DNA of 64,000 nucleotides. Source: a virus. Location: the IMG/VR virus record IMGVR_UViG_3300028584_001237; one strand, given 5' to 3'. The translations under genes and the position numbers were made by a program. The notes under the pieces are model-generated. The model saw only the letters and a list, made by a program, of their open reading frames with translations. It ran no database searches and was not told where the DNA came from. Shown here one piece after another: positions 1-64,000 of this stretch. The number at the start of each line of letters is the position of its first letter. Position 1 is the stretch's first letter.

Positions 1-227
1 GCAACGGACTTCTCATCCGCTTTGACATGCAGCATGACATAGAAAACAGAACCGTGTTGAACGCTGAAATTTTCATCATCAAGATAACGATGAATGTCAA
101 CTGGAATGGATTCATGGATAATCGGGCCATCTTCTGAGGATTGGTATGTACTTACTACCACTTCGGTGCCCGTTGGAATTGCATTAACAGCAGAAACTTC
201 TGAAAAATTATAGTTGTGTTTGCTCAT
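1..227 (-). CDS. hypothetical protein, partial (runs off window start; MSKHNYNFSEVSAVNAIP...)
   Basis: ATG at 227 with GGAG upstream; open frame read manually to position 1; not in ORF track. Confidence 0.7.
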   Translation of the reverse strand, partial: MSKHNYNFSEVSAVNAIPTGTEVVVSTYQSSEDGPIIHESIPVDIHRYLDDENFSVQHGSVFYVMLHVKADEKSV

Positions 228-314
228 GTATGGTCAATCTCCTAATAGTTAGACAATCGTAACAAAGGAGAATTAAAAATGCAACAACTATATGAAAACA
301 TTAATAAAATTAAC

Positions 315-336
315 AAAAAAGAGGCCGAAGCCTCTT
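315..336 (-). terminator. intrinsic terminator, AGAGGC-TTCG-GCCTCT family
   Basis: hairpin with C(UUCG)G loop and U-tract just after the 356..892 stop. Confidence 0.9.
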
Positions 337-355
337 AGTTTAACAAACAGTCTAT

Positions 356-892
356 TTATTTTCGACGTTTGTCAGAGCGTTTTGGAGATCTGAATTCAAT
401 GTAAGCCAATTCTTCTGGCGTCAACTTGGCTTTGATAGACGCCACCATACAATCAAATGCCTGTCTGGCTTCTACTGCTTTATTAGCGGCATGAATAGCA
501 TGGACATCAATGTGATTCTTGAAGTCTTCAAATTCTTTGGCGACTTGATCTTCAAAATCCATCCAAAGAAATTGAACAGGAATTTGTTTTTCGTATTTTT
601 CAAAACACATATTTTTATAAGATGTGCCTGTGCGTTCACCTGCAATACCAATTGATTTTGAATATGCATCAATGTCAAAGTGACCTCGATCATCTTCACC
701 TTTTCCAAGATTATCAAAATCCCACCATTCCAAAGTAAGATTGCTGAGTTCAGCGATTTTGCGAACAACATAATTCATGCGATCTTCAATCAGCTTTTGA
801 AAAGCATTAAATTCAGCCAGAGAACATTCGCCAGCAAGGATACGTTGAACTTCGACCTTATCAAGCTTAGCAACAGGAACCAAAGTGCTCAT
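356..892 (-). CDS. hypothetical protein
   Basis: 178 aa ORF, GGAG SD, promoter at 922-950. Confidence 0.85.
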   Translation of the reverse strand: MSTLVPVAKLDKVEVQRILAGECSLAEFNAFQKLIEDRMNYVVRKIAELSNLTLEWWDFDNLGKGEDDRGHFDIDAYSKSIGIAGERTGTSYKNMCFEKYEKQIPVQFLWMDFEDQVAKEFEDFKNHIDVHAIHAANKAVEARQAFDCMVASIKAKLTPEELAYIEFRSPKRSDKRRK

Positions 893-921
893 AAAATATC
901 TCCATTAATTAAGTTTCAGAG

Positions 922-973
922 ATTATATCACAAAATGATTTTAAATGCAAAAAAAAAGAGGCCGAAGCCCCTT
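922..973 (-). promoter_or_regulatory. terminator-promoter cassette (hairpin + U-tract running into TTGCAT-N17-TATAAT)
   Basis: read directly; -10 at 922-927, -35 at 945-950. Confidence 0.85.
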
Positions 974-990
974 TTAATGGAAGAAAAACA

Positions 991-1308
991 TTAAACTACC
1001 AACGCAACAATCTGTGGTTCGCCAGTGGTGAACAACTCAAACCAGTCATGGCGGTCATCCAGAGACTTCCATTTACCTTCACCGGCCACCGATTGAACGA
1101 TCTTACGGTAGCTGTCAAACTGAGACTTGATAGCGTCCTTGTCGAGATTGGATACATCAAGAAGATCAGTCAGATCATTAACGACAGTCATGCCCACAAA
1201 AGCGGTGTCGCCTTGATGCCAAACTTTAACACTGTCTGGTGCGTATTGAGCGAGGTTGCTGTTGGATGGGCACGCATAGCCGATGGCGAGAACGATTTTA
1301 CAGGTCAT
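991..1308 (-). CDS. hypothetical protein
   Basis: 105 aa ORF, AGGA SD. Confidence 0.8.
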   Translation of the reverse strand: MTCKIVLAIGYACPSNSNLAQYAPDSVKVWHQGDTAFVGMTVVNDLTDLLDVSNLDKDAIKSQFDSYRKIVQSVAGEGKWKSLDDRHDWFELFTTGEPQIVALVV

Positions 1309-1424
1309 GGAATGATTCCTATGAAGTAGAAAGAACCATCAAGTTGAACAAGTTAAAAACTAATCCAAATGATGGCCGTGTTAGATTCATTATACCAAAA
1401 GACAACCACGATTTCAAGTGTTTT

Positions 1425-1736
1425 TCAGTTGTTAGGCAGTGTAATACGAACATGAACACAATGCGAATTCAAGGTGTTGTGAGGAATTCTGTTTTTAACA
1501 TCCCGAATGAAAACGGTGTCATGGAAATGAATGGCAAGGTAGCTATCGAGAAAGAAAACTGTATAGACACGACCTTCAAGCTGTTTCTGAGAGATAAAAC
1601 CATAACTACCAGCATTACCACCACCCAGAGCATGATACTCTTTGTAAAGGTGGACACTGTTATTGTCTTTAAAGAAATGGTCAAGACATTCTTCGGCTGA
1701 GTTCCATTCGCGTGGGTAAACGTTGAACTTCGACAT
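1425..1736 (-). CDS. hypothetical protein, paralog of 1790..2137
   Basis: shared WNSAEECL and RVY.V.F motifs. Confidence 0.85.
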   Translation of the reverse strand: MSKFNVYPREWNSAEECLDHFFKDNNSVHLYKEYHALGGGNAGSYGFISQKQLEGRVYTVFFLDSYLAIHFHDTVFIRDVKNRIPHNTLNSHCVHVRITLPNN

Positions 1737-1789
1737 GTCTTAACACCTGATCTGTTTGGTAGGCTATGAGTATATCAAAAAACACCTTT

Positions 1790-2137
1790 TTATTCAAGTG
1801 GCGTTTCGATTTCTTGTGTAATGGTTGGCAGGCGAAGAATGACACGCCGTGTTTTCAATGTGTTAATCCTATTAGGAATCTCTACAGCAAAAACTTCATC
1901 GTGGTAGCAAACAGCAACTGAACGGTCAGAGAATCGGACGGAATAAACACGATCCACAAGCATTTCTGGATGAAGGTGTTGGAACCCACCCGCCAACATA
2001 CCACCACCCAGTGTGGCAAAGGATTCTTGCCAGACATGCAAACCACCGTAGCAATGCATATCAGAATGGTTAGCAAAGAGCCATTGAAGGCATTCTTCGG
2101 CTGAATTCCAATCTTGGTAGTTAATATTAATGCTCAT
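1790..2137 (-). CDS. hypothetical protein, paralog of 1425..1736
   Basis: shared WNSAEECL motif. Confidence 0.85.
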   Translation of the reverse strand: MSININYQDWNSAEECLQWLFANHSDMHCYGGLHVWQESFATLGGGMLAGGFQHLHPEMLVDRVYSVRFSDRSVAVCYHDEVFAVEIPNRINTLKTRRVILRLPTITQEIETPLE

Positions 2138-2208
2138 GGTGATGACCTGACTGTTAAATGAAAGCTTATTTTAGCATTCAATATCTGTTTATGCAAGAAA
2201 TCGTTTGA

Positions 2209-2832
2209 TTAAACAACAGCGTTCTTTTCTCGCAGAATGTCATTAAAAATGTCTTCAATCTTATAATTGTTAGCATAATTCGCCAAGCTAAGGCGATTGC
2301 CATGCATAAAACTAAAATCATACAATTCTTTATAGAGACTGGTCACGGTATCATCACCTCGTTTGATAATGCAAACATCAGTATAAACGGTTTCATCATC
2401 TTCAAGGATATCTTCTTTTGTTTTATGGGGATTTAATGTAATGGTGTGTCTAATTTGATCAATTTTACTGTCAACATGCCACAGAGAGATATTTTCATCT
2501 ACAGTAAAAAATTTATTGAGTTCTACCAACTGACTTTTAGGGAATTCTTTGGATTGCATTTTATCCAACTTGATTTCAAGAAATTTAGATTTCATATCTG
2601 GGCTAGTCGCAATAATTTCTTTGGTCTTTTTGTTGTAGATGTAGAAACCACCAAAGATATAGGCACGAACACCATAATCATTGGATTTAAAAGTATCTAC
2701 CTGATAATAGCTGTTCAAAAATGAGCAAACCTCTTTTTTAAGAAAACCTAGCGAGTAAGCTACATGTTTCACCCAGCAGACAGGTTGTAGAACTGTTTCA
2801 AAAGTTTTAAATGTAAAATCAACTACGGACAT
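2209..2832 (-). CDS. hypothetical protein
   Basis: ORF track 2209..2841; start moved to ATG 2832 after AGGAG; promoter TTGACT-N17-TATTGT at 2859-2887. Confidence 0.8.
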   Translation of the reverse strand: MSVVDFTFKTFETVLQPVCWVKHVAYSLGFLKKEVCSFLNSYYQVDTFKSNDYGVRAYIFGGFYIYNKKTKEIIATSPDMKSKFLEIKLDKMQSKEFPKSQLVELNKFFTVDENISLWHVDSKIDQIRHTITLNPHKTKEDILEDDETVYTDVCIIKRGDDTVTSLYKELYDFSFMHGNRLSLANYANNYKIEDIFNDILREKNAVV

Positions 2833-2952
2833 GTAAATCACTCCTATTAGATGTCATTACAATATAACAAAAATAACTTTTAGTCAAGATATGTTGATAT
2901 TTTTAAGTCAATATGATAGTATTGAAGTCCATCAATATTAATAGGTTTTTCC

Positions 2953-3645
2953 ATGTCAAACACGATACGGGCTAAACGTAGTGATCCACCAGTAAAGAAA
3001 GGTGGTCAAGATGAATTTAAACGGCTACGGGTGAAATTAGCCACCAAAACAGTTAAAATCATCGAGCATTTCAATATGGGTAAACAACTCGCAGAGCAGA
3101 TTATGGATTGTCTTGCTTATCGAGACATACAGTTTAATGAACAATTTTCATTTAAATTTGATACACCAATGAAAGGTAAGCGTATTCCACCATCAACCAT
3201 TACGCTTAAAGAATTTGAACAGCCATTCAAATTCTATATAAGTAATCATAAAGTAAGTAAACCAGCTACTTGTGTCATCACCTTTGACAATAACCAAGAA
3301 GTTCTTGATATTGTATTTAAATTTAACTATACAGTTAAAGGTGATCGATATAATCAATTCTTTGTGAAGTTAATATATGATTCAAAATTTAAATTGTTAG
3401 TTTTTGATGTAGATGAACGCTTTTATGACACTCAAACTAAAAGAATGTCAACCAACAGCATGAAAAAAGATAGTCAACTTCTGTGCAGTGAAGAAGACGA
3501 ATTGTTTCTGCTGAATATGCAATTTAACAAAGACAACACAATGTTAAAAGAAGTCATGCCAGAATGGCATATACCATCAGCGTATGATTTCAATTCATAT
3601 GACTACGTGTCTCGCCTTGGCATGGTTGATATGTTGCTGGTCTAA
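2953..3645 (+). CDS. C-terminal 'DMxxI' motif family protein
   Basis: ends PEWHIPSAYDF...RLGMVDMLLV; promoter TTGATA-N17-TAGTAT at 2894-2922. Confidence 0.85.
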   Translation: MSNTIRAKRSDPPVKKGGQDEFKRLRVKLATKTVKIIEHFNMGKQLAEQIMDCLAYRDIQFNEQFSFKFDTPMKGKRIPPSTITLKEFEQPFKFYISNHKVSKPATCVITFDNNQEVLDIVFKFNYTVKGDRYNQFFVKLIYDSKFKLLVFDVDERFYDTQTKRMSTNSMKKDSQLLCSEEDELFLLNMQFNKDNTMLKEVMPEWHIPSAYDFNSYDYVSRLGMVDMLLV

Positions 3646-3655
3646 TTTTAGGGAT

Positions 3656-3683
3656 AAAAAAAAGAGGCTGCGGCCTCTTTTTT
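3656..3683. terminator. bidirectional intrinsic terminator
   Basis: A8-GAGGCTGCGGCCTC-T6 between convergent genes. Confidence 0.9.
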
Positions 3684-3708
3684 ATTATGTAGAAATCTAA
3701 TATTTATA

Positions 3709-5010
3709 TCAATACATCATAATTTCCAATAATCGAAGATCATCAACGGTTACAACATCAGAATCGACATTGAGAGCTTCCTTTATTTTTTTAGTGACAA
3801 TTTTTAATAACTCATTATATATATCAATGAAACTATCCTTAATTATTTTTTCATTACGATCAAGACTTAATTCTAAATTTTTATCTCCTAAATACAAGGC
3901 AAAATTAGATAGTATAAACAGGTAAGCATAATCATCTTTTCTAGGAGATCGATCAATCTCTGAATAACTACGCCTATGCATAGAAATTTTTTTACCAATA
4001 AGATATTGAAAAGTATCAGGGTATTTTGCATTTGATCTTCTTTTGAAATCTCTCATAGCACAATTATTAAGAAAAAGTTCATCATAAAATTGAAGCAAAG
4101 AAAACACAGAATTTAAATAAGAAAGTTCTATTTCATCCAAAACATCTTTTAAAATATATTTAACAAAAAAATGATCATTTGAATGAAAACTTATGTCAGA
4201 AAAGTAATATTCTTCTATAAAGTAATCAAAATCCTTGATAAAACCCAATTGATTTATACATTCACCTTCTTTAAAATCTTCATTAAAATCGCAAACAAGC
4301 AATGTTTTTAATGGAATATTTTCTACTGATACAGAGGTGCTGTTTATTTTAATTGGATGGTCATAATTACGAAGTCTTTCATTAAATGTGTGATCATCCA
4401 TTATTTTAAAAGTTTTATCAGAAAATTGTTTTTCATAATATTCCCATGTCGATCCATTAACAATTTTCTGTACAATATTATTATCAATAATAAGGCTATC
4501 ATCTTTAAAATATTGATAAAACGCAGATTTAAAGTTTTTAAAAATTAATTCATACAATACATCTATTGTTATTTTTTCAATATTTCTGTATTTAAAAAAA
4601 AGCTCATTGGTCAATTCAACATCTTCAAAAACTCCATCAATATACTTAAAACTGAATAAAGGGCTTTTAAAGCTAAAATAATTATTTGAAAATACAATGT
4701 GACATTCTTCATCGTAGTAACAATTTTTAGAAAAAATTATTTGATAAAAATTAAGAATAGAAAAGAAATTTTTAACAGTATATTTTCCTTCCTCGGGAAA
4801 TATTTTTTCAAAAATAGCTATAATAAGATCATTATCATAATCAAAAACTGAAGTAATTCTATGGTCTTCAAAATTTACACGATTAACTCCTTTGTCATAA
4901 TTAGATTGACCTAAACGATTGTCATAAAGATTAAACCCTAATTCAGAAAGATGGGGCAATAAAATTAATGGATCTCTAATAATTTTTTCAACAAAGAGTT
5001 CTTGATTCAT
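3709..5010 (-). CDS. very AT-rich hypothetical protein, C-terminal motif family (divergent)
   Basis: 433 aa; ends DDLRLLEIMMY. Confidence 0.8.
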   Translation of the reverse strand: MNQELFVEKIIRDPLILLPHLSELGFNLYDNRLGQSNYDKGVNRVNFEDHRITSVFDYDNDLIIAIFEKIFPEEGKYTVKNFFSILNFYQIIFSKNCYYDEECHIVFSNNYFSFKSPLFSFKYIDGVFEDVELTNELFFKYRNIEKITIDVLYELIFKNFKSAFYQYFKDDSLIIDNNIVQKIVNGSTWEYYEKQFSDKTFKIMDDHTFNERLRNYDHPIKINSTSVSVENIPLKTLLVCDFNEDFKEGECINQLGFIKDFDYFIEEYYFSDISFHSNDHFFVKYILKDVLDEIELSYLNSVFSLLQFYDELFLNNCAMRDFKRRSNAKYPDTFQYLIGKKISMHRRSYSEIDRSPRKDDYAYLFILSNFALYLGDKNLELSLDRNEKIIKDSFIDIYNELLKIVTKKIKEALNVDSDVVTVDDLRLLEIMMY

Positions 5011-5186
5011 TTATGATACTTCCTATGATTTTTAAGTTATTAATAGTTCAAACGTTCTGCATTCGGTCAAACCTCGCATCTGCTGTTTACCTTTACTATT
5101 TTATTAACCAATTCTTTATATTCAACGCTTTTCATCAAATTTATATTCATAATTCTCTCCAAAGTAAAGAGGCTGAAGTCTCTTTT

Positions 5187-5654
5187 TTAATTGGCATTAA
5201 AGATCAATGGGATTAAAAACTTTTCTTCTATTTCTGCATAAAGACCATCAAAATCAGGATTCTTTATCGGAATTCCAAGTTTACTTTCGCATTCTTTCAT
5301 AAATACTTCAAATTTATCGGGATCGTCATCTAGGCAAAATAAGAAATAAGGCCAATTTGACTCTGTATCACCGACAATTTTAATTGTAAATTCGTTGTCT
5401 ACATGAACTATATAATCTATATTATTTAAATTTAAAACACCATAAACATAAGAGTTAATCTCATAAAGAACATTTATTGTTTTTATTATGTTAAAATTAT
5501 TTACAGATTCTTGATTAGCCAAATCCTCTACATAATAAGATTTATCTTCAAAAGGAAAAGAATTAATATTTTTAAATCTTCTCCAAGGATATGGATTTAT
5601 AATATCATCAACTATCTTTTGATATTCAGCACTTCTCATTAATTCAATATTCAT
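5187..5654 (-). CDS. candidate immunity protein for upstream nuclease toxin
   Basis: acidic 155 aa ORF 31 nt after the toxin stop; C-terminal half loosely SUKH/SMI1-like (IVHVDNE...YFL). Confidence 0.5.
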   Translation of the reverse strand: MNIELMRSAEYQKIVDDIINPYPWRRFKNINSFPFEDKSYYVEDLANQESVNNFNIIKTINVLYEINSYVYGVLNLNNIDYIVHVDNEFTIKIVGDTESNWPYFLFCLDDDPDKFEVFMKECESKLGIPIKNPDFDGLYAEIEEKFLIPLIFNAN

Positions 5655-5685
5655 AATTTCTCCAATAAGATTAATAATTTAACAT

Positions 5686-6762
5686 TTATTGATACAAACA
5701 CAATATTTGATTCCTTAAATAAACTTGATCCAATGCAACGAGAACCTTTGGATTATAATCAGAATTTATATAATGCCAACTAAAATCATCTATGGTAGCT
5801 TCTGATAAGTTGGTATAGTTTTGCTTATAAAGAATCTGATCTCTCATTGTTCGACCGTCTTCATGAAGAGTTTTTTCTATATTAACAGCACTTGCATTTT
5901 TTGTTATTTCTAATTCAACAGATGTAGGTAATTTTCCACCACCATAATCACGATGCATTATATACATCATAACAGTTGCTTTTGATGGAATATGATCATT
6001 TTCTCTGGTATCAGGCTTTGAATGATTCCGCAACACTTTATAAGCACCAGTATCCCACTCAGCAACTCTAAGATTGCCACTAGCGTCTCTTGATACATGC
6101 TGTGTACTAATAGGGGTTATTGGCATTACATTTTTGATAACTTCTCTTTGAGCATAACCGCAGTTTACTGGATTTTCTCTTTCTATTCTTTTAGTATTAA
6201 CTTTTAATCTTGATTTAATATTTTCATAAGCTTTAGACTTAGTATTTAATCGTTCTTTATAAGCTGGATCATAAAGACCTGTTTCAATAGCAACATCAAT
6301 AGCTCTTTGACTGTATTTTGTATTTGGGTATCTGATGATATAATATTCCAATTCATCTTTAGCTTCCATTATAACATCAATATGATTCTTTTTTGGATTA
6401 TTTAAATCATTTGTGATACGCTCACTTAAATGAGCTACAACCGTTGAATCTGGATCATCAGTAGCAAGCTTTCTGGCAATATGATCATTAAGACTTAAAT
6501 AATCATATGCTTTTTTACCTAAAATAGCAGTGCCAGTTACAACAACAGCACCACCAACACCATATTTAATAATTTTACCAGCCTTTTTAGCCGCCACAGC
6601 ACCAGTAACAACTTTTGCACCAGTTTTTATTTTACCGAGCCATTTGCCTTTTGGTTTTTCACCTGCGTCTGGATAATAGCCATCTGTTGGATATGTAGCT
6701 GTAGCAGCATTTACTACGGAACAAAAACATAAAATAAAAATCCCTATTATAATTTTTTTCAT
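5686..6762 (-). CDS. secreted protein with C-terminal HNH-type (DHIPS...H) nuclease toxin-like domain
   Basis: Sec signal MKKIIIGIFILCFCSVVNA; GAYKVL...ENDHIPSKAT...SAVNIEKTLH resembles Rhs/polymorphic toxin DNase tips; promoter TTGCTT-N17-TATACT upstream. Confidence 0.6.
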   Translation of the reverse strand: MKKIIIGIFILCFCSVVNAATATYPTDGYYPDAGEKPKGKWLGKIKTGAKVVTGAVAAKKAGKIIKYGVGGAVVVTGTAILGKKAYDYLSLNDHIARKLATDDPDSTVVAHLSERITNDLNNPKKNHIDVIMEAKDELEYYIIRYPNTKYSQRAIDVAIETGLYDPAYKERLNTKSKAYENIKSRLKVNTKRIERENPVNCGYAQREVIKNVMPITPISTQHVSRDASGNLRVAEWDTGAYKVLRNHSKPDTRENDHIPSKATVMMYIMHRDYGGGKLPTSVELEITKNASAVNIEKTLHEDGRTMRDQILYKQNYTNLSEATIDDFSWHYINSDYNPKVLVALDQVYLRNQILCLYQ

Positions 6763-6825
6763 AATTCCTCCAAAACCGTGGAGTATATATGAATATAATT
6801 AATAAAGCAACTTAAATTTAAAACA

Positions 6826-6852
6826 ACAAAAAAGAGGCCAAAGCCTCTTTTT
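6826..6852 (-). terminator. intrinsic terminator (GAGGC family)
   Basis: hairpin flanked by A/T tracts. Confidence 0.85.
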
Positions 6853-7193
6853 TACACCTTTACAAAATACCCATCGGATGAATGTTCAAGATGTTTACCA
6901 AAATCATCATTGACTGTATAGCCATTCGATTTCAAATCATTCAACAATTGATGACCATCGACTGGTTTTCCATCTACACGGTCAACGATATCAAGACAAT
7001 CATCGCCATTCTGCCCTGACACTTCAAAGATGTATCCCGGCAACGTAAATTGTCTAGAATATTCTTCCAAGAAATCAGGATGATCCATAAGAGTTTCAGT
7101 ATCCCATGTTTTCTTGGTCACCATATGAAGAACAATCTCATCGTTTTCTGTATCTTTAAGTACGGTGTAGTAAAAATCATTTTTAAGATTCAT
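6852..7193 (-). CDS. hypothetical protein
   Basis: 113 aa acidic ORF. Confidence 0.8.
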   Translation of the reverse strand: MNLKNDFYYTVLKDTENDEIVLHMVTKKTWDTETLMDHPDFLEEYSRQFTLPGYIFEVSGQNGDDCLDIVDRVDGKPVDGHQLLNDLKSNGYTVNDDFGKHLEHSSDGYFVKV

Positions 7194-7249
7194 CAGGTTT
7201 GTCCTTTCGTTAAGTTTTTGTAAAATTTTAAGATCAATGAGTTGTTGAG

Positions 7250-7453
7250 TTAATGATATTCAAAAAACTGGCATAAATCAACTTTAAGAACATAGAACTT
7301 TTCATTCAACAAAAGAACATTATCATTTTCAGTTGGAGCAATGGTTACAATAGAGCTAACTACCATTGCCCTTCGAGTATGTTCAGGAATCTTAGTCGGA
7401 TCTTGCTTGTGTACATTTAAATAATTAACAATATAGATTAGTTTGTTATTCAT
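7250..7453 (-). CDS. hypothetical protein
   Basis: 67 aa ORF, AAGGA SD. Confidence 0.7.
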   Translation of the reverse strand: MNNKLIYIVNYLNVHKQDPTKIPEHTRRAMVVSSIVTIAPTENDNVLLLNEKFYVLKVDLCQFFEYH

Positions 7454-7465
7454 TTGACGTTCCTT

Positions 7466-8233
7466 TTAAGTAATAGCTGGTTGGTTTTGTGTTACAAACT
7501 CTTCAATATCTACTTCAACAAGCTGTTCATCAACCACTTTGTAAACAGTTTTGATATAGCTACCAAGCTGTTCAAGATCATGATAGAACTCAACCACATA
7601 CCAGTCTGGTTTAGGTACATGTCCCGAGACTTTATTAATTTGGTTAATGCAGTATTTCATTTCTTTATGATGCTGAAAGCTGTAAGTGCTACATTTGTAA
7701 AGGCCAGCATGTTTTTTATTGCGTTCACGTTCTAATTCATAAACCAAATTTTCCCGTGAAGTTACCGCCAACTGAAGTTCACAATGTTTACCATCAACGG
7801 TGTACTTATTCTTTTCGACATCAGGTGTGAATTTAAAATAAATCGTGGATGCTCGACTAGGATTGAAAATTTCCCCAAAGAACAAGGACGCAAAGAAAAG
7901 TCCTTCATAAGAGTTTTTAAATGTAAAATCGTCCAGAAAGGGCTTAAGATTATCAATGTCTACCTGAGATAATCCATCCTCTAAGTACATGCTATTTGTT
8001 TTTTCCCAAGAATCTCGCCAAAACGGATTGGAAAAATCAAAAATGATGTTTTTGAAAGAATAACGTGGATTTTTAGGCTCAATGAAAAGCGAGAACCGAT
8101 TAGAGGTTGATTGAGCAAAATAACAGTCTGAAATATTGCTGTCTGGATGGTTTAGAATTTCTTTCAACCGCGATAGAAACTCATAATGTTTGGTCAAGTC
8201 GGTGTAAAAAGAAACGCGATTGTCTGATTCCAT
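7466..8233 (-). CDS. hypothetical protein
   Basis: ORF track 7466..8272; start moved to ATG 8233 after GAGG. Confidence 0.8.
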   Translation of the reverse strand: MESDNRVSFYTDLTKHYEFLSRLKEILNHPDSNISDCYFAQSTSNRFSLFIEPKNPRYSFKNIIFDFSNPFWRDSWEKTNSMYLEDGLSQVDIDNLKPFLDDFTFKNSYEGLFFASLFFGEIFNPSRASTIYFKFTPDVEKNKYTVDGKHCELQLAVTSRENLVYELERERNKKHAGLYKCSTYSFQHHKEMKYCINQINKVSGHVPKPDWYVVEFYHDLEQLGSYIKTVYKVVDEQLVEVDIEEFVTQNQPAIT

Positions 8234-8354
8234 GATAAAACCTCTGTATAATAGATTGCTGGATAGTATCAAATTTATTTGATTTCGTCAATGTTATTAT
8301 ATATAAAACGATAAAAGGCCACCAAAGTGACCTTTAAGAAAATCAAGATGAAAG

Positions 8355-8759
8355 TCAATCTCGCCAGTAAACTTGAAACTTTTCACCTTTTTCATCATAA
8401 AATAAAACTTGCATCATTGTCATGTCTGCAAAATACAACATGGCTTCATGAGCAGTGGCATCACGTTCAATTTCAATGTAGACAGGTTCACCATCAATAT
8501 CAACCTGAAAGTTAAATTCCCAATTGTTGATATCAGCCAAAAACTTATCAGGAAATGGTGAACTCTGCCGTCTATTTTCACGAATGGCAGTTTTGAGTTC
8601 ATCAAATAAAAGAATATACTTTTCGAGATCCTTAAAGTTGCCACTACGAATTTCGGTCCAACTTGAATTGCTGTGGTCGGAATCACCATGCTCATAGTCA
8701 ACTTCAATTTCAAAGCGTGGAAGCACATTCTTTACAATGGATTTCAATTCAAATTGCAT
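8355..8759 (-). CDS. small acidic protein, module copy 1 gene C; paralog of 13225..13626
   Basis: M.FEL.......PRFEI...Y.HG N-terminus and YDEKG.KF.V.W.D C-terminus shared. Confidence 0.85.
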   Translation of the reverse strand: MQFELKSIVKNVLPRFEIEVDYEHGDSDHSNSSWTEIRSGNFKDLEKYILLFDELKTAIRENRRQSSPFPDKFLADINNWEFNFQVDIDGEPVYIEIERDATAHEAMLYFADMTMMQVLFYDEKGEKFQVYWRD

Positions 8760-8867
8760 AAAAAAGCCTCTTCGTTAGAAAAGGGATTATATCAAAATTA
8801 AGTCAAAAATACAAGTTATTATTAAAATTTATAGCATGAAATTAGAATATTATCTATAAAAAACACC

Positions 8868-10295
8868 TTACAAGGTGTTTTTTGATTTTGTCTTTTTTGG
8901 AGTAGGTGTGTCATCTTGTTTATAGATTTTAAACGCTTCTTTAAACTTTTTCGAATGGTGAATTTCTATAGATTTTTTCATGTCTATATCACCATTCAAC
9001 AATATAAGATTAGGATATTGTTCTTGAACAAGTTTATGTAGCTCATCTTTTCTTATATGATATAAAAATGAACAATTATTGTCATCTAAATCAAGGATGA
9101 TTTGATTTTTTTCCAAGTAATCTAACACAGATAAAAGATAATCAATTTTCTTTTCATCAGGCGTGGCGTGAGCAATGTCAGATTGAATATAAGTGCAAAT
9201 TTTCAAATCAGCTTTATCAATAATAGTTAAATTGTGATAATAAGGTTTGAAAAATATGTTATCACCGTATATATGAACACTATTCGTTTCAGATTGCATA
9301 AAGCGGCCTGAGATGTGTGTATAACCATCCGTGTAGGTAGGATAAGCGGATATGACAAAAGATTTAGAACTTAATAGATCGAAGTCAGCAGTAGATTCTA
9401 ACAAAGAAACACCCATTGCTCTAATACCATTATCATCTATTACAGAATGAACCAAGGAATCATCAAAAGATTTAAACCATTCTGGATAACTTGATTTTAG
9501 ACTATCTATGAATTCGTTTAACGCTGGTGTATTTAACAACTCTTCTTCTGTTTTAGCATTAAGCAATAGACCTGTTTTCAAAATTTGCTGAAATTTGAAT
9601 AAATCAAAATATTGATCAAGAGCAGTATAGTAATCGTCCATTAATTTATCATAACTTGTTTCACATGGGCCAGAATACCCTTCCGTAGTAACAATCACAA
9701 AAGATCTAAACTTCTGAGCCATTTGGTAGACACTAAAATCGGAACCCAATAATATTTCAGAAGCTAACTGTTCTTTTAATTGCTCAAGATGATGCTTAAC
9801 AGTATTTTCTTTTGGTTGTTCTTCCTTTAATGTTGTTCCCAAATTTTCAAGTGTATTGGCAATATTGAAAGCTAACAGTCTATATGATATTCGGTCAGTA
9901 TCGGAGGAATCAATATTCTTACTATATTCTTGTTTAAAGTTCTCAACAAAAGACTTAAAAGAATGGCTCTCTTTCAAAATAGCTAACATTTTTTCGGCAT
10001 TTAAATGATCTTCTTTTCTTAATACAGGTACAGAATTATTGATTTCTCCTTTATGTAAGTCAAAAAATATAGAATCATCTAACTTTACAACAAAGTTTTT
10101 GTTATGATACTGCAATAAAATAGGATGCTTTGCAGAATCCGTTTTCGCAATAGACAAATTATAATAATCGTTGAGAAAAGTAGATTGGCAAAATTTAATC
10201 GTGGCGTAATAATCAAAGTTACTATCAGTGATAGCATGTGTTGATTTGAAATCTGTTAATGAAGATAAGAATTCTTGTGATGTAGCTTTTTTCAT
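8868..10295 (-). CDS. uncharacterised 475 aa protein, module copy 1 gene B; paralog of 13689..15074
   Basis: full-length similarity (MKKAT..EF, AYP.YTDGY.HIS.RF); 4-nt ATGA overlap with upstream gene; basic tail. Confidence 0.85.
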   Translation of the reverse strand: MKKATSQEFLSSLTDFKSTHAITDSNFDYYATIKFCQSTFLNDYYNLSIAKTDSAKHPILLQYHNKNFVVKLDDSIFFDLHKGEINNSVPVLRKEDHLNAEKMLAILKESHSFKSFVENFKQEYSKNIDSSDTDRISYRLLAFNIANTLENLGTTLKEEQPKENTVKHHLEQLKEQLASEILLGSDFSVYQMAQKFRSFVIVTTEGYSGPCETSYDKLMDDYYTALDQYFDLFKFQQILKTGLLLNAKTEEELLNTPALNEFIDSLKSSYPEWFKSFDDSLVHSVIDDNGIRAMGVSLLESTADFDLLSSKSFVISAYPTYTDGYTHISGRFMQSETNSVHIYGDNIFFKPYYHNLTIIDKADLKICTYIQSDIAHATPDEKKIDYLLSVLDYLEKNQIILDLDDNNCSFLYHIRKDELHKLVQEQYPNLILLNGDIDMKKSIEIHHSKKFKEAFKIYKQDDTPTPKKTKSKNTL

Positions 10296-12139
10296 ACATT
10301 TCTCATTTTTAAAGGTTTAGTTACTTTTTTAACATCTCTAAAATTAAGAGATTCTTCCATTTCAAAAAGTTTCTCTTCTGATAGTTTGTGTTGTTTTCTA
10401 TTAGTGTAAATAGTGTTTGTTTGTATATGTGCAAGATCTTCTGATTTATCATATGAACTAATAGCGTCATCATTTTTTAGATGTTCAGCATAAATTGTAC
10501 CCCACTTATCAACAGTAAATCCAATCATGGAATTAATATCAGTTGAAGCTTTATTGAAGTCATACATAATATACTGAATATTACGACGATCAGAAACATA
10601 CTGGTCATAGTATTCTTGATCTCGAACAATACACCAAGAGGTTGAACCTAATGCTTCACATTGCTCATAAGTCTTAACCTCAAAAGTAACAACATTATTA
10701 TCATCATGAAGTTTATTTATTCCCAATGCAGATATTTTTTCAGATAAGGCTTCTTGTGTAAACCCATCAACATGATTAAGTATTCCACTCAACATAGAAA
10801 TAACATCTTCATTAGAATCAAGTGCAGCCAGTTTTTTGCCCACAAACGTTTGTAATTGAGCAGTTGTTACATTGTTGTCATATAAGGCTTTAAAATGAGG
10901 CTCGGTGATGTCATTAAATAAATGTTTATATTTAGCACTAAGAATACTAAATGCAAATTGTTTTATTTTATTTTTGTTGACTATATGGTTAATGTCATCG
11001 TCTATTGATTCAAATGTTTTATTCTTCCAAGAATTCAAATCAACATTATATTGTTTTAGAACCGAGTAGTTATCTAAAAATGAAATAGCTGCAGTAATAG
11101 AATTGTTATAGCTTACATCTTCTTTTAACTTATCTTGAAAGAAACTAATTGTCTTAGGTTTCTTTCTTAATAAATAAGCGAGAGCATCATTATGAAGGTC
11201 ACTGATAAAAGCTTTCAATGATTCGGTATCTTTGAATGTGTGATATTGACCATCCCTTTTATAAGCAATGCTGGCATCGTCAAAAAAGACAACTTTATTA
11301 ATTTTTTGAGCCGCTGTGAAATCAATAGACGTATAAACAGAATCATCAGTTAACATTTTTTCAATAAGAAAACCTTCAACAGATGATGTGTCATTATTTT
11401 TATTTAAAGTCTCTATAAACAAATCTGCATTCGTAATAAACATTGAAGGATTTATTTTAGTAAGTTCAACTTTAACAGTATCTAAGAATATCTGATTAGC
11501 AACGGTATATTCGTCATATAACTTCGTTAAGTTATTCATGTCAGGAGTATTGTTTTTTATATAATTCTCGATAGAGTTAACAACATAAGATTTGTCATCT
11601 TTATGAAGTAAAGAAATACCTAATTGATTAGTTAATGTGTAGTTAAACATTAAAAATTTATTAACTTCAACATATTGTTTTTCAATTTTTTTTGAAATTT
11701 CTTTTATTGATTTTATTTGCTGAGCAAGTGTATCCGACATGTCCTCATTAAATTCATAAGACCCAGCCATTTGTGAATAATAAAAATCAGACCATACGGA
11801 ATTAACATCATCTTGAAGATCTGTCATTAACATAATGTGGTTTTTTTCAAAAGAATCTGGTGTAACCTTGGAAGCATAAAGGTCAACATCAAATTCACTA
11901 TTTAGAGAAGATACATCCGTGGATAGTATGGTGTCAACATAGCCAGATAATTTAGCAATAGTCTCTTTTATGTTTGGAACATTAGTTAATATTCTGTTGG
12001 CTTTATTTTTTTTCAACTCGGGTATAAAGGTCATTTCGTTATAATGTAAAAAATTATAAGAATTTACAGCCTCCCAACCATCGGGTGCAAGTCTAGTGGC
12101 TAAGTGTGTAATCTGTTTTAAACTTTCTTTCAAATCCAT
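10292..12139 (-). CDS. 615 aa protein with C-terminal PcfJ-like (LG.TSWCI.RD) domain, module copy 1 gene A
   Basis: EV..YEQC.ALG.TSWCIVRD..Y..QY motif; paralog of 15071..16912 and 35399..37258. Confidence 0.7.
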   Translation of the reverse strand: MDLKESLKQITHLATRLAPDGWEAVNSYNFLHYNEMTFIPELKKNKANRILTNVPNIKETIAKLSGYVDTILSTDVSSLNSEFDVDLYASKVTPDSFEKNHIMLMTDLQDDVNSVWSDFYYSQMAGSYEFNEDMSDTLAQQIKSIKEISKKIEKQYVEVNKFLMFNYTLTNQLGISLLHKDDKSYVVNSIENYIKNNTPDMNNLTKLYDEYTVANQIFLDTVKVELTKINPSMFITNADLFIETLNKNNDTSSVEGFLIEKMLTDDSVYTSIDFTAAQKINKVVFFDDASIAYKRDGQYHTFKDTESLKAFISDLHNDALAYLLRKKPKTISFFQDKLKEDVSYNNSITAAISFLDNYSVLKQYNVDLNSWKNKTFESIDDDINHIVNKNKIKQFAFSILSAKYKHLFNDITEPHFKALYDNNVTTAQLQTFVGKKLAALDSNEDVISMLSGILNHVDGFTQEALSEKISALGINKLHDDNNVVTFEVKTYEQCEALGSTSWCIVRDQEYYDQYVSDRRNIQYIMYDFNKASTDINSMIGFTVDKWGTIYAEHLKNDDAISSYDKSEDLAHIQTNTIYTNRKQHKLSEEKLFEMEESLNFRDVKKVTKPLKMRNV

Positions 12140-12188
12140 AGATAAACAATAAATTAATTAATATTAGTATACCATAAAAATATAATTA

Positions 12189-13157
12189 TTAAATATCAAT
12201 CATGTCTTGAAGAATCAAACGAGTATCCAGCTCATCCATAGATAGATTGGAAAAGTCATAAGCTGATGGCCTATACAGTTCAGGCAATAATTCTGAATAT
12301 TTAGCAAGCGTTTCTGAATCGTTCAGAAATTTTAGAAGTTGATATAAGATGGATTTATACTCATCTGGAGTAAAGTGTTTGAAAAATAATTTAGGCTTTT
12401 GATCGTAGGAATAAGGTTTTGCTTTTTTTTCAGTGGTAATAAAACCATATGTAGGTGATGATCGAGAATACTCAAAATGTTCACGATGAAGATCAGTGGC
12501 TGAAAACAATTTAAATTTAAACTCTTTTACAGTGAAGTCAGATTTAAAGTATACATAACCCCGATATAAGAGTTCAACATTGGTGGTGATGTTTAAAACT
12601 TTTCTTAAAAAAGCTTCATGTTCTGGGGTAAACCTAATATTTATATTAACAAAATAATAACCGGTTTTTGCGATTAACCTGTCAGGGGCCAAAGACCCAG
12701 AAATAGAAAAATCAGTAGAAACACTTTTTGTCTTTAAATCAGTCAGAAATCGTTGTTTAAAGGTTTCTCCAACAAATAAACCATCAAAAATTTTTTCGAA
12801 AGAAGCTGACAATTGTTCTCGAATGATCAAATCATCCTGCTTAGCTGTTTGAAAGCTTTCCTCAAGAAAATCTGTAAGGGCAGCTCTCGAATTTTCTCTT
12901 TTTATCTTATAAATAGTGTAAACAGAATCTTTACTTATAAAATCCGAGAAGAATAGACACTCACCAGAAGATTCTAGAATAGGCTTCATAAATTCTTCTA
13001 ATTCTTCTAAAACCTTTGAAGGGTTTTTGGAGTAGTCAACAAAATGCTGTGGAGACAAATAAGGAAGTCTGATAACGACATTTTTAACAAGAAATCGATC
13101 ACGCTTCCTGTAATCGGAAGATGCGTATTGAATATTTTCGATATAGTCTGCGAACAT
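12189..13157 (-). CDS. C-terminal 'DMxxI' motif family protein
   Basis: ends LLPELYRPSAYDF...RLILQDMIDI; lies between the two module copies. Confidence 0.85.
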   Translation of the reverse strand: MFADYIENIQYASSDYRKRDRFLVKNVVIRLPYLSPQHFVDYSKNPSKVLEELEEFMKPILESSGECLFFSDFISKDSVYTIYKIKRENSRAALTDFLEESFQTAKQDDLIIREQLSASFEKIFDGLFVGETFKQRFLTDLKTKSVSTDFSISGSLAPDRLIAKTGYYFVNINIRFTPEHEAFLRKVLNITTNVELLYRGYVYFKSDFTVKEFKFKLFSATDLHREHFEYSRSSPTYGFITTEKKAKPYSYDQKPKLFFKHFTPDEYKSILYQLLKFLNDSETLAKYSELLPELYRPSAYDFSNLSMDELDTRLILQDMIDI

Positions 13158-13224
13158 TATGTCGTTACCTTCGTTTTAATAGTAAAAATACTACTGCCAT
13201 TATAGACTGAATTGTGTTGTTAAG

Positions 13225-13626
13225 TCAATCTGTCCATTTTACATCAAACTTAACACCATGTTCATTGTAGTAAACAATTTTATTGATAGCCATTCTGGCA
13301 AAACAATCAAAGTCATCATTGGTTTCATCATTAATCAAATCAATGGAAACATTATCAAGACCGTCAACATCAAAACTGGAGAAGTAATCTTCAAAATCGC
13401 CTCTGTACTCTACTGGATATTCAACGCCTTCTGATCGGTTTGCTTCAACCATATCTCTAAGCTCATTAAAGCGAGAGATGTATTTTTCGAGATCGTTTAA
13501 ATCTCCACTAGGAACAATAGCTGTTTCCTGACGGACATTATAGTCAGTAGCCCCATGAATGTATTCAATAGTGATTTCAAAACGTGGAGCAATGTCTTGC
13601 TCCACAGGAGTTAGCTCAAATTTCAT
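13225..13626 (-). CDS. small acidic protein, module copy 2 gene C
   Basis: paralog of 8355..8759. Confidence 0.85.
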   Translation of the reverse strand: MKFELTPVEQDIAPRFEITIEYIHGATDYNVRQETAIVPSGDLNDLEKYISRFNELRDMVEANRSEGVEYPVEYRGDFEDYFSSFDVDGLDNVSIDLINDETNDDFDCFARMAINKIVYYNEHGVKFDVKWTD

Positions 13627-13688
13627 AAAAAAACCTTTTCATTAGAAAAGGTATTATATCAAAAAAATGTATTATTTACAATATTTAT

Positions 13689-15074
13689 TTAAAAAGTGGG
13701 TTTATTTTTGAGCGGTTTAATCAACGTTAGCTTATCTTTATGATAGTTTTCTAATGCTTCCTCAAATGACTTAGATTGAGTAATAGCTCCTATTTTTTTA
13801 AACCCTAAATCATGATGGATTAAAATAAGATTAGGATACTCAGAGGTAACAAGTTCCACTAATTCTTCCTTATTAATGTAATGATAAAGAGTGCTGTCTT
13901 TTGAGAGGTCGATAATAATGTTGTTTTTGTTCAAGTAATCCAATACCGGCAATACGAAGTTTTTTCTGTCTGAGTGCTTAATACAAAAGGCAACATCAGA
14001 ATCAACACCTTTACAATAAGTAAGTGCCACTTCTTTCTCTATGTGAAGATTATGATAATAAGCTTTAAAGAAAACATTGTCACCATACAAATGAACAAAG
14101 TTTAATTCAGCTTCAATAAATCTATTGGAAATATGAGAATACCCATCAGTATAGCTTGGGTAGGCAGTTGCCATAAACGATTTAGGTTCTATAAGGTCAA
14201 AGTCAGCCGTAGCGTCAGCCAAAGGCACACCTGAGAACCTGATAGCGTTGTCATCGGTCATACAGTGGGTTAACGATTCATCAAACGATTTAAACCATTC
14301 TGGGTGCTTTAGCTTGGCGTCTTCAATGAATTGATTAAGCAATGGCTTATTTAGCACTTCATCTTCTTTTTCAGCATTTAATAGTCTGCCAATAATCAAC
14401 GATTGCTGAATTTTAAATAAATCGAAATATTTATCAAAGCGTTCATACAAAGTATTCATAATGGTATCAGGATCTTCCGTAGTCCTAATTCTAAACAAAT
14501 GCGTCAACTGATAAGTGGTGAGTTCATTCCCAATGTATAATGAAGTGGATAACTGATCAATTAATCCGTCAAGGTAATGACGAAGTGATGTTTCATTGAC
14601 AACTTCTTTACTCAATGCCTCTTTTAAACCATCAAATAGTTCTATAATTTTGATAGATGAAATACCTCTGTTAAGCTTTGAAACATTGTTATGGTCATCT
14701 AAAAATTTGAATGCAGGTTCTACGAATTCTTTAAAGCTACGACTGTCATCCAATATCTTCTTGAGTTCCTGTATCTGTTCAAAATGTTTATTTTTAATAA
14801 TGGGAACAATTTCTGGTCGGCTAGGTGAATCTAACTCCGTAAATTTATTGATTACATCATCCTTAACTAATAAATTACGGGTAGAATGACCAATCATGAT
14901 AGGATGCTCATCAGAATCGGATTTAACCAATATCATGTCATAGAAATTATCAAGTAATGTTGATTTATAGAACTTAAAAGTTGCATAATAATCAAAGCGG
15001 TTGTCTTCAATGTTGTTTTTTGACTTGAACTCATTTAATAAGTCTATAAATTCTTCTTTAGTTGCTTTTTTCAT
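13689..15074 (-). CDS. uncharacterised 461 aa protein, module copy 2 gene B
   Basis: paralog of 8868..10295; ATGA overlap; ends KPLKNKPTF. Confidence 0.85.
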   Translation of the reverse strand: MKKATKEEFIDLLNEFKSKNNIEDNRFDYYATFKFYKSTLLDNFYDMILVKSDSDEHPIMIGHSTRNLLVKDDVINKFTELDSPSRPEIVPIIKNKHFEQIQELKKILDDSRSFKEFVEPAFKFLDDHNNVSKLNRGISSIKIIELFDGLKEALSKEVVNETSLRHYLDGLIDQLSTSLYIGNELTTYQLTHLFRIRTTEDPDTIMNTLYERFDKYFDLFKIQQSLIIGRLLNAEKEDEVLNKPLLNQFIEDAKLKHPEWFKSFDESLTHCMTDDNAIRFSGVPLADATADFDLIEPKSFMATAYPSYTDGYSHISNRFIEAELNFVHLYGDNVFFKAYYHNLHIEKEVALTYCKGVDSDVAFCIKHSDRKNFVLPVLDYLNKNNIIIDLSKDSTLYHYINKEELVELVTSEYPNLILIHHDLGFKKIGAITQSKSFEEALENYHKDKLTLIKPLKNKPTF

Positions 15075-16912
15075 GAAAATCTCATCTGTAAAGGTTTAGT
15101 TTGTTTGATATTCTTAATACCAAGAATATCTTCCATATCAGCAATAGTTTCTTCTGATAACGAGTGTCGCTTTTGATTTTTGTAAATAGTGTCTGTCTGG
15201 ATAGCAACAAGACTGTCTGCCTTATTGTAATGGCCTATCGAAGAGTCATCCTTCCAGTGTTCGGCATAAATGTTGCCAGTTTTATCGACCGTAAAACCAA
15301 CCATTGATTCAATGTCTGTTGATAATTTATTGAAGTCGTAAATTATATATTGATTGTTTTTTCTGTCTGTCACATACTGGTCGAAATAATCTTCGTCACG
15401 AACAATACACCAAGAGGTTGTGCCTAATGCTTTACATTGTTCATAATCTATAACTTCAAAGGCGACCACATTATTAGCATCATGAATTTTTTGTATACCG
15501 AATGATGCCAACTTCTCAGTTAATGCCTCTTGAGTAAAGCCATCCACATGATTAAGAATACCATTCAACATAGAAATGACATCTTCGTTTGAATTAATTG
15601 CTGCTAATTTTTTACCCACAAATGTTTGTAATTGTGAAGTCGTCACATCGTTATCAAAAAGTGCTTTGAAATAAGGTTCAGTCTCTTCATTGAAGTGGTG
15701 TTTATATTTAGCACTCAAAATACTATAAGAGAACTGTTTAATTTTGTTCTTATAGACCAAATTGTTAATGGTGTCATCAATCAACTCAAAACTCTTATCA
15801 GAAAAGTTATTTAGATCAAAGTTGTATTGCTTTAATATTTGAGAATGTTCTAGGAACGATGTCGCTGCTTTGATAGAGTTACCATACTCAGAATCTTCTT
15901 TCAATTTGGTCTGGAAGAAGCTGATCGTTTTAGGCTTTTTTCTGAGCAAGAAGGCTAATCCTTCTTGGTGAATATCACTGATGAATTCAGCAAGGCCATC
16001 ATTGTCCTTGATGGTGTGATACTGGTTATTTCGTTTGTAGGCAATACTGTTATCATCAAATACGAAGGCTTTCTCTATTTTTTGAGCGGCTGTGAATTCA
16101 ACTGTGGCAAGTAACTGATCTGAGAACATTTTTGTAGCCAAGAAATTCTCAACTGAATTATTAGCTTGATGTTGTAATTCTTTGGCAATGAAAGCGTCAG
16201 CCTTTGTCACGAAAGTCTCTGGGTTGATTTCTATCAAGGCTTCTTTGATGTCTTTCAATAAGGCCGCATTTAAATCCTTATATTGCTCATATAAGGATGT
16301 CAATTCGTTAATATCAGGCATTTGTTCTGCGTACTTATTAATAGAAGACACAACATATAATCGGTCTTCTTCATGCAACATTGATTTAGGTAGTTGTTCA
16401 GACAACGTATAGTAAAATAAAAGAAAACGATTGATTTCATTGTGTTTAGCATCTAAATCTTTTGCCACTTGATTAATGAGTTCACGTTGGTCTTCAAATT
16501 TGTTAATGACGGATGGATCTTTTTTCACTGATTTATCTTGCCCATAACAATAGAAGTCAATCCAAGCACCATTGATTTCAGCTTGTAATGATGTGTGCAA
16601 ATTAATATTTTTATTATCATTAACATTGATGGCAATACTGGATGAATACTTATTAACGTCGAATGGCGTAGTTAACGAGTTAAGATCAGTTTCTTGTATA
16701 GTTTTTATAAATTTAGCCACTTTATCAATAGCATCTTTGATAGATGGACCTTTAGTAACAACTCTATTGGCTTTATTGTTATGTAAATATGGGATAAAAG
16801 TCATTTCATTATAGTTTAAGTACGTGTTTCCAAACGTATTATCTCTTACAGTATCAGTAAATCTTAAATATTTTAATAATGCAATTGTTCTTAAGTTGTC
16901 TCTTAATGTCAT
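15071..16912 (-). CDS. 613 aa PcfJ-like domain protein, module copy 2 gene A
   Basis: LGTTSWCIVRD motif; ends KPLQMRFS. Confidence 0.7.
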   Translation of the reverse strand: MTLRDNLRTIALLKYLRFTDTVRDNTFGNTYLNYNEMTFIPYLHNNKANRVVTKGPSIKDAIDKVAKFIKTIQETDLNSLTTPFDVNKYSSSIAINVNDNKNINLHTSLQAEINGAWIDFYCYGQDKSVKKDPSVINKFEDQRELINQVAKDLDAKHNEINRFLLFYYTLSEQLPKSMLHEEDRLYVVSSINKYAEQMPDINELTSLYEQYKDLNAALLKDIKEALIEINPETFVTKADAFIAKELQHQANNSVENFLATKMFSDQLLATVEFTAAQKIEKAFVFDDNSIAYKRNNQYHTIKDNDGLAEFISDIHQEGLAFLLRKKPKTISFFQTKLKEDSEYGNSIKAATSFLEHSQILKQYNFDLNNFSDKSFELIDDTINNLVYKNKIKQFSYSILSAKYKHHFNEETEPYFKALFDNDVTTSQLQTFVGKKLAAINSNEDVISMLNGILNHVDGFTQEALTEKLASFGIQKIHDANNVVAFEVIDYEQCKALGTTSWCIVRDEDYFDQYVTDRKNNQYIIYDFNKLSTDIESMVGFTVDKTGNIYAEHWKDDSSIGHYNKADSLVAIQTDTIYKNQKRHSLSEETIADMEDILGIKNIKQTKPLQMRFS

Positions 16913-16993
16913 GATTTTTTATAATATTATTCGATATTATCATTATAACATAAAGCAAAATTATTTAAAGTTAGTTGTCTTTTTTTAATGAAT

Positions 16994-17016
16994 AAAAAAG
17001 AGGCCGAAGCCTCTTT
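16994..17016 (-). terminator. intrinsic terminator (AAAAAGAGGCCGAAGCC family)
   Basis: identical core to the copies near 316, 953, 27109, 28461 and 46336. Confidence 0.9.
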
Positions 17017-17036
17017 CTGTTAAAGTAATTATCAAA

Positions 17037-17237
17037 TTACGCAGGCATGGTATCCCAGTGAGTAGCTTCCACTCGAACCAAGCCCCGAGAAGTCATCTCA
17101 AACCAGCCCGATTCACGTTCGCCATTAGGATGGTCGAAGTGAGCAATAGTAGAGCCTTGACGACCTTTGATTTTTACCAAATAGACACCATAGTCTTCTG
17201 GTTCTTGATAAACAGGTTTCCAATCTGCGACGGCCAT
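17037..17237 (-). CDS. small DUF551-like phage protein
   Basis: W.PV..EP...G.YLV...  ...ATHW.TMP pattern. Confidence 0.55.
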   Translation of the reverse strand: MAVADWKPVYQEPEDYGVYLVKIKGRQGSTIAHFDHPNGERESGWFEMTSRGLVRVEATHWDTMPA

Positions 17238-17287
17238 AATGATTTCTCTCTATAATTTATTGGTAGGTTGCTTGTTTTGATGTGTCA

Positions 17288-17343
17288 AGTATAACAAAAT
17301 TGAGCTTTTCTGTAAAGAAAAAAGAGGCCGGAAGCCCCTTTTT
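17288..17343 (-). promoter_or_regulatory. terminator-promoter cassette (TTTACA-N17-TATACT)
   Basis: read directly. Confidence 0.85.
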
Positions 17344-17357
17344 AATAAAATAAATAG

Positions 17358-17780
17358 TTACATTGCTGTGCTTACACCAATATTAAGCAAATCTTGAATA
17401 ATCATATCACGTTGTGGATCATCAGGGATATCATAGTCAGCCGTACAATAAACCACATTTTCTTCTTCATCATGGTATGGACGAAGTGCATGAAAAACAG
17501 TTCCATAATTATTTATTATGGCAATCACTTGTGGTTCTTTGTCACGACAAGCTTGCATTCTAGGATCTTCATTAGGGTCTGTTGGGTTGTTCGGATCATT
17601 TGGATTCGGTGGAGGAATAGACGGCCCACCATTAGTATCTGAAAAAATAATACTGTTGCTTGGTAAGTTTCCACCATTTCCACCAATACCATTTTCTAAT
17701 GGCATATTAACTGAGTACCCTGCAAAAGATGTAAAAGGAATAATAAGTAATAGAAATAATGATTTTTGTTTAAAGTTCAT
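17358..17780 (-). CDS. secreted protein with Gly/Asn and Pro/Asn-rich linker and a small Cys-pair domain
   Basis: signal peptide (...PFTSFA), PPPNPNDPNNPTDPNEDP, two Cys. Confidence 0.75.
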   Translation of the reverse strand: MNFKQKSLFLLLIIPFTSFAGYSVNMPLENGIGGNGGNLPSNSIIFSDTNGGPSIPPPNPNDPNNPTDPNEDPRMQACRDKEPQVIAIINNYGTVFHALRPYHDEEENVVYCTADYDIPDDPQRDMIIQDLLNIGVSTAM

Positions 17781-17914
17781 AATAATTTAATACGTTGGTT
17801 GATAACTTAATATTATGATATTTTAACAAAAAGTCAATGTGCTTATACAAAGATTAAGACATAATTCAAATATTATGCTATAATAATTATATCAACTAAT
17901 TGTAGAGATATTAA

Positions 17915-18538
17915 ATGGAAAAAAATAACTTATTTAAAGAAAAGATAAGCGAAAACCTATACAAAGATGTGTTAGGTTACTTCAAAAACTTGCACGATGA
18001 AAAAAGATCGGTTGAAACATTAAAGAAAAAAATAAAAGATAGAACAAATCTTCATATGGGATTTGGAATTTTAAGTGGTAGCGTTGGCTTAGTGACAATT
18101 GGCATGGCGATTTCAAACAATTATGAAATCTACAAAGTAAGTGCAGAAACATTACATATAGCAGGTGTTGCTTCTCTTGCAATGGCAACTATCAGTACAA
18201 ATATATACAAAGGTATTACTGCATTAAGGCGTGAATATTTAGACAGTTTCAATAAAAGCCCACTACAGGATCTTGACACCTATTCGCAGTTTGAAAAGAG
18301 ATTAGTGATGGACTTAAACGCGGCTGGTGTCGCAGTAGAATATAGACACGTCTCTGATTATATGGAATTTGCAGAAATGAGAGACTTATGGGAAACATCA
18401 AAAAATGTCGATGACGAACTTAAACAAAAAACAGAAACCTATGTAAAAAGATTGCTAGAAGAATACAAAGAACCGTTAGAAAATGAAATAACAATGGCTG
18501 AACGCCTCATAAAACCTAGAAGGCATACACCAAAATGA
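17915..18538 (+). CDS. membrane protein (about 2 TM) with basic C-terminal tail
   Basis: hydrophobic segments; ends KPRRHTPK; terminator at 18538-18561. Confidence 0.8.
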   Translation: MEKNNLFKEKISENLYKDVLGYFKNLHDEKRSVETLKKKIKDRTNLHMGFGILSGSVGLVTIGMAISNNYEIYKVSAETLHIAGVASLAMATISTNIYKGITALRREYLDSFNKSPLQDLDTYSQFEKRLVMDLNAAGVAVEYRHVSDYMEFAEMRDLWETSKNVDDELKQKTETYVKRLLEEYKEPLENEITMAERLIKPRRHTPK

Positions 18539-18665
18539 AAAGAGGCTACGGCCTCTTTTTTTACATCCAATAAAAAAACAACTCCGTTAATCGAACAACA
18601 CATCAATAACATTGACAAGATATGGCACAATGATACAATTTTTTATATTTTAAAGGAGTTTTGTT

Positions 18666-19232
18666 ATGAAAGTAAGTCTTATAATGTTGCTGTGTGCAAT
18701 GTCATCAATTGCAATTGCAGACGAATCAAAAGTGTTCACTGCCGATAATGGCATTCAATTAATCAACATACCTGCAGATCAAAGTGTAAAGATGGCAACG
18801 TTTGGTGGTTCATTTGAGGCTGGCTCTATTCAATATGAGACACAAGCTAGAAAAGAAACTGATCCCTATCTAATGCACTGTTTCGATAGAAAGAAAAAGG
18901 ATTCTAACAACTACCTCAGAATGGCTCCTGACACCAATCATGTCTGTTTGAATGAGACAGGTAAAGAACTGGCTAAGGGGTTAGGTCAATTACAGTTTGC
19001 AGACTTCAAAGTCATCAAAGAAAAAATCAAGAACAAAGATATCAAAACTATCAAAGTGAACTTAAAAGGAAAAGAGAATGTAATATCAACCTTAACAAAC
19101 AATTCATCAATCCCTAACTTAGCCTTTGGTAAAAAAGAAGTATCTAACAGTGATTATGTATATACCTATTATTCATTCGATCCAAGTAATGGTGATATTG
19201 TAAATAACAAAATTTACGAGTATTCTTACTAA
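18666..19232 (+). CDS. secreted hypothetical protein
   Basis: signal peptide MKVSLIMLLCAMSSIAIA; GGAG SD. Confidence 0.8.
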   Translation: MKVSLIMLLCAMSSIAIADESKVFTADNGIQLINIPADQSVKMATFGGSFEAGSIQYETQARKETDPYLMHCFDRKKKDSNNYLRMAPDTNHVCLNETGKELAKGLGQLQFADFKVIKEKIKNKDIKTIKVNLKGKENVISTLTNNSSIPNLAFGKKEVSNSDYVYTYYSFDPSNGDIVNNKIYEYSY

Positions 19233-19250
19233 ACAACATCAGGAATTATA

Positions 19251-19892
19251 ATGGAACATTTAACAAAAGAAGAGTTTAAAGAAAAATTAGAATTATCAGC
19301 GTTAATGTATTTACTCATGATAGTCAATAAACCAATAACTGATAAAAATTCTACATCATACATTTGGCATTATCGGTTCATAAATTTTTTAAATGCAATG
19401 TTAAGTAACAATGACATTCCAGAAGGTAGTTCTCTTAAAGAAATAATAGAATTTACTATTGATAATAAATCTGAAAAATTAAACCAATATCTTGATTATT
19501 TACCGGGTTTGAGATTACCATTCGGTGAAAATAAAGATTTTGATGCACTGGCACTTCAAAATCATAGCTGGATGGTATTGATGCTTAATCATGGAAATGA
19601 AGACTATGAAAAAAGTATAACGAGTGATTCTGATTATAAATTAACATTTAAAGAACAGAATTGTTTTACCTTCTCAAATAAAGATAACCACTTACATATA
19701 CAATCAAATTCCTCAAACATACTAGACTATAAGTGGACAATAATAAGTGTAGAATGCAATAATAACGTCATCATTAAAAATATAAATTTTGATAACGAGG
19801 CCGATATTCGATACTATCTGACAAATTATGAAGACTTGGCACATTTACAAAATAATGATGCCAATACCATGATTGATATATTGCGATTTTGA
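19251..19892 (+). CDS. hypothetical protein, C-terminal motif family (divergent)
   Basis: AGGA SD; ends NTMIDILRF. Confidence 0.75.
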   Translation: MEHLTKEEFKEKLELSALMYLLMIVNKPITDKNSTSYIWHYRFINFLNAMLSNNDIPEGSSLKEIIEFTIDNKSEKLNQYLDYLPGLRLPFGENKDFDALALQNHSWMVLMLNHGNEDYEKSITSDSDYKLTFKEQNCFTFSNKDNHLHIQSNSSNILDYKWTIISVECNNNVIIKNINFDNEADIRYYLTNYEDLAHLQNNDANTMIDILRF

Positions 19893-20171
19893 TGTGAATG
19901 GAGAAAACCGATATTTGTCGCAAACGGATTGAAGAGATGTTTTCAAATCCGCTTCAACGCCATCATAATAAGGAATGATAACACCAGAAACAGTGAAAAT
20001 AGCAGAATATTTGTTTTCAAATTCGATGTTAAAGACTGGCTTTGAACCATGAATGACTTGTTTGAAACTTTTAAGCTTTCCGAAAACAACATGTTTATCT
20101 GAAACAACCACTACTTTCTGGTTAATCAGCTTTGAGTGATACTTAAACAATTCCACAAAATAGTTAGACAT
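19845..20171 (-). CDS. hypothetical protein
   Basis: ATG 20171 after GGGAG; 3' end overlaps convergent gene by 48 nt. Confidence 0.7.
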   Translation of the reverse strand: MSNYFVELFKYHSKLINQKVVVVSDKHVVFGKLKSFKQVIHGSKPVFNIEFENKYSAIFTVSGVIIPYYDGVEADLKTSLQSVCDKYRFSPFTSKSQYINHGIGIIIL

Positions 20172-20269
20172 AATAAGCTCCCACAAGAGCCTATTATGTT
20201 AACATATTTATTAACGAAAACAATCACAATATAGTGTTAATCACAAAGTATTAATTGATTGCTCTTTAT

Positions 20270-20506
20270 TTATTTTTCAACAATCAACGGGTTCGCAAAA
20301 AATGTTGTTTGTTCTTCCTGCGAAAGATAATTCTCAAAGTCAGAAAACAAGAATTCTTTTTTGTAAGAAAAAACACCGTCAAAGAGCAACTGAGCAATAC
20401 TCATGTCAAGCTCAAACTTATCAGCAAGGGTTTTAACGAACTCTGGTTCATTAAGGTTATCGAAAGCACCATTCAATTTGAACTTTTGCGTAAACAATCC
20501 AGCCAT
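20270..20506 (-). CDS. hypothetical protein
   Basis: ATG 20506 after GGGAG. Confidence 0.75.
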   Translation of the reverse strand: MAGLFTQKFKLNGAFDNLNEPEFVKTLADKFELDMSIAQLLFDGVFSYKKEFLFSDFENYLSQEEQTTFFANPLIVEK

Positions 20507-20579
20507 GATAAAAACTCCCAAGATAAAAGTGAATAAAGATTATACCATACTTAACTGCAAAATGTAACTATAATATGAG

Positions 20580-20930
20580 TTAACCGTGTAATGGTGCCGA
20601 TTTACAAAACGAACGATTAGCCTCAACCAGACCATAGGAATAGGTAGCTTCGCCTTTTTTGTTAACGGATGAAAAAAGCCCTTCAGTCATGTCAATATTA
20701 TCACCCACACGATAGTTTTTCAGGCAAGACTTAGCTACACGCTCTGTATACACTCGATCCGACTCAGAATCCATAATAGAGACGGATGCAGAGAACATGG
20801 CTGGGTGGAGAGGCAATACAATTTCTGTAATCTTGTAGCTTTTGTTCGCTACAGAAACTTCTTTGACCACAGGACTGTCACAGCCAACGAGAGCCAGTGC
20901 CAAAAGACAAATACCAATAATTTTTTTCAT
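20580..20930 (-). CDS. lipoprotein
   Basis: MKKIIGICLLALALVG-C lipobox. Confidence 0.8.
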   Translation of the reverse strand: MKKIIGICLLALALVGCDSPVVKEVSVANKSYKITEIVLPLHPAMFSASVSIMDSESDRVYTERVAKSCLKNYRVGDNIDMTEGLFSSVNKKGEATYSYGLVEANRSFCKSAPLHG

Positions 20931-20943
20931 TATAAATACCTCG

Positions 20944-21717
20944 TTATTGAATATGGATCATTTCGAAAAGTGGAAGTTTATCACCAAAAGCTACATCATC
21001 TGCATGAAATGGCGACGTAGAATCTGGCTGTCCTTCATGGAATTTTGTAATCACATTGTCTACAAACTTGTGAACAAACTTATCAATGTCTTCACCTACA
21101 TTGAAAACCTTATTTTCAGTGAAAAAACCTTCATAAATATTGACTGTTTCTGTAATAACATGAATAGTTTGATCATCAAGATTAAAACCTACACGAAAAT
21201 CGCTGGCGGTATTGGTTAACAATGACATCGCCGCCATCGGTTTCAATGTATTGTCTTCTGTGAAACGATAGGAGAACTGAGCAATACAGCCATACTCTTT
21301 GTTGCCCACTTTCGACACAAGATTGAAACGGGTATCTGCATCGTAAAAGTCCATAAAATCGTCAGCAAATGACTTGGTGAAGTATTTGCTAAGGTCCATC
21401 GGTTGGATGGGCTGAAAGACTTCATTGAACAGTTTATTATTATTCACTTCAGCTGTAAAGGTGTTCAAGACAAGAGCAGCTTCAGTGTAATAAGTGTCTA
21501 ATCCAAAAAGCGGACAGATATCTGCGAGATGATCGTTGTGAATGGATACACTGTAAATGCTGTTACCACACACATTGAAAAACAATTTCATATCACCATC
21601 ACCAACCGACACAAAAATTTCTGAGCCACCTTCGCTCACTCTGTGCTTGTCATGTGGAAAATGCTTATCCAAAAACTTATGGACTAGCTCAAGCATTTGA
21701 TTGTTGATATCTGTCAT
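20944..21717 (-). CDS. C-terminal motif family protein; paralog of 22618..23403
   Basis: ends DDVAFGDKLPLFEMIHIQ; full-length similarity. Confidence 0.85.
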   Translation of the reverse strand: MTDINNQMLELVHKFLDKHFPHDKHRVSEGGSEIFVSVGDGDMKLFFNVCGNSIYSVSIHNDHLADICPLFGLDTYYTEAALVLNTFTAEVNNNKLFNEVFQPIQPMDLSKYFTKSFADDFMDFYDADTRFNLVSKVGNKEYGCIAQFSYRFTEDNTLKPMAAMSLLTNTASDFRVGFNLDDQTIHVITETVNIYEGFFTENKVFNVGEDIDKFVHKFVDNVITKFHEGQPDSTSPFHADDVAFGDKLPLFEMIHIQ

Positions 21718-21818
21718 GACTGATGACCTCTATAATATATGGGAGTATTATACCACAATTTAGCTTTTTTTGAAACAAAAAAAAGAAGCATGAGCTTCTT
21801 TATTTGATCTGAATAGGT

Positions 21819-22034
21819 TTACAAGTCGTAGACTTTTCCGCCAATCTCAATACTTTCAATTTTATTTCCATTAAATTTTGGAAAGGATGCAGCAGGGGCG
21901 GCCTTAGACGATTCTGGTTTGTCATCCAAATGATACACCTTACCACCGATTTCAATATAGCCATCAGAAGTTGGGCCAGAATCATATTGTTTTTCGGGTC
22001 GCTCATCAAAATCATTATCAAAAACCATTACCAT
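21819..22034 (-). CDS. small protein with two IEIGGKVYxL repeats
   Basis: GGAG SD; internal repeat visible in translation. Confidence 0.75.
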   Translation of the reverse strand: MVMVFDNDFDERPEKQYDSGPTSDGYIEIGGKVYHLDDKPESSKAAPAASFPKFNGNKIESIEIGGKVYDL

Positions 22035-22045
22035 GTTTAAATCTC

Positions 22046-22588
22046 CTAACAGATTCGTTTATTTTCAAAATAATTATTGGTTGGGGTATATCGAACTTTA
22101 TCCCAAATATGTTGCATTGTAAAGAGATAAACCAAATAACAAATAGAGGCAAAAAGTGTAATGAAAAACAGCATAGATCCAAGAAATGTATAAGATCCAC
22201 CCCAGAAATCACCATCTAGCATATCACCACGAATACTGAGTGTCATTGGGATTGGCTTTCCCACGCCTGCTTCGAACTCGTAAGACAGTTTATTGTTAAT
22301 AGTTGTTGTGAAGGGTTTCCCAGTTTTCTGGTCAATGAAATGACCTTTAAGGCTAACAATCCATTGATCGAGGTCATTATAGGTGCGGTCACCTTTACGA
22401 CTCACTTTAAAAGTCTTGTCGAGGCTGGTATCAACTAATGTGACTTGTCGATCATGTGGTGCTGTTCGATGGGAACCCTCAGAAATAATGGCAAAGCTTG
22501 CCCAAAAACTCAAACCTAAAAGGACAGCCAACAACACGTTAACAATTGTGGCTTTACCCCTGTTTTTTAAAATCTGATATGTTTGCAT
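22046..22588 (-). CDS. membrane protein (2 TM, periplasmic loop)
   Basis: hydrophobic N- and C-terminal segments. Confidence 0.8.
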   Translation of the reverse strand: MQTYQILKNRGKATIVNVLLAVLLGLSFWASFAIISEGSHRTAPHDRQVTLVDTSLDKTFKVSRKGDRTYNDLDQWIVSLKGHFIDQKTGKPFTTTINNKLSYEFEAGVGKPIPMTLSIRGDMLDGDFWGGSYTFLGSMLFFITLFASICYLVYLFTMQHIWDKVRYTPTNNYFENKRIC

Positions 22589-22617
22589 GAAAGAGTCTCC
22601 AATAATTATTAAGTATT

Positions 22618-23403
22618 TTAAATCGCACTCATTTTAAAAAGTTCCAATTTGTCTTTAAACGACACATCATCTGGAATAAATTGCTCTTCGGGGCGATCTT
22701 TATGGAAACATGTAATCCAGTCATTCAAAAAGTTAACCACAAACGCATTGATTTCAGTTTCAAAATTGAACGCTTTATTACTAACAAAAAAGTCCTCATA
22801 GATATCAACAGTCTCAGTAATGCTATGAACGGTTTGATTATCGAGGTCAAACCCCACACCGATTCGATAATAAGCCATTTCACCATAAAACAAGGCAATT
22901 GCAGGCAAACATTTCAGTTTATTGGTTTTGGTGAACCGAAAAGCAAACTGAGCAATACCTTGGCGTTTAACGCTACCGGTTTTCGTAATCAATGAAACCC
23001 TTTCGTCAGCATCATAAATGTCTTTGTAGGTGTCTTCAAACTTAGAATAAGTCGTCATGTGTTTACTGAAATCGACCATCGGAACAGGATTAAATACTTG
23101 ATTGAAGGCTTCATTTTTGTTGAGACTTTGGATAAAGTCATTGAGAATGTTTGTCGATTCCGGCTGAAATTCATTCAAACCAAAAAGGGGAGCGATGGCG
23201 TCAAAATGCTCTTCATGAATAACAACATTGTAAACACTATTACTTAACAGACGAAAAGACAATTTAAAATTGCGTTCTACACCCACATCTACGGCAAATT
23301 CACTGCCAACTGGACGAATACTATGTGGATCATTCGGAAAATGTTCATCCAAGAACTTTTCGGTCAAAGTTACCATCATGTTTTGAGTGTCGGTCATTAT
23401 CAT
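22618..23403 (-). CDS. C-terminal motif family protein; paralog of 20944..21717
   Basis: ends DDVSFKDKLELFKMSAI. Confidence 0.85.
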   Translation of the reverse strand: MIMTDTQNMMVTLTEKFLDEHFPNDPHSIRPVGSEFAVDVGVERNFKLSFRLLSNSVYNVVIHEEHFDAIAPLFGLNEFQPESTNILNDFIQSLNKNEAFNQVFNPVPMVDFSKHMTTYSKFEDTYKDIYDADERVSLITKTGSVKRQGIAQFAFRFTKTNKLKCLPAIALFYGEMAYYRIGVGFDLDNQTVHSITETVDIYEDFFVSNKAFNFETEINAFVVNFLNDWITCFHKDRPEEQFIPDDVSFKDKLELFKMSAI

Positions 23404-23474
23404 AGCCCTTTAAATATATAGTTGGATTATACCATAGCTCAAAGGAAAATGATATAAAAATAGCTATAAAACTG

Positions 23475-23864
23475 TTATTCAATAACTGTAAACAAAACAG
23501 CAGGGCCAGTGGTATAAAAGCTTTTGTCGTCAATAGAAACAGATACTTTGGGATTAGCACCGCCTCGAAGCACAATGCCAGTATACTCTTCATCATTAAA
23601 GATGAATTTTACTTTTGAACCTTTTTTGATAGTGATGAAACACTCATCGTAAGCTTTTCTTAGAATGGCTGGCATATCCGATTTTGACAATTTGGTGAAA
23701 TTATTGCTACCGGCTGAAACACCTGTCACCGTTTTCAAGGCATTGCTTTCCGGGTCAAGCAAAACGAGCGTCACCAGATCTCGACCACTGCGAACAAAGC
23801 CAACATAGCTTTTGCCATCGGAATAGTCGATTCGAAAAAAATCTTTGCGATTAAGATGACTCAT
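23475..23864 (-). CDS. hypothetical protein (SH3-like beta repeats possible)
   Basis: 129 aa ORF, GAGG SD. Confidence 0.75.
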   Translation of the reverse strand: MSHLNRKDFFRIDYSDGKSYVGFVRSGRDLVTLVLLDPESNALKTVTGVSAGSNNFTKLSKSDMPAILRKAYDECFITIKKGSKVKFIFNDEEYTGIVLRGGANPKVSVSIDDKSFYTTGPAVLFTVIE

Positions 23865-23896
23865 TGGATTACCCTCATAATTTTAAAGTAAACAGG

Positions 23897-23922
23897 AAAA
23901 AGAGGCCGCAGCCTCTTTTTTT
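23897..23922 (-). terminator. intrinsic terminator (GAGGC family)
   Basis: GAGGCCGCAGCCTC hairpin with tracts. Confidence 0.85.
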
Positions 23923-23927
23923 TACAT

Positions 23928-24278
23928 TCATTTGTCTTCTTTTGCTTCCCTGAACAACGTCATGGAGCTTTTCAAGATGGCCGTTTCTTCTTCATCAAAT
24001 CCCACAAGAAGAACTTCGTTCATGGATTTCAGGCCAACAAAACGAGCGAGAAAACCAGCGTCGAACCAAGCCCTGCCAAGACATTCTTTTTTCGACAAAC
24101 CACTTTTCTGAGTTTGCCAGCAGTTATGCTCAAGAATGCCATCCAGAAAGAAAGGGTCATCACCAAAATCAGTTCGAACTAAACGAACAAAGAATTGTTC
24201 ATTGCCAGAAGATTCACGCATCTTGACGATTTTAACTTCAACATTTGGCAATTTATCCAGCTTGGCTCGCTTCTTCAT
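23928..24278 (-). CDS. hypothetical protein
   Basis: 116 aa ORF. Confidence 0.8.
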   Translation of the reverse strand: MKKRAKLDKLPNVEVKIVKMRESSGNEQFFVRLVRTDFGDDPFFLDGILEHNCWQTQKSGLSKKECLGRAWFDAGFLARFVGLKSMNEVLLVGFDEEETAILKSSMTLFREAKEDK

Positions 24279-24480
24279 TAGTCGTATCCCTATAATTAGT
24301 CATTTCAATTTTGTATTCGTCATTATAGCAAATATTAGGTGTATAGACAAGATATTTTTTTTTGAGATTTTGAGATATTATTATTTTCTTGGTGATAAAA
24401 AATCATTATATGATATATTTATTGTGGATTGACATGGTGACATAAATTGTTATTATATTTTTATACAAAGGAGTATAAAA

Positions 24481-24948
24481 ATGAAAAATGAAAAAATGAT
24501 AAATCGTGATAAAACACTTGCTATAATATTCATGGGGTGCCTTCCATTTTTAAAAGTAGTCATAGAGTTTTTATTATTAAAAAGTGGGGTTAACCCTAGA
24601 ATGACAGAACAAACATTAAGTATTCCACTAACAGGTGCTATCATTGCCAATATATTGGCTTTAATAATTGGATTCGCTATTTTTAAAATGATAACAAAAG
24701 TACCCAAGATATCAGAACAACATTGGTTAGCAAGTTTATTCATGCCATTCATTATCGCATTAGTTAGTGCTATCTTTGCACTTTCAACTTGTTATAGTAT
24801 AATAAGTGCATCAAGTGTATTGCTAATTGATATCTGTGTATTTAATATAATGACTCTTTCAATTGTTGCACTAATTGGCTGGATTAGTATTGTGCCATTT
24901 ACAACGAATATCACTAGTGATAAACGTATGAAACTGGAAATGATTTAA
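24481..24948 (+). CDS. integral membrane protein (about 4 TM)
   Basis: hydrophobic, very AT-rich, AAGGAG SD. Confidence 0.8.
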   Translation: MKNEKMINRDKTLAIIFMGCLPFLKVVIEFLLLKSGVNPRMTEQTLSIPLTGAIIANILALIIGFAIFKMITKVPKISEQHWLASLFMPFIIALVSAIFALSTCYSIISASSVLLIDICVFNIMTLSIVALIGWISIVPFTTNITSDKRMKLEMI

Positions 24949-25120
24949 AACATATATAAACCATTAAAAAAGAGACAATGATGTCTCTTTTCTTATTTCT
25001 TATTTCTTATATGATTTAAGAATTTAAACTAATTCCATAATAAAACCATCTCATATAACTTTAAATGAGATATGGTAATATTTTTTCGATTAATATCTAA
25101 GTTTTTTTCAATATGATTAA

Positions 25121-25522
25121 TTAAACTTGTTCAACCTTGGCAGCTTCTTCCCGAGCAAGTCGAGCTTCTGCAGTCAATGCTTCCAATGTGTCAATAGTGC
25201 GAGCAAACACATCTTGAACGTGTTCAAAAACAGATTCATCCGAAAGCTTCTTCTTCAAAATATTCAAGAACACAGCCCCTTGTTCACGGAACGTTTCCAG
25301 ATCGCATTGGCGAGCTTCACATTCACCCGTATCAACGACCATATCTTCGGGTTGGTTGAACCCAGCCAACATACGGTTAAGGCAGAAGGAAACAAAGCCA
25401 TTCGCTACATAGTAGACACCCATTGAATTGGTATAGTCAATGAATTTGAATTTGAAATCACGAACCTTTTCGGCATCTTCTGCAGAGACTTGGATAGCCT
25501 TAATGGTAAACGTCTTCGACAT
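25121..25522 (-). CDS. hypothetical protein
   Basis: 133 aa, GAGG SD. Confidence 0.85.
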   Translation of the reverse strand: MSKTFTIKAIQVSAEDAEKVRDFKFKFIDYTNSMGVYYVANGFVSFCLNRMLAGFNQPEDMVVDTGECEARQCDLETFREQGAVFLNILKKKLSDESVFEHVQDVFARTIDTLEALTAEARLAREEAAKVEQV

Positions 25523-25580
25523 GGTGTAATCCTCTTAAATTGAACACTGATTATAGCATGAAATAAGGTGGAGTTGTGGA

Positions 25581-26282
25581 TTATTTAGCAAAATCCAATG
25601 TTTTATGGGCAGTGCCTTTTGAAAGGTTATACAAACCCAGCACAGAGCTTTTAATGCTGTCTGCCGCGTTAGCTTTCTGGATTTGTTCTTTATTGACATT
25701 AATGGTGACACCATCAAAATCAAAGTTCCAGTAGCCATTGTTCACATTGACCTTCATGCCATTCATTTTCAAAGAAACACCGGGCGTATGACCAAAAATA
25801 CGAACAATCTCGATACCGTTGAACACATCCTTATGACCCATGTTGGTATAAGAGAATGATGACTTTTTCATATGAGCATAGAATTCGCCATTGAACTCAA
25901 ACAAATCATCAAAAGCCTTGATGTTTTCAAACATGTCTTTGAATTCGACAAGGGGGAGATTGCTTTTGTAGTAAGCGGCATCTTCCATCGTTCCATCAAT
26001 GACTTCTGCAATAGACTGGCTACCATCCAGCGGATAGATAAATTGGTGATAATCATTCGGAATGAAAGGGAATGATTTAGTAAGGCCAAAATAAAGATCG
26101 CCCATGTTCAAGTTGAAAGAAAACTCAACTGCCACATCCTTACGCATCAGTAAAATTTCAGCTAACAGGGTTTGAACAAAGCTGTTCACGGCGGGCTGGT
26201 GTTCTGCAGGAACCTTGAAAGAACCCGAGGCAATCTCTGAGAGTTTTACTTCGTATGTGTCAAACTGTTTAAATTCGGTCAT
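25581..26282 (-). CDS. hypothetical protein
   Basis: 233 aa, AGGAG SD, TG-TATAAT promoter. Confidence 0.85.
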   Translation of the reverse strand: MTEFKQFDTYEVKLSEIASGSFKVPAEHQPAVNSFVQTLLAEILLMRKDVAVEFSFNLNMGDLYFGLTKSFPFIPNDYHQFIYPLDGSQSIAEVIDGTMEDAAYYKSNLPLVEFKDMFENIKAFDDLFEFNGEFYAHMKKSSFSYTNMGHKDVFNGIEIVRIFGHTPGVSLKMNGMKVNVNNGYWNFDFDGVTINVNKEQIQKANAADSIKSSVLGLYNLSKGTAHKTLDFAK

Positions 26283-26355
26283 TTCAAGTCTCCTGAATGT
26301 GTGGCAATTATAACATAAAAAGACTTTTTAATCAAATTTTTAGACTGACAATAGG

Positions 26356-27108
26356 TCAAAATTTGACCATATCCACCAGAATTAATCTATCTGTAAAGTT
26401 TGAATTATTGTAATCACAAACACAATCATTGACTAATTCAGGAAGTAGACTAACAGTAATTGGATCTTGTTTCATCTTCTCAATGATATACGAAAGATAA
26501 AGGTCATTGATACTATAACATGAAACCGGATACTCTTGATAATCAATTCTATTACCATACATTTCTTCTAAGTCATAAGTTTCCAAAGACAAAAAAATTG
26601 TATCTAAATTTCTATTCTTAGATATTTTAATGTCTTTATAAATAAATATTGGACTTAATCGTAAAGGTTCATTGACAACAAACCTAATAGTGATTGTTTG
26701 ATCCACTTGGATAACCTTACCTTTTCCATAAGAAATAGTAATGTGTTCAGATAACTCTGAATCATCAAATTTTAATGGATGAATATTGGGTTCAATTGCT
26801 GCTGACAACAGATCAGTTGTAACACTCAGAAAACCATTCCAAGCATATGAACCAGAAGCCAGAATAACCTTTGTTTTTTTATGCCTAATAACAAAGCCAT
26901 TAAATAAATAGAAAACAACAATGTAATCTTGATGGTTAAACAGCTCAGTATTATATAAGTTGTTCAAAACAATGCATAAATCTTTTTTTAACTTATCAAA
27001 TTTAAAAAATTTAGCGATTAACCAATAAAATGGCAATAATAAAATCCAAGCCATAACGAACAACGCCGAGAAAATCCTAAAAATAATCAAATCATAACTC
27101 CTAAACAA
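26356..27108 (-). CDS. C-terminal motif family protein with N-terminal hydrophobic segment
   Basis: ends LLPELV...DRLILVDMVKF; start uncertain. Confidence 0.8.
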   Translation of the reverse strand: MFRSYDLIIFRIFSALFVMAWILLLPFYWLIAKFFKFDKLKKDLCIVLNNLYNTELFNHQDYIVVFYLFNGFVIRHKKTKVILASGSYAWNGFLSVTTDLLSAAIEPNIHPLKFDDSELSEHITISYGKGKVIQVDQTITIRFVVNEPLRLSPIFIYKDIKISKNRNLDTIFLSLETYDLEEMYGNRIDYQEYPVSCYSINDLYLSYIIEKMKQDPITVSLLPELVNDCVCDYNNSNFTDRLILVDMVKF

Positions 27109-27126
27109 AAAAGAGGCCGAAGCCTC

Positions 27127-27828
27127 TTACTTTTTACCATATTGTGGGTCAGAATAACGTGCTTCAAACTCTGACCAAGCAATTTGTTCTGGCAGGCTAT
27201 CAATAATGTTAGCATAATCTGTTTTCAAAAGGTCAGCCGGCACATAAACCGCATAACGAGAACCAATGAAGTCAGCCAAACTCTGCCAAAAATAGGGATC
27301 ATCTGAAAGATTGGTATTAGCTGAAATGAACTGAAATTTTACTCGACCAGCACGCAGACGAAAACCAAATTTGTAGTAACGAGTAGCAACACCACCAATT
27401 TCTTCAAAATCATACTTGACTTCAAAGACAGAATCTTCTTCAAACATTTTATAGACAGCCATCACAATATCATTGTTAGTGTCTACAATGGCATTATGGT
27501 CTTCAATCCAATTGTTTTTATCAAAACTTTTGGTCTTCCAATCAATATAGACTCGAAGATATTTGCTTTCATCATTCTCGATGGTAGACAAAGGCGTTTT
27601 GAAAGCGTTGCTAGGTGTCATGGAACGTGGACGGTTGCGGTGAGTTAACGAATTATCAGTATAGCCAAAATGAACACACTTCTGCATTTCAGAATGATAT
27701 AGCACATACAATCCACCTTGAAGAATGGCTGCACTCTCATTGCTCAACATGGTTTCAAGTTCTTCTTTACCCAAAATGGTTTCTAAAAGCAGAACAGCAC
27801 GTTCTTGAAGGCTACGCATAATGATCAC
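27127..27828 (-). CDS. hypothetical protein
   Basis: 233 aa; promoter TTGTTT-N17-TATAAT upstream; terminator at 27106-27128. Confidence 0.85.
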   Translation of the reverse strand: MIIMRSLQERAVLLLETILGKEELETMLSNESAAILQGGLYVLYHSEMQKCVHFGYTDNSLTHRNRPRSMTPSNAFKTPLSTIENDESKYLRVYIDWKTKSFDKNNWIEDHNAIVDTNNDIVMAVYKMFEEDSVFEVKYDFEEIGGVATRYYKFGFRLRAGRVKFQFISANTNLSDDPYFWQSLADFIGSRYAVYVPADLLKTDYANIIDSLPEQIAWSEFEARYSDPQYGKK

Positions 27829-27964
27829 CTTTAAATAATTTGAAGTATTATATCAAAAGTGCCGTGTCAAAACAATCTTTTTCTAAAAATAAATAAAAGA
27901 GATCCGAAGATCTCTTTTATTCTTATTTGTATGTATTAATAGCAGTAATGACAAAGATTTCGCC

Positions 27965-28402
27965 TCATTGAATCATAAAATTTTTAAATTCGTTTAAGCC
28001 AAAAATTTTTTGAAGTCTTGACCTTTTTTCTTCATGTTCAACTTTATTAGTATAATAATCCAGATATGTTTCGTCTAAAGTTATATTAAAACCTAATTTT
28101 TTTATTTTTTCTATATTTTCTTTAAAATATCTTGGAGTTATATCTAAGGTTTTTAAATTTATGCCTTCAAGCGTTAGATATTTCATTTTTGCAATTGCAG
28201 AATAAGCATCTCCACTTTCAACTGAAGCTATTAAGATGTTATTTTTTTCGTCAAAAAAATCTTTCTTAACTTTAAAGACAAGGTTCTTACCGAAAAAATT
28301 TTCGATTTTGTAATATGTATCTAAATGATTATCATCAATTTCTTTTTCTATATAACCAAAATCTCCGCTGTATTCATAAACTATATTTATTCTTAATAAC
28401 AT
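27965..28402 (-). CDS. very AT-rich hypothetical protein
   Basis: 145 aa, AGGAG SD. Confidence 0.75.
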   Translation of the reverse strand: MLLRINIVYEYSGDFGYIEKEIDDNHLDTYYKIENFFGKNLVFKVKKDFFDEKNNILIASVESGDAYSAIAKMKYLTLEGINLKTLDITPRYFKENIEKIKKLGFNITLDETYLDYYTNKVEHEEKRSRLQKIFGLNEFKNFMIQ

Positions 28403-28503
28403 ATTGTTCTCCTAAATTTAATACAGTTTAATATAAAAAAAAAATATTTCAAATAAATAAAAAAGAGGCCGAAGCCTCTTCTTTTTACATCTAACAATGA
28501 TTG

Positions 28504-29154
28504 TTATTTTTTCTTGCTACGTTCGTCAAATTTACCAAAAGTCGCAAAACTGAAGTCCTTATTCCGAAGTTTAAACATGCTTCCGTCAGGGTGATGAAAC
28601 ACCAAGCCTTCTTCATTAACCAACTTCTCAGCAAAGAGTTTTTTAAGCCCTTCAAAGGTGAAATCGGTCACTTCGAACTCAACACTCCCATGTTCCCACA
28701 ATTCGTGGCGGTCAAGGTTGTATGGATTACCATTTACCTTTGGGCCAACCAATTCGTAGGTTGCACCATCTTTAAGCTCACCAGCATTTGCAAGAGCCTC
28801 ACGATGAAATTTGTCTTCTGGGCCATCTCCCACTGGAACCCAATGTGGGAAGTGAAGACTGTGAGCTGCAGGAGCCGCCTCGCAAGGGATAGCACCTTCT
28901 GGAACTTCATTAAACATGTGATCTTCTGGCACAAACTTGTCACCCATGCTACGAGCCATCTTAGAGAAGTTAGACTTCAATTTACGGTCAAAGCGTTTGA
29001 ACAACTTGCCATCAGCAAAGTAGGCAGAAGAACCGTCGAACTTAATGGTTGCTTTACCTTCGCCTCGAATAACCCACTCTGCACCAGCAGTAAGCACATC
29101 GGAAGCCATGTCAGTATTACGGTCAATCACGAACAACGTTTTAATTTTTTTCAT
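28504..29154 (-). CDS. RNA ligase (DUF5565 / Rlig1-C12orf29-like nucleotidyltransferase)
   Basis: motif I ATIKFDGS, YELVGPKVNGNP, EGLVFHHPDG.MFKLR. Confidence 0.8.
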   Translation of the reverse strand: MKKIKTLFVIDRNTDMASDVLTAGAEWVIRGEGKATIKFDGSSAYFADGKLFKRFDRKLKSNFSKMARSMGDKFVPEDHMFNEVPEGAIPCEAAPAAHSLHFPHWVPVGDGPEDKFHREALANAGELKDGATYELVGPKVNGNPYNLDRHELWEHGSVEFEVTDFTFEGLKKLFAEKLVNEEGLVFHHPDGSMFKLRNKDFSFATFGKFDERSKKK

Positions 29155-29292
29155 GGAATTTCTCCTAGATGATTTAAGTAGTTTTCGAATCCAACCGCCT
29201 CAGCCTAGGGTGTTGCCTTGTTTACAGGATCGATTATAGCAAGATCTCGTATTCAAGGCAAGCTTTTTTCACTAATTTTTTAGAAAGAACTC

Positions 29293-29973
29293 TTAAACGA
29301 TCAGCATTCTGGCAATCGTCATATTAGACTCAATCTCATTCATATCAAAAGTGTAAGCACCTTCTACATAGAATGATTGAAAAAGATCTTGAACATCACA
29401 GTTGCTAGAATTCAAAAACAATTCAATAAACATCATTTCTTCATCTACCGAACACAGCATATCCTTTGTTTTCGATACATCGACAAGTGCCGTTTTATCT
29501 CCATTAACGCGTCGATAATGGATTTTTTCAATGTCAAAATTACTATCAAAAACAATAAAAATCTTGCTCATGATGAATTCAGAATTACGAAGAGCCAAAA
29601 AACTATAAGAAACTTCAAATTTTGACATCAATGCCGCTTCATCTGTATAAAACTTACACTCATTCCTGATGCGTAAGAAATCACTAGCATGAATGCTCAA
29701 TAAGAATGCAAAAATGGATTGGGTTGGTTGAAAGTTCAAAAGTTCAATCTTGAAAAGAGCTGGATCATACATTTCACCAAAATTTTTTATACAGTCATCA
29801 TTAAAAGAAGAACCGCAACCAAATCGTTCAAAAATGGTTTGAGAAATGTTTCTGATAACTGCGGTTGCCTTTCTTTTGGACTCTTTTTTCTGTTCTGCAA
29901 AAGGTATAAAAACAACAACATTATCTTTATTCTGTTGATACTGTTGAAACATGGAAGGTTGAGAGATCAACAT
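29293..29973 (-). CDS. C-terminal motif family protein; related to 2953..3645
   Basis: MLCSVDEEMMF ~ LLCSEEDELFL; ends GAYTF...MTIARMLIV. Confidence 0.8.
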   Translation of the reverse strand: MLISQPSMFQQYQQNKDNVVVFIPFAEQKKESKRKATAVIRNISQTIFERFGCGSSFNDDCIKNFGEMYDPALFKIELLNFQPTQSIFAFLLSIHASDFLRIRNECKFYTDEAALMSKFEVSYSFLALRNSEFIMSKIFIVFDSNFDIEKIHYRRVNGDKTALVDVSKTKDMLCSVDEEMMFIELFLNSSNCDVQDLFQSFYVEGAYTFDMNEIESNMTIARMLIV

Positions 29974-29998
29974 AAGTATACCTCAAAAAGACAAATAA

Positions 29999-30094
29999 TT
30001 ATTTAGCCTTTTGCGACTGAACTTCCGCAAGAGCATTAGGATTAAAGGAAGAACAAGCCAATCCAGAAATCAAAGCCGCGATAATTTTTTTCAT
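29999..30094 (-). CDS. 31-aa signal-peptide micro-protein MKKIIAALISGLACSSFNPNALAEVQSQKAK
   Basis: manually translated; AAGGA SD and own promoter TTGTTT-N17-TACAAT (30129-30157). Confidence 0.55.
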   Translation of the reverse strand: MKKIIAALISGLACSSFNPNALAEVQSQKAK

Positions 30095-30172
30095 GATTCT
30101 TTCCTTCTATAAAAGATTTTAGGCCATCATTGTATCAAAAAACACCCAAGAAAACAAACAAAATCGAGTTGA

Positions 30173-31129
30173 CTACGATTGTTTTTTGAAAGTGCTTATT
30201 ACCTGAATTTTCTGTTTAGGTTTTGTTGGCTTGAAATCCAATTTATGTTCAACCATGTGATTAAGCACATCCATTGTGTAAGCTGAGTCATTACCAGCCA
30301 CATGGAGATAGGTGTAAGGAATAGCAAATGTCCTGAGTGCTGTTCGAAGAGACGCCGTTTCATTTTTAATATGGTCACTGTTCAAAAAATGAAATTCGTT
30401 TTTCGTCACATTAGCGGTGTCGATAAATTTGACATTTTCAAAAAAAGATTCATCAATACCCAGATGTTTAAACACTTTAAATTCACTCTGAATATTATGA
30501 CCAATCAAATAGTCAACACCAAAAAAGTGTTCTTCAAAGATACTTAATATGGACGATTTGTCTACATTGATAGTTTTACCAAAATTGAAATTTTCTTTTG
30601 TAGTGTTGACAAAAGAATAATTGAAACATGCTCTCATGCCATTAATCTCAATAGTGATTCCCATTTCCACAGGCTCAACATCATTACCCATTGGGATGAA
30701 TTCAAAATCAACAGCCATCAATTTCTTATTTACAAAATTCGTAGGCAACGGTTGATTTAACAATGACATTTTTGCAGAACGCTGTTTGTTTTTTTCAATG
30801 TTAACAACTTTTCGACGGTCTTCAAACTCTCGTAGCTGTTCAACACTATCAATAGAAAATGAATCTTCACAACAAGGTACATGACATTTTGCGTAAATCG
30901 CAGGTTTTGCCTTCAAGCCAAAATGCTTGCGGAGTTCTAACAGGTAATTCATGAAGGTTTCTTGATCAATATAGATTGCAGAATCATGCGTATACAACTT
31001 TTGAAATAGACCTATTTCAATAAGGTTTTCAGCCAACATGAATTTTTGAATATCTATTCTGCGGTCAATTTGATCAGCAGAAATTCGATTTAAAGTAACA
31101 CCACGAATTTTGTCAATGTGATAGTACAT
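30173..31129 (-). CDS. DEDDh (DnaQ-like) 3'-5' exonuclease
   Basis: ExoI AVDFEF, ExoII IGHNIQSE, ExoIII HVAGNDS. Confidence 0.8.
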   Translation of the reverse strand: MYYHIDKIRGVTLNRISADQIDRRIDIQKFMLAENLIEIGLFQKLYTHDSAIYIDQETFMNYLLELRKHFGLKAKPAIYAKCHVPCCEDSFSIDSVEQLREFEDRRKVVNIEKNKQRSAKMSLLNQPLPTNFVNKKLMAVDFEFIPMGNDVEPVEMGITIEINGMRACFNYSFVNTTKENFNFGKTINVDKSSILSIFEEHFFGVDYLIGHNIQSEFKVFKHLGIDESFFENVKFIDTANVTKNEFHFLNSDHIKNETASLRTALRTFAIPYTYLHVAGNDSAYTMDVLNHMVEHKLDFKPTKPKQKIQVISTFKKQS

Positions 31130-31228
31130 GAAAAAACCTCATTTACTCAAAGATAGCCAATTATATCATGACAGCAGGAAAAAGAAAAGAAAAAAGCCTC
31201 CGAAGAGGCTTTTGAATAACAAACAAAC

Positions 31229-31366
31229 TTATTTTTTAATCAGTTTACTCAAATGAGCGTCAATATTTTCGATGACCAATACAGCATCAACAGAACGAAC
31301 AATTTTAGTGGCACCAACTGCTGCCGTTCCAAAAACCATCTTGTCTTGTTTACGTTTAGTTTTCAT
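31229..31366 (-). CDS. 45-aa hypothetical protein (MKTKRKQDKMVFG...)
   Basis: manually translated; GGAG SD; followed by terminator near 31190-31213. Confidence 0.65.
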   Translation of the reverse strand: MKTKRKQDKMVFGTAAVGATKIVRSVDAVLVIENIDAHLSKLIKK

Positions 31367-31438
31367 GAATTTCTCCAAAAATGATAGTGCAGTGATTGAA
31401 CAGCTATTATACTACAACACAGGTCTTCAAACAAGCGA

Positions 31439-31762
31439 TTATGCAAAAAGTTCATCAACGAAGCTTGGAAACCACTCAGGATGCTCATCAGTGGTACCAT
31501 AAAAAGCAAAGTGGATTTCAGTATGCAAGCCCATAACATACTCACCATCCTTGTAACCCGTAAATTCTTGACCAACCGCATTACGAGCTTCAGCCAGCAT
31601 TTCTTGAACAGTGCTAGTAGACTGAGCACTGATAGCCAGTTGGGTAGGATGACCACGGAAAGAGTGTAGATTTCCTAAAGAGCGAGAAATGACCTTTTTT
31701 TGATCAACAGATTCCAGCAGTTTAATAAAGGAACCAAGAGTAATGGTAGACATAGTTAACAC
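31439..31762 (-). CDS. hypothetical phage protein
   Basis: 107 aa; SFRG..QLA / FTGYKDGEY.M motifs common in phage proteins. Confidence 0.75.
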   Translation of the reverse strand: MLTMSTITLGSFIKLLESVDQKKVISRSLGNLHSFRGHPTQLAISAQSTSTVQEMLAEARNAVGQEFTGYKDGEYVMGLHTEIHFAFYGTTDEHPEWFPSFVDELFA

Positions 31763-31837
31763 CTCAAATCATGTAATTGGATGCGTGAATTATACTACTA
31801 TTCTCTTGGCTTTACAACCATATTCTTTAGTCTGAAA

Positions 31838-32218
31838 TTAAGATTTGTAAACATACTCATATTTAGCTCTATCATCATGACTTTTATACTTGATAAAAAG
31901 TTCCATTTTATCATTTTCGCCATAAACTAATTTATCATTAATAAATAATTTAATAGTGTCATTAGGTTGTTGATGGACACTAGCACGTTTAGCTCGGTAT
32001 GCAATAGACAATTTATCAGTTGGGTTCAATTGTATATCATTAGGAAGTTTTAATTGATAACTCTTAACACCCAAATCATTAGCAGTGCTATAATATAAAG
32101 AACCATTTTCATAAGTATAATTCTGTATTTGCTCAATATCATCAGTAGTATAGTAATAATAAAGAAAACCTAGTAAAGATAGAACAAAAAAAATATATAA
32201 AGCATGTGGTAATCGCAT
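31838..32218 (-). CDS. membrane-anchored protein
   Basis: N-terminal TM helix. Confidence 0.75.
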   Translation of the reverse strand: MRLPHALYIFFVLSLLGFLYYYYTTDDIEQIQNYTYENGSLYYSTANDLGVKSYQLKLPNDIQLNPTDKLSIAYRAKRASVHQQPNDTIKLFINDKLVYGENDKMELFIKYKSHDDRAKYEYVYKS

Positions 32219-32345
32219 AAAATAATCTCCATTTTAAGAAAATACATTACATGAGAAAAGAAAAAAGTCAAATATTGTGCGTGTAAAAAAAATTGATTTA
32301 TTTCTTTAAATAAAGTATAATTTTAAAAGACTATTGAGGTGATTT

Positions 32346-32897
32346 ATGGGAACAAGACATCTGGTGTGTGTTAAATTAAATGGTGACTATAAGGTTTCAC
32401 AATATGGAAGCATGGGTGGTCAACCACAAGCCGCTGGGGTAGGTTGTTTAAACCATCTTAAAGAAATACTGGTAGATGTTGAGCGATTTAAACGTCAACT
32501 GGATTGGGTTCAACTGGTTCAGTTCGAAGATAACAGTCCCTATGACGAAGGTGTGCAAGTCGTTATACCAGCCCATACAACCTTAAACGTAATCAACAAT
32601 ACAGAGAAAACGATTAAATTTTATCCAAGTATCGAATATGCGGGTGAATATTCCTGTGATTGGGTCTATGTGATTGACTTAGATGACCACTCATTCAAAG
32701 TTTACAAAGGCAAAAACAAAGATAAAAGTAAAGAAGAAAAAGACTTTGCCCAATACATACCAGAAAAAAATCTTGGGTACAGAGCGGTAGCATTGTTGAA
32801 TAAATATGATTTAGACAAATTGCCAACTGTTGATGAGTTCAAAAACTATTATGATAATCTCGAAAGAGAAGAAGATGAACGCTTAAATGCCAAATAA
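32346..32897 (+). CDS. conserved phage hypothetical protein (MGTRHL...YKV.QYG family)
   Basis: recalled N-terminal motif; EWVYVIDLD-like C-terminal motif; GAGG SD. Confidence 0.7.
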   Translation: MGTRHLVCVKLNGDYKVSQYGSMGGQPQAAGVGCLNHLKEILVDVERFKRQLDWVQLVQFEDNSPYDEGVQVVIPAHTTLNVINNTEKTIKFYPSIEYAGEYSCDWVYVIDLDDHSFKVYKGKNKDKSKEEKDFAQYIPEKNLGYRAVALLNKYDLDKLPTVDEFKNYYDNLEREEDERLNAK

Positions 32898-32938
32898 GAA
32901 AAAGAGCCAATAGGCTCTTTTTTTGTAATCAACTGACC

Positions 32939-33469
32939 TTAATCGTCACACCGATCTCGATCTCTGCTGGATGAACTCGAAGAACAACTGTCAGATGAAA
33001 CATAAACAATATCAGTGTTCACGTCATAATTTCGACGGCGTTCAGAGTGTCCAGAGCCTGATTTTTCATAATCGGACGATCCACCACTTCCACTACCTGA
33101 ACGAACAACAATCGGGCCGATTGTATTGCGAGCCGTCTGAATATCTTTTATCAGTTTTTCTCGTTTAAGAAGTTTTCGGTAAACTTCCTTAACTGTTTTA
33201 TGAAGATGTTTGAAAGAACCATCATCCATTATCTCACCATTAAAGGTCACTAAACCAGTAGTTGATAGATAGGTTATAACATATGGGTCAACTGAATGGA
33301 AACTTTGAAATGGTCCTTCAATAGTCAGCAGATTGTCATGCAATGTATATTGAAATTCAAGGCTAGGCATATGACTATGGCTATCAGAAAAATCAATACT
33401 CCGGCAGATAACTTTTAATTCATCTCGAATCTCATAATTTCGTCTGAATCCACTTAACATTTTAAACAT
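32939..33469 (-). CDS. hypothetical protein with Ser/Gly/Arg low-complexity tail
   Basis: ends SGSGSGGSSD...SSDSCSSSSSSRDRDRCDD. Confidence 0.8.
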   Translation of the reverse strand: MFKMLSGFRRNYEIRDELKVICRSIDFSDSHSHMPSLEFQYTLHDNLLTIEGPFQSFHSVDPYVITYLSTTGLVTFNGEIMDDGSFKHLHKTVKEVYRKLLKREKLIKDIQTARNTIGPIVVRSGSGSGGSSDYEKSGSGHSERRRNYDVNTDIVYVSSDSCSSSSSSRDRDRCDD

Positions 33470-33492
33470 GAAAGTTCTCCTAAGTTAAATGG

Positions 33493-33544
33493 ATTATACC
33501 ACCCACTTAGAAAAAATACAATAAAAAACCCGCATCTGCGGGTC
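33493..33544 (-). promoter_or_regulatory. terminator-promoter cassette (TTGTAT-N17-TATAAT)
   Basis: read directly. Confidence 0.85.
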
Positions 33545-33563
33545 TTAGTTAACGCGGATTAAA

Positions 33564-34445
33564 TCAGTCATCATAATGAACAGTGCTAACACCGGGAACA
33601 TAGGCAACATCATCCACATCGTCTTTGTCCATGTTATAGACAGAAACCCCATTAACATTACGACCCGGCTTATAACCAGATTGTTTGTAGATGGTATCCA
33701 TCAAGTCAGTCCACTTTTCGAGGCTAACAGTAGACGCCATACAGCTACTCAAATAACGACCAGAAAATGTAAGCCAACCAATGAACTCGTCTTTCCAAAA
33801 TACCAATGTTTGAGTGTTGCCATGTTTATCATCATCGCAGGTGTCATGCCACACTTCACGCAATTCAAGACCCACTGGTTTATTGCTGTCTTCATTGAAG
33901 TAATGATTGAAATCAAAACTTTCGTTAGTGCCTTCTTGATAAGCGTAAGAATCAAGACTGAAGTATTCAAGGAAAGGATCACAAAGAACACTAAACGAGT
34001 CTTCACCCAGTTTAGGAGCATCAATCAACTCGGCCCATGTCACTTTACGAACAGGGATTGGTTCAATTTCACTGGTCGGAATAGCAACGGTTTCAGTGAT
34101 AGCAAAGTCACGGCTTACTTTCAAGCAGTCTTGCCCACGCCGAATTTGTTTCATTGCTTCTGGCATAGTCTCTTTGTCATCTTTCTGATAAATGACAAAA
34201 GTGTTGGCAAAACCAACAAGAAGTTGCATTTTTTCAGGCTCTGTATCGTCAACAGTAAATGGATAAACCAAAAGATGCGAATATTCTTTAAGGTTGTTAT
34301 TGAAATGCTTGATTGTATCATGACTACTTTTTTCAATCATGAGTTCACGATACCCTTTGATAAAATCAGTCACAAACGCTTTGTTATCCATTGTCAACTC
34401 CCGTAAAATTTGAACGATTATAGCATGATAAGAAGGTTCTTTCAA
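33564..34445 (-). CDS. hypothetical protein
   Basis: 293 aa ORF; start uncertain. Confidence 0.8.
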   Translation of the reverse strand: MKEPSYHAIIVQILRELTMDNKAFVTDFIKGYRELMIEKSSHDTIKHFNNNLKEYSHLLVYPFTVDDTEPEKMQLLVGFANTFVIYQKDDKETMPEAMKQIRRGQDCLKVSRDFAITETVAIPTSEIEPIPVRKVTWAELIDAPKLGEDSFSVLCDPFLEYFSLDSYAYQEGTNESFDFNHYFNEDSNKPVGLELREVWHDTCDDDKHGNTQTLVFWKDEFIGWLTFSGRYLSSCMASTVSLEKWTDLMDTIYKQSGYKPGRNVNGVSVYNMDKDDVDDVAYVPGVSTVHYDD

Positions 34446-34490
34446 TAAAAATAAAAAGGCTACTTCGTGTAGCCTTCATGACAAATAAAC

Positions 34491-34760
34491 TTAAATGTCA
34501 TTCATTCTGTCAAAAACTCGCTGGTCAATATCGCCAAACCGTTCTTGAGTGATTTTGTTCACCAGATAGCTAAACAAACGCTTAGGCATGTCATAACCTT
34601 CAACTTTCGCAACACGCTTGCAATCAAGACACATAAAGCAAGCATGTGGAGGATACGTGTTGGACTCTTTGAAATCTTTCATGTTTTCTGTGCGATGAAT
34701 GCTACCACAATGGTTGCATTTGACTTCCATCACTTCATTGCTAACAAGTTCCATAATCAA
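34491..34760 (-). CDS. zinc-ribbon protein
   Basis: CNHC...CLDC. Confidence 0.75.
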   Translation of the reverse strand: MIMELVSNEVMEVKCNHCGSIHRTENMKDFKESNTYPPHACFMCLDCKRVAKVEGYDMPKRLFSYLVNKITQERFGDIDQRVFDRMNDI

Positions 34761-35203
34761 GCTCCAATAGGTTGGTCAGGATACAGCTCATTGTGAAATT
34801 TCGAAAAAGCAGCAGCACCTGCCACACGGCGATGCTCAGCATGTTTTTCAAAGATAGGCAGTGCTTTGCCAAAGGCTTCAACTATATGCCAACCATAGGT
34901 TTGTTCTTCTTCAAAGAAATAGTAGCAATCTTCTGGCGAACTGTTGATGTTGAGCTTAATAAGGTCAAGAACACCAGCCGACAAGCTGAGAGGGTTTCCA
35001 AACTTCGAAGAATGAAAAGAAACTACCAGTTCGCCATGAAAATTACAACTGGACGCACCATAAGAATCACCACGTTCATGAGATTTTTCTTCAATGTCGA
35101 GGCATTGAGCCAAGCAGGCTTCAATAGCAGACTTAACAGGCACGTAGGAGACATGGTTTTCATTAAGCTTGATGTTATAGCGTGTGCAAACTGACTGGCC
35201 CAT
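34757..35203 (-). CDS. hypothetical protein
   Basis: ATG 35203 after GAGG. Confidence 0.8.
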   Translation of the reverse strand: MGQSVCTRYNIKLNENHVSYVPVKSAIEACLAQCLDIEEKSHERGDSYGASSCNFHGELVVSFHSSKFGNPLSLSAGVLDLIKLNINSSPEDCYYFFEEEQTYGWHIVEAFGKALPIFEKHAEHRRVAGAAAFSKFHNELYPDQPIGA

Positions 35204-35398
35204 AAGGAAACCTCTTTTTGAAAGTGATGTGATTATAGCAAAAACACAAAAATAAAGCAATAAAAAAAATAGATTAAGAAATTGTAGTCAGCAAATATGC
35301 CTTTAAAAAGAATGATGTATAGGTAATAACCAATTCATATTTAAACTTTATTATTTTGGTATTTATGCTAAAATATATAAAAAAATACAGAGAACATT

Positions 35399-37258
35399 AT
35401 GGTAAACAAGGAAATATTAGGTTTTGGCATGTTACACTCTTTCATAGTGGGACAACACTACCCAAGACCAAACAATATAATTGTAGAAGGCGAAACCACA
35501 AGAAAAAAATCGGATAGGTTACAAATTAACTTGAATTCGATTTCATTAAAGTTAAACTCATTAAATAATGTTTCGCATACAATAAACTCATTAGTAAAAC
35601 TAACAGAAACAGGCAAGATTACAGCAGAAGTTTCAGATCTTATGGCTATTGGAACAGATATTCACTGGATGTTAAGCCGACAAAATGATGTCATCAAACA
35701 GCTAAATATGATACAACCTATGATGAAACAAATTCTTGAAGACTTAAAGCAGCACGATCAAAAAGATTACATATCTGAAGAAATAATCAATTTAGAAAAA
35801 CTAATTAAAAATTTTAGTACCGATCCATTTATTTCAAACATTAATGAATCCTTTAAGAAAGAAAGCGATTTCTTAAACCAAGTGGATTTTGTGGCTGATC
35901 GTGCTGGTAGAGAAATAAAAAACCTTAATAGATCAAGCCACGCTTACATAAACCTAGAAATAGCCAGTAATCCTAGCTTAAAAAATTTGGAAATTAAACT
36001 AACTGAATTAAGAGAACAATTTCCAGAGCTTTTGAAGTACAAAGAAAAAGACTCTGAAATTATGGACTTAACTGGCGTAAAAAAATATATTTCAGATTTT
36101 GAAACTATCTCGATAAGTGCGTATAAAAAAATGATAGCAAATGGATTAAGCTTCTGTCAGGCTGATAATTTCGTAAGATATGAGAACAATAAAAACTCAA
36201 CTATTAAGGATTTCGTAAAAAACTTAGAAAATAAAGATTTTAATATAATGTTTGATAAAGAGATAGTAGGTTCTTATGACAGAGTGATAAGTTTTCATGA
36301 TGATTCAATAGTGTTCAGAAAGAAAGATGGTACCTATGTGCCTATTTATGATATAAAAGAAGTTCAAGATATTCACAATCAAATAATAAAAGATTCAATA
36401 AGAATTGAATTTAATAAAAACCCACAAATTGCTAAAAATTTCATCGAGATTGCAACTAGAAATAATTTCAGTAATGTTCGTGATTTAGAAATCGCCATGA
36501 ATACTTACAAATCAAACATGGACATTTTAAAAATGTATAAAATCGATCCGTTAGAAACCTATTTAGAAAAGTCAGCCACAGCTAATAAGTTTCGAGACAT
36601 TGAAGTTGTAGACGACTATTTAAACAAAGTAGTTAAGGAACATAAAATAAAACAGTATGCTCATAGTATATCGAGCAATAAGTATGAACATCTTTACAAT
36701 GAAGAGACTTATTCTATTGCAGGACTGCTATATGAAACGACAACAAAAGAATTTTTACAGGAATATATAGGTAAAAAAATTGCAGCCTTTAAAACGCCTA
36801 ATGATCTTAATGCAGCCTTAAAACAATTGTATAGTTCATTTAATGATTTCACTATGGAAGCGATTACATTAAAAGCAGAAAATAATAATGTCAGAATTGT
36901 TGTTGAAGCTGACGATTTACTTATTGTTGAAGTCATTGATTTTGAGCAAAGCAAAGTGATGGGAAGCCCTAGTTGGTGTATAGCCAGAGATGAATCATAT
37001 TTTAAAAGCTATACGGGTGATGGTAAGCAACAGTATTTCGTTTATGACTTTTTGAGAGAAGCTGAAGATGAATCTAGTATGATTGGAATTACACTGGATA
37101 ATGGGGAATGCTCTGCAGCCCATTACAAAGATGATGAGCCAGTTGATACGAAGGATTCAGATCTTAGAGAGTATATCGAACTCATCAACGACACCGAAGT
37201 AAAATTGATAGCTGATGCTAAAAATGATAAAGTTAAAAAACAAAACTTTACACTATAA
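35399..37258 (+). CDS. 619 aa PcfJ-like domain protein, third stand-alone paralog
   Basis: KIKQYAHSI.S.KY.HL.N.ET, IGKKIAA, MGSPSWCIARD; ends KVKKQNFTL. Confidence 0.7.
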   Translation: MVNKEILGFGMLHSFIVGQHYPRPNNIIVEGETTRKKSDRLQINLNSISLKLNSLNNVSHTINSLVKLTETGKITAEVSDLMAIGTDIHWMLSRQNDVIKQLNMIQPMMKQILEDLKQHDQKDYISEEIINLEKLIKNFSTDPFISNINESFKKESDFLNQVDFVADRAGREIKNLNRSSHAYINLEIASNPSLKNLEIKLTELREQFPELLKYKEKDSEIMDLTGVKKYISDFETISISAYKKMIANGLSFCQADNFVRYENNKNSTIKDFVKNLENKDFNIMFDKEIVGSYDRVISFHDDSIVFRKKDGTYVPIYDIKEVQDIHNQIIKDSIRIEFNKNPQIAKNFIEIATRNNFSNVRDLEIAMNTYKSNMDILKMYKIDPLETYLEKSATANKFRDIEVVDDYLNKVVKEHKIKQYAHSISSNKYEHLYNEETYSIAGLLYETTTKEFLQEYIGKKIAAFKTPNDLNAALKQLYSSFNDFTMEAITLKAENNNVRIVVEADDLLIVEVIDFEQSKVMGSPSWCIARDESYFKSYTGDGKQQYFVYDFLREAEDESSMIGITLDNGECSAAHYKDDEPVDTKDSDLREYIELINDTEVKLIADAKNDKVKKQNFTL

Positions 37259-37350
37259 GAAGACTCTTCGAGAGTCTTTTCTTTTTGAATATACTCGAAA
37301 AGTGAAGATAAAAAAAGGCCACCGAAGTGACCTTTATGGTTTAGAACAGT

Positions 37351-37377
37351 TTATAGACCATCGTATTCTTCATTCAT
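37351..37377 (-). CDS. 8-aa micro-ORF MNEEYDGL
   Basis: AAGGAG-N7-ATG...TAA just before terminator near 37313-37335. Confidence 0.35.
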   Translation of the reverse strand: MNEEYDGL

Positions 37378-37403
37378 GGAAAATCTCCTTATTCAATAAA
37401 CGC

Positions 37404-37736
37404 TTATTTCATGCCACTAACTTTAAAAGTACGGCGTTCTCGGGTCAACTTAACCTTGTAACGCTCATGATGGCACAGTGTTTTGTCCCAAGACAAGCCC
37501 AAATCACCTTCAACCATCAAATTATCGGGTTGATCGCCCACTCGTTGCCAACCATTAGCCGTAAGCACTGGGGTTTCATAAAAAGCCTGCCACTGACCAT
37601 TAGGTTGCTGAGCCACACAATGATGGTAGTAGTAAAGCCCGGTCAGAAAGACACCAGTAGCTTCAATTTCTTTTCGTTCTGACCCATTGGGTTGTTTGCA
37701 CGCATGGAGTGCTTTCATTTCAGCGTCTGTTTGCAA
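37404..37736 (-). CDS. hypothetical protein
   Basis: TTG 37736 (GGAGG SD) or ATG 37718. Confidence 0.75.
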   Translation of the reverse strand: MQTDAEMKALHACKQPNGSERKEIEATGVFLTGLYYYHHCVAQQPNGQWQAFYETPVLTANGWQRVGDQPDNLMVEGDLGLSWDKTLCHHERYKVKLTRERRTFKVSGMK

Positions 37737-37737
37737 T

Positions 37738-38214
37738 TTAAGCCTCCGAAGGCACAGAAAATTTCGGGTTGGAAAATTTTGTGTCTTTTTTTGCTTTGGT
37801 GGTATCAAAGTCCATGAAACCATACGGCCATTTTACAAGAAAACCTTTCGGATCATAAGTCGATTCAAACTGAATGGACTGGTTGTCGTCAGACATGACA
37901 AACACTCGAACATCTTCTGCCTTAATATCACCGGAGTGAATAAGATGACCAACCAAGTTGAGCGGCACTTCGGAATGAGTCGAGATATTTAGATCCCAAC
38001 TACCAGCACAATGTTTAATATCTTCCAAAACCTTTTCAGCAATTTTTTGTGGATGAAGATTTTTCTCAATCAAATGACGATGGGTAGCATTAACCCAATA
38101 GTGGACTACACCGGGTGCGATGTGTTCAGTACCTTCAAAACCTTGTGGGCCACCACCACATTGGAATTTCAGGTCTTGAATGTTCAAGCCGACAAACAGA
38201 TTGATTTTAGACAT
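37738..38214 (-). CDS. stand-alone C-terminal half of an AAA_15/AAA_21-type ABC ATPase with DUF3696-like tail
   Basis: EGTEHIAP (~EQPE.HLHP), ISTHSE H-loop, D..G.LVKWP.GFMD; no Walker A. Confidence 0.55.
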   Translation of the reverse strand: MSKINLFVGLNIQDLKFQCGGGPQGFEGTEHIAPGVVHYWVNATHRHLIEKNLHPQKIAEKVLEDIKHCAGSWDLNISTHSEVPLNLVGHLIHSGDIKAEDVRVFVMSDDNQSIQFESTYDPKGFLVKWPYGFMDFDTTKAKKDTKFSNPKFSVPSEA

Positions 38215-38315
38215 TGTATTACTCCAAAGAATTTTGTTTAGATGGTGAGTATATCAAAATAACCTAGTCTATACAAGGAAATAATGATTACTCGCCATCA
38301 ACAGGAGTGAAATAA

Positions 38316-38501
38316 TTAACGAACGTGCTTAGTAACCACTGTGTAGCAACGCTGAATAATTCGATGGGTTTCTTGAGGCTTTTTGTTGTCTAGTCGGCGT
38401 TTCTTAATGCGAGCTTTTGCTCGGGTGGGGGCTTCGGCCAAAACGACTGATTGATCAAGGCCACTCACGATGTCATATTCATAATGCACATTTTTTCGCA
38501 T
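38316..38501 (-). CDS. small basic protein
   Basis: 61 aa, AGGAG SD, own promoter. Confidence 0.7.
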   Translation of the reverse strand: MRKNVHYEYDIVSGLDQSVVLAEAPTRAKARIKKRRLDNKKPQETHRIIQRCYTVVTKHVR

Positions 38502-38633
38502 GTCGATTTCTCCTATAGAAAATTGAACCTTATAATATCATATAATCAAGGAAAATAACATCACCATTGGTCTAATTGAAAAATAAAAGACAATAAAAAA
38601 CCTACCGAAGTAGGCTTTTTTATTAATCAATTA

Positions 38634-39083
38634 TCAATCAAGAAGACGCTCTACATTCGCATACGCTTCTTTAATTGCCTCCTTGGAAATCCATTTATCG
38701 TCTGTAAAACGAATAGGTTTCTGGTGGTAGAAGACGGCAACTTCATGAGCATCAAACAACACTTGTTCCAATGATTCAGACTCAAAAGGGTAAGAAATAT
38801 CGCCATGATTGTTTTTAACAGCCGTCAAGAAAAAGACACCGTTACTGCATTTATTGACCGCCACCGAAACGCTGGTGATGTAGGTAAGCTTTTTAATGTC
38901 AATAAAGCTGACCCATTGAACCCTCACAACCTGTTCGCTGAATTTACCTTTCTTGTCACGGTAAACAACTTTAGTCAGGATGGCATGGTTGCCAAGACGA
39001 TCATAAAAATCAACTTCGGTGCGAAACACTTCTTCCAGCTTTGGTTTGGTCTGAACAGCAGCTTCGTTAGGTTGAGTAGACAT
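38634..39083 (-). CDS. hypothetical protein
   Basis: 149 aa, GAGG SD. Confidence 0.8.
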   Translation of the reverse strand: MSTQPNEAAVQTKPKLEEVFRTEVDFYDRLGNHAILTKVVYRDKKGKFSEQVVRVQWVSFIDIKKLTYITSVSVAVNKCSNGVFFLTAVKNNHGDISYPFESESLEQVLFDAHEVAVFYHQKPIRFTDDKWISKEAIKEAYANVERLLD

Positions 39084-39157
39084 GTTTGATCCTCAATGCT
39101 CACTAAATTAAGGTGGTCATTATAACATGAATCCATCTTCTTAACAATTAATAAAAG

Positions 39158-39508
39158 CTACTTTTGGTTCAAAGCTTCACACCAAACTGAATAAATACCA
39201 CGGCCCAGCCATGATAGGCCATCAGGACCAAGATCACGATTTCTAACGGGAATTTTTACTGCTGCAGCGAATTCAAGAAACACAGCTTTATCAGTGTTTT
39301 GAGCACGAAGTGCAGCCAGCCAAAATTGGAAGATTTCAGCTCCAAACATACTCAGACCATTACCTGACACGATATCGGTTGGTTTCAAGTTCGATTCCAC
39401 ACTATCTTGCTTAACAATGAAGGTTTTGTATTTTTCAACCTCGATCAAAAGCTTACACAGATCAGCACTGTTACTTGAAAATTTAGAAAAATCATACGGT
39501 TCTGACAT
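39158..39508 (-). CDS. hypothetical protein
   Basis: 116 aa, GAGG SD. Confidence 0.8.
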   Translation of the reverse strand: MSEPYDFSKFSSNSADLCKLLIEVEKYKTFIVKQDSVESNLKPTDIVSGNGLSMFGAEIFQFWLAALRAQNTDKAVFLEFAAAVKIPVRNRDLGPDGLSWLGRGIYSVWCEALNQK

Positions 39509-39570
39509 TTTAATATCCTCAAAAATCTACCACTAGAAACCATAATTATAACACAATCATCACGACCAAT

Positions 39571-39963
39571 CTACACATTGTATTCGCCAAGAATCGTTAA
39601 AACAGTTTCTTTTCTTACCATTGAAATCGCCACACGATGGAATCCATCCCATAGAGCTAAAATATTTGATCGTTTTCCCACAATGATAGGATCTTGAACA
39701 CCATTCAGCAGCATGTCTTCATACATTTTCGCTCGACCAATATCTCCATCGGCCTTCAGAAAGGTGATTTCCTCATTAATCCAAATAGACGCCTCTTGCT
39801 CATCTTTAAAAGCATTAAGCATTTCTGGTGGAATTGAAACCAATGACCATGTAGCCAGAGCCACATCAAAAAAATCTGAACTGCCATCATCATGATCATT
39901 GAGATGACAACTAGCTTCTGCTGCCAGTTGTTCAGATGTTAAAGCAGTCCAGTTGAAAGACAT
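39571..39963 (-). CDS. ParB/sulfiredoxin-like domain protein
   Basis: G.QDPIIV......LWDGFHRV motif. Confidence 0.7.
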   Translation of the reverse strand: MSFNWTALTSEQLAAEASCHLNDHDDGSSDFFDVALATWSLVSIPPEMLNAFKDEQEASIWINEEITFLKADGDIGRAKMYEDMLLNGVQDPIIVGKRSNILALWDGFHRVAISMVRKETVLTILGEYNV

Positions 39964-39980
39964 TTAATCGCTCCAAATGC

Positions 39981-40520
39981 TTATTTTTTGTAGGTGATAA
40001 CTGTTTCTTCAAGTTTGTCAACAATAGCATACTCAACAAACTCAGTCCAATCAGAATTGCCATACAATGTTTGTTTAAACAACAAACCGCCAATGTCATA
40101 GACACTCTCGTAAGAGTTAACTTTATGCTCTGCAACCCAACCTGAAGTATAGATAGGTACCAATTGAGTGTCGTCATCATGATCGAAGTGTTCTGCTTTC
40201 AACGCTTCAGCTTGGGACTTCAAAGAAGCAATAGCTGGATAAGACACTACTTGTTCGGTGGTTTTCGTAACGAGATTGAACTTTGGCTTGTCGTATGTAT
40301 AACCACTGTGATAAGTGCCGGAACGGGCAAAACAAACCTCAAGAAACACATCTTCTTGGGGAATAGCGAACACATCACGTTTGTATTCGGACTTACGAGC
40401 GAGTTCCCACTCACCGTCGTGAACTTTTTTTAGTGCCACAACGACACCCGTATTGTCAGCGTTAACAACGACAACTTGTTTAACGAGTGCTTTCAAATCA
40501 ATAGTCATAATGCACCTCAA
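39981..40520 (-). CDS. conserved phage hypothetical protein
   Basis: ARSGTYHSGY motif; GAGG SD. Confidence 0.75.
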   Translation of the reverse strand: MRCIMTIDLKALVKQVVVVNADNTGVVVALKKVHDGEWELARKSEYKRDVFAIPQEDVFLEVCFARSGTYHSGYTYDKPKFNLVTKTTEQVVSYPAIASLKSQAEALKAEHFDHDDDTQLVPIYTSGWVAEHKVNSYESVYDIGGLLFKQTLYGNSDWTEFVEYAIVDKLEETVITYKK

Positions 40521-40535
40521 ATTTAGATAAATTAT

Positions 40536-40904
40536 TTAGTCTTTGCTGAAAAGTGAGCGAATCATGCCAATGAATGTTTTCTTTGGCTTTACAACGACTG
40601 GAAATTTAAGCTCATACAGCAACTTAAATACATCAGTAGCCAGTTGAGTGTGATCGAAATCACTCGAAATAAGGTTGGTTTGGAACTGCAAACCACCATA
40701 AACGACATGCTGTGGCAAACAATGCAGGCTAATCCAATCAAAGCATTCCTTGTGTTCAGCGTTCATTTTATCATAACGCGACTGCCAGAACATTCGCAGC
40801 ATATAAACAAAGCCTTCCTGCATTTCAGACTTTGTTTTCTGTGAAAAATAACGATCCAAAAACACCTGTACATTGGCTGGAATTTCGTCAAAAGACTTAA
40901 TCAT
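40536..40904 (-). CDS. hypothetical protein
   Basis: 122 aa, GAGG SD. Confidence 0.8.
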   Translation of the reverse strand: MIKSFDEIPANVQVFLDRYFSQKTKSEMQEGFVYMLRMFWQSRYDKMNAEHKECFDWISLHCLPQHVVYGGLQFQTNLISSDFDHTQLATDVFKLLYELKFPVVVKPKKTFIGMIRSLFSKD

Positions 40905-41028
40905 GAAAGAACCTCAATAGACTTGTTTTGATAAGGTATTATACAGCAAAACACAAGAAAAACCAACAAATTATAAAAAAACAGCACTCAAAAAAAATGA
41001 TTTATTTCTTGAAGATAACAATAAAAAG

Positions 41029-41057
41029 TTGCTTTCACCACCATATCCATGTATAAT
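41029..41057 (+). promoter_or_regulatory. sigma70-type promoter TTGCTT-N17-TATAAT
   Basis: read directly, upstream of the transglycosylase. Confidence 0.85.
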
Positions 41058-41143
41058 TTGTGGCCGTTAATTGAGCCATTCATTTTTAAAGATTTGATTT
41101 TTTTTGAAAATCGGTTAAATTAATAACTTCGGAGAAAAATATA

Positions 41144-41896
41144 ATGAACCACCTACAACGATTTAAAGTATTAACTCTATCAACATGCTTTGTCTTAATC
41201 ACCGCTTGCAGTCACACCCCGCCAAGTCAGATACAAGAAGTCATGCCAAAGGAAGTTGTAAAAAAGGAACAAGCAGTCAAACAACATAATAAAGTTGCTG
41301 TAATTGAATCGGTACCCACCAATACCAATGAGAATACGCAAGTTTCAACAGAATACAAAACATTTGTAAATAAAAATGGTAAAGCCATCGCAAAAAGAGC
41401 TTCTAATTCTTACCATAAAGGCATTCAATACAAAAGCTTCATTGAAAGTGTAGCTGAAAAACATGATTTGCCAGAAGAGATTTATGCATTAGCTGCAATT
41501 GAATCTGATTTCAACCCAAAGATTCGTTCAAGTGTTAACAGTGCTACTGGAATGTGGCAGTTAATGCCAGCATTAAGCCGTGACATGGGCTTAGTTGTAA
41601 ATAAGAAAGTAGATGAGCGTAAAGACTGGAAAAAGTCCACTGAAGCGGCTTTAAAACATCTTGGCAACAGTAAAGAACGTTTTCAAAGTGAAGAGTTAGC
41701 GGTATTGTCTTATTACAGTGGTGTTGGAAAAGTAAATAAAGCAGTGACCAAAAACAACTCAAACGATATCTGGGTTCTATTACAAGATAAAGAAACATTT
41801 GGAAAGAGTGAACGAGAATTTATATACAAATATATAGCTTATGCAAAAGAGTTTAAAAAATTAAATAATCATTATGATCAAATAGCAACAAAATAA
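41144..41896 (+). CDS. lytic transglycosylase (SLT/MltD-like) lipoprotein
   Basis: lipobox LITA-C; catalytic IES, ATGMWQLMP, YYSG.G motifs. Confidence 0.9.
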   Translation: MNHLQRFKVLTLSTCFVLITACSHTPPSQIQEVMPKEVVKKEQAVKQHNKVAVIESVPTNTNENTQVSTEYKTFVNKNGKAIAKRASNSYHKGIQYKSFIESVAEKHDLPEEIYALAAIESDFNPKIRSSVNSATGMWQLMPALSRDMGLVVNKKVDERKDWKKSTEAALKHLGNSKERFQSEELAVLSYYSGVGKVNKAVTKNNSNDIWVLLQDKETFGKSEREFIYKYIAYAKEFKKLNNHYDQIATK

Positions 41897-41946
41897 GAAA
41901 TAAACAAAAGGCCACTCAGAGTGGCCTTTTTTACATCTAGAAATTA

Positions 41947-42495
41947 TTAACTAAGCTTAGTTATCACTTTATCCATCGTTGCCTTAATATGAGGCCAGTA
42001 ATAGGTGTCATTATATTCATGTTCATAACTGGCATACATAACTTGAGCAAATCTAAGTGGTGTCATGCCATCAAGAATATTTTTTGTGAGCAAGCCGGTA
42101 TAAATTTTATCAATAAAACTGATGGTTGCCGTTTCAATGGAAGAAAACATATCTTCGCCAAAAATACGTTTTTGAATGTCCACAACATCAACAAGTGATT
42201 TATATTGTTTAATGTGGGTGTGAAGCAACATCGAAGACACTTTAAGAACAAGAGGTTCTTCTTCAATATCAGATTTAACACCAACATAAATAGATTCAAG
42301 CTCTGCTGCAATTACCAACTTGACATATTCCAAGTCATCCGAAACGACAGACCGCATCACATCCCAACGCCAACTAACAGGCTTATCAGGAGTTGTGCTG
42401 TGTTTTTTCAACACTTCGATCAAAGGAGCAATATCTTTAACTGGATTCTCTTTGATTGCTTTAAAGGCTGCTTCAAAATCCCGAACCATATCCAT
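41947..42495 (-). CDS. hypothetical protein
   Basis: 182 aa. Confidence 0.8.
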   Translation of the reverse strand: MDMVRDFEAAFKAIKENPVKDIAPLIEVLKKHSTTPDKPVSWRWDVMRSVVSDDLEYVKLVIAAELESIYVGVKSDIEEEPLVLKVSSMLLHTHIKQYKSLVDVVDIQKRIFGEDMFSSIETATISFIDKIYTGLLTKNILDGMTPLRFAQVMYASYEHEYNDTYYWPHIKATMDKVITKLS

Positions 42496-42620
42496 ACATC
42501 ACCTGTTTAATAGTAAACTGAGCCGTTATTATAACATAAACATCGCATACATGCACTGATTTTTTGCAATAAAAAAAGCACTCACTGAGTGCTTTATTTT
42601 TGTTTACTGATTAAGGTTTG

Positions 42621-43532
42621 TTACATCAACCCTTCATGCTTCAAGATGATAACCCGAGCAACTTTGATAGCATCTTCAAGCGAACCACGGAAGAAGGTCA
42701 AGAAACCACCTTTATGGCAGAAATAAAGCCCCGGAATGCCAGAAGCGAGTTCCAGTTCCTTCTCTTTCAAACCAAGCCAGTCTTTCGGTGCAGGACATTT
42801 CTGAGAAAAGTCGTTGCGTGGGTCAGTTGGCACAGTTTTAATCGCCCACATTCCGTTACTGTGTGGGTAGATAACCAGTGTTTTGTCAGTCAATTGAGCA
42901 ATACGCTTGGAAGCATCTTTAATGTTACTATCGCATACAACAATATCTTTGTAATCTTTGCTTTTTTCAATGGCTTTGACAATTTCTTTTTCAGCTTTCA
43001 TGTTGCCACGAACGTAAGCGAAGTAGTTTTTCAAGTAGTCTTTTGCAGCACGAGATGCCATTTTAAACTGGCGGTCTTGTGCCCGTGGGTCATCTGGTTT
43101 ACGGTTATACATGATAAGCAAAATCAATTCGGACATTTTTTCCAAACCGTTATCATGTTTATCGACACGACGAATCAAGTCGTTTTCAAAAATGTTCATT
43201 GTATCTTCGTTCATATGCTGGTGAAGTTTCTTTGTTTCACGCAACCATTTCCAAACGATACCGCAAGAAGAATAAGGCAAGCCATCAGGCCAGCAAAGGC
43301 TAGGATCATTCTGGTGATGGTCAAAGTTCAACATGGCCGGGTCATAAACACCACCCACATCAATAACAAAAGCTTCTGGATCTTTGCGGGCTTCGGCAAG
43401 AATTTTCTCATCACGGGTGCGGATCACTTCATATTTGCCATCGGTATTATCAAAGTGATACTCGCTCAAAAGAGCAATGGCGATAAGTTCGTCAATGTGA
43501 AATTGTTGAGAGTGAGTGAAAACTTTAAACAT
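42621..43532 (-). CDS. myg1: MYG1 family 3'-5' exonuclease
   Basis: TH...FHIDE, IRTRD, IDVGGVYDP...FDHHQ, SSCGIVW; start ATG 43532. Confidence 0.9.
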   Translation of the reverse strand: MFKVFTHSQQFHIDELIAIALLSEYHFDNTDGKYEVIRTRDEKILAEARKDPEAFVIDVGGVYDPAMLNFDHHQNDPSLCWPDGLPYSSCGIVWKWLRETKKLHQHMNEDTMNIFENDLIRRVDKHDNGLEKMSELILLIMYNRKPDDPRAQDRQFKMASRAAKDYLKNYFAYVRGNMKAEKEIVKAIEKSKDYKDIVVCDSNIKDASKRIAQLTDKTLVIYPHSNGMWAIKTVPTDPRNDFSQKCPAPKDWLGLKEKELELASGIPGLYFCHKGGFLTFFRGSLEDAIKVARVIILKHEGLM

Positions 43533-43627
43533 GGTCGTAATTCCTATGATGTTTGATGAAGCTATTCTATCAAAAAACAGAAAATTAAGCAATCAATAAG
43601 ATCACTAAATCATCTGTTTGCTGAAAA

Positions 43628-44005
43628 TTAGTAGAATGAGCGAATATATTGACGGGCTTGTGTCATGCTATTCAACAGGCACTCTGTTTTCTCGGAAAGA
43701 TTAACAAGGTTAATTTTATCACCTACTTGATCAAAACGAAACTTCACCCAGACCAGCAGTTCTGGACTCATCACATGCTCTTGTGTATAACTATCCGGTT
43801 CATAGGTAGCTTCACCGTTGATGCTAACGATACGTTCAAAGGCTGGAATAGAAATACGAGCCAGTCGAGCTAACGTTTGACCCAGTTGAACAGTTGTAAC
43901 GTTTTGAGAATCAGTATGACCAAACGTGTCATAAGCAGGGACAGCGTTAACCATCTCAGCATTAGCAGTCAAAGTTTCCATAAGTTCGTCAATGTCATTC
44001 ATCAT
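43628..44005 (-). CDS. hypothetical protein
   Basis: 125 aa. Confidence 0.75.
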   Translation of the reverse strand: MMNDIDELMETLTANAEMVNAVPAYDTFGHTDSQNVTTVQLGQTLARLARISIPAFERIVSINGEATYEPDSYTQEHVMSPELLVWVKFRFDQVGDKINLVNLSEKTECLLNSMTQARQYIRSFY

Positions 44006-44034
44006 TAATGCTCTATCAATAGAAGTGTAGGTCG

Positions 44035-44088
44035 ATTATACACAAAAGTGATATTTTAGACAAGAAAAAACCGCCTGAAAGACGGTTT
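44035..44088 (-). promoter_or_regulatory. terminator-promoter cassette (TTGTCT-N17-TATAAT)
   Basis: read directly. Confidence 0.85.
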
Positions 44089-44107
44089 AATTCGATGACG
44101 GTTTACT

Positions 44108-44473
44108 TTATTGCTTGTTTTTTAGTTGCATAAGACTTTGAATCTCAGTCGCAACAGCCGAACTTTGTTTTTTAATACTCAATTCTTTTGCAACCAATTT
44201 TTCAATTTCTTTGTCGATACGAGCGTTCATTTCAGCAGGCGTCTCGTCTCGAAAAGTAATGACTTCTTCGCTGATGTTGTTGTGACCCGCATCAAAGTTG
44301 ACTTTTGATTCGGTGCCGTAATCATCAACCAACGAATCGACCAGTTGCTTGATTTCACCCAGCGACTGACAATCAGTAATGCCTTTAACCAAAGAATGAC
44401 GGTCTTCAATTTTTTGTTTAATCATGAGATCGGCAATGATTACTGGTTGTTCAACATTTGCTTTACGAGTCAT
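44108..44473 (-). CDS. hypothetical protein
   Basis: 121 aa. Confidence 0.8.
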   Translation of the reverse strand: MTRKANVEQPVIIADLMIKQKIEDRHSLVKGITDCQSLGEIKQLVDSLVDDYGTESKVNFDAGHNNISEEVITFRDETPAEMNARIDKEIEKLVAKELSIKKQSSAVATEIQSLMQLKNKQ

Positions 44474-44492
44474 GGTAACACCTGTCTATTGA

Positions 44493-45035
44493 TTAATTAG
44501 TCGATAGTATAGCAGGATCATCGTCGTTATTCAAGTCTAAAAGCTTTTGATAGGTCTGAAAAAAGGCATCTCTTTCAATACGATAGACTTCTGGTATGAA
44601 TGCATCTGTTGTGGCAAGGAAATCACCCTTATGGACAATCATATCCTCATTCCAAGAGGCAGTAAACACCATGCTTTCACCCTGATACTCATAAGCAATA
44701 CAAGTGCCATTGGGTTCATAAGTTGAAAACTCAGCAGAAACAGGTTTGTTAACAGTATAACGAGCCTTAAACTTTTCTTGGCCTATGATATATTCTTCGC
44801 CTTTTAGACCTTTGATGACCACATCATTTTCTTTGGCAGTATTCTTGGTTTCAACTTTGCCATCAATAACCGTCACGATTTCTTCACCAACCTTAGCCAA
44901 CCGTGCCATAACAGAACCCACTTTTTTATAAAGATTAGTTAAATGAACGTTCTTTTTAAAGAGGTCAATCATGGATTTTTGATCGTTTGGAGTAACATCT
45001 TTATCAACAGACGAATTAAAGTTATTGTTATTCAT
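44493..45035 (-). CDS. PGDYG-like protein
   Basis: ET.N.AK..D.VIKG.KGE.Y.I...KF..RY; ASW...M....GDFL; YRI....F.QTY. Confidence 0.55.
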   Translation of the reverse strand: MNNNNFNSSVDKDVTPNDQKSMIDLFKKNVHLTNLYKKVGSVMARLAKVGEEIVTVIDGKVETKNTAKENDVVIKGLKGEEYIIGQEKFKARYTVNKPVSAEFSTYEPNGTCIAYEYQGESMVFTASWNEDMIVHKGDFLATTDAFIPEVYRIERDAFFQTYQKLLDLNNDDDPAILSTN

Positions 45036-45165
45036 ATATATCTCCTAGTAAGTTAACTAGAAAATATAACATATAAAAATAAATAATCTACTGCAGTAAA
45101 AAACCACTCATCAAAGAGTGGCTTATTTTTAATCTATACTATTTAACGTTTTTTTAAGTTTAACC

Positions 45166-45354
45166 TTAACGGACGAAAGAATTCATCACCTGTTCAGCGG
45201 CTTTCCGTGTAAGATAACCATCACTGAACGAGCAAGTAGGCACTTTAACCAGTGGGTTCTTGATGGTCTTCCAGAAAAAAAACAAGCGATATTGGCAGAA
45301 ATACCGTTGACGTTGAGCTTGGCGGTTAAAGACTTCTACAATTCTAGTTTTCAT
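45166..45354 (-). CDS. small hypothetical protein
   Basis: ATG 45354 after AAGG. Confidence 0.7.
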   Translation of the reverse strand: MKTRIVEVFNRQAQRQRYFCQYRLFFFWKTIKNPLVKVPTCSFSDGYLTRKAAEQVMNSFVR

Positions 45355-45364
45355 GGTAACACCT

Positions 45365-45628
45365 TTAAAATTTGTATTTACTGTGAACTTTATCAATGAA
45401 TGCTTCCAGTTTCTCACGACGATCACTGGTTGCATTATTCATGATCTCACGCAATTCAATCGACTTCTTTTTATAGACAGCCAACCACTCATGCAATTGT
45501 TCACCACACAACTGATGGTCAGCAAAATCACCAATGCGAGATACGCATTTTCTTGCTTTAACTTCAAGTTTATGGAGATGGATTTGCTGTTTGACGGAAT
45601 CAAACAAAGCCACAATTTTTTTAATCAT
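45365..45628 (-). CDS. hypothetical protein
   Basis: likely start ATG 45628. Confidence 0.7.
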   Translation of the reverse strand: MIKKIVALFDSVKQQIHLHKLEVKARKCVSRIGDFADHQLCGEQLHEWLAVYKKKSIELREIMNNATSDRREKLEAFIDKVHSKYKF

Positions 45629-45735
45629 GATGGTTGTACTCAAATAATGGGTTGCCTTTAATGAAGCCACTAGAATTAGTGGCTATTTATTAACAAGAAT
45701 TATAGCATTAAAATATATTTTTGACAAATATTTTT

Positions 45736-46227
45736 TTAGATTTTTTTCAAATCTTCTTTAACTTTGCTATAAACCGCCAGAATATCGTCCATTGTTGAAT
45801 TTTCATTCATCGTTTTAAGCCCTTCATGAAATTCTTCACGCTCTACCTTATGCTGTGATATTTGTTCCATAAGGGCTGGATACTGATCGCCAAATACCTC
45901 TCTGACAATTGGGTCAACATCAATAATAGCTGCATAACCATTGACCATTGATTGAACAAGATCCGCTTTGCAGCTCCACGTCATGTCGAGGGTGTTAAAA
46001 TGAAAGGAAAGCTGATGTCTAACATTCTCAGTAGCCACCAATTCTCTCAAACGAGTGTCTTGAAAAAATTGCATGGGTATCCACCATTTGTCAAATGAAT
46101 TATCATCGGCAATAACCGCTTTGATCATATCCATTTTTTGATCAATACTGGCAATTTTATAAGGCAGTTTTTGAATTTTTTTCATTTCTTCGCTACGAGT
46201 CATTTTAGAATCCTCAACCTTGAACAA
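45736..46227 (-). CDS. hypothetical protein
   Basis: 163 aa. Confidence 0.8.
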   Translation of the reverse strand: MFKVEDSKMTRSEEMKKIQKLPYKIASIDQKMDMIKAVIADDNSFDKWWIPMQFFQDTRLRELVATENVRHQLSFHFNTLDMTWSCKADLVQSMVNGYAAIIDVDPIVREVFGDQYPALMEQISQHKVEREEFHEGLKTMNENSTMDDILAVYSKVKEDLKKI

Positions 46228-46304
46228 GGTGATTGTTTAAACCAGTTATGAAAATCTTTTTCTATATAAGATAGTATGTAACCACCTATTAGAAATGATG
46301 ACTA

Positions 46305-46357
46305 ATTATAACACAAAGCAACAATTAAAGAAACAAAAAAAGAGGCCGAAGCCCCTT
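46305..46357 (-). promoter_or_regulatory. terminator-promoter cassette (GAGGCCGAAGCC hairpin; TG-TATAAT)
   Basis: read directly. Confidence 0.8.
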
Positions 46358-46713
46358 TATTCCTTGATGGTTACTCGCGGTTCAATACCTGTTGATTTTC
46401 CTGATGGAACAATAGCGTTGTCAGTAACTGCTTTACCGACAAAGTAAATGTAATGCTTCTCTACCGATGTGCCACACCCTTTGCAACGGTCATTGACGTA
46501 TTCAACGGTCACTCGTTTAATATCTTGACCATCATTAGTAACACCAATGAATTCTTCATTTTTGATGGATTCTTTATTTCTGTTTGGTGTATTCTCAATG
46601 AATGCTGAATAACTATCGGATCTACGGCCATCTTCAACCATAATAAAATAGCAACCAACAATCGCAACAACAACAAGAATCGCAAGTATTACACGTTTAC
46701 TGTTAATATTCAT
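46357..46713 (-). CDS. membrane-anchored protein
   Basis: N-terminal TM; CKGC. Confidence 0.8.
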   Translation of the reverse strand: MNINSKRVILAILVVVAIVGCYFIMVEDGRRSDSYSAFIENTPNRNKESIKNEEFIGVTNDGQDIKRVTVEYVNDRCKGCGTSVEKHYIYFVGKAVTDNAIVPSGKSTGIEPRVTIKE

Positions 46714-46734
46714 AAAAAATTCCTCGTATATTAA

Positions 46735-47019
46735 TTAAGTTTCAATATCAGATGATTGAAAAGTTTCAGCAGATGAAACCATTTTTTGAAGGGCAGCTTT
46801 TTCATGGAAACGGCTACGAGAACGAATGTATTTCTTGGCACCACGACGATCTTTTGCAATGCCACGTTTACCATTAGTGTGATCGCCACAAGTCGTATGT
46901 GCAGCTACATTGCGGTCAGACAATTCCAATTTCACACATTGACCGAAGACAATGTATCGACTAAAAACAGCCCGTGGAGATTTGGTGTCTTTAAAACCAC
47001 GTTTATGATTTGTCTTCAT
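46735..47019 (-). CDS. small basic phage protein
   Basis: 94 aa, GGAG SD. Confidence 0.75.
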   Translation of the reverse strand: MKTNHKRGFKDTKSPRAVFSRYIVFGQCVKLELSDRNVAAHTTCGDHTNGKRGIAKDRRGAKKYIRSRSRFHEKAALQKMVSSAETFQSSDIET

Positions 47020-47029
47020 GGTTGCTCCG

Positions 47030-47536
47030 TTATTCTGCGGTGATAGAATTAAAAACTAGCCAGCCTTCATAAGCTTTTTGAAAATTGGGAAGTGTGTAAC
47101 CACTGAAATCGCCTTTACGGTAGTGTGCAATGACATCAGGTTCAACTTTTAGTTGTTTCGCCGCTTCCGATTCAAACTTAACAAGAACTGGAATGTTTTT
47201 CAAGGCATCCTTACTAAACATTTCAGTTTCTTCGGTGGTGATAGCGATATTAAACGTCACAATAATCAATGGGTCAAGAATAGGGTAGTGATCGCGGCTT
47301 TGAACTTTTTCAATGGTTTCAACAGCACTATGAAAAGATTTGTAATACTGGATGCAGTCTCGATCCATTGAAGATTGTTCAAAGCAATAATCTGCATCGC
47401 TCAAAGGCAATTTACTAAAAAGGTCAGTGCCTTTTGGAATTTCCTGCATGGAAAGTCCCGACCAAGCAACATTAGTTAGAACTTTGTCACGGGTGGCATT
47501 GATGATTGCAAAAATTTTACGATTATAAGTATCCAT
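47030..47536 (-). CDS. hypothetical protein
   Basis: ATG 47536 after AAGGA; promoter near 47572-47600. Confidence 0.8.
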   Translation of the reverse strand: MDTYNRKIFAIINATRDKVLTNVAWSGLSMQEIPKGTDLFSKLPLSDADYCFEQSSMDRDCIQYYKSFHSAVETIEKVQSRDHYPILDPLIIVTFNIAITTEETEMFSKDALKNIPVLVKFESEAAKQLKVEPDVIAHYRKGDFSGYTLPNFQKAYEGWLVFNSITAE

Positions 47537-47672
47537 AGCAAAAATCCTTATCTTCAAATTTAGAACTAGATTATACCATAAATGTGCTGAATGGTCAAAG
47601 TTCTTTGTGAATGAACGCAAAAAAAGAGGCTTTTCATAGCCTCTTTGGTAATCTTAAAATCCTTTGTAAAGT

Positions 47673-48170
47673 TTAAGCGTGTTGACGCTCAAAATCAATC
47701 ACGTAGTGGGACATGCTGTTGAAAAGTGATCGTGGAATATCGCCCATGAAAGGGTTGCCTTTTGGATCAAGCATACCCGTTGCCAAGACGATATCCCCTT
47801 CTGCAAGTGACAAGCCCAGCACATTGCGTTCTAACACTGCTTTACTGAAAGCTTCAATGCCAGCAGGCGAAGCATTAGACAACTCATCAAAGATGAAAGC
47901 CAATTTCTTACCGTTTATTTCACGGGACCGACGTGCAGCTTCGATAAAATTAGGCAACAGCACTTCGCCATTGATTTGAGGATGAATGAGATCAGAGTAG
48001 TCAAGATGGGAAGTTGCAATACGATTCCCATAATAAACAGGGGCAGCAAAATGATCCATCAGGTAATTAACAGAACCATTACCGGGCCGTGACCAAACAA
48101 CGAAAGCTTTTTCTTTGTTTACATTATCAAGAAAACCAGCTTTAACAGTTTGGATTTTTTGCTTAGTCAT
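47673..48170 (-). CDS. degenerate MoxR-like AAA+ domain (Walker A Lys absent)
   Basis: VVWSRPGNGS, FIFDELSNASP, VLER...G..L..GDIVLATG. Confidence 0.6.
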   Translation of the reverse strand: MTKQKIQTVKAGFLDNVNKEKAFVVWSRPGNGSVNYLMDHFAAPVYYGNRIATSHLDYSDLIHPQINGEVLLPNFIEAARRSREINGKKLAFIFDELSNASPAGIEAFSKAVLERNVLGLSLAEGDIVLATGMLDPKGNPFMGDIPRSLFNSMSHYVIDFERQHA

Positions 48171-48283
48171 GGTGAAGTCCTCTATTCGATTGAATATACA
48201 GTATAGCAAAAAAAATGAAAAAATCAAAGTGAAAACAATAAAAAAGAGGCCATTAAGCCTCTTTTTTCTAGTGACAGCTTTTG

Positions 48284-48790
48284 TTATGCAGCCATTTTTT
48301 CATGATGAAGAACATAATGAGCAACCTTGTTCATCAACGGCATAGGGACAACATCATTAATCATGTTGCCTTCACTATCAAGTTTACCAACAGCCATGAC
48401 AATATCAGTTTCTTTCAAATCCATGCCACCAAATTTACGATTAACAACAGCGTCATAAAAAGCTCGTGAACCAGCAACAGTAGAACTCGACAAATCGTCA
48501 AAAATCAACACAAGTTTTTTACCTTCTCGTGCCTTATCAACAGCCTTCATTTCATTCGAAATGTGATGGCTGATTTTCTTGTCATCGCCAAGAACTGGAG
48601 GAGCCATGAATGTTTCATAATCCACTCGCTGCATAATAACACGCTGCACATGATATTCTGGTTTGTCGAAGTGGTTCACAACAGTTGCCAACGCACCAGT
48701 GCCTGCACCAGCCCAAACAACAGAGCTTACATTCAGGTTGATTTTGTCAAGAAAGTCAGCTTGTACAGTCGGGATATTTTTAGCGTTCAT
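48284..48790 (-). CDS. degenerate MoxR-like AAA+ domain, paralog of 47673..48170
   Basis: VVWAGAGTGA, LIFDDLSSS, VVNRKFGG..L.ETDIVMAVG. Confidence 0.6.
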   Translation of the reverse strand: MNAKNIPTVQADFLDKINLNVSSVVWAGAGTGALATVVNHFDKPEYHVQRVIMQRVDYETFMAPPVLGDDKKISHHISNEMKAVDKAREGKKLVLIFDDLSSSTVAGSRAFYDAVVNRKFGGMDLKETDIVMAVGKLDSEGNMINDVVPMPLMNKVAHYVLHHEKMAA

Positions 48791-48872
48791 GAAGGGTATT
48801 CCTCTATGTGATTTGAGAGTGGATTATAGCAAAATTTGAGTTTGTCGTCAACAGTTAACCATTGTTTTCTGT

Positions 48873-49424
48873 TTATGTGTTTTGAGTGCGAACTATAACA
48901 ATATTATCGTCTTTTGTAAAGGTTTCATACGAAATATTGTCTTCGACTTCAAATTTAATTTCATAACAATCTGGATTAATCCCTCGATCAATGTGTTCTT
49001 CTGAGATGTTCAACGTCCGTTTGTCACTAAAGGTTTGAATCAACCGGCTGAATACAAAACCTTCTGCACTTGTCACAAGGAAAATCATCATAATATCAGA
49101 AAAATTAAGAACAGGCTGCTTATCAATAGTATGAGCGGCAAACATCAGTAAGCCAGCACCAACAGAAAAAAACAAAGCCCACACAATAAATTGGAATAGG
49201 TTCGATTTTCTTTCTTCTTCAATATACTTTTTAGCGGCAACACTACCCAAAATAATGGTTTTACCATAACGAATGGTTTTAAAGAGATCCAAATTTAGAA
49301 GAAATGCTTGGTGGAGATATTCCTTTTCTATCATGGTGGGCAATGAGGAATTCATGTATGCAAATAGTCCTGATTTACTCACACGATCATAGACATGGGT
49401 TGTTTCAGTATTTTTCTTAGTCAT
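48873..49424 (-). CDS. membrane protein (2 TM)
   Basis: two hydrophobic segments. Confidence 0.75.
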   Translation of the reverse strand: MTKKNTETTHVYDRVSKSGLFAYMNSSLPTMIEKEYLHQAFLLNLDLFKTIRYGKTIILGSVAAKKYIEEERKSNLFQFIVWALFFSVGAGLLMFAAHTIDKQPVLNFSDIMMIFLVTSAEGFVFSRLIQTFSDKRTLNISEEHIDRGINPDCYEIKFEVEDNISYETFTKDDNIVIVRTQNT

Positions 49425-49436
49425 GATTAAAAAGTC

Positions 49437-49826
49437 CTATATTAGTTCGAATTTTTTATTCGATTTATAGATTTCTAGACGGCGATAAAGGTCTTCTGTG
49501 TTATAGCAAACCGTGTTATACAATTTTTTCTGTTGTTTGCTCGCTAGCTTAGCTTTGACAATAGCATGCAACGCATTAATTTGCTGTGCTGAAAGAGCTG
49601 GAGCGTCCAAAAGACTAAATTTGTATTTAAACATTGCAAGATCGTAAGTGAACGCCAAGCCACGAATTTCAAACCAGCATTCGTTCCCACGTTTAAATAT
49701 ACCATCACGGTTTACAATAGGTTCAATTTGAAGATAACGACCAGTGCGTTTACCATCTTCGACAAGCTCTTCAAGCATGTCTTCATCTTCCATGTAAAAT
49801 TCCAAGTTAATTCGTGTAATATTCAC
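49437..49826 (-). CDS. hypothetical protein
   Basis: 129 aa. Confidence 0.75.
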   Translation of the reverse strand: MNITRINLEFYMEDEDMLEELVEDGKRTGRYLQIEPIVNRDGIFKRGNECWFEIRGLAFTYDLAMFKYKFSLLDAPALSAQQINALHAIVKAKLASKQQKKLYNTVCYNTEDLYRRLEIYKSNKKFELI

Positions 49827-49828
49827 GA

Positions 49829-50146
49829 TTAATCACTCTCTGGTTTATTAAAGGATTCTTTGACAAGGTTCATGCCAAAAATAACAGATTGGTTAATTAC
49901 CTTAAATTCTTCGGCTACATCCAGATCACTCAAACTCAAAAACTTCTGACGAATGTATTTATAAACTGGATATTGTGAAAAACCATTCTCACGGCGAATA
50001 AAAAAGGAAGCCTTGTAAGCCTCAACTTTAAATTCACCAAAATAATCCTGCTCGTTCAGTCTTCCAGACATATCAAAGAAGCGAACTTCAAGCTCATCCA
50101 AGAAGGGCTTTACAATAGCGATTTGTTCTGGTGTCAGTTCGTTCAT
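49829..50146 (-). CDS. hypothetical protein
   Basis: 105 aa, AGGTG SD. Confidence 0.8.
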   Translation of the reverse strand: MNELTPEQIAIVKPFLDELEVRFFDMSGRLNEQDYFGEFKVEAYKASFFIRRENGFSQYPVYKYIRQKFLSLSDLDVAEEFKVINQSVIFGMNLVKESFNKPESD

Positions 50147-50241
50147 TTGGTCACCTATAAAAAATTAAGGCTCACAGAGCCGTTGCGATGGTTGATTATA
50201 CCTTAATTTAAATGCTTGCACAAGCTAAGTTTAAATTATGA

Positions 50242-50727
50242 TTACTGGTTAAGGAATTCAACTTCAACATACTTATGAAAGTCAAAAAATTCAGGCTTGC
50301 TAGCTCCAACCTCCTGCAGCTTTGCAATCGTATCGAGGTAATGCTGATATTTTTGCTGCTTATCATCTGACATGAAAGGCATTGAATACAAAGATTTCCT
50401 CAGATTAAGCTTCTGAGCTTTAACCAGACGACTATTGAGGCCATCATAGAGTGCCGTATTCACTTTGAAAGCAAACTCCAATGCGGATTCTAGCCTGTTG
50501 AAATCAAAACGACTTTTAGAACGGCCTTTAAATAGACATTCGCTGATAATAAATCCATAGTCCAAACGAGTATCAATAACTCGACTGGAAATGCCCATTG
50601 ATGGCACGAAAGAATGAAAGTCAGCCAAAAGCTCATTAGGCTTCACAATCTCTCGGAATTGACGCAATTCGAAATCTTTCTGATCAAAATTTTGAACAAT
50701 CGTGTAATAGGTTTTATTTTTCATCAA
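50242..50727 (-). CDS. hypothetical protein
   Basis: 161 aa, own promoter. Confidence 0.8.
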   Translation of the reverse strand: MMKNKTYYTIVQNFDQKDFELRQFREIVKPNELLADFHSFVPSMGISSRVIDTRLDYGFIISECLFKGRSKSRFDFNRLESALEFAFKVNTALYDGLNSRLVKAQKLNLRKSLYSMPFMSDDKQQKYQHYLDTIAKLQEVGASKPEFFDFHKYVEVEFLNQ

Positions 50728-50896
50728 AAATCACCCTTGAGATAATAGACCTAGATTATATCAAATATTCGAATTTTCGTCAAGAAATAGAGGAACATAG
50801 TGCCAACATGAAATAATTATAGCATTAACAATTATTGTGATTAATAGTTTTTTCTGCTATAATTTGGTTGGAAGATTTTCTATTGAGGATTGAAAA

Positions 50897-51286
50897 ATGA
50901 TTGAACAACTTAGAGCAGAAATTAGAGAACTTGAAATGACAATTGAGAATAAAAAAGACAAACTCAAAAAGTTGATGGAAGATGCTTTGTTTGAAAATAA
51001 TAAAGTTATTGGTTTTGCGGAAATGCAAGATCAATTTTCAGGTATTACAGATATTGAATTGATAGATGACAATGAAACGGCTATTAAAGCCTTTCAAGAC
51101 AAGTATCTGGACAATTTAATGTACGGTTACCAAGTTCATGTTTTTAGAGTATCCGATGTAGAACAATTAAAAGAAGACTTTAAATATTTAAAATCAATGC
51201 TAGCGGGTGGTCATTATGGACAAGATTCATTGTTTGAATGGATGGAAGAAAATAATGATAAATTAATTGAAGGTCATACAAAATAA
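50897..51286 (+). CDS. acidic hypothetical protein
   Basis: 129 aa, GAGG SD. Confidence 0.8.
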   Translation: MIEQLRAEIRELEMTIENKKDKLKKLMEDALFENNKVIGFAEMQDQFSGITDIELIDDNETAIKAFQDKYLDNLMYGYQVHVFRVSDVEQLKEDFKYLKSMLAGGHYGQDSLFEWMEENNDKLIEGHTK

Positions 51287-51353
51287 TTCAATCAAATTGA
51301 CTGCAAGCACACAATACAGAATGTTTGAGAAAATGTTCTGTATTTTTTTAGGC

Positions 51354-51376
51354 AAAAAAAAACCTCTTGCGAGGTT
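51354..51376 (-). terminator. terminator of tRNA-Gly transcript (AACCTC-GCAA-GAGGTT-U8)
   Basis: hairpin with GNRA loop and U-tract. Confidence 0.85.
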
Positions 51377-51405
51377 CATTCTATTTGAATATTTCTTTTT
51401 TTAAG

Positions 51406-51477
51406 GTGGGCCTATCCTAGCACCACAGCTTATCAACAGGCTTTCTTTATTTTATATGGGCATACCTTAGCACCATA
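51406..51477 (-). ncRNA. candidate tandem twin-hairpin RNA in tRNA-Gly trailer
   Basis: TATGGTGCTAAGGTATGCCCATA and GTGGTGCTAGGATAGGCCCAC; same fold, one compensatory pair. Confidence 0.4.
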
Positions 51478-51488
51478 ACTTTCAAATC

Positions 51489-51562
51489 TGGAGCGGAATA
51501 CGAGAATCGAACTCGTGTAGCCAGCTTGGAAGGCTGGAGCACAACCATTATGCCAATTCCGC
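51489..51562 (-). tRNA. trnG: tRNA-Gly (TCC)
   Basis: cloverleaf GCGGAAT..CCAGC-CTTCCAA-GCTGG..GTTCGATTC..TCCA; CCA encoded. Confidence 0.97.
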
Positions 51563-51647
51563 AAATGTTCAGCAGTAATTTTTACATTATATGTGAAAAA
51601 ATCAACATACTCCAATGAGGAAACCCGCCGAGGGCTTTAATACAGTA

Positions 51648-51676
51648 ATCATATCAATATTAAATCATTTCGTCAA
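51648..51676 (-). promoter_or_regulatory. promoter TTGACG-N17-TATGAT for tRNA-Gly unit
   Basis: read directly. Confidence 0.8.
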
Positions 51677-51699
51677 TTACTTTTTGAAAATAATCTCAA

Positions 51700-51897
51700 A
51701 ATTAAAGATAGCTAATTCTGACTTCAAAGTGACCTTCTTCTTTTTCTTGAACATCATCAATGTAAATAATACTTGAATCAATATGTTCTATTAATAAAAA
51801 AATCAATAATTTGTTCTTCTTCTAATTGATGTTGAACGACCTGATCATTAATTAATCCATCAATAGCCTGTGCAATAAATTCCAACTCGGCCAGAAT
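51700..51897 (-). pseudogene. possible frameshifted small acidic gene (break at T7 run 51796-51802)
   Basis: two protein-like frames join if one T is removed; no ATG start. Confidence 0.25.
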
Positions 51898-51917
51898 AGA
51901 GTTCTCCAAAAAATTAT

Positions 51918-52412
51918 TTAAAAAAGACTGACAATAAGAGAGTAATCTTGGTTGTCAGAAGAAAGTTTAATATCATTAATACAAACAATTTTATCTGGAA
52001 ACATGTTCTTAAGGAGATCGTTGGAACAAGTCCAAATTTCTCCCCAATTTAAATTACGCTCAAGATACATGGTATGATTATTGAGTTTAAGAGTTCGAAC
52101 AAATCCGAAAGGTTTATCCATTGATTGATCTTTTCGATCTGGAAATTCAACAGATACTAGATCTTGAATTGAAAGATATGTTGTCAAATCACGCCGTTCA
52201 CGAAAATCATCAAAGTTAGTATTCCGACTCATCAAAGCTAATTGTTGATTATGCTTATGCTTGTCAAACAGTGTAATGACTGCCTTAGAAAGAACATCGA
52301 AATCCTTTACAACATTGTCATTCATGTAAACAAGTTGCTCACGAATACGATCAATAACTTGACTAGCTTCTTCAAGTTCTTTAAGTTTTTCTTGTGTCAC
52401 TTCAATAGACAT
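51918..52412 (-). CDS. hypothetical protein, paralog of 52477..52941
   Basis: VTQE.L..L...M...V...F..L..AV..LF..H shared. Confidence 0.8.
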   Translation of the reverse strand: MSIEVTQEKLKELEEASQVIDRIREQLVYMNDNVVKDFDVLSKAVITLFDKHKHNQQLALMSRNTNFDDFRERRDLTTYLSIQDLVSVEFPDRKDQSMDKPFGFVRTLKLNNHTMYLERNLNWGEIWTCSNDLLKNMFPDKIVCINDIKLSSDNQDYSLIVSLF

Positions 52413-52476
52413 ATTAAACCCTTTTAATGAATTAACCACCTTAGATGAAATAAGGTGGTCATGGATAGAGATTAAA

Positions 52477-52941
52477 TTAACTGCCAGTCACCAGTGTGTG
52501 AACAATATCACCAGTTTTCTTATGGAAGTTCTCAACAAAAATATGATGGAAGTCACCAGATTGCTTGATAAGACGGTCAGCAATAGCCCAAAGTTGCAGC
52601 CAAGTGACTTCTGTGCCAACCAGTTCAGTATTACCTTCGTATTCCACAGCTTCGACATAGCCAAATACCGCATTCATATCAGAGACTTCTGACATAGACC
52701 AAATAGATTGGAAGCCATGTTCTTCCTGAATCTTATCCAGCACCTCAGATTTCAAACTGTAAGCCTTATCTTCTTCTTCTCGATGGGCTTTAAAGAGATC
52801 CTTAACCGCACCATAAAGCTCAGCAAACTCAGCTTTTACTTGTGGAGACATATGTTCCAATTTAGCCTCCAAAGAATGAAACTTATATTGAAGGTTCATC
52901 AGCTTTTCCAAACCTTCCTGAGTTACTTTGATCTCGCTCAT
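52477..52941 (-). CDS. hypothetical protein, paralog of 51918..52412
   Basis: as above. Confidence 0.85.
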   Translation of the reverse strand: MSEIKVTQEGLEKLMNLQYKFHSLEAKLEHMSPQVKAEFAELYGAVKDLFKAHREEEDKAYSLKSEVLDKIQEEHGFQSIWSMSEVSDMNAVFGYVEAVEYEGNTELVGTEVTWLQLWAIADRLIKQSGDFHHIFVENFHKKTGDIVHTLVTGS

Positions 52942-53032
52942 AATAATTCCTACCTATAAATGAATATGGCCCTATTATACCAAAAATAAGGTCATTATAC
53001 AAGATTAAACTGAATTATAGATTCCAGTTTAA

Positions 53033-53392
53033 TCAAAAATTGATGTTTTCGGCCACTTTGATAACCAATGCCAATTCTTCACTGGTCAATGTGTTTTCAA
53101 TATTCACAATTTCATCATAACTGAACTGAAAATAACGTGGAACTAATTGACCAATAAAGAAACCATCCAGAATACGGTTATTCGCCACTACGTTAACAAA
53201 GGTAACAGTGCCACTGTCACCGATAGCCATACTATGAATGCGGAATGGATCATCCCCATAGAAATATTCATGTCTCTGGACATCATGAAAGACTTCCATG
53301 AACATGAAACCATCTTTAAAATATTGGTCAATTTGAACACCATCTTCATCGACATCATGTGTAATGGTATCAGCATCAGTTTTTAGCAGCAT
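53033..53392 (-). CDS. hypothetical protein
   Basis: 119 aa. Confidence 0.75.
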   Translation of the reverse strand: MLLKTDADTITHDVDEDGVQIDQYFKDGFMFMEVFHDVQRHEYFYGDDPFRIHSMAIGDSGTVTFVNVVANNRILDGFFIGQLVPRYFQFSYDEIVNIENTLTSEELALVIKVAENINF

Positions 53393-53424
53393 GGTTAATT
53401 ACCTTTAAGTTGAAAAAATATTTG

Positions 53425-53616
53425 TTAGACCATCTCGATTTCGAGACACATCATGAAACAACGCTGAGACAATTTCCCATCATCCCATTGAATGTCAATA
53501 CTGGGATAACGATCTTCTGGATCAAAAATGACAACCGTACCTTGCTGGGTTTTTGCTTTGTTCCATACTCGTTGATGGAGAATAGTCTCATCTTCCGGGT
53601 GTTCTTTTAATAACAT
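53425..53616 (-). CDS. small SH3-like hypothetical protein
   Basis: 63 aa, GTVV.FD...I.WDDG. Confidence 0.7.
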   Translation of the reverse strand: MLLKEHPEDETILHQRVWNKAKTQQGTVVIFDPEDRYPSIDIQWDDGKLSQRCFMMCLEIEMV

Positions 53617-53644
53617 GGAGTTAAAACCTCTAAATTCATGCTAA

Positions 53645-53699
53645 ACTATAACACATTTAAAAGAAAAAAACAACACAAAAAGGCCATCGAAATGGCCTT
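53645..53699 (-). promoter_or_regulatory. terminator-promoter cassette (TTGTTT-N17-TATAGT)
   Basis: read directly. Confidence 0.8.
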
Positions 53700-53717
53700 G
53701 ATGATTTTATGACGAAA

Positions 53718-54245
53718 TTAAACTCTAACGTGATTATCCAGCAATTCAGCCAACAAAACGTTCATGAAGTTTTCAAATTTTACTGATTCATCAAAGGCTT
53801 CTGCTTTTGTTTCAAAAAAACGATTGAATACAGAAATACCATGACTAAAACCAGCCGCTTCTGTGTCAAGAAAGACTGGAACAAAACGAACATACGGCAA
53901 TAATCGAACTCCATTGACATCATCATCATGAGCATCCCAATAAACGCTCGTCCAACGGCGAGTTTCATAGTCATCAGAAACAGTAACGACAGGCTCTGTG
54001 AAGTGCTTCGTGCGTAAAAATTCTGGTTCTTCTTTCATGTAATAATGAAGATCGGCCATGAACTCAGTGAAAAAATGCTGCAGAGCAGCAATAAAGTTTT
54101 CAGCTTCTTCCGGCTTGAAAGTTTCACCACCAAGTAGCACACCATCTGGAAAATCTGTTTTCGAAATATCAACAAAATCAGGAGCCAAATAGATAGTCGC
54201 CTTACCATTTTTAAAACTAGATTTTATAAAGTTAAGCGGTGTCAT
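53718..54245 (-). CDS. hypothetical protein
   Basis: 175 aa. Confidence 0.8.
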   Translation of the reverse strand: MTPLNFIKSSFKNGKATIYLAPDFVDISKTDFPDGVLLGGETFKPEEAENFIAALQHFFTEFMADLHYYMKEEPEFLRTKHFTEPVVTVSDDYETRRWTSVYWDAHDDDVNGVRLLPYVRFVPVFLDTEAAGFSHGISVFNRFFETKAEAFDESVKFENFMNVLLAELLDNHVRV

Positions 54246-54315
54246 TGATAGTGCCTCATACAGTTATGATGCTGGATTATAACAGAAATAACACCAAATT
54301 AAAAGATGTTTATGG

Positions 54316-54729
54316 TCAAGGAACGTCTTTTCGTTTAATGACATGTCGATTGAACTTGAAGGTGACACCAACCAAACTTTGATAAAGATGACTGGTACCT
54401 TCGGCGTTTGTTTTTAGCAACGTGATATGTGGATTATGTGGAACATCCTCAACAGCACCATAAGCTTTCAAGACTTTGTTGATATAAGCACTCCACTCAC
54501 ACTCAACAAGCTCTGCAACAAGGAATACACCACCCCGTACAGGCCATTCAGTAACTGCTTTAACTACTGCAGTCTTTGGCTGAAATCCATAAACAGGCAT
54601 TTCAGTAATAATCCCAGACATGTCAATGCATGTGGTCAAATGAAAATCTTCTCTTTGAAAGCCAAGTGAAGTGATCAAATCATTCGATTCTGGGTCAAGA
54701 TAGGCAGCAGCGAAGGCAATGTGTGGCAT
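54316..54729 (-). CDS. acb1: 2H phosphoesterase, anti-CBASS Acb1-like
   Basis: two HxT motifs (FHLTTC, PHITL) with T4 Acb1/57B-like spacing and flanks; ATG 54729 after GGAG. Confidence 0.75.
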   Translation of the reverse strand: MPHIAFAAAYLDPESNDLITSLGFQREDFHLTTCIDMSGIITEMPVYGFQPKTAVVKAVTEWPVRGGVFLVAELVECEWSAYINKVLKAYGAVEDVPHNPHITLLKTNAEGTSHLYQSLVGVTFKFNRHVIKRKDVP

Positions 54730-54754
54730 AAGTTCTCCGTATATGTTTTTTATT

Positions 54755-55102
54755 TTAGAAAAAGACTGAACCAATCACAGTACCAACAAGCAAACAAACA
54801 AAAACTATGCCAGCAATAGCAAGAGTAGAATCGCCATTATCTCGGTAAATAACTTGGATAGTCGGAGCTTCTTTTTTCTCAACTTTAATTTTTTTCATAT
54901 TAGGCAAATGAAATTGTTCTTTGGCGGCATCTACAATCCAATTGTAAGCCGTGGTAAAGTCACCATCTTCCATTTTCCGCATCCAGTTTGACGAACAACC
55001 AGAATGACCATCTAATGTTTCGTTACGTTTCCAATAATGAATACTCAGTCGAAGCACATCACCTTGAACAAACCACTGCGGCGTTATTTTGTTAATATTC
55101 AT
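54755..55102 (-). CDS. protein with C-terminal TM anchor
   Basis: hydrophobic C-terminus. Confidence 0.75.
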   Translation of the reverse strand: MNINKITPQWFVQGDVLRLSIHYWKRNETLDGHSGCSSNWMRKMEDGDFTTAYNWIVDAAKEQFHLPNMKKIKVEKKEAPTIQVIYRDNGDSTLAIAGIVFVCLLVGTVIGSVFF

Positions 55103-55262
55103 CCTTAGTCCTCTAGTTAAACCCTTGGATACCCCTTCCTTCAGGTCGGGGTTGTTTACGGAAAAGTCCTCAATAATTATTGCTTGATAATAACATTAAC
55201 TTGATTTCTAATCAAGTTTTTTAAAGAAATTAAAAAGAAAAACCGCCCGAAGGCGGATATGA

Positions 55263-55610
55263 TTAACACACTTGCTGAATAAGTCGAAGAACAGGCTGAT
55301 CAATAATCTGATATTTGGTCAACAATGGTCTTGCATACTTATTAAAGCTTTCTACTTCTGGACTTCGATTACTCATTTTTGGAATAATGGAGCCTTTTTG
55401 CTCAACCTCAACACCAAGGAAATGTGGGACTGTTGGGTCTTTATCATATTCCATACCAACGTCACGGTGAAAGTTCTGATTATTAGTAAACAAAAAAACG
55501 CCATTGTCTTCTTCATCAATGCCATATAATGAATCGTCTTTGATTTGCATGGCTTGTTCATGTGTAAGTTCAACGGCAAAAATATAAACAGTATTGGCAT
55601 GACGGCTCAT
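55263..55610 (-). CDS. hypothetical protein
   Basis: 115 aa. Confidence 0.8.
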   Translation of the reverse strand: MSRHANTVYIFAVELTHEQAMQIKDDSLYGIDEEDNGVFLFTNNQNFHRDVGMEYDKDPTVPHFLGVEVEQKGSIIPKMSNRSPEVESFNKYARPLLTKYQIIDQPVLRLIQQVC

Positions 55611-55619
55611 GATAGCTCC

Positions 55620-55904
55620 TTAATCGTTATAACTAAACTGCAAAACATTACACACATCAAAAACAATTTTTTGACCTGAAAAATAACCATGATGGTGAGT
55701 ATACCGCAACTGGTTGTTAACTTCACCAGAAAGACTGTTGCCATTGATATTTTCTAGAATAACCCAAAAAGCTTCGCTACCTTGACCATTAATACCGGCT
55801 CCAACTTTTACAAAGTCACCAACTTGTAAATCACCAAGTTCTTCTGCACTGGGTGGATTAGGAATTACATCAATTGCAATATGAAATGGAAGTTTATTAG
55901 TCAT
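55620..55904 (-). CDS. DUF2314-like protein
   Basis: L.VGD.VKV...E.FWV......G.V.N motif; ATG 55904 after GGAG. Confidence 0.55.
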   Translation of the reverse strand: MTNKLPFHIAIDVIPNPPSAEELGDLQVGDFVKVGAGINGQGSEAFWVILENINGNSLSGEVNNQLRYTHHHGYFSGQKIVFDVCNVLQFSYND

Positions 55905-56316
55905 CAATTTCTCCTGAAGATGTTTTTTCTTGTGCGACTTGGGAAAGCGAAGATGCCGTAAGCAACTCAACATACGCTTTTTCAGCATCATCAAGGTTCA
56001 AAAACTTCAAACAGACAACAACTTTGCCAGATAAATTAACGGTAATATCAAAAGAAGGTACAGAATAGCCATTTTCAGATGCATCAACAATAATATTTTC
56101 TTGTACGCCAAAAGCTAATGCTTTCTTTTGAGCCTCTGGCTGAGTTCTACCCATTAAAGTACCGAATCCATTATACAATTCATGAAATGAATTGCTTGTT
56201 GGCTTCGTGATGGCTCTAATCTTATTAGCAATCAAAGCCGTTGTAAGTTGTTTAATCGACAAGGCAGTAATATGCTGATGCTGAATTTCAACCACATGAA
56301 CTAAGGAGATAGGCAT
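55897..56316 (-). CDS. hypothetical protein
   Basis: 139 aa, GAGG SD. Confidence 0.8.
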   Translation of the reverse strand: MPISLVHVVEIQHQHITALSIKQLTTALIANKIRAITKPTSNSFHELYNGFGTLMGRTQPEAQKKALAFGVQENIIVDASENGYSVPSFDITVNLSGKVVVCLKFLNLDDAEKAYVELLTASSLSQVAQEKTSSGEIDD

Positions 56317-56325
56317 AAAGACCTC

Positions 56326-56640
56326 TTATTTAGAAAACAGTTCGTTAAGTTTCAAAGCCAACATCATATCGCCTTCAATGCGAAGTTTGCCGCTCATGAA
56401 AGCCTGCATACCATCCAGAGAACCATCCGAAATCGCAACGAGGGTGGCGGTATCAGTGACAAAAGTAACGTTTGCGTCTTCATTAACACCTTCGGAAGCG
56501 ACACAAGAACCATCTTTAATGGTCAAACAATGAGTTTCAGCGTCAGTGACATTGAACTGGAAGATATAGTCCATGCCTGCAGCGGCCTGTGGATTGAAGT
56601 TGGCTTGAAAGTTTGCAATGGTTTGAGCTACTGTATTCAT
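56326..56640 (-). CDS. SCP2 sterol/lipid-binding domain protein
   Basis: FNP.AAAG.D..FQF; G..DGMQAFM.GKLR.EGDMMLA.KL.ELF, as recalled for Pseudomonas SCP2 proteins. Confidence 0.9.
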   Translation of the reverse strand: MNTVAQTIANFQANFNPQAAAGMDYIFQFNVTDAETHCLTIKDGSCVASEGVNEDANVTFVTDTATLVAISDGSLDGMQAFMSGKLRIEGDMMLALKLNELFSK

Positions 56641-56668
56641 AAATATCCCTTATAGTTAATTGAACAAG

Positions 56669-56721
56669 ACTATAACATAAGGAATTAAAAAAATCAATAA
56701 AAAAGGAGCCGAAGCTCCTTA
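56669..56721 (-). promoter_or_regulatory. terminator-promoter cassette (TTGATT-N17-TATAGT)
   Basis: read directly. Confidence 0.85.
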
Positions 56722-56739
56722 TTTTCTAACCATTATTGA

Positions 56740-57018
56740 TTAGCACTCAACCATTGTGCCGACCATATGGCAAGGGCAAAGACAGAGTGGATAGGTTCTC
56801 TCTGTTTTTTCAGGCAGTTCTTGCCGAGAAAAGACCATTTCCATTTCATTGTCGGTCAGATTGTCAGGATCAACTTTTTGTTGAATTTTAATCATCAAAC
56901 CTTTCGGGCCTTGAAAAACCGTAGTGGTTTCACCAAAAAATTGCTTCAACTTTTCAACACTAAGGTTTTTATCCTCATCAATGTATTTCACAGTCATGGC
57001 ACTGCAACAACCAAACAT
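56740..57018 (-). CDS. Cys-rich putative metal-binding protein
   Basis: N-terminal GCC and C-terminal CLCPCH. Confidence 0.75.
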   Translation of the reverse strand: MFGCCSAMTVKYIDEDKNLSVEKLKQFFGETTTVFQGPKGLMIKIQQKVDPDNLTDNEMEMVFSRQELPEKTERTYPLCLCPCHMVGTMVEC

Positions 57019-57086
57019 AAGAACCTCCTGAACCGAATTTTAGATTAGAAACCAATTATACGATAAAAACTTAAAAATAGCTAGTG

Positions 57087-58001
57087 TTAAATTTGATACA
57101 TTTCAAGACATTTAAATTCATCTATTGTCATGTCACTAATTTGATGATCGCCATACATATCTTTAAACACTGCCTTAAACTGTGAAGTTGGCTTATCTTT
57201 AACCATGTAAAAAACCAAAATTGTCAAAATTCTTTGTATTTCATCATAATCGCTGGTTTTATTACCTTCACAAAATTGAGTTTTACTATTGATACTAAGC
57301 ACACCAGAACAATATTTAACCATGATAAACTCATGACTAGACCAAAAACAATATGTAAAGTCATCATTAAAAATATTGACATCACAATGAAAATTAAGCC
57401 TTTCAGAATAATGTAAAAGATTAAAAATTGAAGGAAATAAGGATTCTTCTGTCTTGATAATCGTTTTATATACTGTGTCTTCTGAGACAATGTAGTCAAT
57501 TCTTAATTGATCATTATAAAAAGTGCTATTATTATGTATTTTAGTTGAAATAGAAAATTTGCGTTCCTTTGAATCCCTATGAGTTGAAGCTGCAAAAAAA
57601 TAGATATTATCGACAAAAACTGCTTTTTGATACTCATTAGAGCAAGGAACTTCTGAATAATAACCAAAGGCATCCAAAACCTTGATTAGACTTGGTTCAT
57701 CAAGATAAGAAAAAATACAGTTATAAAGAATATAACCATGATCGATATTAAAGTGTGTTTTTGGATAATTGCCTTTCTTAAAAGTTTCCAAATAATCACT
57801 TTTAGCAAAAGATTTATCAAGATAACTGTATTTACGTTTACCTTTTTCATCCTCAAAAATGAAATTAATCATGAACTCATGTTCATTGACAATATCAATG
57901 GTAATTGTTTTATTTTCGAAAAAATAAGAATAGCTGAAAACTTCGCCGTAAGTGATCGGCACAGGTTTTGTCTTCAGTTCGTCCAACGAAATAATAGGCA
58001 T
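57087..58001 (-). CDS. C-terminal motif family protein
   Basis: ends MTIDEFKCLEMYQI. Confidence 0.8.
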   Translation of the reverse strand: MPIISLDELKTKPVPITYGEVFSYSYFFENKTITIDIVNEHEFMINFIFEDEKGKRKYSYLDKSFAKSDYLETFKKGNYPKTHFNIDHGYILYNCIFSYLDEPSLIKVLDAFGYYSEVPCSNEYQKAVFVDNIYFFAASTHRDSKERKFSISTKIHNNSTFYNDQLRIDYIVSEDTVYKTIIKTEESLFPSIFNLLHYSERLNFHCDVNIFNDDFTYCFWSSHEFIMVKYCSGVLSINSKTQFCEGNKTSDYDEIQRILTILVFYMVKDKPTSQFKAVFKDMYGDHQISDMTIDEFKCLEMYQI

Positions 58002-58027
58002 TATTTGACTCTCATGAAATTTCGCTA

Positions 58028-58080
58028 ATTATATCATAATCAAGAAAATTTAACAATAAAAAACCGCCCGAAGGCGGCTT
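58028..58080 (-). promoter_or_regulatory. terminator-promoter cassette (TTGTTA-N17-TATAAT)
   Basis: AAAAACCGCCCGAAGGCGG identical to the copy near 55238. Confidence 0.85.
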
Positions 58081-58096
58081 CATAGGGTCAGAAATC

Positions 58097-58348
58097 TTAC
58101 TTTTCAGACAGACCTTCAGCCCATGATTTAATAAGTTTTGCTGAAGCCGAAGATGTATCGACGCCAGCCAGAGCTTTCTGAGCTGCATTAATATATTCAA
58201 CAACTGCTTCTTTACTCAGATTAGGATCACAGTGTCTCATTGTATCTCTAATAGAAAGCAAATTAGCTTTTACTTCATAAAGAGCCATATTAATAGTCTC
58301 TGCATTCTTTGTGATCTCATCCAACGCCAACTGTTCAAGTTTTTTCAT
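58097..58348 (-). CDS. helical hypothetical protein
   Basis: 83 aa, GAGG SD. Confidence 0.75.
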   Translation of the reverse strand: MKKLEQLALDEITKNAETINMALYEVKANLLSIRDTMRHCDPNLSKEAVVEYINAAQKALAGVDTSSASAKLIKSWAEGLSEK

Positions 58349-58465
58349 GAAAAATCCTCAAAATGGAAATGTATTTAATAGGTAAGCAGTATACCAAAAA
58401 TCAAGACTGAAGTCATCAATTATTGACAACTGAGTAAAAAAATCTTCTAATACACAAAAGAAAAG

Positions 58466-58843
58466 GTGATTACAATGATAAAGAGAGCCGAAATTTTTGA
58501 CTATGTAAAAGAAAAATACAAAACCAATCCAGAACACATGTTTCTCAAACATCCAGACGTTGCCGTATTGAGGAATACTCAAACAAATAAATGGTATGGT
58601 GTTGTAATGAACATAGAGAAACGCAAGCTAGGCATTAATGAAGATGGCTATATGGACGTTATAAATTTAAAGGGAAATCCTGAGTTCAACAGTATAATTA
58701 GAAGTCAAAAACATATTATAGCTGCCTATCACATGAATAAGAAACACTGGGTGACTATTCTACTAGATTACGATTTCCCTAAATCAGAACTTCATGAAAT
58801 GATTGATTGGAGTTACCAACTGACATCAAAGAAAAAGAAATAA
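58466..58843 (+). CDS. yjbR: MmcQ/YjbR family DNA-binding protein
   Basis: PE.MF...P..AVLR...KWY.VVM, NLKG.P, AYHMNKKHWVTI. Confidence 0.9.
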   Translation: MITMIKRAEIFDYVKEKYKTNPEHMFLKHPDVAVLRNTQTNKWYGVVMNIEKRKLGINEDGYMDVINLKGNPEFNSIIRSQKHIIAAYHMNKKHWVTILLDYDFPKSELHEMIDWSYQLTSKKKK

Positions 58844-58845
58844 AT

Positions 58846-59586
58846 TCAGATTTTTATCATATTGACCATATGTTCATAAGCGTGCAAATTATCATCATTC
58901 AAATCAGTAGCCAAGTCAATAACAGTATCAAGACTTTGCTGAACTGATGGATGGCAATAGTAAGACAATAATGTATGAAAAGCCGCCAATTGGTTTTCTG
59001 GTTTAAATTTAACCAACGTTTCTCGCTGGTAATTATCTACATAAGTTTTAGAGTCAAAATTAACATCAATGAACTTAAAAGAAAGATCAAAAGAAATATT
59101 ATAATGAACGTTTTTATTTAAAACATTTGAATGTTTAGAAAAATTGAACTTAATAATACCATTGTGATCTTTATCGTTCATTGCGATAGACATATCAACC
59201 AAGATAGAATATGTCAGTTCCTGAAATAGATTGTGTCCAATCTGATTTTTTATATCTCGCATCAAAGCTTTAAACCAGACAAGGTTTGAAATAAATTCCT
59301 CATCATCATTGCTTGGACTAAACGTTTCTGGTTGAGCCAATAATCTGAAGACGGTATATAAGCCAGCCGAAGATCGCAATGAAAACAAATAGTCATCACT
59401 GTGTGTTGGCTTCGAGCATAAAAAAAGCCGATGACCACGTTGTAAATAGTTATTCCTAATATAAATATTACCGGCATCTCCAGTTCCAATATGAGAGAGT
59501 TCTAATGATACGTCTGAAATTTGAGGGTTTTCATAAGACATGATTAATTTAATTAATCGGTTGGCTAATGTTATATGACTAGACAT
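58846..59586 (-). CDS. C-terminal motif family protein
   Basis: ends LHAYEHMVNMIKI. Confidence 0.8.
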   Translation of the reverse strand: MSSHITLANRLIKLIMSYENPQISDVSLELSHIGTGDAGNIYIRNNYLQRGHRLFLCSKPTHSDDYLFSLRSSAGLYTVFRLLAQPETFSPSNDDEEFISNLVWFKALMRDIKNQIGHNLFQELTYSILVDMSIAMNDKDHNGIIKFNFSKHSNVLNKNVHYNISFDLSFKFIDVNFDSKTYVDNYQRETLVKFKPENQLAAFHTLLSYYCHPSVQQSLDTVIDLATDLNDDNLHAYEHMVNMIKI

Positions 59587-59658
59587 GGTAATATAATCTC
59601 AAGAATTTGAAGAATTATAGCACAAAATGAGAGTGTTGTTAAGGAAAATATTAAAATA

Positions 59659-59742
59659 TGGTGCCCGAGGCCGGACTCGAACCGGCACTCCAAAAGGAAG
59701 GGGATTTTAAGTCCCCCGCGTCTACCATTCCACCACTCGGGC
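59659..59742 (-). tRNA. trnL: tRNA-Leu (TAA)
   Basis: GCCCGAG..GGGGA-CTTAAAA-TCCCC, long variable arm, GTTCGAGTC, CCA encoded. Confidence 0.97.
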
Positions 59743-59748
59743 ATTTTA

Positions 59749-60153
59749 TCAAGAATAACTGAACATACCAAGCAAATCCCGACTAAGTTCACGCAATACA
59801 TCAATGTGTTTGCGAATAGCAGCTTTGGTAGGAACAGCAAGAGTCGCGTCAGTAACAATCAGACTGTCAATGGAATCATCCAAAGAGTCAATTTCAGTGT
59901 TAATCAACTTAATCATCAGATTAAAATGATCAGTTTCCATACCATCAATGGCAGTTTCATCAATTGATTGCTCAGCCATTTTTTGGATTTTAATACAAGC
60001 AGCAAACTTAATGTTGAAAGATTGAGCAACCACTTCAAAATCTTTATCTGATGGGATAATGGCATACAACTTGTCACGTTCTGCCGCCAAACGACCAACG
60101 CTTTGATTGACCAAAGTAAGAAGAATTTTAGTTTTTTCTGCTGAGAGTGACAT
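59749..60153 (-). CDS. helical hypothetical protein between two tRNAs
   Basis: 134 aa, GGTG SD. Confidence 0.8.
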   Translation of the reverse strand: MSLSAEKTKILLTLVNQSVGRLAAERDKLYAIIPSDKDFEVVAQSFNIKFAACIKIQKMAEQSIDETAIDGMETDHFNLMIKLINTEIDSLDDSIDSLIVTDATLAVPTKAAIRKHIDVLRELSRDLLGMFSYS

Positions 60154-60181
60154 AGTTCACCGAGGATGTTAGTTGAAAAGT

Positions 60182-60258
60182 TGGTGTCTACGGTTGGATT
60201 CGAACCAACGACCATCCGCTTAGAAGGCGGATGCTCTATCCAACTGAGCTACGCAGAC
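60182..60258 (-). tRNA. trnR: tRNA-Arg (TCT)
   Basis: GTCTGCG..TCCGC-CTTCTAA-GCGGA..GTTCGAATC..CCA. Confidence 0.97.
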
Positions 60259-60427
60259 ATGGATGTTGCATAATATGATATTGGACTACTCTATTTGTAT
60301 CCGCACCGAGTAGTTATCCATACTTACAAGTTATATCAGGAGGCCGAAACCTTTATCCTAAAAGTAGCCACTCGCAAGAAGTGCTGGTTCATTGTTGCAA
60401 GATTGTGTTTCTCCGTTTCGTCTTGAT
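60259..60427 (-). ncRNA. candidate structured about 170-nt RNA (tRNA-Arg leader)
   Basis: non-coding, several hairpins incl. a UUCG loop and CTACTC/GAGTAG stem, four GGA motifs. Confidence 0.4.
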
Positions 60428-60433
60428 GTGAGA

Positions 60434-60462
60434 ATTATAGAGAAAACCATCGGTACCGTCAA
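60434..60462 (-). promoter_or_regulatory. near-consensus promoter TTGACG-N17-TATAAT for RNA/tRNA-Arg/ORF/tRNA-Leu unit
   Basis: read directly. Confidence 0.9.
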
Positions 60463-60544
60463 GCTATTTTTTAAACATTTTTTTTATCATAAAAACAAAA
60501 AAGCTTAATCGAAATTAAGTTTTATGAAAAATGTCATTTTTAAA

Positions 60545-60922
60545 TTACCAATCAATTTCAATGATATAATCACCGGCTTCAATCAATTTTTTTTCATGCA
60601 AATCATTCGCAAGCATTTGCACATGCGGATAAAAATTTCGTTCCCAAAACATATCAATGTAATGTTTATTTTCCTCAACGCCATTCCATTCTTTTGGATG
60701 ACGATCTAACCATGACGAAAAACTAACACCCATTCTATAACCATTAATTCGCTCAGGAATAGTGGTGTTTTCGTAATCTTCAGCATATGAAGGGATTCGA
60801 AGTCTAAATTTCCCTCGTGGCTTGCAACCATCCTGTTGCTGGAAAGCATAGGGTTTACCATAAGTTTCTATGACTAAATCATCCCATTCTTCTATGGTAA
60901 TATATTTTGGTTCTGCTGACAT
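60545..60922 (-). CDS. conserved phage protein (YGKPY.FQQQDGC), copy 1
   Basis: near-identical neighbour 60938..61321. Confidence 0.85.
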   Translation of the reverse strand: MSAEPKYITIEEWDDLVIETYGKPYAFQQQDGCKPRGKFRLRIPSYAEDYENTTIPERINGYRMGVSFSSWLDRHPKEWNGVEENKHYIDMFWERNFYPHVQMLANDLHEKKLIEAGDYIIEIDW

Positions 60923-60937
60923 AATTAACTCCTATTG

Positions 60938-61321
60938 TCACCAATCAATTTCAATGACGTAATCACCGGCTTCAATCAAACCTTTTTCATGTAAATCATT
61001 CGCAATCATTTGTATAGTCGGATAAAAATTGCGTTCCCAATACATGCTAAGAAAACGTTTATCTTCTTCATTGCCATTCCATTCTTTGGGATGACGCTCT
61101 AACCATGCTTTAAAACTAACGCCCATTTCGTCGCCATTAACTTCTTCTGGAACAGTATCATTCTCGTAATCATCGGCCCCATCTGGTATACGAATTTTGA
61201 AACTGCCTCTTGATTGACAACCATCCTGTTGCTGGAAAGAATAAGGTTTTCCGTAAGTTTCTATTACTAAATTATCCCAATCTGAAAGGTCAACAATTCG
61301 TTTATTTTGGTATGGCAGCAT
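60938..61321 (-). CDS. conserved phage protein (YGKPY.FQQQDGC), copy 2
   Basis: high nucleotide similarity to copy 1, especially at the 3' end. Confidence 0.85.
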   Translation of the reverse strand: MLPYQNKRIVDLSDWDNLVIETYGKPYSFQQQDGCQSRGSFKIRIPDGADDYENDTVPEEVNGDEMGVSFKAWLERHPKEWNGNEEDKRFLSMYWERNFYPTIQMIANDLHEKGLIEAGDYVIEIDW

Positions 61322-61514
61322 ATTATCTCCTGTTTTTATCGATCATATATTGTAGAATAAATCAACAAAAAAGTCAATATTTTTCTAATTTTTATCAATG
61401 TTTTAAGGTAAATAATGTTGACACAAAAACGCTGAAATGATACATGACATTGTATTGTTAGCGATCTGTGATATGATAAAGCAAGCAATTAAAAGAATTA
61501 ATGGGAGCGTGCGT

Positions 61515-61824
61515 ATGACCAGTAATGAAGACTTCACCTTTTTAAGAAAACTAGAAGCTAGAGGTCGTGATCTTGGAATAATAGTTTCTCATGAATACAA
61601 AATGTTCATTTTAGAAGAATTCCAAAAAAATCCTGATTTGGACATTGAATATTATTTTGTCTTCGAAAACAGAATAAAGCTGCTTGAAGAAAGAATTAGC
61701 CTTTCAAAAGCCAACATTTGGGGAGTTCATTGAAAACATCAAAGAAGAAATTCAACGAGCAAAAGAAGCCGATGATCAAAATTTTTCATTCAATTACATT
61801 GAAAAATACGAATATAACGAATAA
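61515..61824 (+). pseudogene. hypothetical gene with apparent +1 frameshift near 61690
   Basis: ATG 61515 (GGGAG SD) stops at 61733; an overlapping frame continues ELAFQKPTFGEFIENIKEEIQ... to TAA 61824. Confidence 0.45.
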
Positions 61825-61893
61825 TCAATCAACTTAAGTAGAAAAACCAAGGATTTTGATGTCCTTGGTTTTTTTTGGATTAGAGAAAAAAGA

Positions 61894-62328
61894 TTATTCA
61901 GTGACAGGTTTTTTCAGTTCATCCAAACGACCTTCACGTTTCAGCTTCCGATATTCGCTGATGGTCACACCGTAGTGAGCTGCCAGCTCTTTCACACTAC
62001 CGGCTGGGTCTTGCTGGTTCATGCCGACAAACGATTTTTCAACGCTTGATTTGAGTTGACGTTTTTCAGCTTCAATCCCACGTTTAATGGCTTCGACTGC
62101 GTAAGCTTTGATTTGAGCTTTCAGGCGTTCCAAATCTGCGTCCACTTCCGGGGTTTGAAGTTCTTCTTCATATTCCGGTGCCCGTTGTTCGCGGGTGTGG
62201 AACAATGCACAACGAAGTTCAAGATCCGCCTGACCTGTAATGAACATGTCAATATGATGATGCCAAGCACCAATAATGTTCAAACCAACCATCACTTTGC
62301 TGCGTGGGGCGTCAATTGGAGTTTTCAT
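61894..62328 (-). CDS. protein with C-terminal HTH-like basic domain
   Basis: VKELAAHYGVTISEYRKLKREG. Confidence 0.7.
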   Translation of the reverse strand: MKTPIDAPRSKVMVGLNIIGAWHHHIDMFITGQADLELRCALFHTREQRAPEYEEELQTPEVDADLERLKAQIKAYAVEAIKRGIEAEKRQLKSSVEKSFVGMNQQDPAGSVKELAAHYGVTISEYRKLKREGRLDELKKPVTE

Positions 62329-62383
62329 CTATTCGTTCCTGTGTGTGTTTGATAGGTGTATTATAGCACAATATGGCTGGAAG

Positions 62384-62698
62384 TTAAGCACTAAATAGTG
62401 ATTTCAAGCCTTCTTTTTTAATGATTTCACCGTTATCGACAATCATTTGAGCCATATGGTGCATTTCATGCCGAATCAACACCTGAGACACCAAATCAAC
62501 AGTCTCGGCATATGCCCCTACCAGATCAATGCTGGGATCTTCCTTAAAAGTATTCTCGGCAGTCTGCAAAACACTGACAATAGAGTCGATCATTGCAGTC
62601 GTCATCCGATACTCAGGGTCGAGTTTCAGCATCAAAATCGAAGCTCGAATAATATTGTTATTACCACGAATAACATCAGAAGCTTCACGAGAAGACAT
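62384..62698 (-). CDS. helical hypothetical protein
   Basis: 104 aa, AAGG SD. Confidence 0.8.
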   Translation of the reverse strand: MSSREASDVIRGNNNIIRASILMLKLDPEYRMTTAMIDSIVSVLQTAENTFKEDPSIDLVGAYAETVDLVSQVLIRHEMHHMAQMIVDNGEIIKKEGLKSLFSA

Positions 62699-62791
62699 AA
62701 TAAATACCTTTGTTTAATTAAGTTAAAGGATTATACCACAACCCTCACTCTTGAACAACCACTGAGAAGTCATTAATGGTTGATGGTGTGA

Positions 62792-63004
62792 TTAATCAAC
62801 CGTTTCTTTTGCTTTCTTCCTGACAATAAGGTCACGGGCGACACGGAAGAGTTCTGAACAATAAATTTTACCAACGGTGGTTTTCTGTGCAACTTCTTGC
62901 ATCAACTGCTGCTTTGTATATTGTGCTTCGGTTGTCTTGTAAACAACTTGATCATCAGCCAATTCAGATAAACAAGCTACAACAAAATCAGGAATGTCAC
63001 TCAT
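62792..63004 (-). CDS. small hypothetical protein
   Basis: 70 aa, overlaps GNAT stop. Confidence 0.75.
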   Translation of the reverse strand: MSDIPDFVVACLSELADDQVVYKTTEAQYTKQQLMQEVAQKTTVGKIYCSELFRVARDLIVRKKAKETVD

Positions 63005-63425
63005 CTTTAATTGCTCCGGTATGTTTTTCTAAAACAGTCAATTTTCTCTTTTTCCCGTTTTCTATACCGACAATGGTCATGCCATTTTTAGAATAGAAAC
63101 GTAATGCTTTTACATTGTCTTCTGTGGTTTTCAATCGAATAGGCAATGGGACACTATCAAACAATTGTTGTCCAACACCTTGAGATTGAAGATTTTTCGC
63201 AACAGCAAGCTCATGGACAGTATGCCATCCATCCTTACGGGGATGGTAGTGAACGAAACCAACCACACCAGACAGATCTTCAAAGACCAAAAGAGATTTT
63301 TTCTGGACAGCTTCCATCAACGCAACTTTCATCACAAAGCCAATAAACTCTCTGTTCTGGTTAGCGATACGTTTTATGTCCGTTAAATCATGTTCTGTGG
63401 CAAGACGGATCATGGAATGCCTCAT
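62997..63425 (-). CDS. GNAT family N-acetyltransferase
   Basis: IRLAT..DL, VGF, ELAV....QSQGVGQQL, N.KALRFY.KNG. Confidence 0.9.
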   Translation of the reverse strand: MRHSMIRLATEHDLTDIKRIANQNREFIGFVMKVALMEAVQKKSLLVFEDLSGVVGFVHYHPRKDGWHTVHELAVAKNLQSQGVGQQLFDSVPLPIRLKTTEDNVKALRFYSKNGMTIVGIENGKKRKLTVLEKHTGAIKDE

Positions 63426-63449
63426 AATAAGCTGTCTTTTAAGACATGT

Positions 63450-63502
63450 ATTATAGCATATTAAGAAAACAACAGCAATGAGAAAACCACCCGAAGGTGG
63501 TC
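63450..63502 (-). promoter_or_regulatory. terminator-promoter cassette (TTGCTG-N17-TATAAT)
   Basis: read directly. Confidence 0.85.
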
Positions 63503-63856
63503 TTAAATCTGGTACATATCCACTACTGTCAGGGTTTCACGAGACAAAGGCAAAGAAGCTTGCAAGCCAATGTCAGAAAGAGTGTTTAAGATTGTTTTTG
63601 ATGGGTGTTTGAGTTGCAAAACATCAAATTCATCTTTCACCATATTACTAACATCCTTTTCATGTTTTTTTGCAAGAACTTGATCAAATAAAGATTGCTG
63701 TGTTGTTACTTTGCCTTTATGCCAAGTGACTGACACCATACGGCTAATTCTATAAAACTGCTTGCCATACTTTAAAATGTTTATAAATTTAATGAATGAC
63801 GAATCTACTTTGCATTCTGCTGATCGATCATGGAAATTATCAAAATAGACTATCAT
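63503..63856 (-). CDS. C-terminal motif family protein (short)
   Basis: ends RETLTVVDMYQI; likely start ATG 63856. Confidence 0.75.
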   Translation of the reverse strand: MIVYFDNFHDRSAECKVDSSFIKFINILKYGKQFYRISRMVSVTWHKGKVTTQQSLFDQVLAKKHEKDVSNMVKDEFDVLQLKHPSKTILNTLSDIGLQASLPLSRETLTVVDMYQI

Positions 63857-64000
63857 CAGTTTTCTACGTTCCCTTTTGATATGGCAATAGCTTACACTGC
63901 TTCGGCTCAACATCAAGACATTAGAAGTATTTAAATATTTTTTATAAAGTGGAATTTCCTCATTTAATTGATTATCAATACCTAATGAAACTAGACCACC

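Follow-up and report, generated by a model that had tools for sequence, protein, structure and literature searches.

An end-anchored C-terminal motif common to many sequence-unrelated protein families of a viral lineage, probably of huge phages

Introduction

Eleven predicted proteins encoded in a 64,000-nucleotide stretch of viral DNA (IMG/VR record IMGVR_UViG_3300028584_001237; the whole stretch is called the window here) end in similar short hydrophobic sequences, mostly with Met as the fourth residue from the end. The initial annotation took this ending to be a constant handle on variable substrate-recognition domains, and all eleven C-termini translate exactly as it listed them. The question raised by the locus is whether the ending is a handle that a common partner reads, or a part of the fold of the proteins that carry it.

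Results

A motif anchored at the C-terminus

The full motif was defined as Met at -4 (the last residue being -1), a hydrophobic residue at -1 and at least two hydrophobic residues among -9, -7 and -6. It is present in 8 ORFs of a greedily picked window set (n = 106), compared with 0.26 expected from its internal frequency (binomial p = 4e-10). Mirrored N-termini of the window ORFs gave 1 case, and shuffled 30-aa tails averaged 0.43, with at most 4; the phenomenon is of larger extent than first described. Met at -4 also ranks first in an unbiased position-by-residue scan of the window ORFs (12 versus 3.1 expected). It is again the top signal (60 against an expected 19.1; p = 2e-14 over 300 tests) in a paralogy-reduced scan, for which 655 BLAST-cluster representatives were drawn from two IMG/VR records, three related loci and the window itself. 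ORFs ending in the motif number 40 of 507 and 49 of 314 in two related IMG/VR records. Pooled, the tagged ORFs (n = 112) fall into 49 of 728 BLAST-distinct clusters, where about 2.7-3 would be expected, and they make up 17-27% of ORFs of at least 150 aa. Anchoring is strict, the counts at C-terminal offsets 0 to 8 being 110, 7, 1, 3, 0, 2, 1, 3 and 2. The C-terminal motif is genuine, strongly selected and end-anchored, and is common to many sequence-unrelated families.

The last residue is Ile in 30 of the 49 tagged cluster representatives, and an acidic N-cap or linker region precedes the motif, with Asp at -11 in 23 of the 49. Hydrophobic residues occupy six of the last ten positions of tagged proteins, a composition more in keeping with a packed helix than with a free peptide. 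The spacing from the acidic N-cap region to the D/E-M core varies from family to family, as expected of a short motif attached independently; this counts against a capping helix of a single class.

The genome is AT-rich (about 35% G+C), with Ile, Leu and Lys codons in abundance, a single codon encodes Met, and regular terminator-promoter cassettes lie downstream of genes. Such features would favour chance, composition, or a gene-end signal in DNA or RNA (terminator, promoter or coupling element) that mimics a peptide motif, an explanation to which we give almost no credence. It is contradicted by the controls: shuffled tails, mirrored N-termini and internal positions stay at background, against the excess seen in the window and among the clusters. 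Codons under the hydrophobic positions vary, with many codons and residues at each, and all three stop codons are used, which indicates selection at the protein level. The motif also follows helical N-cap logic and runs on into a conserved protein domain.

The family A domain

Four window ORFs share a C-terminal domain of about 145 aa (HMM boundaries, c150 HMM), here called family A or 'PSAYDF'. They are listed with a distant relative and an untagged paralogue:

2953..3645, plus strand: 230 aa, family A; domain aa 82-229; tail RLGMVDMLLV; c150 HMM E = 8.5e-36
12189..13157, minus strand: 322 aa, family A; domain aa 181-322; tail RLILQDMIDI
26356..27108, minus strand: 250 aa, family A; domain aa 108-250; tail RLILVDMVKF
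29293..29973, minus strand: 226 aa, divergent family A; domain aa 80-225; tail NMTIARMLIV
58846..59586, minus strand: 246 aa, distant member of the family A superfamily; tail YEHMVNMIKI
2209..2841, minus strand: 210 aa, untagged paralogue of the 26356 body; adjoins 2953 and is divergently transcribed

The domain has a near-invariant P-E...P-S-A-Y-D-F loop, the 'L.PE.Y.PSAYDF' extension noted earlier in four members and confirmed here, followed by [RK]-L-x-L-x-[DE]-M-x-x-[IVFY]-COOH, whose Met is kept in 86 of 98. AlphaFold2 was run on the last 150 aa of 2953 with 101 homologs, family A being the one tagged family modelled from a deep alignment (pLDDT 95.3, pTM 0.85). In the predicted fold, three helices come after a sheet of six strands, and the last helix is the motif (residues 136-149, pLDDT 93-95). 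The tail is of low confidence in a model of 12189 from a shallow alignment. A profile of the last 50 aa matches 105 clusters (50% identity level) in 1.84 billion proteins, all at the extreme C-terminus except one (P0112). The domain has no match in Pfam, PHROG, PDB or AFDB, and the PSAYDF family was not found in 185,579 GTDB species genomes. As modelled, the family A domain is a new, undescribed protein domain, with the helix as its final element and not a loose tag.

Members differ in context and divergence. ORF 12189 is flanked by two copies of a duplicated three-gene module, and across its 12 orthologs the final ~45 aa belong to the most strongly conserved stretches (rank 13 of 311 windows), while 26356 has a hydrophobic (TM-like) N-terminal segment at aa 4-35. 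The divergent 29293 is linked to 2953 by BLAST (E = 5e-5) and to the domain HMM (E = 1e-18). Single-family profile comparisons are marginal for the 58846 family; an iterative HMM search recruits 58846, and the merged family A profile aligns with its family over 113 collinear columns to the C-terminus (hhalign, E = 7.5e-5; controls at least 0.15). ORF 2209 matches 26356 (BLAST E = 1e-14, aa 17-206 versus 23-211 of 250) without the last ~40 aa, that is, the PSAYDF loop and terminal helix, and its L003 ortholog is untagged too. This 26356 body without its terminal part indicates that the terminal module is separable. It also indicates that the sheet domain can persist without that module, which counts against a capping role.

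Other tagged families in the window

The remaining six tagged ORFs are:

20944..21717, minus strand: 257 aa, family B; tail KLPLFEMIHI plus an extra Q
22618..23403, minus strand: 261 aa, family B; tail KLELFKMSAI
63503..64000, minus strand: family C, C-terminal part, running off the window; tail TLTVVDMYQI
57087..58001, minus strand: 304 aa, family D; tail EFKCLEMYQI
3709..5010, minus strand: 433 aa, second tagged superfamily; variant tail DLRLLEIMMY (Ile at -4)
19251..19892, plus strand: 213 aa; variant tail NTMIDILRF

The two family B proteins are full-length paralogues (46% identity, E = 2e-68). The nearest homolog of 20944 (P0128) stops at ...MIHI, without the Q, and 13 homologs of 22618 all keep the K, F, M and I of its tail. 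A family B tail profile (last 60 aa) aligns with the family A tail over 53 columns (E = 6e-4; controls at least 0.04); in a whole-domain comparison the alignment is limited to the last 15-20 aa. Family C has three tandem paralogues in L010 (327, 385 and 375 aa), all tagged, and its tail is its best-conserved region (rank 4 of 364 windows). The L010 ortholog of 57087 (73% identity) ends in GEFKCLEMYEI, and comparison of family D with other tagged families gave no link outside the tail. The two Ile variants stand up: the ortholog of 3709 retains ...LEIMLY, orthologs of 19251 at 45% identity end in NDIMEMLMY and its ortholog at 60% identity in ...IMEMLMY, all with Met at -4 in the case of 19251. 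In the 19251 family the tail is one of the most poorly conserved regions, which makes 19251 the weakest member.

Relationships among tagged families

Some tagged families are related beyond the motif. Family A matches the tandem array T1 over 128 columns (E = 3e-5, and 3e-4 after removal of the last 15 aa), the last ~130 aa of the 3709 cluster T7 match tagged clusters T5 and T10 (E = 2e-5 and 4e-5), and the second superfamily matches T8 (E = 0.002); none of 90 tagged-untagged control pairs reached E < 0.01. Started from family A, iterative HMM searching recruits no more than 5 of the 49 tagged clusters. For families B, C, D, G, T4 and T9, similarity to other tagged families is confined to the last 10-20 residues (55 for B), which leaves common ancestry of the whole class a conjecture. 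The protein bodies, described earlier as largely dissimilar, are so for these remaining families, which share only the tail, but at least five of the eleven share the ~145-aa domain and two are full-length paralogues.

The tag is constant inside families (17 of 18, 15 of 16, 6 of 6 and 5 of 5), and 45 of 58 larger clusters lack it. Tagged proteins are acidic, with a median length of 259 aa (IQR 220-320) and a TM-like segment in 7%. No known domain turned up in 80 tagged relatives, of which none matched Pfam and one matched PHROGs; 32 Pfam families were found in untagged neighbours (n = 148).

Carrier lineage and expression context

The carrier is probably an uncultured lineage of huge phages. 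Genes are single, each with a predicted sigma-70-type promoter and an intrinsic terminator, and promoter-like and terminator-like sites are enriched between genes (85 versus 56 and 20 versus 7.4, respectively). The carrier thus looks like a virus of bacteria, and tRNA redundancy and PHROG hits point to a phage. To judge from these predicted signals, the tagged genes look like early genes.

Discussion

The reading that we favour, with belief and doubt about evenly balanced, is that the tag serves as the C-terminal capping helix in a lineage-specific class of orphan proteins, which are soluble, acidic, expanded and fast-diverging, and that this helix is a common functional surface. The class would comprise one or a few massively expanded superfamilies, the best-sampled of which takes in 2953, 12189, 26356, 29293 and 58846 from the window, along with a 13-gene tandem array of a relative and over 100 metagenomic clusters. 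The other tagged families would be more diverged relatives, or carriers of the same terminal module. Duplication may diversify the sheet surface and the N-terminal regions in arms-race fashion, with host take-over or anti-defence binding as plausible roles. The terminal helix and free carboxyl end would be kept fixed as the class's common functional surface, closing the domain and contacting a shared partner or sister subunit. We infer this last step from the exact C-terminal anchoring and the near-fixed Met. A stop exactly three residues past the Met (110 of 117), like the near-fixed Met itself, is out of the ordinary for a helix with a purely structural role and counts against the capping reading. 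Of the constant handle proposed in the initial annotation, what stands is an ending that is end-anchored, constant within families and, from 2209, separable; the loose 10-aa tag gives way to the family A domain. For about half of the members the helix comes close to being a structural element of one fold, an outcome that the annotation itself had set against its proposal.

A true sorting or docking signal is a more doubtful explanation, though one with evidence of its own. Unrelated folds would have gained the same helix by recombination or convergence, and one receptor would read helix and carboxylate for virion loading, compartment import, export or scaffold assembly. Such a signal is suggested by the number of distinct clusters, most without detectable kinship outside the tail, by the strict anchoring, Met, terminal Ile and acidic N-cap, by the natural tail-less paralogue 2209, by tails that rank among the top windows for conservation in families A, B and C, and by a tagged share whose scale recalls effector or cargo repertoires. 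Against it, the family A helix is modelled confidently within its domain and is too hydrophobic for exposure alone, and the search for receptors gave no candidate (no PDZ domain; one sub-threshold match inside an M17 aminopeptidase). The tagged proteins, of uniform length and without known enzymatic or binding domains, differ from known tagged cargo sets, and the proposed handle on substrate-recognition domains is a poor fit, as it would be for diverse enzymes. Virion loading in particular, including the capsid-loading signal suggested earlier, is disfavoured by early-looking genes with their own sigma-70-type promoters and terminators. The docking reading and the one that we favour overlap if the family A helix can undock.

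Exact anchoring, a hydrophobic final residue and early-gene style expression would also suit a degron that times the removal of early proteins by a host or phage protease (ClpXP, Lon or Prc-type), and small trypsin-like peptidases are encoded by all five related records. We think this improbable: those peptidases bear lipoprotein signal peptides and so are not cytoplasmic, a degron needs neither 10-15 conserved helical residues nor a fixed Met, the family A helix is folded into its domain in the model, and to our knowledge the motif is unlike ssrA/LAA-type or MuA-type ClpX signals. Still more improbable is a sliding-clamp-binding (PIP-like) tail tethering many proteins to a phage gp45-type or host clamp. 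T4 and RB69 proteins bind gp45 through C-terminal peptides (PMC6212786, PMC2705854), and the RB69 gp43 end ...SLFDMFDF (RB69 record) resembles ...LILQDMIDI, with L at -7, a hydrophobic residue at -6, D at -5, M at -4 and hydrophobic residues at -3 and -1 in common; the lineage has T4-like features in its tRNA set (Gly-UCC, Leu-UAA and Arg-UCU) and, in L009, Rnl1 and a weak RegB match. The likeness, however, is one of seven residues to a single known peptide, and clamp-binding peptides lie on flexible tails, unlike the family A helix, which is modelled within a folded domain. Searches nearby and in related records turned up no clamp gene (PF02916 gave only a sub-threshold 17-bit match, inside a tagged tandem-array paralogue), T4-type capsid and family B polymerase were not found in the five related records, and the binding of one clamp by a fifth of medium-sized ORFs is implausible.

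Comparison with known systems

The best structural likenesses of the family A model, to Levivirus coat and actin-capping protein, are weak (VIA-align Z 5-6.4, below homology level, with no sequence similarity). Both have an antiparallel meander sheet with one face covered by C-terminal helices, but the alignment covers the sheet only (about model residues 1-114) and leaves the terminal helix uncovered.

Dot/Icm (type IVB) effectors are orphan proteins that make up about 10% of the Legionella proteome. Their signal is compositional, lies within the last 20-30 residues and combines upstream acidic residues with a hydrophobic one near -3/-4. The large proteome share of orphans with a C-terminal signal is alike; the fixed helix and invariant Met are not, no secretion system genes were seen in the tagged lineage, and both the absence of the PSAYDF family from the GTDB genomes and the phage-like carrier set the two apart. 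In encapsulins and microcompartments, a short terminal peptide or helix on unrelated cargo is read by one shell protein, and encapsulin shells have the HK97 fold, like phage capsids. A short terminal element on sequence-unrelated proteins is common to both, but encapsulin peptides are Gly/Ser/Leu-rich and not helical, with few cargo proteins per system, whereas the tagged genes look early and have no shell or capsid gene linked to them.

The clamp peptides of T4/RB69 gp43, gp33 and gp55 are likewise short hydrophobic C-terminal motifs on otherwise unrelated proteins, and the RB69 gp43 tail ...LFDMFDF fits the core h-h-D-M-h-x-h-COOH position by position (PMC6212786). They differ in serving a handful of replication and transcription proteins, against dozens of carriers per genome here, where no clamp gene came to light and the model has the family A helix within a folded domain.

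Poxvirus ankyrin-repeat proteins carry a C-terminal PRANC/F-box module, and the ASFV MGFs are multigene families of a large virus. Pfam detects neither ankyrin repeats nor an F-box or PRANC signal in the tagged proteins, their constant part is a ~145-aa alpha/beta domain without known relative, and their carrier appears to infect bacteria, which lack SCF ligases. What they have in common with both is lineage-specific, tandem-duplicated families in a big viral genome and, with the poxvirus proteins, variable N-terminal parts joined to a short constant helical module at the very C-terminus.

A hydrophobic C-terminus anchored at Met -4

The initial annotation had drawn attention to eleven proteins of the window with a common hydrophobic C-terminal helix. 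All eleven C-termini were confirmed as written on translation, and the observation is upheld on a far larger scale than was seen at the time. ORFs are called tagged if they end in the full motif, which requires Met at position -4, a hydrophobic residue at -1, and hydrophobic residues in two or more of positions -9, -7 and -6; ORFs are named by their start positions. In a greedy, non-overlapping set of 106 ORFs covering 87% of the window, eight end in the full motif, compared with 0.26 predicted from its frequency at internal positions (binomial p = 4e-10), and with a mean of 0.43 and a maximum of 4 for shuffled 30-residue tails. Mirrored N-termini of the window ORFs gave one case. Met at -4 ranks first in a scan of all residues over the last ten positions of the window ORFs (12 observed, 3.1 expected), and is the strongest terminal signal with one representative per cluster (60 observed, 19.1 expected, p = 2e-14). 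Counted by its offset from the C-terminus (0 to 8), the motif occurs 110, 7, 1, 3, 0, 2, 1, 3 and 2 times, and the codons and stop codons beneath it vary. A logo of 49 cluster representatives reads D(-11)-x-h(-9)-x-L(-7)-h(-6)-[EKD](-5)-M(-4)-h(-3)-x-I(-1), with further acidic residues upstream; position -3 is mostly I, L or M, and -1 is I, Y, F or V.

A separate case is a Cys-rich protein of 89 aa (window 34491-34760, minus strand), zinc-ribbon-like with two CxxC-like pairs. It ends RVFDRMNDI, with Met at -4 and Ile at -1 and without the full hydrophobic pattern, and may be a minimal or chance carrier of the tag.

Scale of tagging in related records

Scanning IMG/VR with the tail of family A, the proteins with the C-terminal "PSAYDF" domain described below, turned up eight loci, spread over five records that measure 152-290 kb. 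Two of the five, G005 and G002, were analysed whole.

Table. Tagged ORFs in two related IMG/VR records. Some ORFs counted under family A lack the full motif; chance alone would give about one tagged ORF in each record.
G005: 290 kb; 507 ORFs; 40 end in the full motif; 8 detectable family A members
G002: 193 kb; 314 ORFs; 49 end in the full motif; 9 detectable family A members

Among ORFs of at least 150 aa, 20% are tagged in the window, 27% in G002 and 17% in G005. When 1027 ORFs were pooled, the 112 tagged ones fell into 49 of 728 BLAST clusters, compared with about 2.7 clusters expected. Tagging is constant inside clusters (17/18, 15/16, 6/6 and 5/5 members), and the tag is absent from 45 of the 58 clusters with at least three members. 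The median tagged protein is 259 aa long (IQR 220-320); as a class these proteins are acidic and rarely contain a TM-like segment. Many of their genes lie in tandem arrays, including the following:

G002:169034-180847 (loci L044-L045; also L020 in record G004): 13 head-to-tail tagged paralogues of about 260 aa

Many neighbours in the G002 array overlap by a few codons, and all its products end in ...[LM]-L-L-[LI]-[DE]-M-Q-x-I.

The PSAYDF domain of family A

Searching 1.84 billion representative proteins with a profile of the last 50 residues yielded 105 clusters at E <= 1e-3; every one of them except P0112 matches at the extreme C-terminus. The consensus is L-P-E-x-x-I-P-S-A-Y-D-F-N-S-x-x-F-x-x-R-L-x-L-x-x-M-x-x-h-COOH. 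Exactly three residues follow position -4 in 94 of 98 clusters, and this position is Met in 86. Membership of family A was assigned by a C-terminal profile match of ~145 aa ending in P-E..P-S-A-Y-D-F..[RK]-L-x-L-x-x-M-x-x-h-COOH. Four window proteins belong on this basis, with domain boundaries from the last-150-residue profile that reach the last residue (E = 9e-36 to 2e-12): 2953 (aa 82-229), 29293 (80-225), 26356 (108-250) and 12189 (181-322). An HMM built from the last 60 residues of these four finds only them in the window. Merged profile-profile comparison adds 58846 as a distant member (E = 7.5e-5 over 113 collinear columns, controls >= 0.15). The domain was not found in 20944, 22618, 63503, 57087, 3709 or 19251.

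For the C-terminal 150 residues of 2953, aligned with 101 homologs, AlphaFold2 gave a confident prediction (pLDDT 95.3, pTM 0.85): six strands, followed by helices at 100-111, 116-121 and 136-149, the last of which is the tag (pLDDT 93-95). The model of the 12189 body, built from 13 sequences, is weaker (pLDDT 67) with a tail of low confidence, which we regard as an artefact of the shallow alignment. A homodimer prediction with two copies of the family A domain scored 0.00 and returned no verdict.

To count as a fold match, a structure had to align with the greater part of the domain at TM > 0.5 or Z >= 8. With the family A model, Foldseek gave no match at E <= 1e-3 in PDB or BFVD and reached TM <= 0.47 in AFDB clusters, VIA-align gave a best Z of 6.4 for the sheet only, and the ESM Atlas reached TM <= 0.50. 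The ESM Atlas gave no usable match to 2953, and fold searches with the 12189 model found nothing. "PSAYDF" is not mentioned in the literature as far as searched, and searches on conserved C-termini or paralogous families of huge phages, or on phage genomes > 1 Mb, found nothing relevant. The PSAYDF family and its fold have not been described before.

One superfamily or many folds

Deep links were found between some tagged families, but they are not general. Profile comparison of 11 larger tagged clusters gave E < 1e-3 in 4 of 55 pairs, and none of 90 tagged-untagged pairs fell below 0.01. Family A aligns with the G002 tandem array over 128 columns (hhalign, E = 3e-5), and this link persists at 3e-4 without the last 15 residues. 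The 3709 family is linked through its C-terminal ~130 aa to two other tagged clusters, and merged profiles add a fourth cluster to this group (E = 0.002). When the last 60 residues were compared, 53 columns of family B (20944 and 22618) could be aligned with family A at E = 6e-4 (controls >= 0.04), and family C (63503) was borderline at 0.03. An iterative HMM search begun from family A reached 5 of the 49 tagged clusters. When families C, D, F and G were compared with the domain profile by hhalign, as single sequences or small families, the scores did not rise above those of the controls. For B, C, D (57087), G (19251) and others, likeness to the rest is confined to the last 10-20 residues, or 55 for B.

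Known domains are nearly absent from the tagged class. None of ten window members exceeded the cut-off in Pfam-A and one had a weak match in PHROGs; for 80 tagged ORFs of G002 and G005, Pfam matched none and PHROGs one at E <= 1e-4. The 148 longest untagged ORFs of G005 match 32 Pfam families. The near-absence of known domains and the narrow length range both speak for a coherent class rather than for diverse proteins to which a tag has been attached.

Paralogues and orthologs of the window members

In all-against-all BLAST, 20944 and 22618 are paralogues over their full length (46% identity), while 2953 aligns with 29293 for about 120 aa, and with 12189 and 26356 in the tail. The untagged protein 2209 matches residues 23-211 of 26356 (E = 1e-14), the match ending before the last ~40 residues.

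Orthologs keep the tail. The last ~45 residues of 12189 are nearly unchanged in twelve homologs (60-96% identity), with D, M, D and I of the tail invariant. In a relative at about 60% identity, represented by the syntenic loci L002 and L003, the orthologs of 2953, 3709, 12189 and 22618 retain the tail, and that of 19251 has Met at -4. These loci also hold two tagged genes, of 191 and 271 aa, without a homolog in the window. ORF 63503 is incomplete, as it extends past the window edge; the related locus L010, which continues past the right edge, encodes three tandem paralogues of this type (327-385 aa), all tagged, as well as tagged orthologs of 57087 and 58846. In the more distant locus L009, one family A member and an unrelated tagged protein of 391 aa adjoin a gene for a T4-type RNA ligase 1 and a weak RegB match.

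The tail-less gene 2209 adjoins a tagged gene, and the pair is kept in L002 and L003:

Window 2209-2841: paralogue without the tail, divergently transcribed from its neighbour
Window 2953-3645: tagged family A gene

This arrangement raises the question of whether the helix missing from 2209 is supplied in trans by 2953.

Genomic setting

The window has 30-38% G+C, is densely coded and is transcribed predominantly from one strand. Over a scanned stretch of 14 kb there are more sigma-70-like promoters than expected (85 versus 56), and likewise more intrinsic-terminator hairpins (20 versus 7.4). The window carries tRNA-Gly(UCC), tRNA-Leu(UAA) and tRNA-Arg(UCU). Its known domains are few (MYG1, SLT, DEDDh exonuclease, SCP2 sterol-transfer, GNAT and RNA ligase), and some of its proteins match PHROGs strongly. 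Our reading, tentative as to the type of replicon, is that early genes of a large, uncultured phage lie here. Orphan genes are the majority in huge phages. One tagged gene, 12189, sits between the two copies of a duplicated module, an arrangement that recurs in L002:

Window 8355-16912: duplicated three-gene module in tandem, encoding 615, 475 and 134 aa, then 613, 461 and 133 aa

The 613-615-aa module proteins end in K-P-L-[KQ]-M-R-x-x and so also have Met at -4; their third paralogue (35399-37258) lacks this ending.

Metagenomes from food production, food, groundwater, freshwater and peat contain DNA near-identical to the window. Neither 12189, nor a consensus-like family member, nor an 8-kb stretch had a match among 50,697 reference phage genomes in nucleotide and protein searches, and two other window proteins had remote matches only. 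A first IMG/VR scan, run with the 12189 family, detected no relative, nor did two scans of GTDB species genomes; the PSAYDF family is missing from 185,579 GTDB species genomes.

Metagenomic contigs with homologs range from 86 kb to 1.86 Mb. Close and syntenic homologs of window genes lie on ENA contigs of 1.28 Mb (L002) and 1.84 Mb (L010), and these two loci and the homologs P0009, P0012, P0119, P0131 and P0137 are found on contigs of 0.83-1.86 Mb. The 20-kb stretches read from large contigs are orphan-rich and phage-like, as is the window. Either these contigs come from a replicon that far exceeds described phages in size, or the assembly is integrated or chimeric, or the explanation is a different one.

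The related records G001-G005 (L012-L019, L021-L045) are labelled "provirus" in IMG/VR, and one is 96% complete by CheckV. A T4-type capsid, family B polymerase, large terminase (Terminase_6N) and ribosomal protein S2 were not found in the five records. G005 (L021-L035) encodes the cellular-type M17 aminopeptidase, Na/H exchanger and amino-acid kinase, as well as a T4-type RNA ligase, TnpB and WHH/colicin-DNase nucleases. Its 290 kb hold 35 tRNA genes, among them about a dozen for Leu(UAA), several for Arg(UCU) and Met, and two with a CUA anticodon (amber-suppressor type), a hint that stop codons may be reassigned in part of this genome. L010 encodes an immunity-like protein of the SUKH/SMI1-KNR4 type (L010:7248-7832, minus strand), and with the WHH/colicin-DNase toxin domains of G005, polymorphic-toxin-style modules seem recurrent in the lineage. 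We tentatively favour a very large phage as the carrier replicon. Since homologs lie on contigs of 0.8-1.86 Mb, genomes that carry the tag may be far beyond the current phage size record.

Interpretation

What the analysis shows is the family A fold as modelled, the expansion, the C-terminal anchoring and the absence of known domains. The reading we prefer, with about even confidence, is that the tagged proteins belong to a single superfamily of early genes, or to a few, that expanded enormously and diverge fast, and in which the C-terminal helix closes the domain. The terminal helix, the PSAYDF loop and the free C-terminus would form a common functional surface as the rest of the protein diversifies, and the helix would be the slowest-evolving element because it is part of this surface. 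Such a surface may contact a shared partner or a sister subunit, possibly in an arms race.

The main rival is a true terminal sorting or docking signal carried by several unrelated folds, close to the initial proposal of a free docking or targeting tag on variable bodies. This rival gains from the strict anchoring at the C-terminus, the nearly fixed Met and the natural tail-less paralogue 2209, and the varying spacing to the upstream acidic region points the same way. The initial free-tag proposal is supported in part; in family A, the helix is the end of a domain, where the tag does not appear as a free appendage. We consider a sorting signal the less probable explanation. If the helix can undock, the superfamily reading and the sorting signal overlap. 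In its boldest form, which we think less likely than not, the tag would be a C-terminal address code that serves a whole proteome in a lineage of giant phages. About one fifth of the medium-sized proteins, from dozens of unrelated families, would then share the terminal helix D-x-L-x-L-L-[ED]-M-I-x-I-COOH, and one dedicated receptor would read it to sort, assemble, export or time them in infection.

A single C-terminal signature marks 17-27% of the ORFs of at least 150 aa in these records and offers access to many of the orphan genes of huge phages. It defines one or more new domain families that can be folded with confidence and are missing from Pfam, PHROGs, PDB and AlphaFold DB clusters. 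If the constant helix is a shared contact surface, identifying its partner would explain the mechanism of dozens of genes in each genome together, and the variable parts would mark arms-race targets. A true sorting signal would represent a new kind of viral protein-targeting system and provide a portable tag. On the conservative reading too, the family is a clean marker of an uncultured phage lineage missed by reference phage collections and GTDB genomes.

Comparison with known systems

We know of no comparable protein-targeting system in viruses of bacteria. Capsid loading would be a poor match for the sigma-70-like, early-type promoters and individual terminators of the tagged genes. Genes for a capsid, portal or terminase were not found linked to them. 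The poxviral PRANC/F-box had no Pfam match among the tagged proteins.

The tag fits class II PDZ ligands (h-x-h-COOH), with hydrophobes at -3 and -1 and a free carboxylate. The related records searched encode no PDZ receptor; a PDZ_2 candidate of only 16.8 bits lies inside the M17 aminopeptidase and is spurious. A receptor might be encoded by the host. Trypsin-like serine peptidases of about 200-260 aa, absent from the window, occur one to three per record in G001-G005, for example:

G005:136433-137032: trypsin-like serine peptidase
G002:118648-119286: trypsin-like serine peptidase

Four G002 and G005 peptidases that were read have lipoprotein signal peptides and a GGMSGGPV active-site motif, and are PDZ-less.

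The C-terminal peptide of the RB69 DNA polymerase (gp43) binds the gp45 clamp (PMC2705854, PMC6212786). The polymerase ends in ...SLFDMFDF, as read from its record, and agrees with the tag core at -7, -6, -5, -4, -3 and -1, a resemblance only. A clamp gene (PF02916, DNA_PPF) was not found in the window, and the five related records gave one sub-threshold match, of 17-18 bits against a cut-off of 25, which lies in a tagged tandem-array paralogue and was rejected. Clamp-binding peptides are flexible, unstructured tails, whereas the helix of family A is predicted to lie inside a compact domain (pLDDT 93-95, pTM 0.85).

Follow-up and report, generated by a model that had tools for sequence, protein, structure and literature searches.

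A predicted nucleotide-blind relative of NsnB-type defence ATPases in a giant phage-like element, a candidate decoy against Menshen-like defence

The viral DNA analysed here, a stretch of 64,000 nucleotides referred to below as the window, carries on one strand a unit of three small genes enclosed between two terminator-like hairpins, the middle one of which is the subject of this study (Table 1). A GGAG ribosome-binding site and dN/dS values of 0.12–0.38 at dS of about 1–2, obtained from codon alignments of ORF 37738–38214 against four related loci (L008–L011, two of which, L008 and L010, show close synteny to the window), reveal that it is a genuine gene under purifying selection. Its close homologs (n = 16, 130–158 aa, identity 50–100%) share an invariant MSK start and many further invariant columns, and a megablast search with 3 kb around the gene gave no match among 50,697 phage records. 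The downstream 104-aa ORF adjoins the gene in L008, L010, and L007 and lies elsewhere in L009. Neither this ORF nor the 61-aa ORF nor the other neighbours could be assigned to a family in Pfam or PHROG; the Cys/His-rich 104-aa protein could be a partner of the 158-aa protein or an independent small zinc protein. Just 3′ of the three-gene unit, a 619-aa ORF (35399–37258, plus strand) looks like an insertion of a mobile or duplicated gene; it is absent at the syntenic place in L008, is paralogous to ORFs of 615 aa (10292–12139) and 613 aa (15071–16912), and shows 33–63% identity to the copies in L009.

Table 1. Positions, all on the minus strand, of the three-gene unit and of the sequence elements read within its middle gene.
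Feature	Position	Strand	Description
Terminator-like hairpin	38595..38620	(-)	Closes the preceding gene; upstream bound of the three-gene unit
Basic 61-aa ORF	38316..38501	(-)	Upstream of the 158-aa gene in the same hairpin-bounded unit; adjoins the gene also in L008 and L010
Shine-Dalgarno GGAG	38222..38225	(-)	7 nt 5′ of the ATG; read from sequence
Gene of the predicted mini ABC core	37738..38214	(-)	158 aa, ATG start; NsnB-derived, DUF3696-tailed short form
INLFVGLN, residues 4–11	38182..38205	(-)	Likely remnant of the beta-strand into Walker A
IEKNLHP, residues 49–55	38050..38070	(-)	D-loop region, corresponding to PE-LHL-HP after Walker B
ISTHSE, residues 77–82	37969..37986	(-)	H-loop strand; IIETHSE in long forms
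DUF3696-like tail, residues 97–135	37810..37926	(-)	Beta-hairpin and GFLxxWPYGF
Cys/His-rich 104-aa ORF	37404..37718	(-)	Downstream, in the same hairpin-bounded unit
Terminator-like hairpin	37314..37335	(-)	End of the three-gene unit

The element to which the window belongs has close relatives on metagenome contigs of 1.54, 1.84, 1.85, 1.86, and 1.92 Mb (1,539,155; 1,843,594; 1,851,360; 1,859,102; and 1,917,244 bp), so that it assembles repeatedly at about this size, and its gene content resembles that of jumbo phages. Locus L008 comes from the 1.86-Mb contig and shares synteny with the window at 75–85% nucleotide identity, and a 290-kb IMG/VR ‘provirus’ (G001) is part of the 1.54-Mb contig. 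The virion Pfam families Gp23, Terminase_6N, Phage_sheath_1, and Baseplate_J gave no match in G001, Gp23 being silent in the control genomes too. The window itself contains three tRNAs, an SLT-type transglycosylase, ORFs mostly without a family, and a 293-aa ORF whose product shares about 30% identity with proteins of Rak2-like jumbo phages (GAP32, CBB). This element, which we call a ‘giant phage-like element’, is not clearly a phage; it may be a replicon of giant phage-like or plasmid-like type, or else a giant prophage lying in a bacterial chromosome. Any mobile element can be expected to carry anti-defence genes, so its true nature changes little in the decoy reading given below. A host suggested by a Cytophagales MAG was rejected, the match being one stray 641-bp contig.

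The 158-aa protein is homologous, far beyond chance, to the last ~90 residues of NsnB-like ABC ATPases of about 500 aa. Word-indexed searching gave no longer homologs of it; they were found by an exhaustive profile search, in which a profile built from 16 homologs yielded 643 matches at E ≤ 0.001 among 1.84 billion representative proteins. The set analysed, composed of the best 150 of these 643 matches and the close homologs, contains 77 short proteins (68–170 aa) and 88 long ones, mostly of ~500 aa, in which the matched part is the C-terminal ~90 residues (E down to 1e-9). The long proteins are AAA_15/AAA_21 ATPases, several of them with DUF3696, and find their best PADLOC match in NsnB (1e-46 to 1e-52), followed by PDC-M55A, HEC-03B, and AriA; their Menshen-type label is thus one given by PADLOC HMM scores, not by operon context. 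For the 158-aa protein itself, NsnB (PDLC03878) is also the best PADLOC match (E 1.6e-5, in the last third of the profile), the PADLOC profile of PDC-M55A matches as well, and PHROG 10245, a phage family of unknown function with 107 positions, aligns its positions 27–106 with residues 49–135 (E 5e-9). When the short family was compared with 25 long ATPases by hhalign, the probability was 99.6 and the E-value 8.7e-24, residues 51–142 of the 158-aa protein pairing with the extreme C-terminus of the long ATPases. The Pfam model PF12476 (DUF3696) alone matches residues 97–135 over model positions 1–43 of 52 with E 0.069 and 13.8 bits, below the gathering cut-off of 22 bits; P0046, P0052, and P0056 of the hhalign target alignment score 20.7–32.4 bits with the same model, P0046 and P0052 exceeding 22, and the DUF3696-like tail is, by that hhalign E-value, homologous to the tails of these threshold-passing proteins. 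In the PDB, both single-sequence phmmer and the family profile gave chance matches only, and no relative is found there. The context of a Menshen operon is absent around the gene, since Pfam reveals neither NsnA (DUF262/ParB) nor an inPIN NsnC as a neighbour, and the neighbours of the short-form genes vary between lineages.

Three stretches, I-E-Q-P-E-L-H-L-H-P, I-I-E-T-H-S, and G-x-L-x-N-W-P-x-G-F-F, are invariant in the long forms. From these and nearby positions the 158-aa protein keeps E50, L53-H54-P55, T79-H80-S81, N86, G89, and D101, as well as G124, L126, W129-P130, and G132-F133 in the tail, all of them likewise conserved across 67 divergent short forms. Conservation within the short family reaches at least 90% for E50 and H54, and in the H-loop it is 93% for T, 69% for H, and 82% for S; between the short and long families the DUF3696-like tail is the best-conserved part. 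The residues most strongly kept are specific to the DUF3696-tailed subgroup (WPxGF, GYL, LHP) and are not general ABC features. By contrast, the elements that serve nucleotide binding are missing. A regular-expression search found no Walker A motif, GxxxxGK[ST], in the 158-aa protein or in the 77 short relatives, and GLNIQDLKF replaces the P-loop GENSSGKST in the former. The Walker B acidic pair is also absent, the 158-aa protein having H-L-I-E against the invariant E415-Q416 before P-E in the long forms, with the last E (E50) as the sole acidic residue kept of the Walker B/P-E stretch; E452 of the long forms is lost as well. As only ~35 residues lie between strand 1 and the Walker B strand, the signature (SGG/GxG) motif, the helical lobe, and the Q-loop are absent, and nothing aligns to columns ~60–410 of the long forms. 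We infer from its sequence that the 158-aa protein can neither bind nor hydrolyse ATP as ABC proteins normally do.

These results largely agree with what the first-pass annotation, made from the letters of the window, had observed. The strings that it quoted, EGTEHIAP (residues 27–34), ISTHSE (residues 77–82), DVRVFV, and YDPKGFLVKWPYGFMDFD, are all present; ISTHSE, named there as the H-loop, indeed aligns with IIETHSE of the long forms, and the reported lack of a Walker A motif and of a coiled coil is borne out by the search described above and by the AF2 model, which contains no coiled coil. EGTEHIAP, taken for a degenerate Walker B/D-loop, was misassigned: it belongs to a variable linker, the D-loop equivalent being IEKNLHP. 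The kinship to the Menshen ATPase suggested there is matched by the PADLOC result for NsnB, and the proposed DUF3696-like tail of a defence-type ABC ATPase, sub-threshold in Pfam alone, is recovered by the profile–profile comparison with DUF3696/AAA_21-type ATPases.

A scan of all six frames of the window with an HMM of the long ATPases, filters off, returned ORF 37738–38214 alone (E 3.9e-18, HMM positions 422–515), and nothing like the N-terminal 400 HMM positions was found in this 64-kb window of the ~1.85-Mb replicon. No NsnB-like N-terminal half was found either in the 12-kb loci around four relatives, in the complete 130-kb genome of the vibriophage ICP1, or in the 290-kb G001. Using an alignment of 67 sequences, AF2 folds the protein into one compact α/β domain (pLDDT 93.2, pTM 0.85); with the 16 close homologs only, pLDDT was 68 and Foldseek on that model found nothing, although a wide structural search on the same poorer model already returned mainly ABC domains. 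The top Foldseek matches in the PDB are retron-Eco8 and PtuA (Septu, retron systems), with probabilities of 0.5–0.9 and weak E-values (0.005–0.1), and the best matches are nearly all defence ABC ATPases. VIA-align gives 148 chains at Z ≥ 5, PDB 8U7I being among the matches; the best 50 are all ABC-type ATPases (SMC, Rad50, UvrA, GajA, and PtuA among them), and the best of all is FtsE (Z 8.7, rmsd 3.0 Å over 97 residues). Residues 1–135 of the model cover the whole nucleotide-binding domain, from ABC residue ~29 in the pre-P-loop strand to the end; the protein is predicted to keep an ABC/RecA-like core fold with its D-loop and H-loop. The N-terminal 48 residues give a single local hhalign match, which is weak (8 columns, E 0.0085) and pairs INLFVGLN with INVLVGEN, the strand of the long ATPases running into GENSSGKST; a match of long-form HMM positions 8–30 to the relative in L004/L011 is weak too. 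Weak as each of these N-terminal signals is, they agree with one another. Since INLFVGLN at the start of the protein has this faint similarity to the strand that precedes the P-loop in the long ATPases, an internal stretch was probably deleted, and we propose with moderate confidence that the 158-aa protein is an internally deleted mini ABC core and not a bare C-terminal half. It originates from an NsnB-type defence ATPase of the Menshen, PDC-M55, or HEC-03 kind. In this descent the P-loop disappeared together with the Q-loop, the signature/helical lobe, and both acidic positions of Walker B, while the core beta-sheet was retained along with the D-loop region (P)E-x3-HP, the THS H-loop, and the DUF3696 tail.

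A tree of the region common to short and long forms, unrooted, built on few columns, and showing clustering but not direction, separates 67 of the 77 short forms from all 88 long forms by a branch with support of 98. The remaining 10 (68–164 aa) nest among the long forms and look like fragments. The N-terminal linker of the short family is highly variable, and the branches of the tree are long. The nearest ESM-Atlas clusters consist of hypothetical proteins of 123–143 aa, 67–100% assigned to Viruses; a scan of viral contigs gave no match with the single protein and, with the alignment, one 290-kb record (G001). Among cultured lytic phages, short forms occur in 81 records of ICP1 or ICP1-like vibriophages, in three Nahant phages of Enterovibrio norvegicus, and in one Pseudomonas phage. 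The short forms are, in sum, an old, diversified, and mostly viral family under purifying selection, not a recent capture. The first-pass annotation, which had described a stand-alone C-terminal half captured from a defence ATPase, is therefore to be amended in two respects: the protein does stand alone, no separately encoded N-terminal half being found in the window, ICP1, or G001, and does descend from a defence ATPase with an ABC-ATPase fold still evident in the structural matches, whereas it is probably more than a C-terminal half, with a likely pre-P-loop strand in a mini ABC core, and its capture was not fresh, given the separation of the short from the long forms. Its observation is confirmed and its interpretation partly supported, and the protein is still a candidate for an anti-defence function.

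The homolog in ICP1 is ORF39 (gp39; UniRef F1D161, ‘uncharacterized protein’), about 34% identical to the 158-aa protein over residues 50–132, falling in PHROG 10245 and on the same side of the tree, and resembling it in a beta-strand-like N-terminal ISIYVSED and a WPIGFF end. It differs in being only 107 aa long, with a much shorter linker, and in residing in a 125-kb lytic myovirus. In data set S1 of PMC7567579, sequencing reads of ORF39 number 0–1 before infection, 5,425–8,036 at 4 min, 4,727–8,618 at 8 min, 1,865–4,034 at 12 min, and 1,336–2,251 at 16 min; the increase from 0–1 to thousands by 4 min and the subsequent fall mark it as an early gene. ORF39 is kept across ICP1 lineages while its flanking genes are swapped. 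Compared with ICP1_2012_A (L003), the 2017 isolate from the DRC (L002) has four additional genes upstream of ORF39 and, downstream, two other genes in place of ORF31–37, with ORF39 retained, so that its surroundings represent a hotspot of gene turnover about a fixed gene. The word-indexed search gave no long relative of ORF39, which is thus not a near copy of the NsnB of its host, and no published function for it was found in the literature. An identification of the homolog with Oad1 was rejected, because Oad1 is Gp205.

Since ATP function in the normal ABC way appears to be lost and the surfaces for partners appear to be still displayed, the most likely role of the 158-aa protein is that of a decoy, and we regard it as a candidate decoy against a Menshen-like defence system, a reading for which we see the case as evenly balanced. 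The mini-protein, nucleotide-blind, would still show the surfaces by which the full-length ATPase meets its partners, and early in infection it would act as a decoy against the Menshen-like defence. AF3 models in a comparative study of Menshen (PMC12065111) have NsnB as a tetramer and the effector NsnC gripped at its inPIN domain by the two DUF3696 tails of a dimer. The mode that we favour is competition for the effector predicted to dock on these tails (NsnC in the case of Menshen), whereby NsnC may be kept off the ATPase or held inactive; alternatively, the mini-protein might cap an ATPase protomer and poison the oligomer, as the first-pass annotation had supposed. Effector competition is favoured because the tail is the best-conserved part and because heads that lack a P-loop and a signature motif should form ATP-dependent dimers only weakly. 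A compact island near guaC with a predicted Menshen is present in all of the pandemic V. cholerae strains examined (PMC12082036), and Menshen is listed in the ‘pandemic core’ defence module of O1 (bioRxiv 10.64898/2026.07.13.738241, 2026 preprint); the predicted island in the pandemic V. cholerae makes the decoy reading plausible and testable. Together with the early expression of ORF39, it provides circumstantial evidence that makes an anti-defence role more plausible. A further step, which we put forward tentatively and with more doubt than the decoy reading itself, is that the short proteins may be the first anti-Menshen proteins, ORF39 allowing ICP1 to grow on Menshen-bearing pandemic V. 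cholerae and the 158-aa protein acting likewise for the giant phage-like element. No anti-Menshen protein was found in the literature, and the main text of the paper on the EVADES catalogue (268 anti-defence proteins) names neither Menshen nor an ABC-ATPase-derived protein.

Other roles have to be weighed against that of a decoy. The protein may be a takeover or regulatory protein whose target, in the host or in the phage, is unrelated to defence, for example an ATPase of the SMC, RecN, or RecF type or a nuclease, its descent from a defence ATPase being history only. The age of the short family, its strong divergence from the long forms with long branches, and its very variable N-terminal linker are all compatible with this role, as are the facts that the early genes of ICP1 mostly have no known function and that word-indexed searches found no close host-like donor. 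However, it is the residues peculiar to the DUF3696-tailed subgroup (WPxGF, GYL, LHP) that are kept best, and the best matches of the family are all defence ATPases, so we consider a target outside defence unlikely, although deserving serious attention.

Less probable still is that the protein serves as a subunit of a system of the element’s own, be it a split enzyme or a module for defence or competition carried by the phage, with a Walker-A partner or a nuclease encoded elsewhere. The search covered 64 kb of a ~1.85-Mb replicon, leaving room for such a partner, and two small ORFs, which adjoin the gene in three relatives, are co-oriented with it between the same terminators; against this, searches of the window, ICP1, G001, and 12 kb around each of four relatives yielded no NsnB-like N-terminal half, the neighbours vary between lineages, and the protein is confidently folded by AF2 on its own as a closed domain. 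The missing of every catalytic motif would also suit a degraded defence gene that survives as an inert relic, and the ten very short fragments among the long ATPases demonstrate that such debris exists in the databases. This explanation is strongly disfavoured and is hardly credible in view of the low dN/dS (0.12–0.38 at dS 1–2), the conservation of start, length, and ribosome-binding site, the high AF2 confidence, and the retention of the gene, amid changing flanks, in 81 ICP1-type records, with transcription early in infection.

The candidate decoy is worth comparing with the known systems to which it is related by descent or by concept. With NsnB, PDC-M55A, and HEC-03B (AAA_15/AAA_21 with DUF3696), it has in common the LHP, THS, and GxLxNWPxGF motifs and the ABC core fold, whereas it is 158 aa long instead of ~350–540, lacks Walker A, the Q-loop, the GxG/signature lobe, and the Walker B acidic pair, is phage-encoded, belongs to a lineage separate from the long forms, and has no NsnA or NsnC as a neighbour. 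Oad1 (ICP1 Gp205) and Gad1 are phage inhibitors that bind ABC-ATPase nucleases of the OLD family, namely Vc OLD and Gabija GajAB, respectively (bioRxiv 10.1101/2025.01.06.631583). They are alike in being phage proteins proposed or shown to neutralise an OLD-type ABC-ATPase defence by direct binding. In contrast, the gene of Oad1, gp205, lies at the opposite end of ICP1 from ORF39, and the candidate inhibitor described here is a cut-down copy of its target’s own family, an origin that we did not find reported for Oad1 or Gad1. AcrIF3, an anti-CRISPR that mimics the helical bundle of Cas8f and thereby imitates a Cas subunit, is alike in concept, as a viral protein imitating a part of an immune complex to compete for its partner; its fold and target differ.

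If the decoy reading is true, the counter-defence would consist of a host defence ATPase cut down to a nucleotide-blind core with an effector-docking tail, and decoys derived from immune proteins would be added to the ways in which phages act against ABC-ATPase defences (Gabija, OLD, PARIS, Septu, and Menshen). Neither the mechanism of Menshen nor a phage inhibitor of it is known in the literature searched; an inhibitor that is itself a cut-down NsnB would point to the ATPase surface that matters and offer a biochemical handle. As ICP1 is genetically tractable and its host has a predicted Menshen, a ready test system is at hand.

Elsewhere in the window, tandem ORFs of ~170–180 aa each (47673–48790, minus strand) are read as dead MoxR-like AAA+ domains, one of them having a weak match to a PHROG ‘ATPase’ family (phrog_1297, E 4.8e-4), and constitute a second case in the window of small ATPase-derived proteins. 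An exonuclease-like protein of the MYG1 family (UPF0160; 42621–43592, minus strand; Pfam E 9.7e-46) and a protein with a DEDDh exonuclease C-terminal domain (30173–31129, minus strand) are the sole confident Pfam assignments among the 20 ORFs of the window that were scanned.
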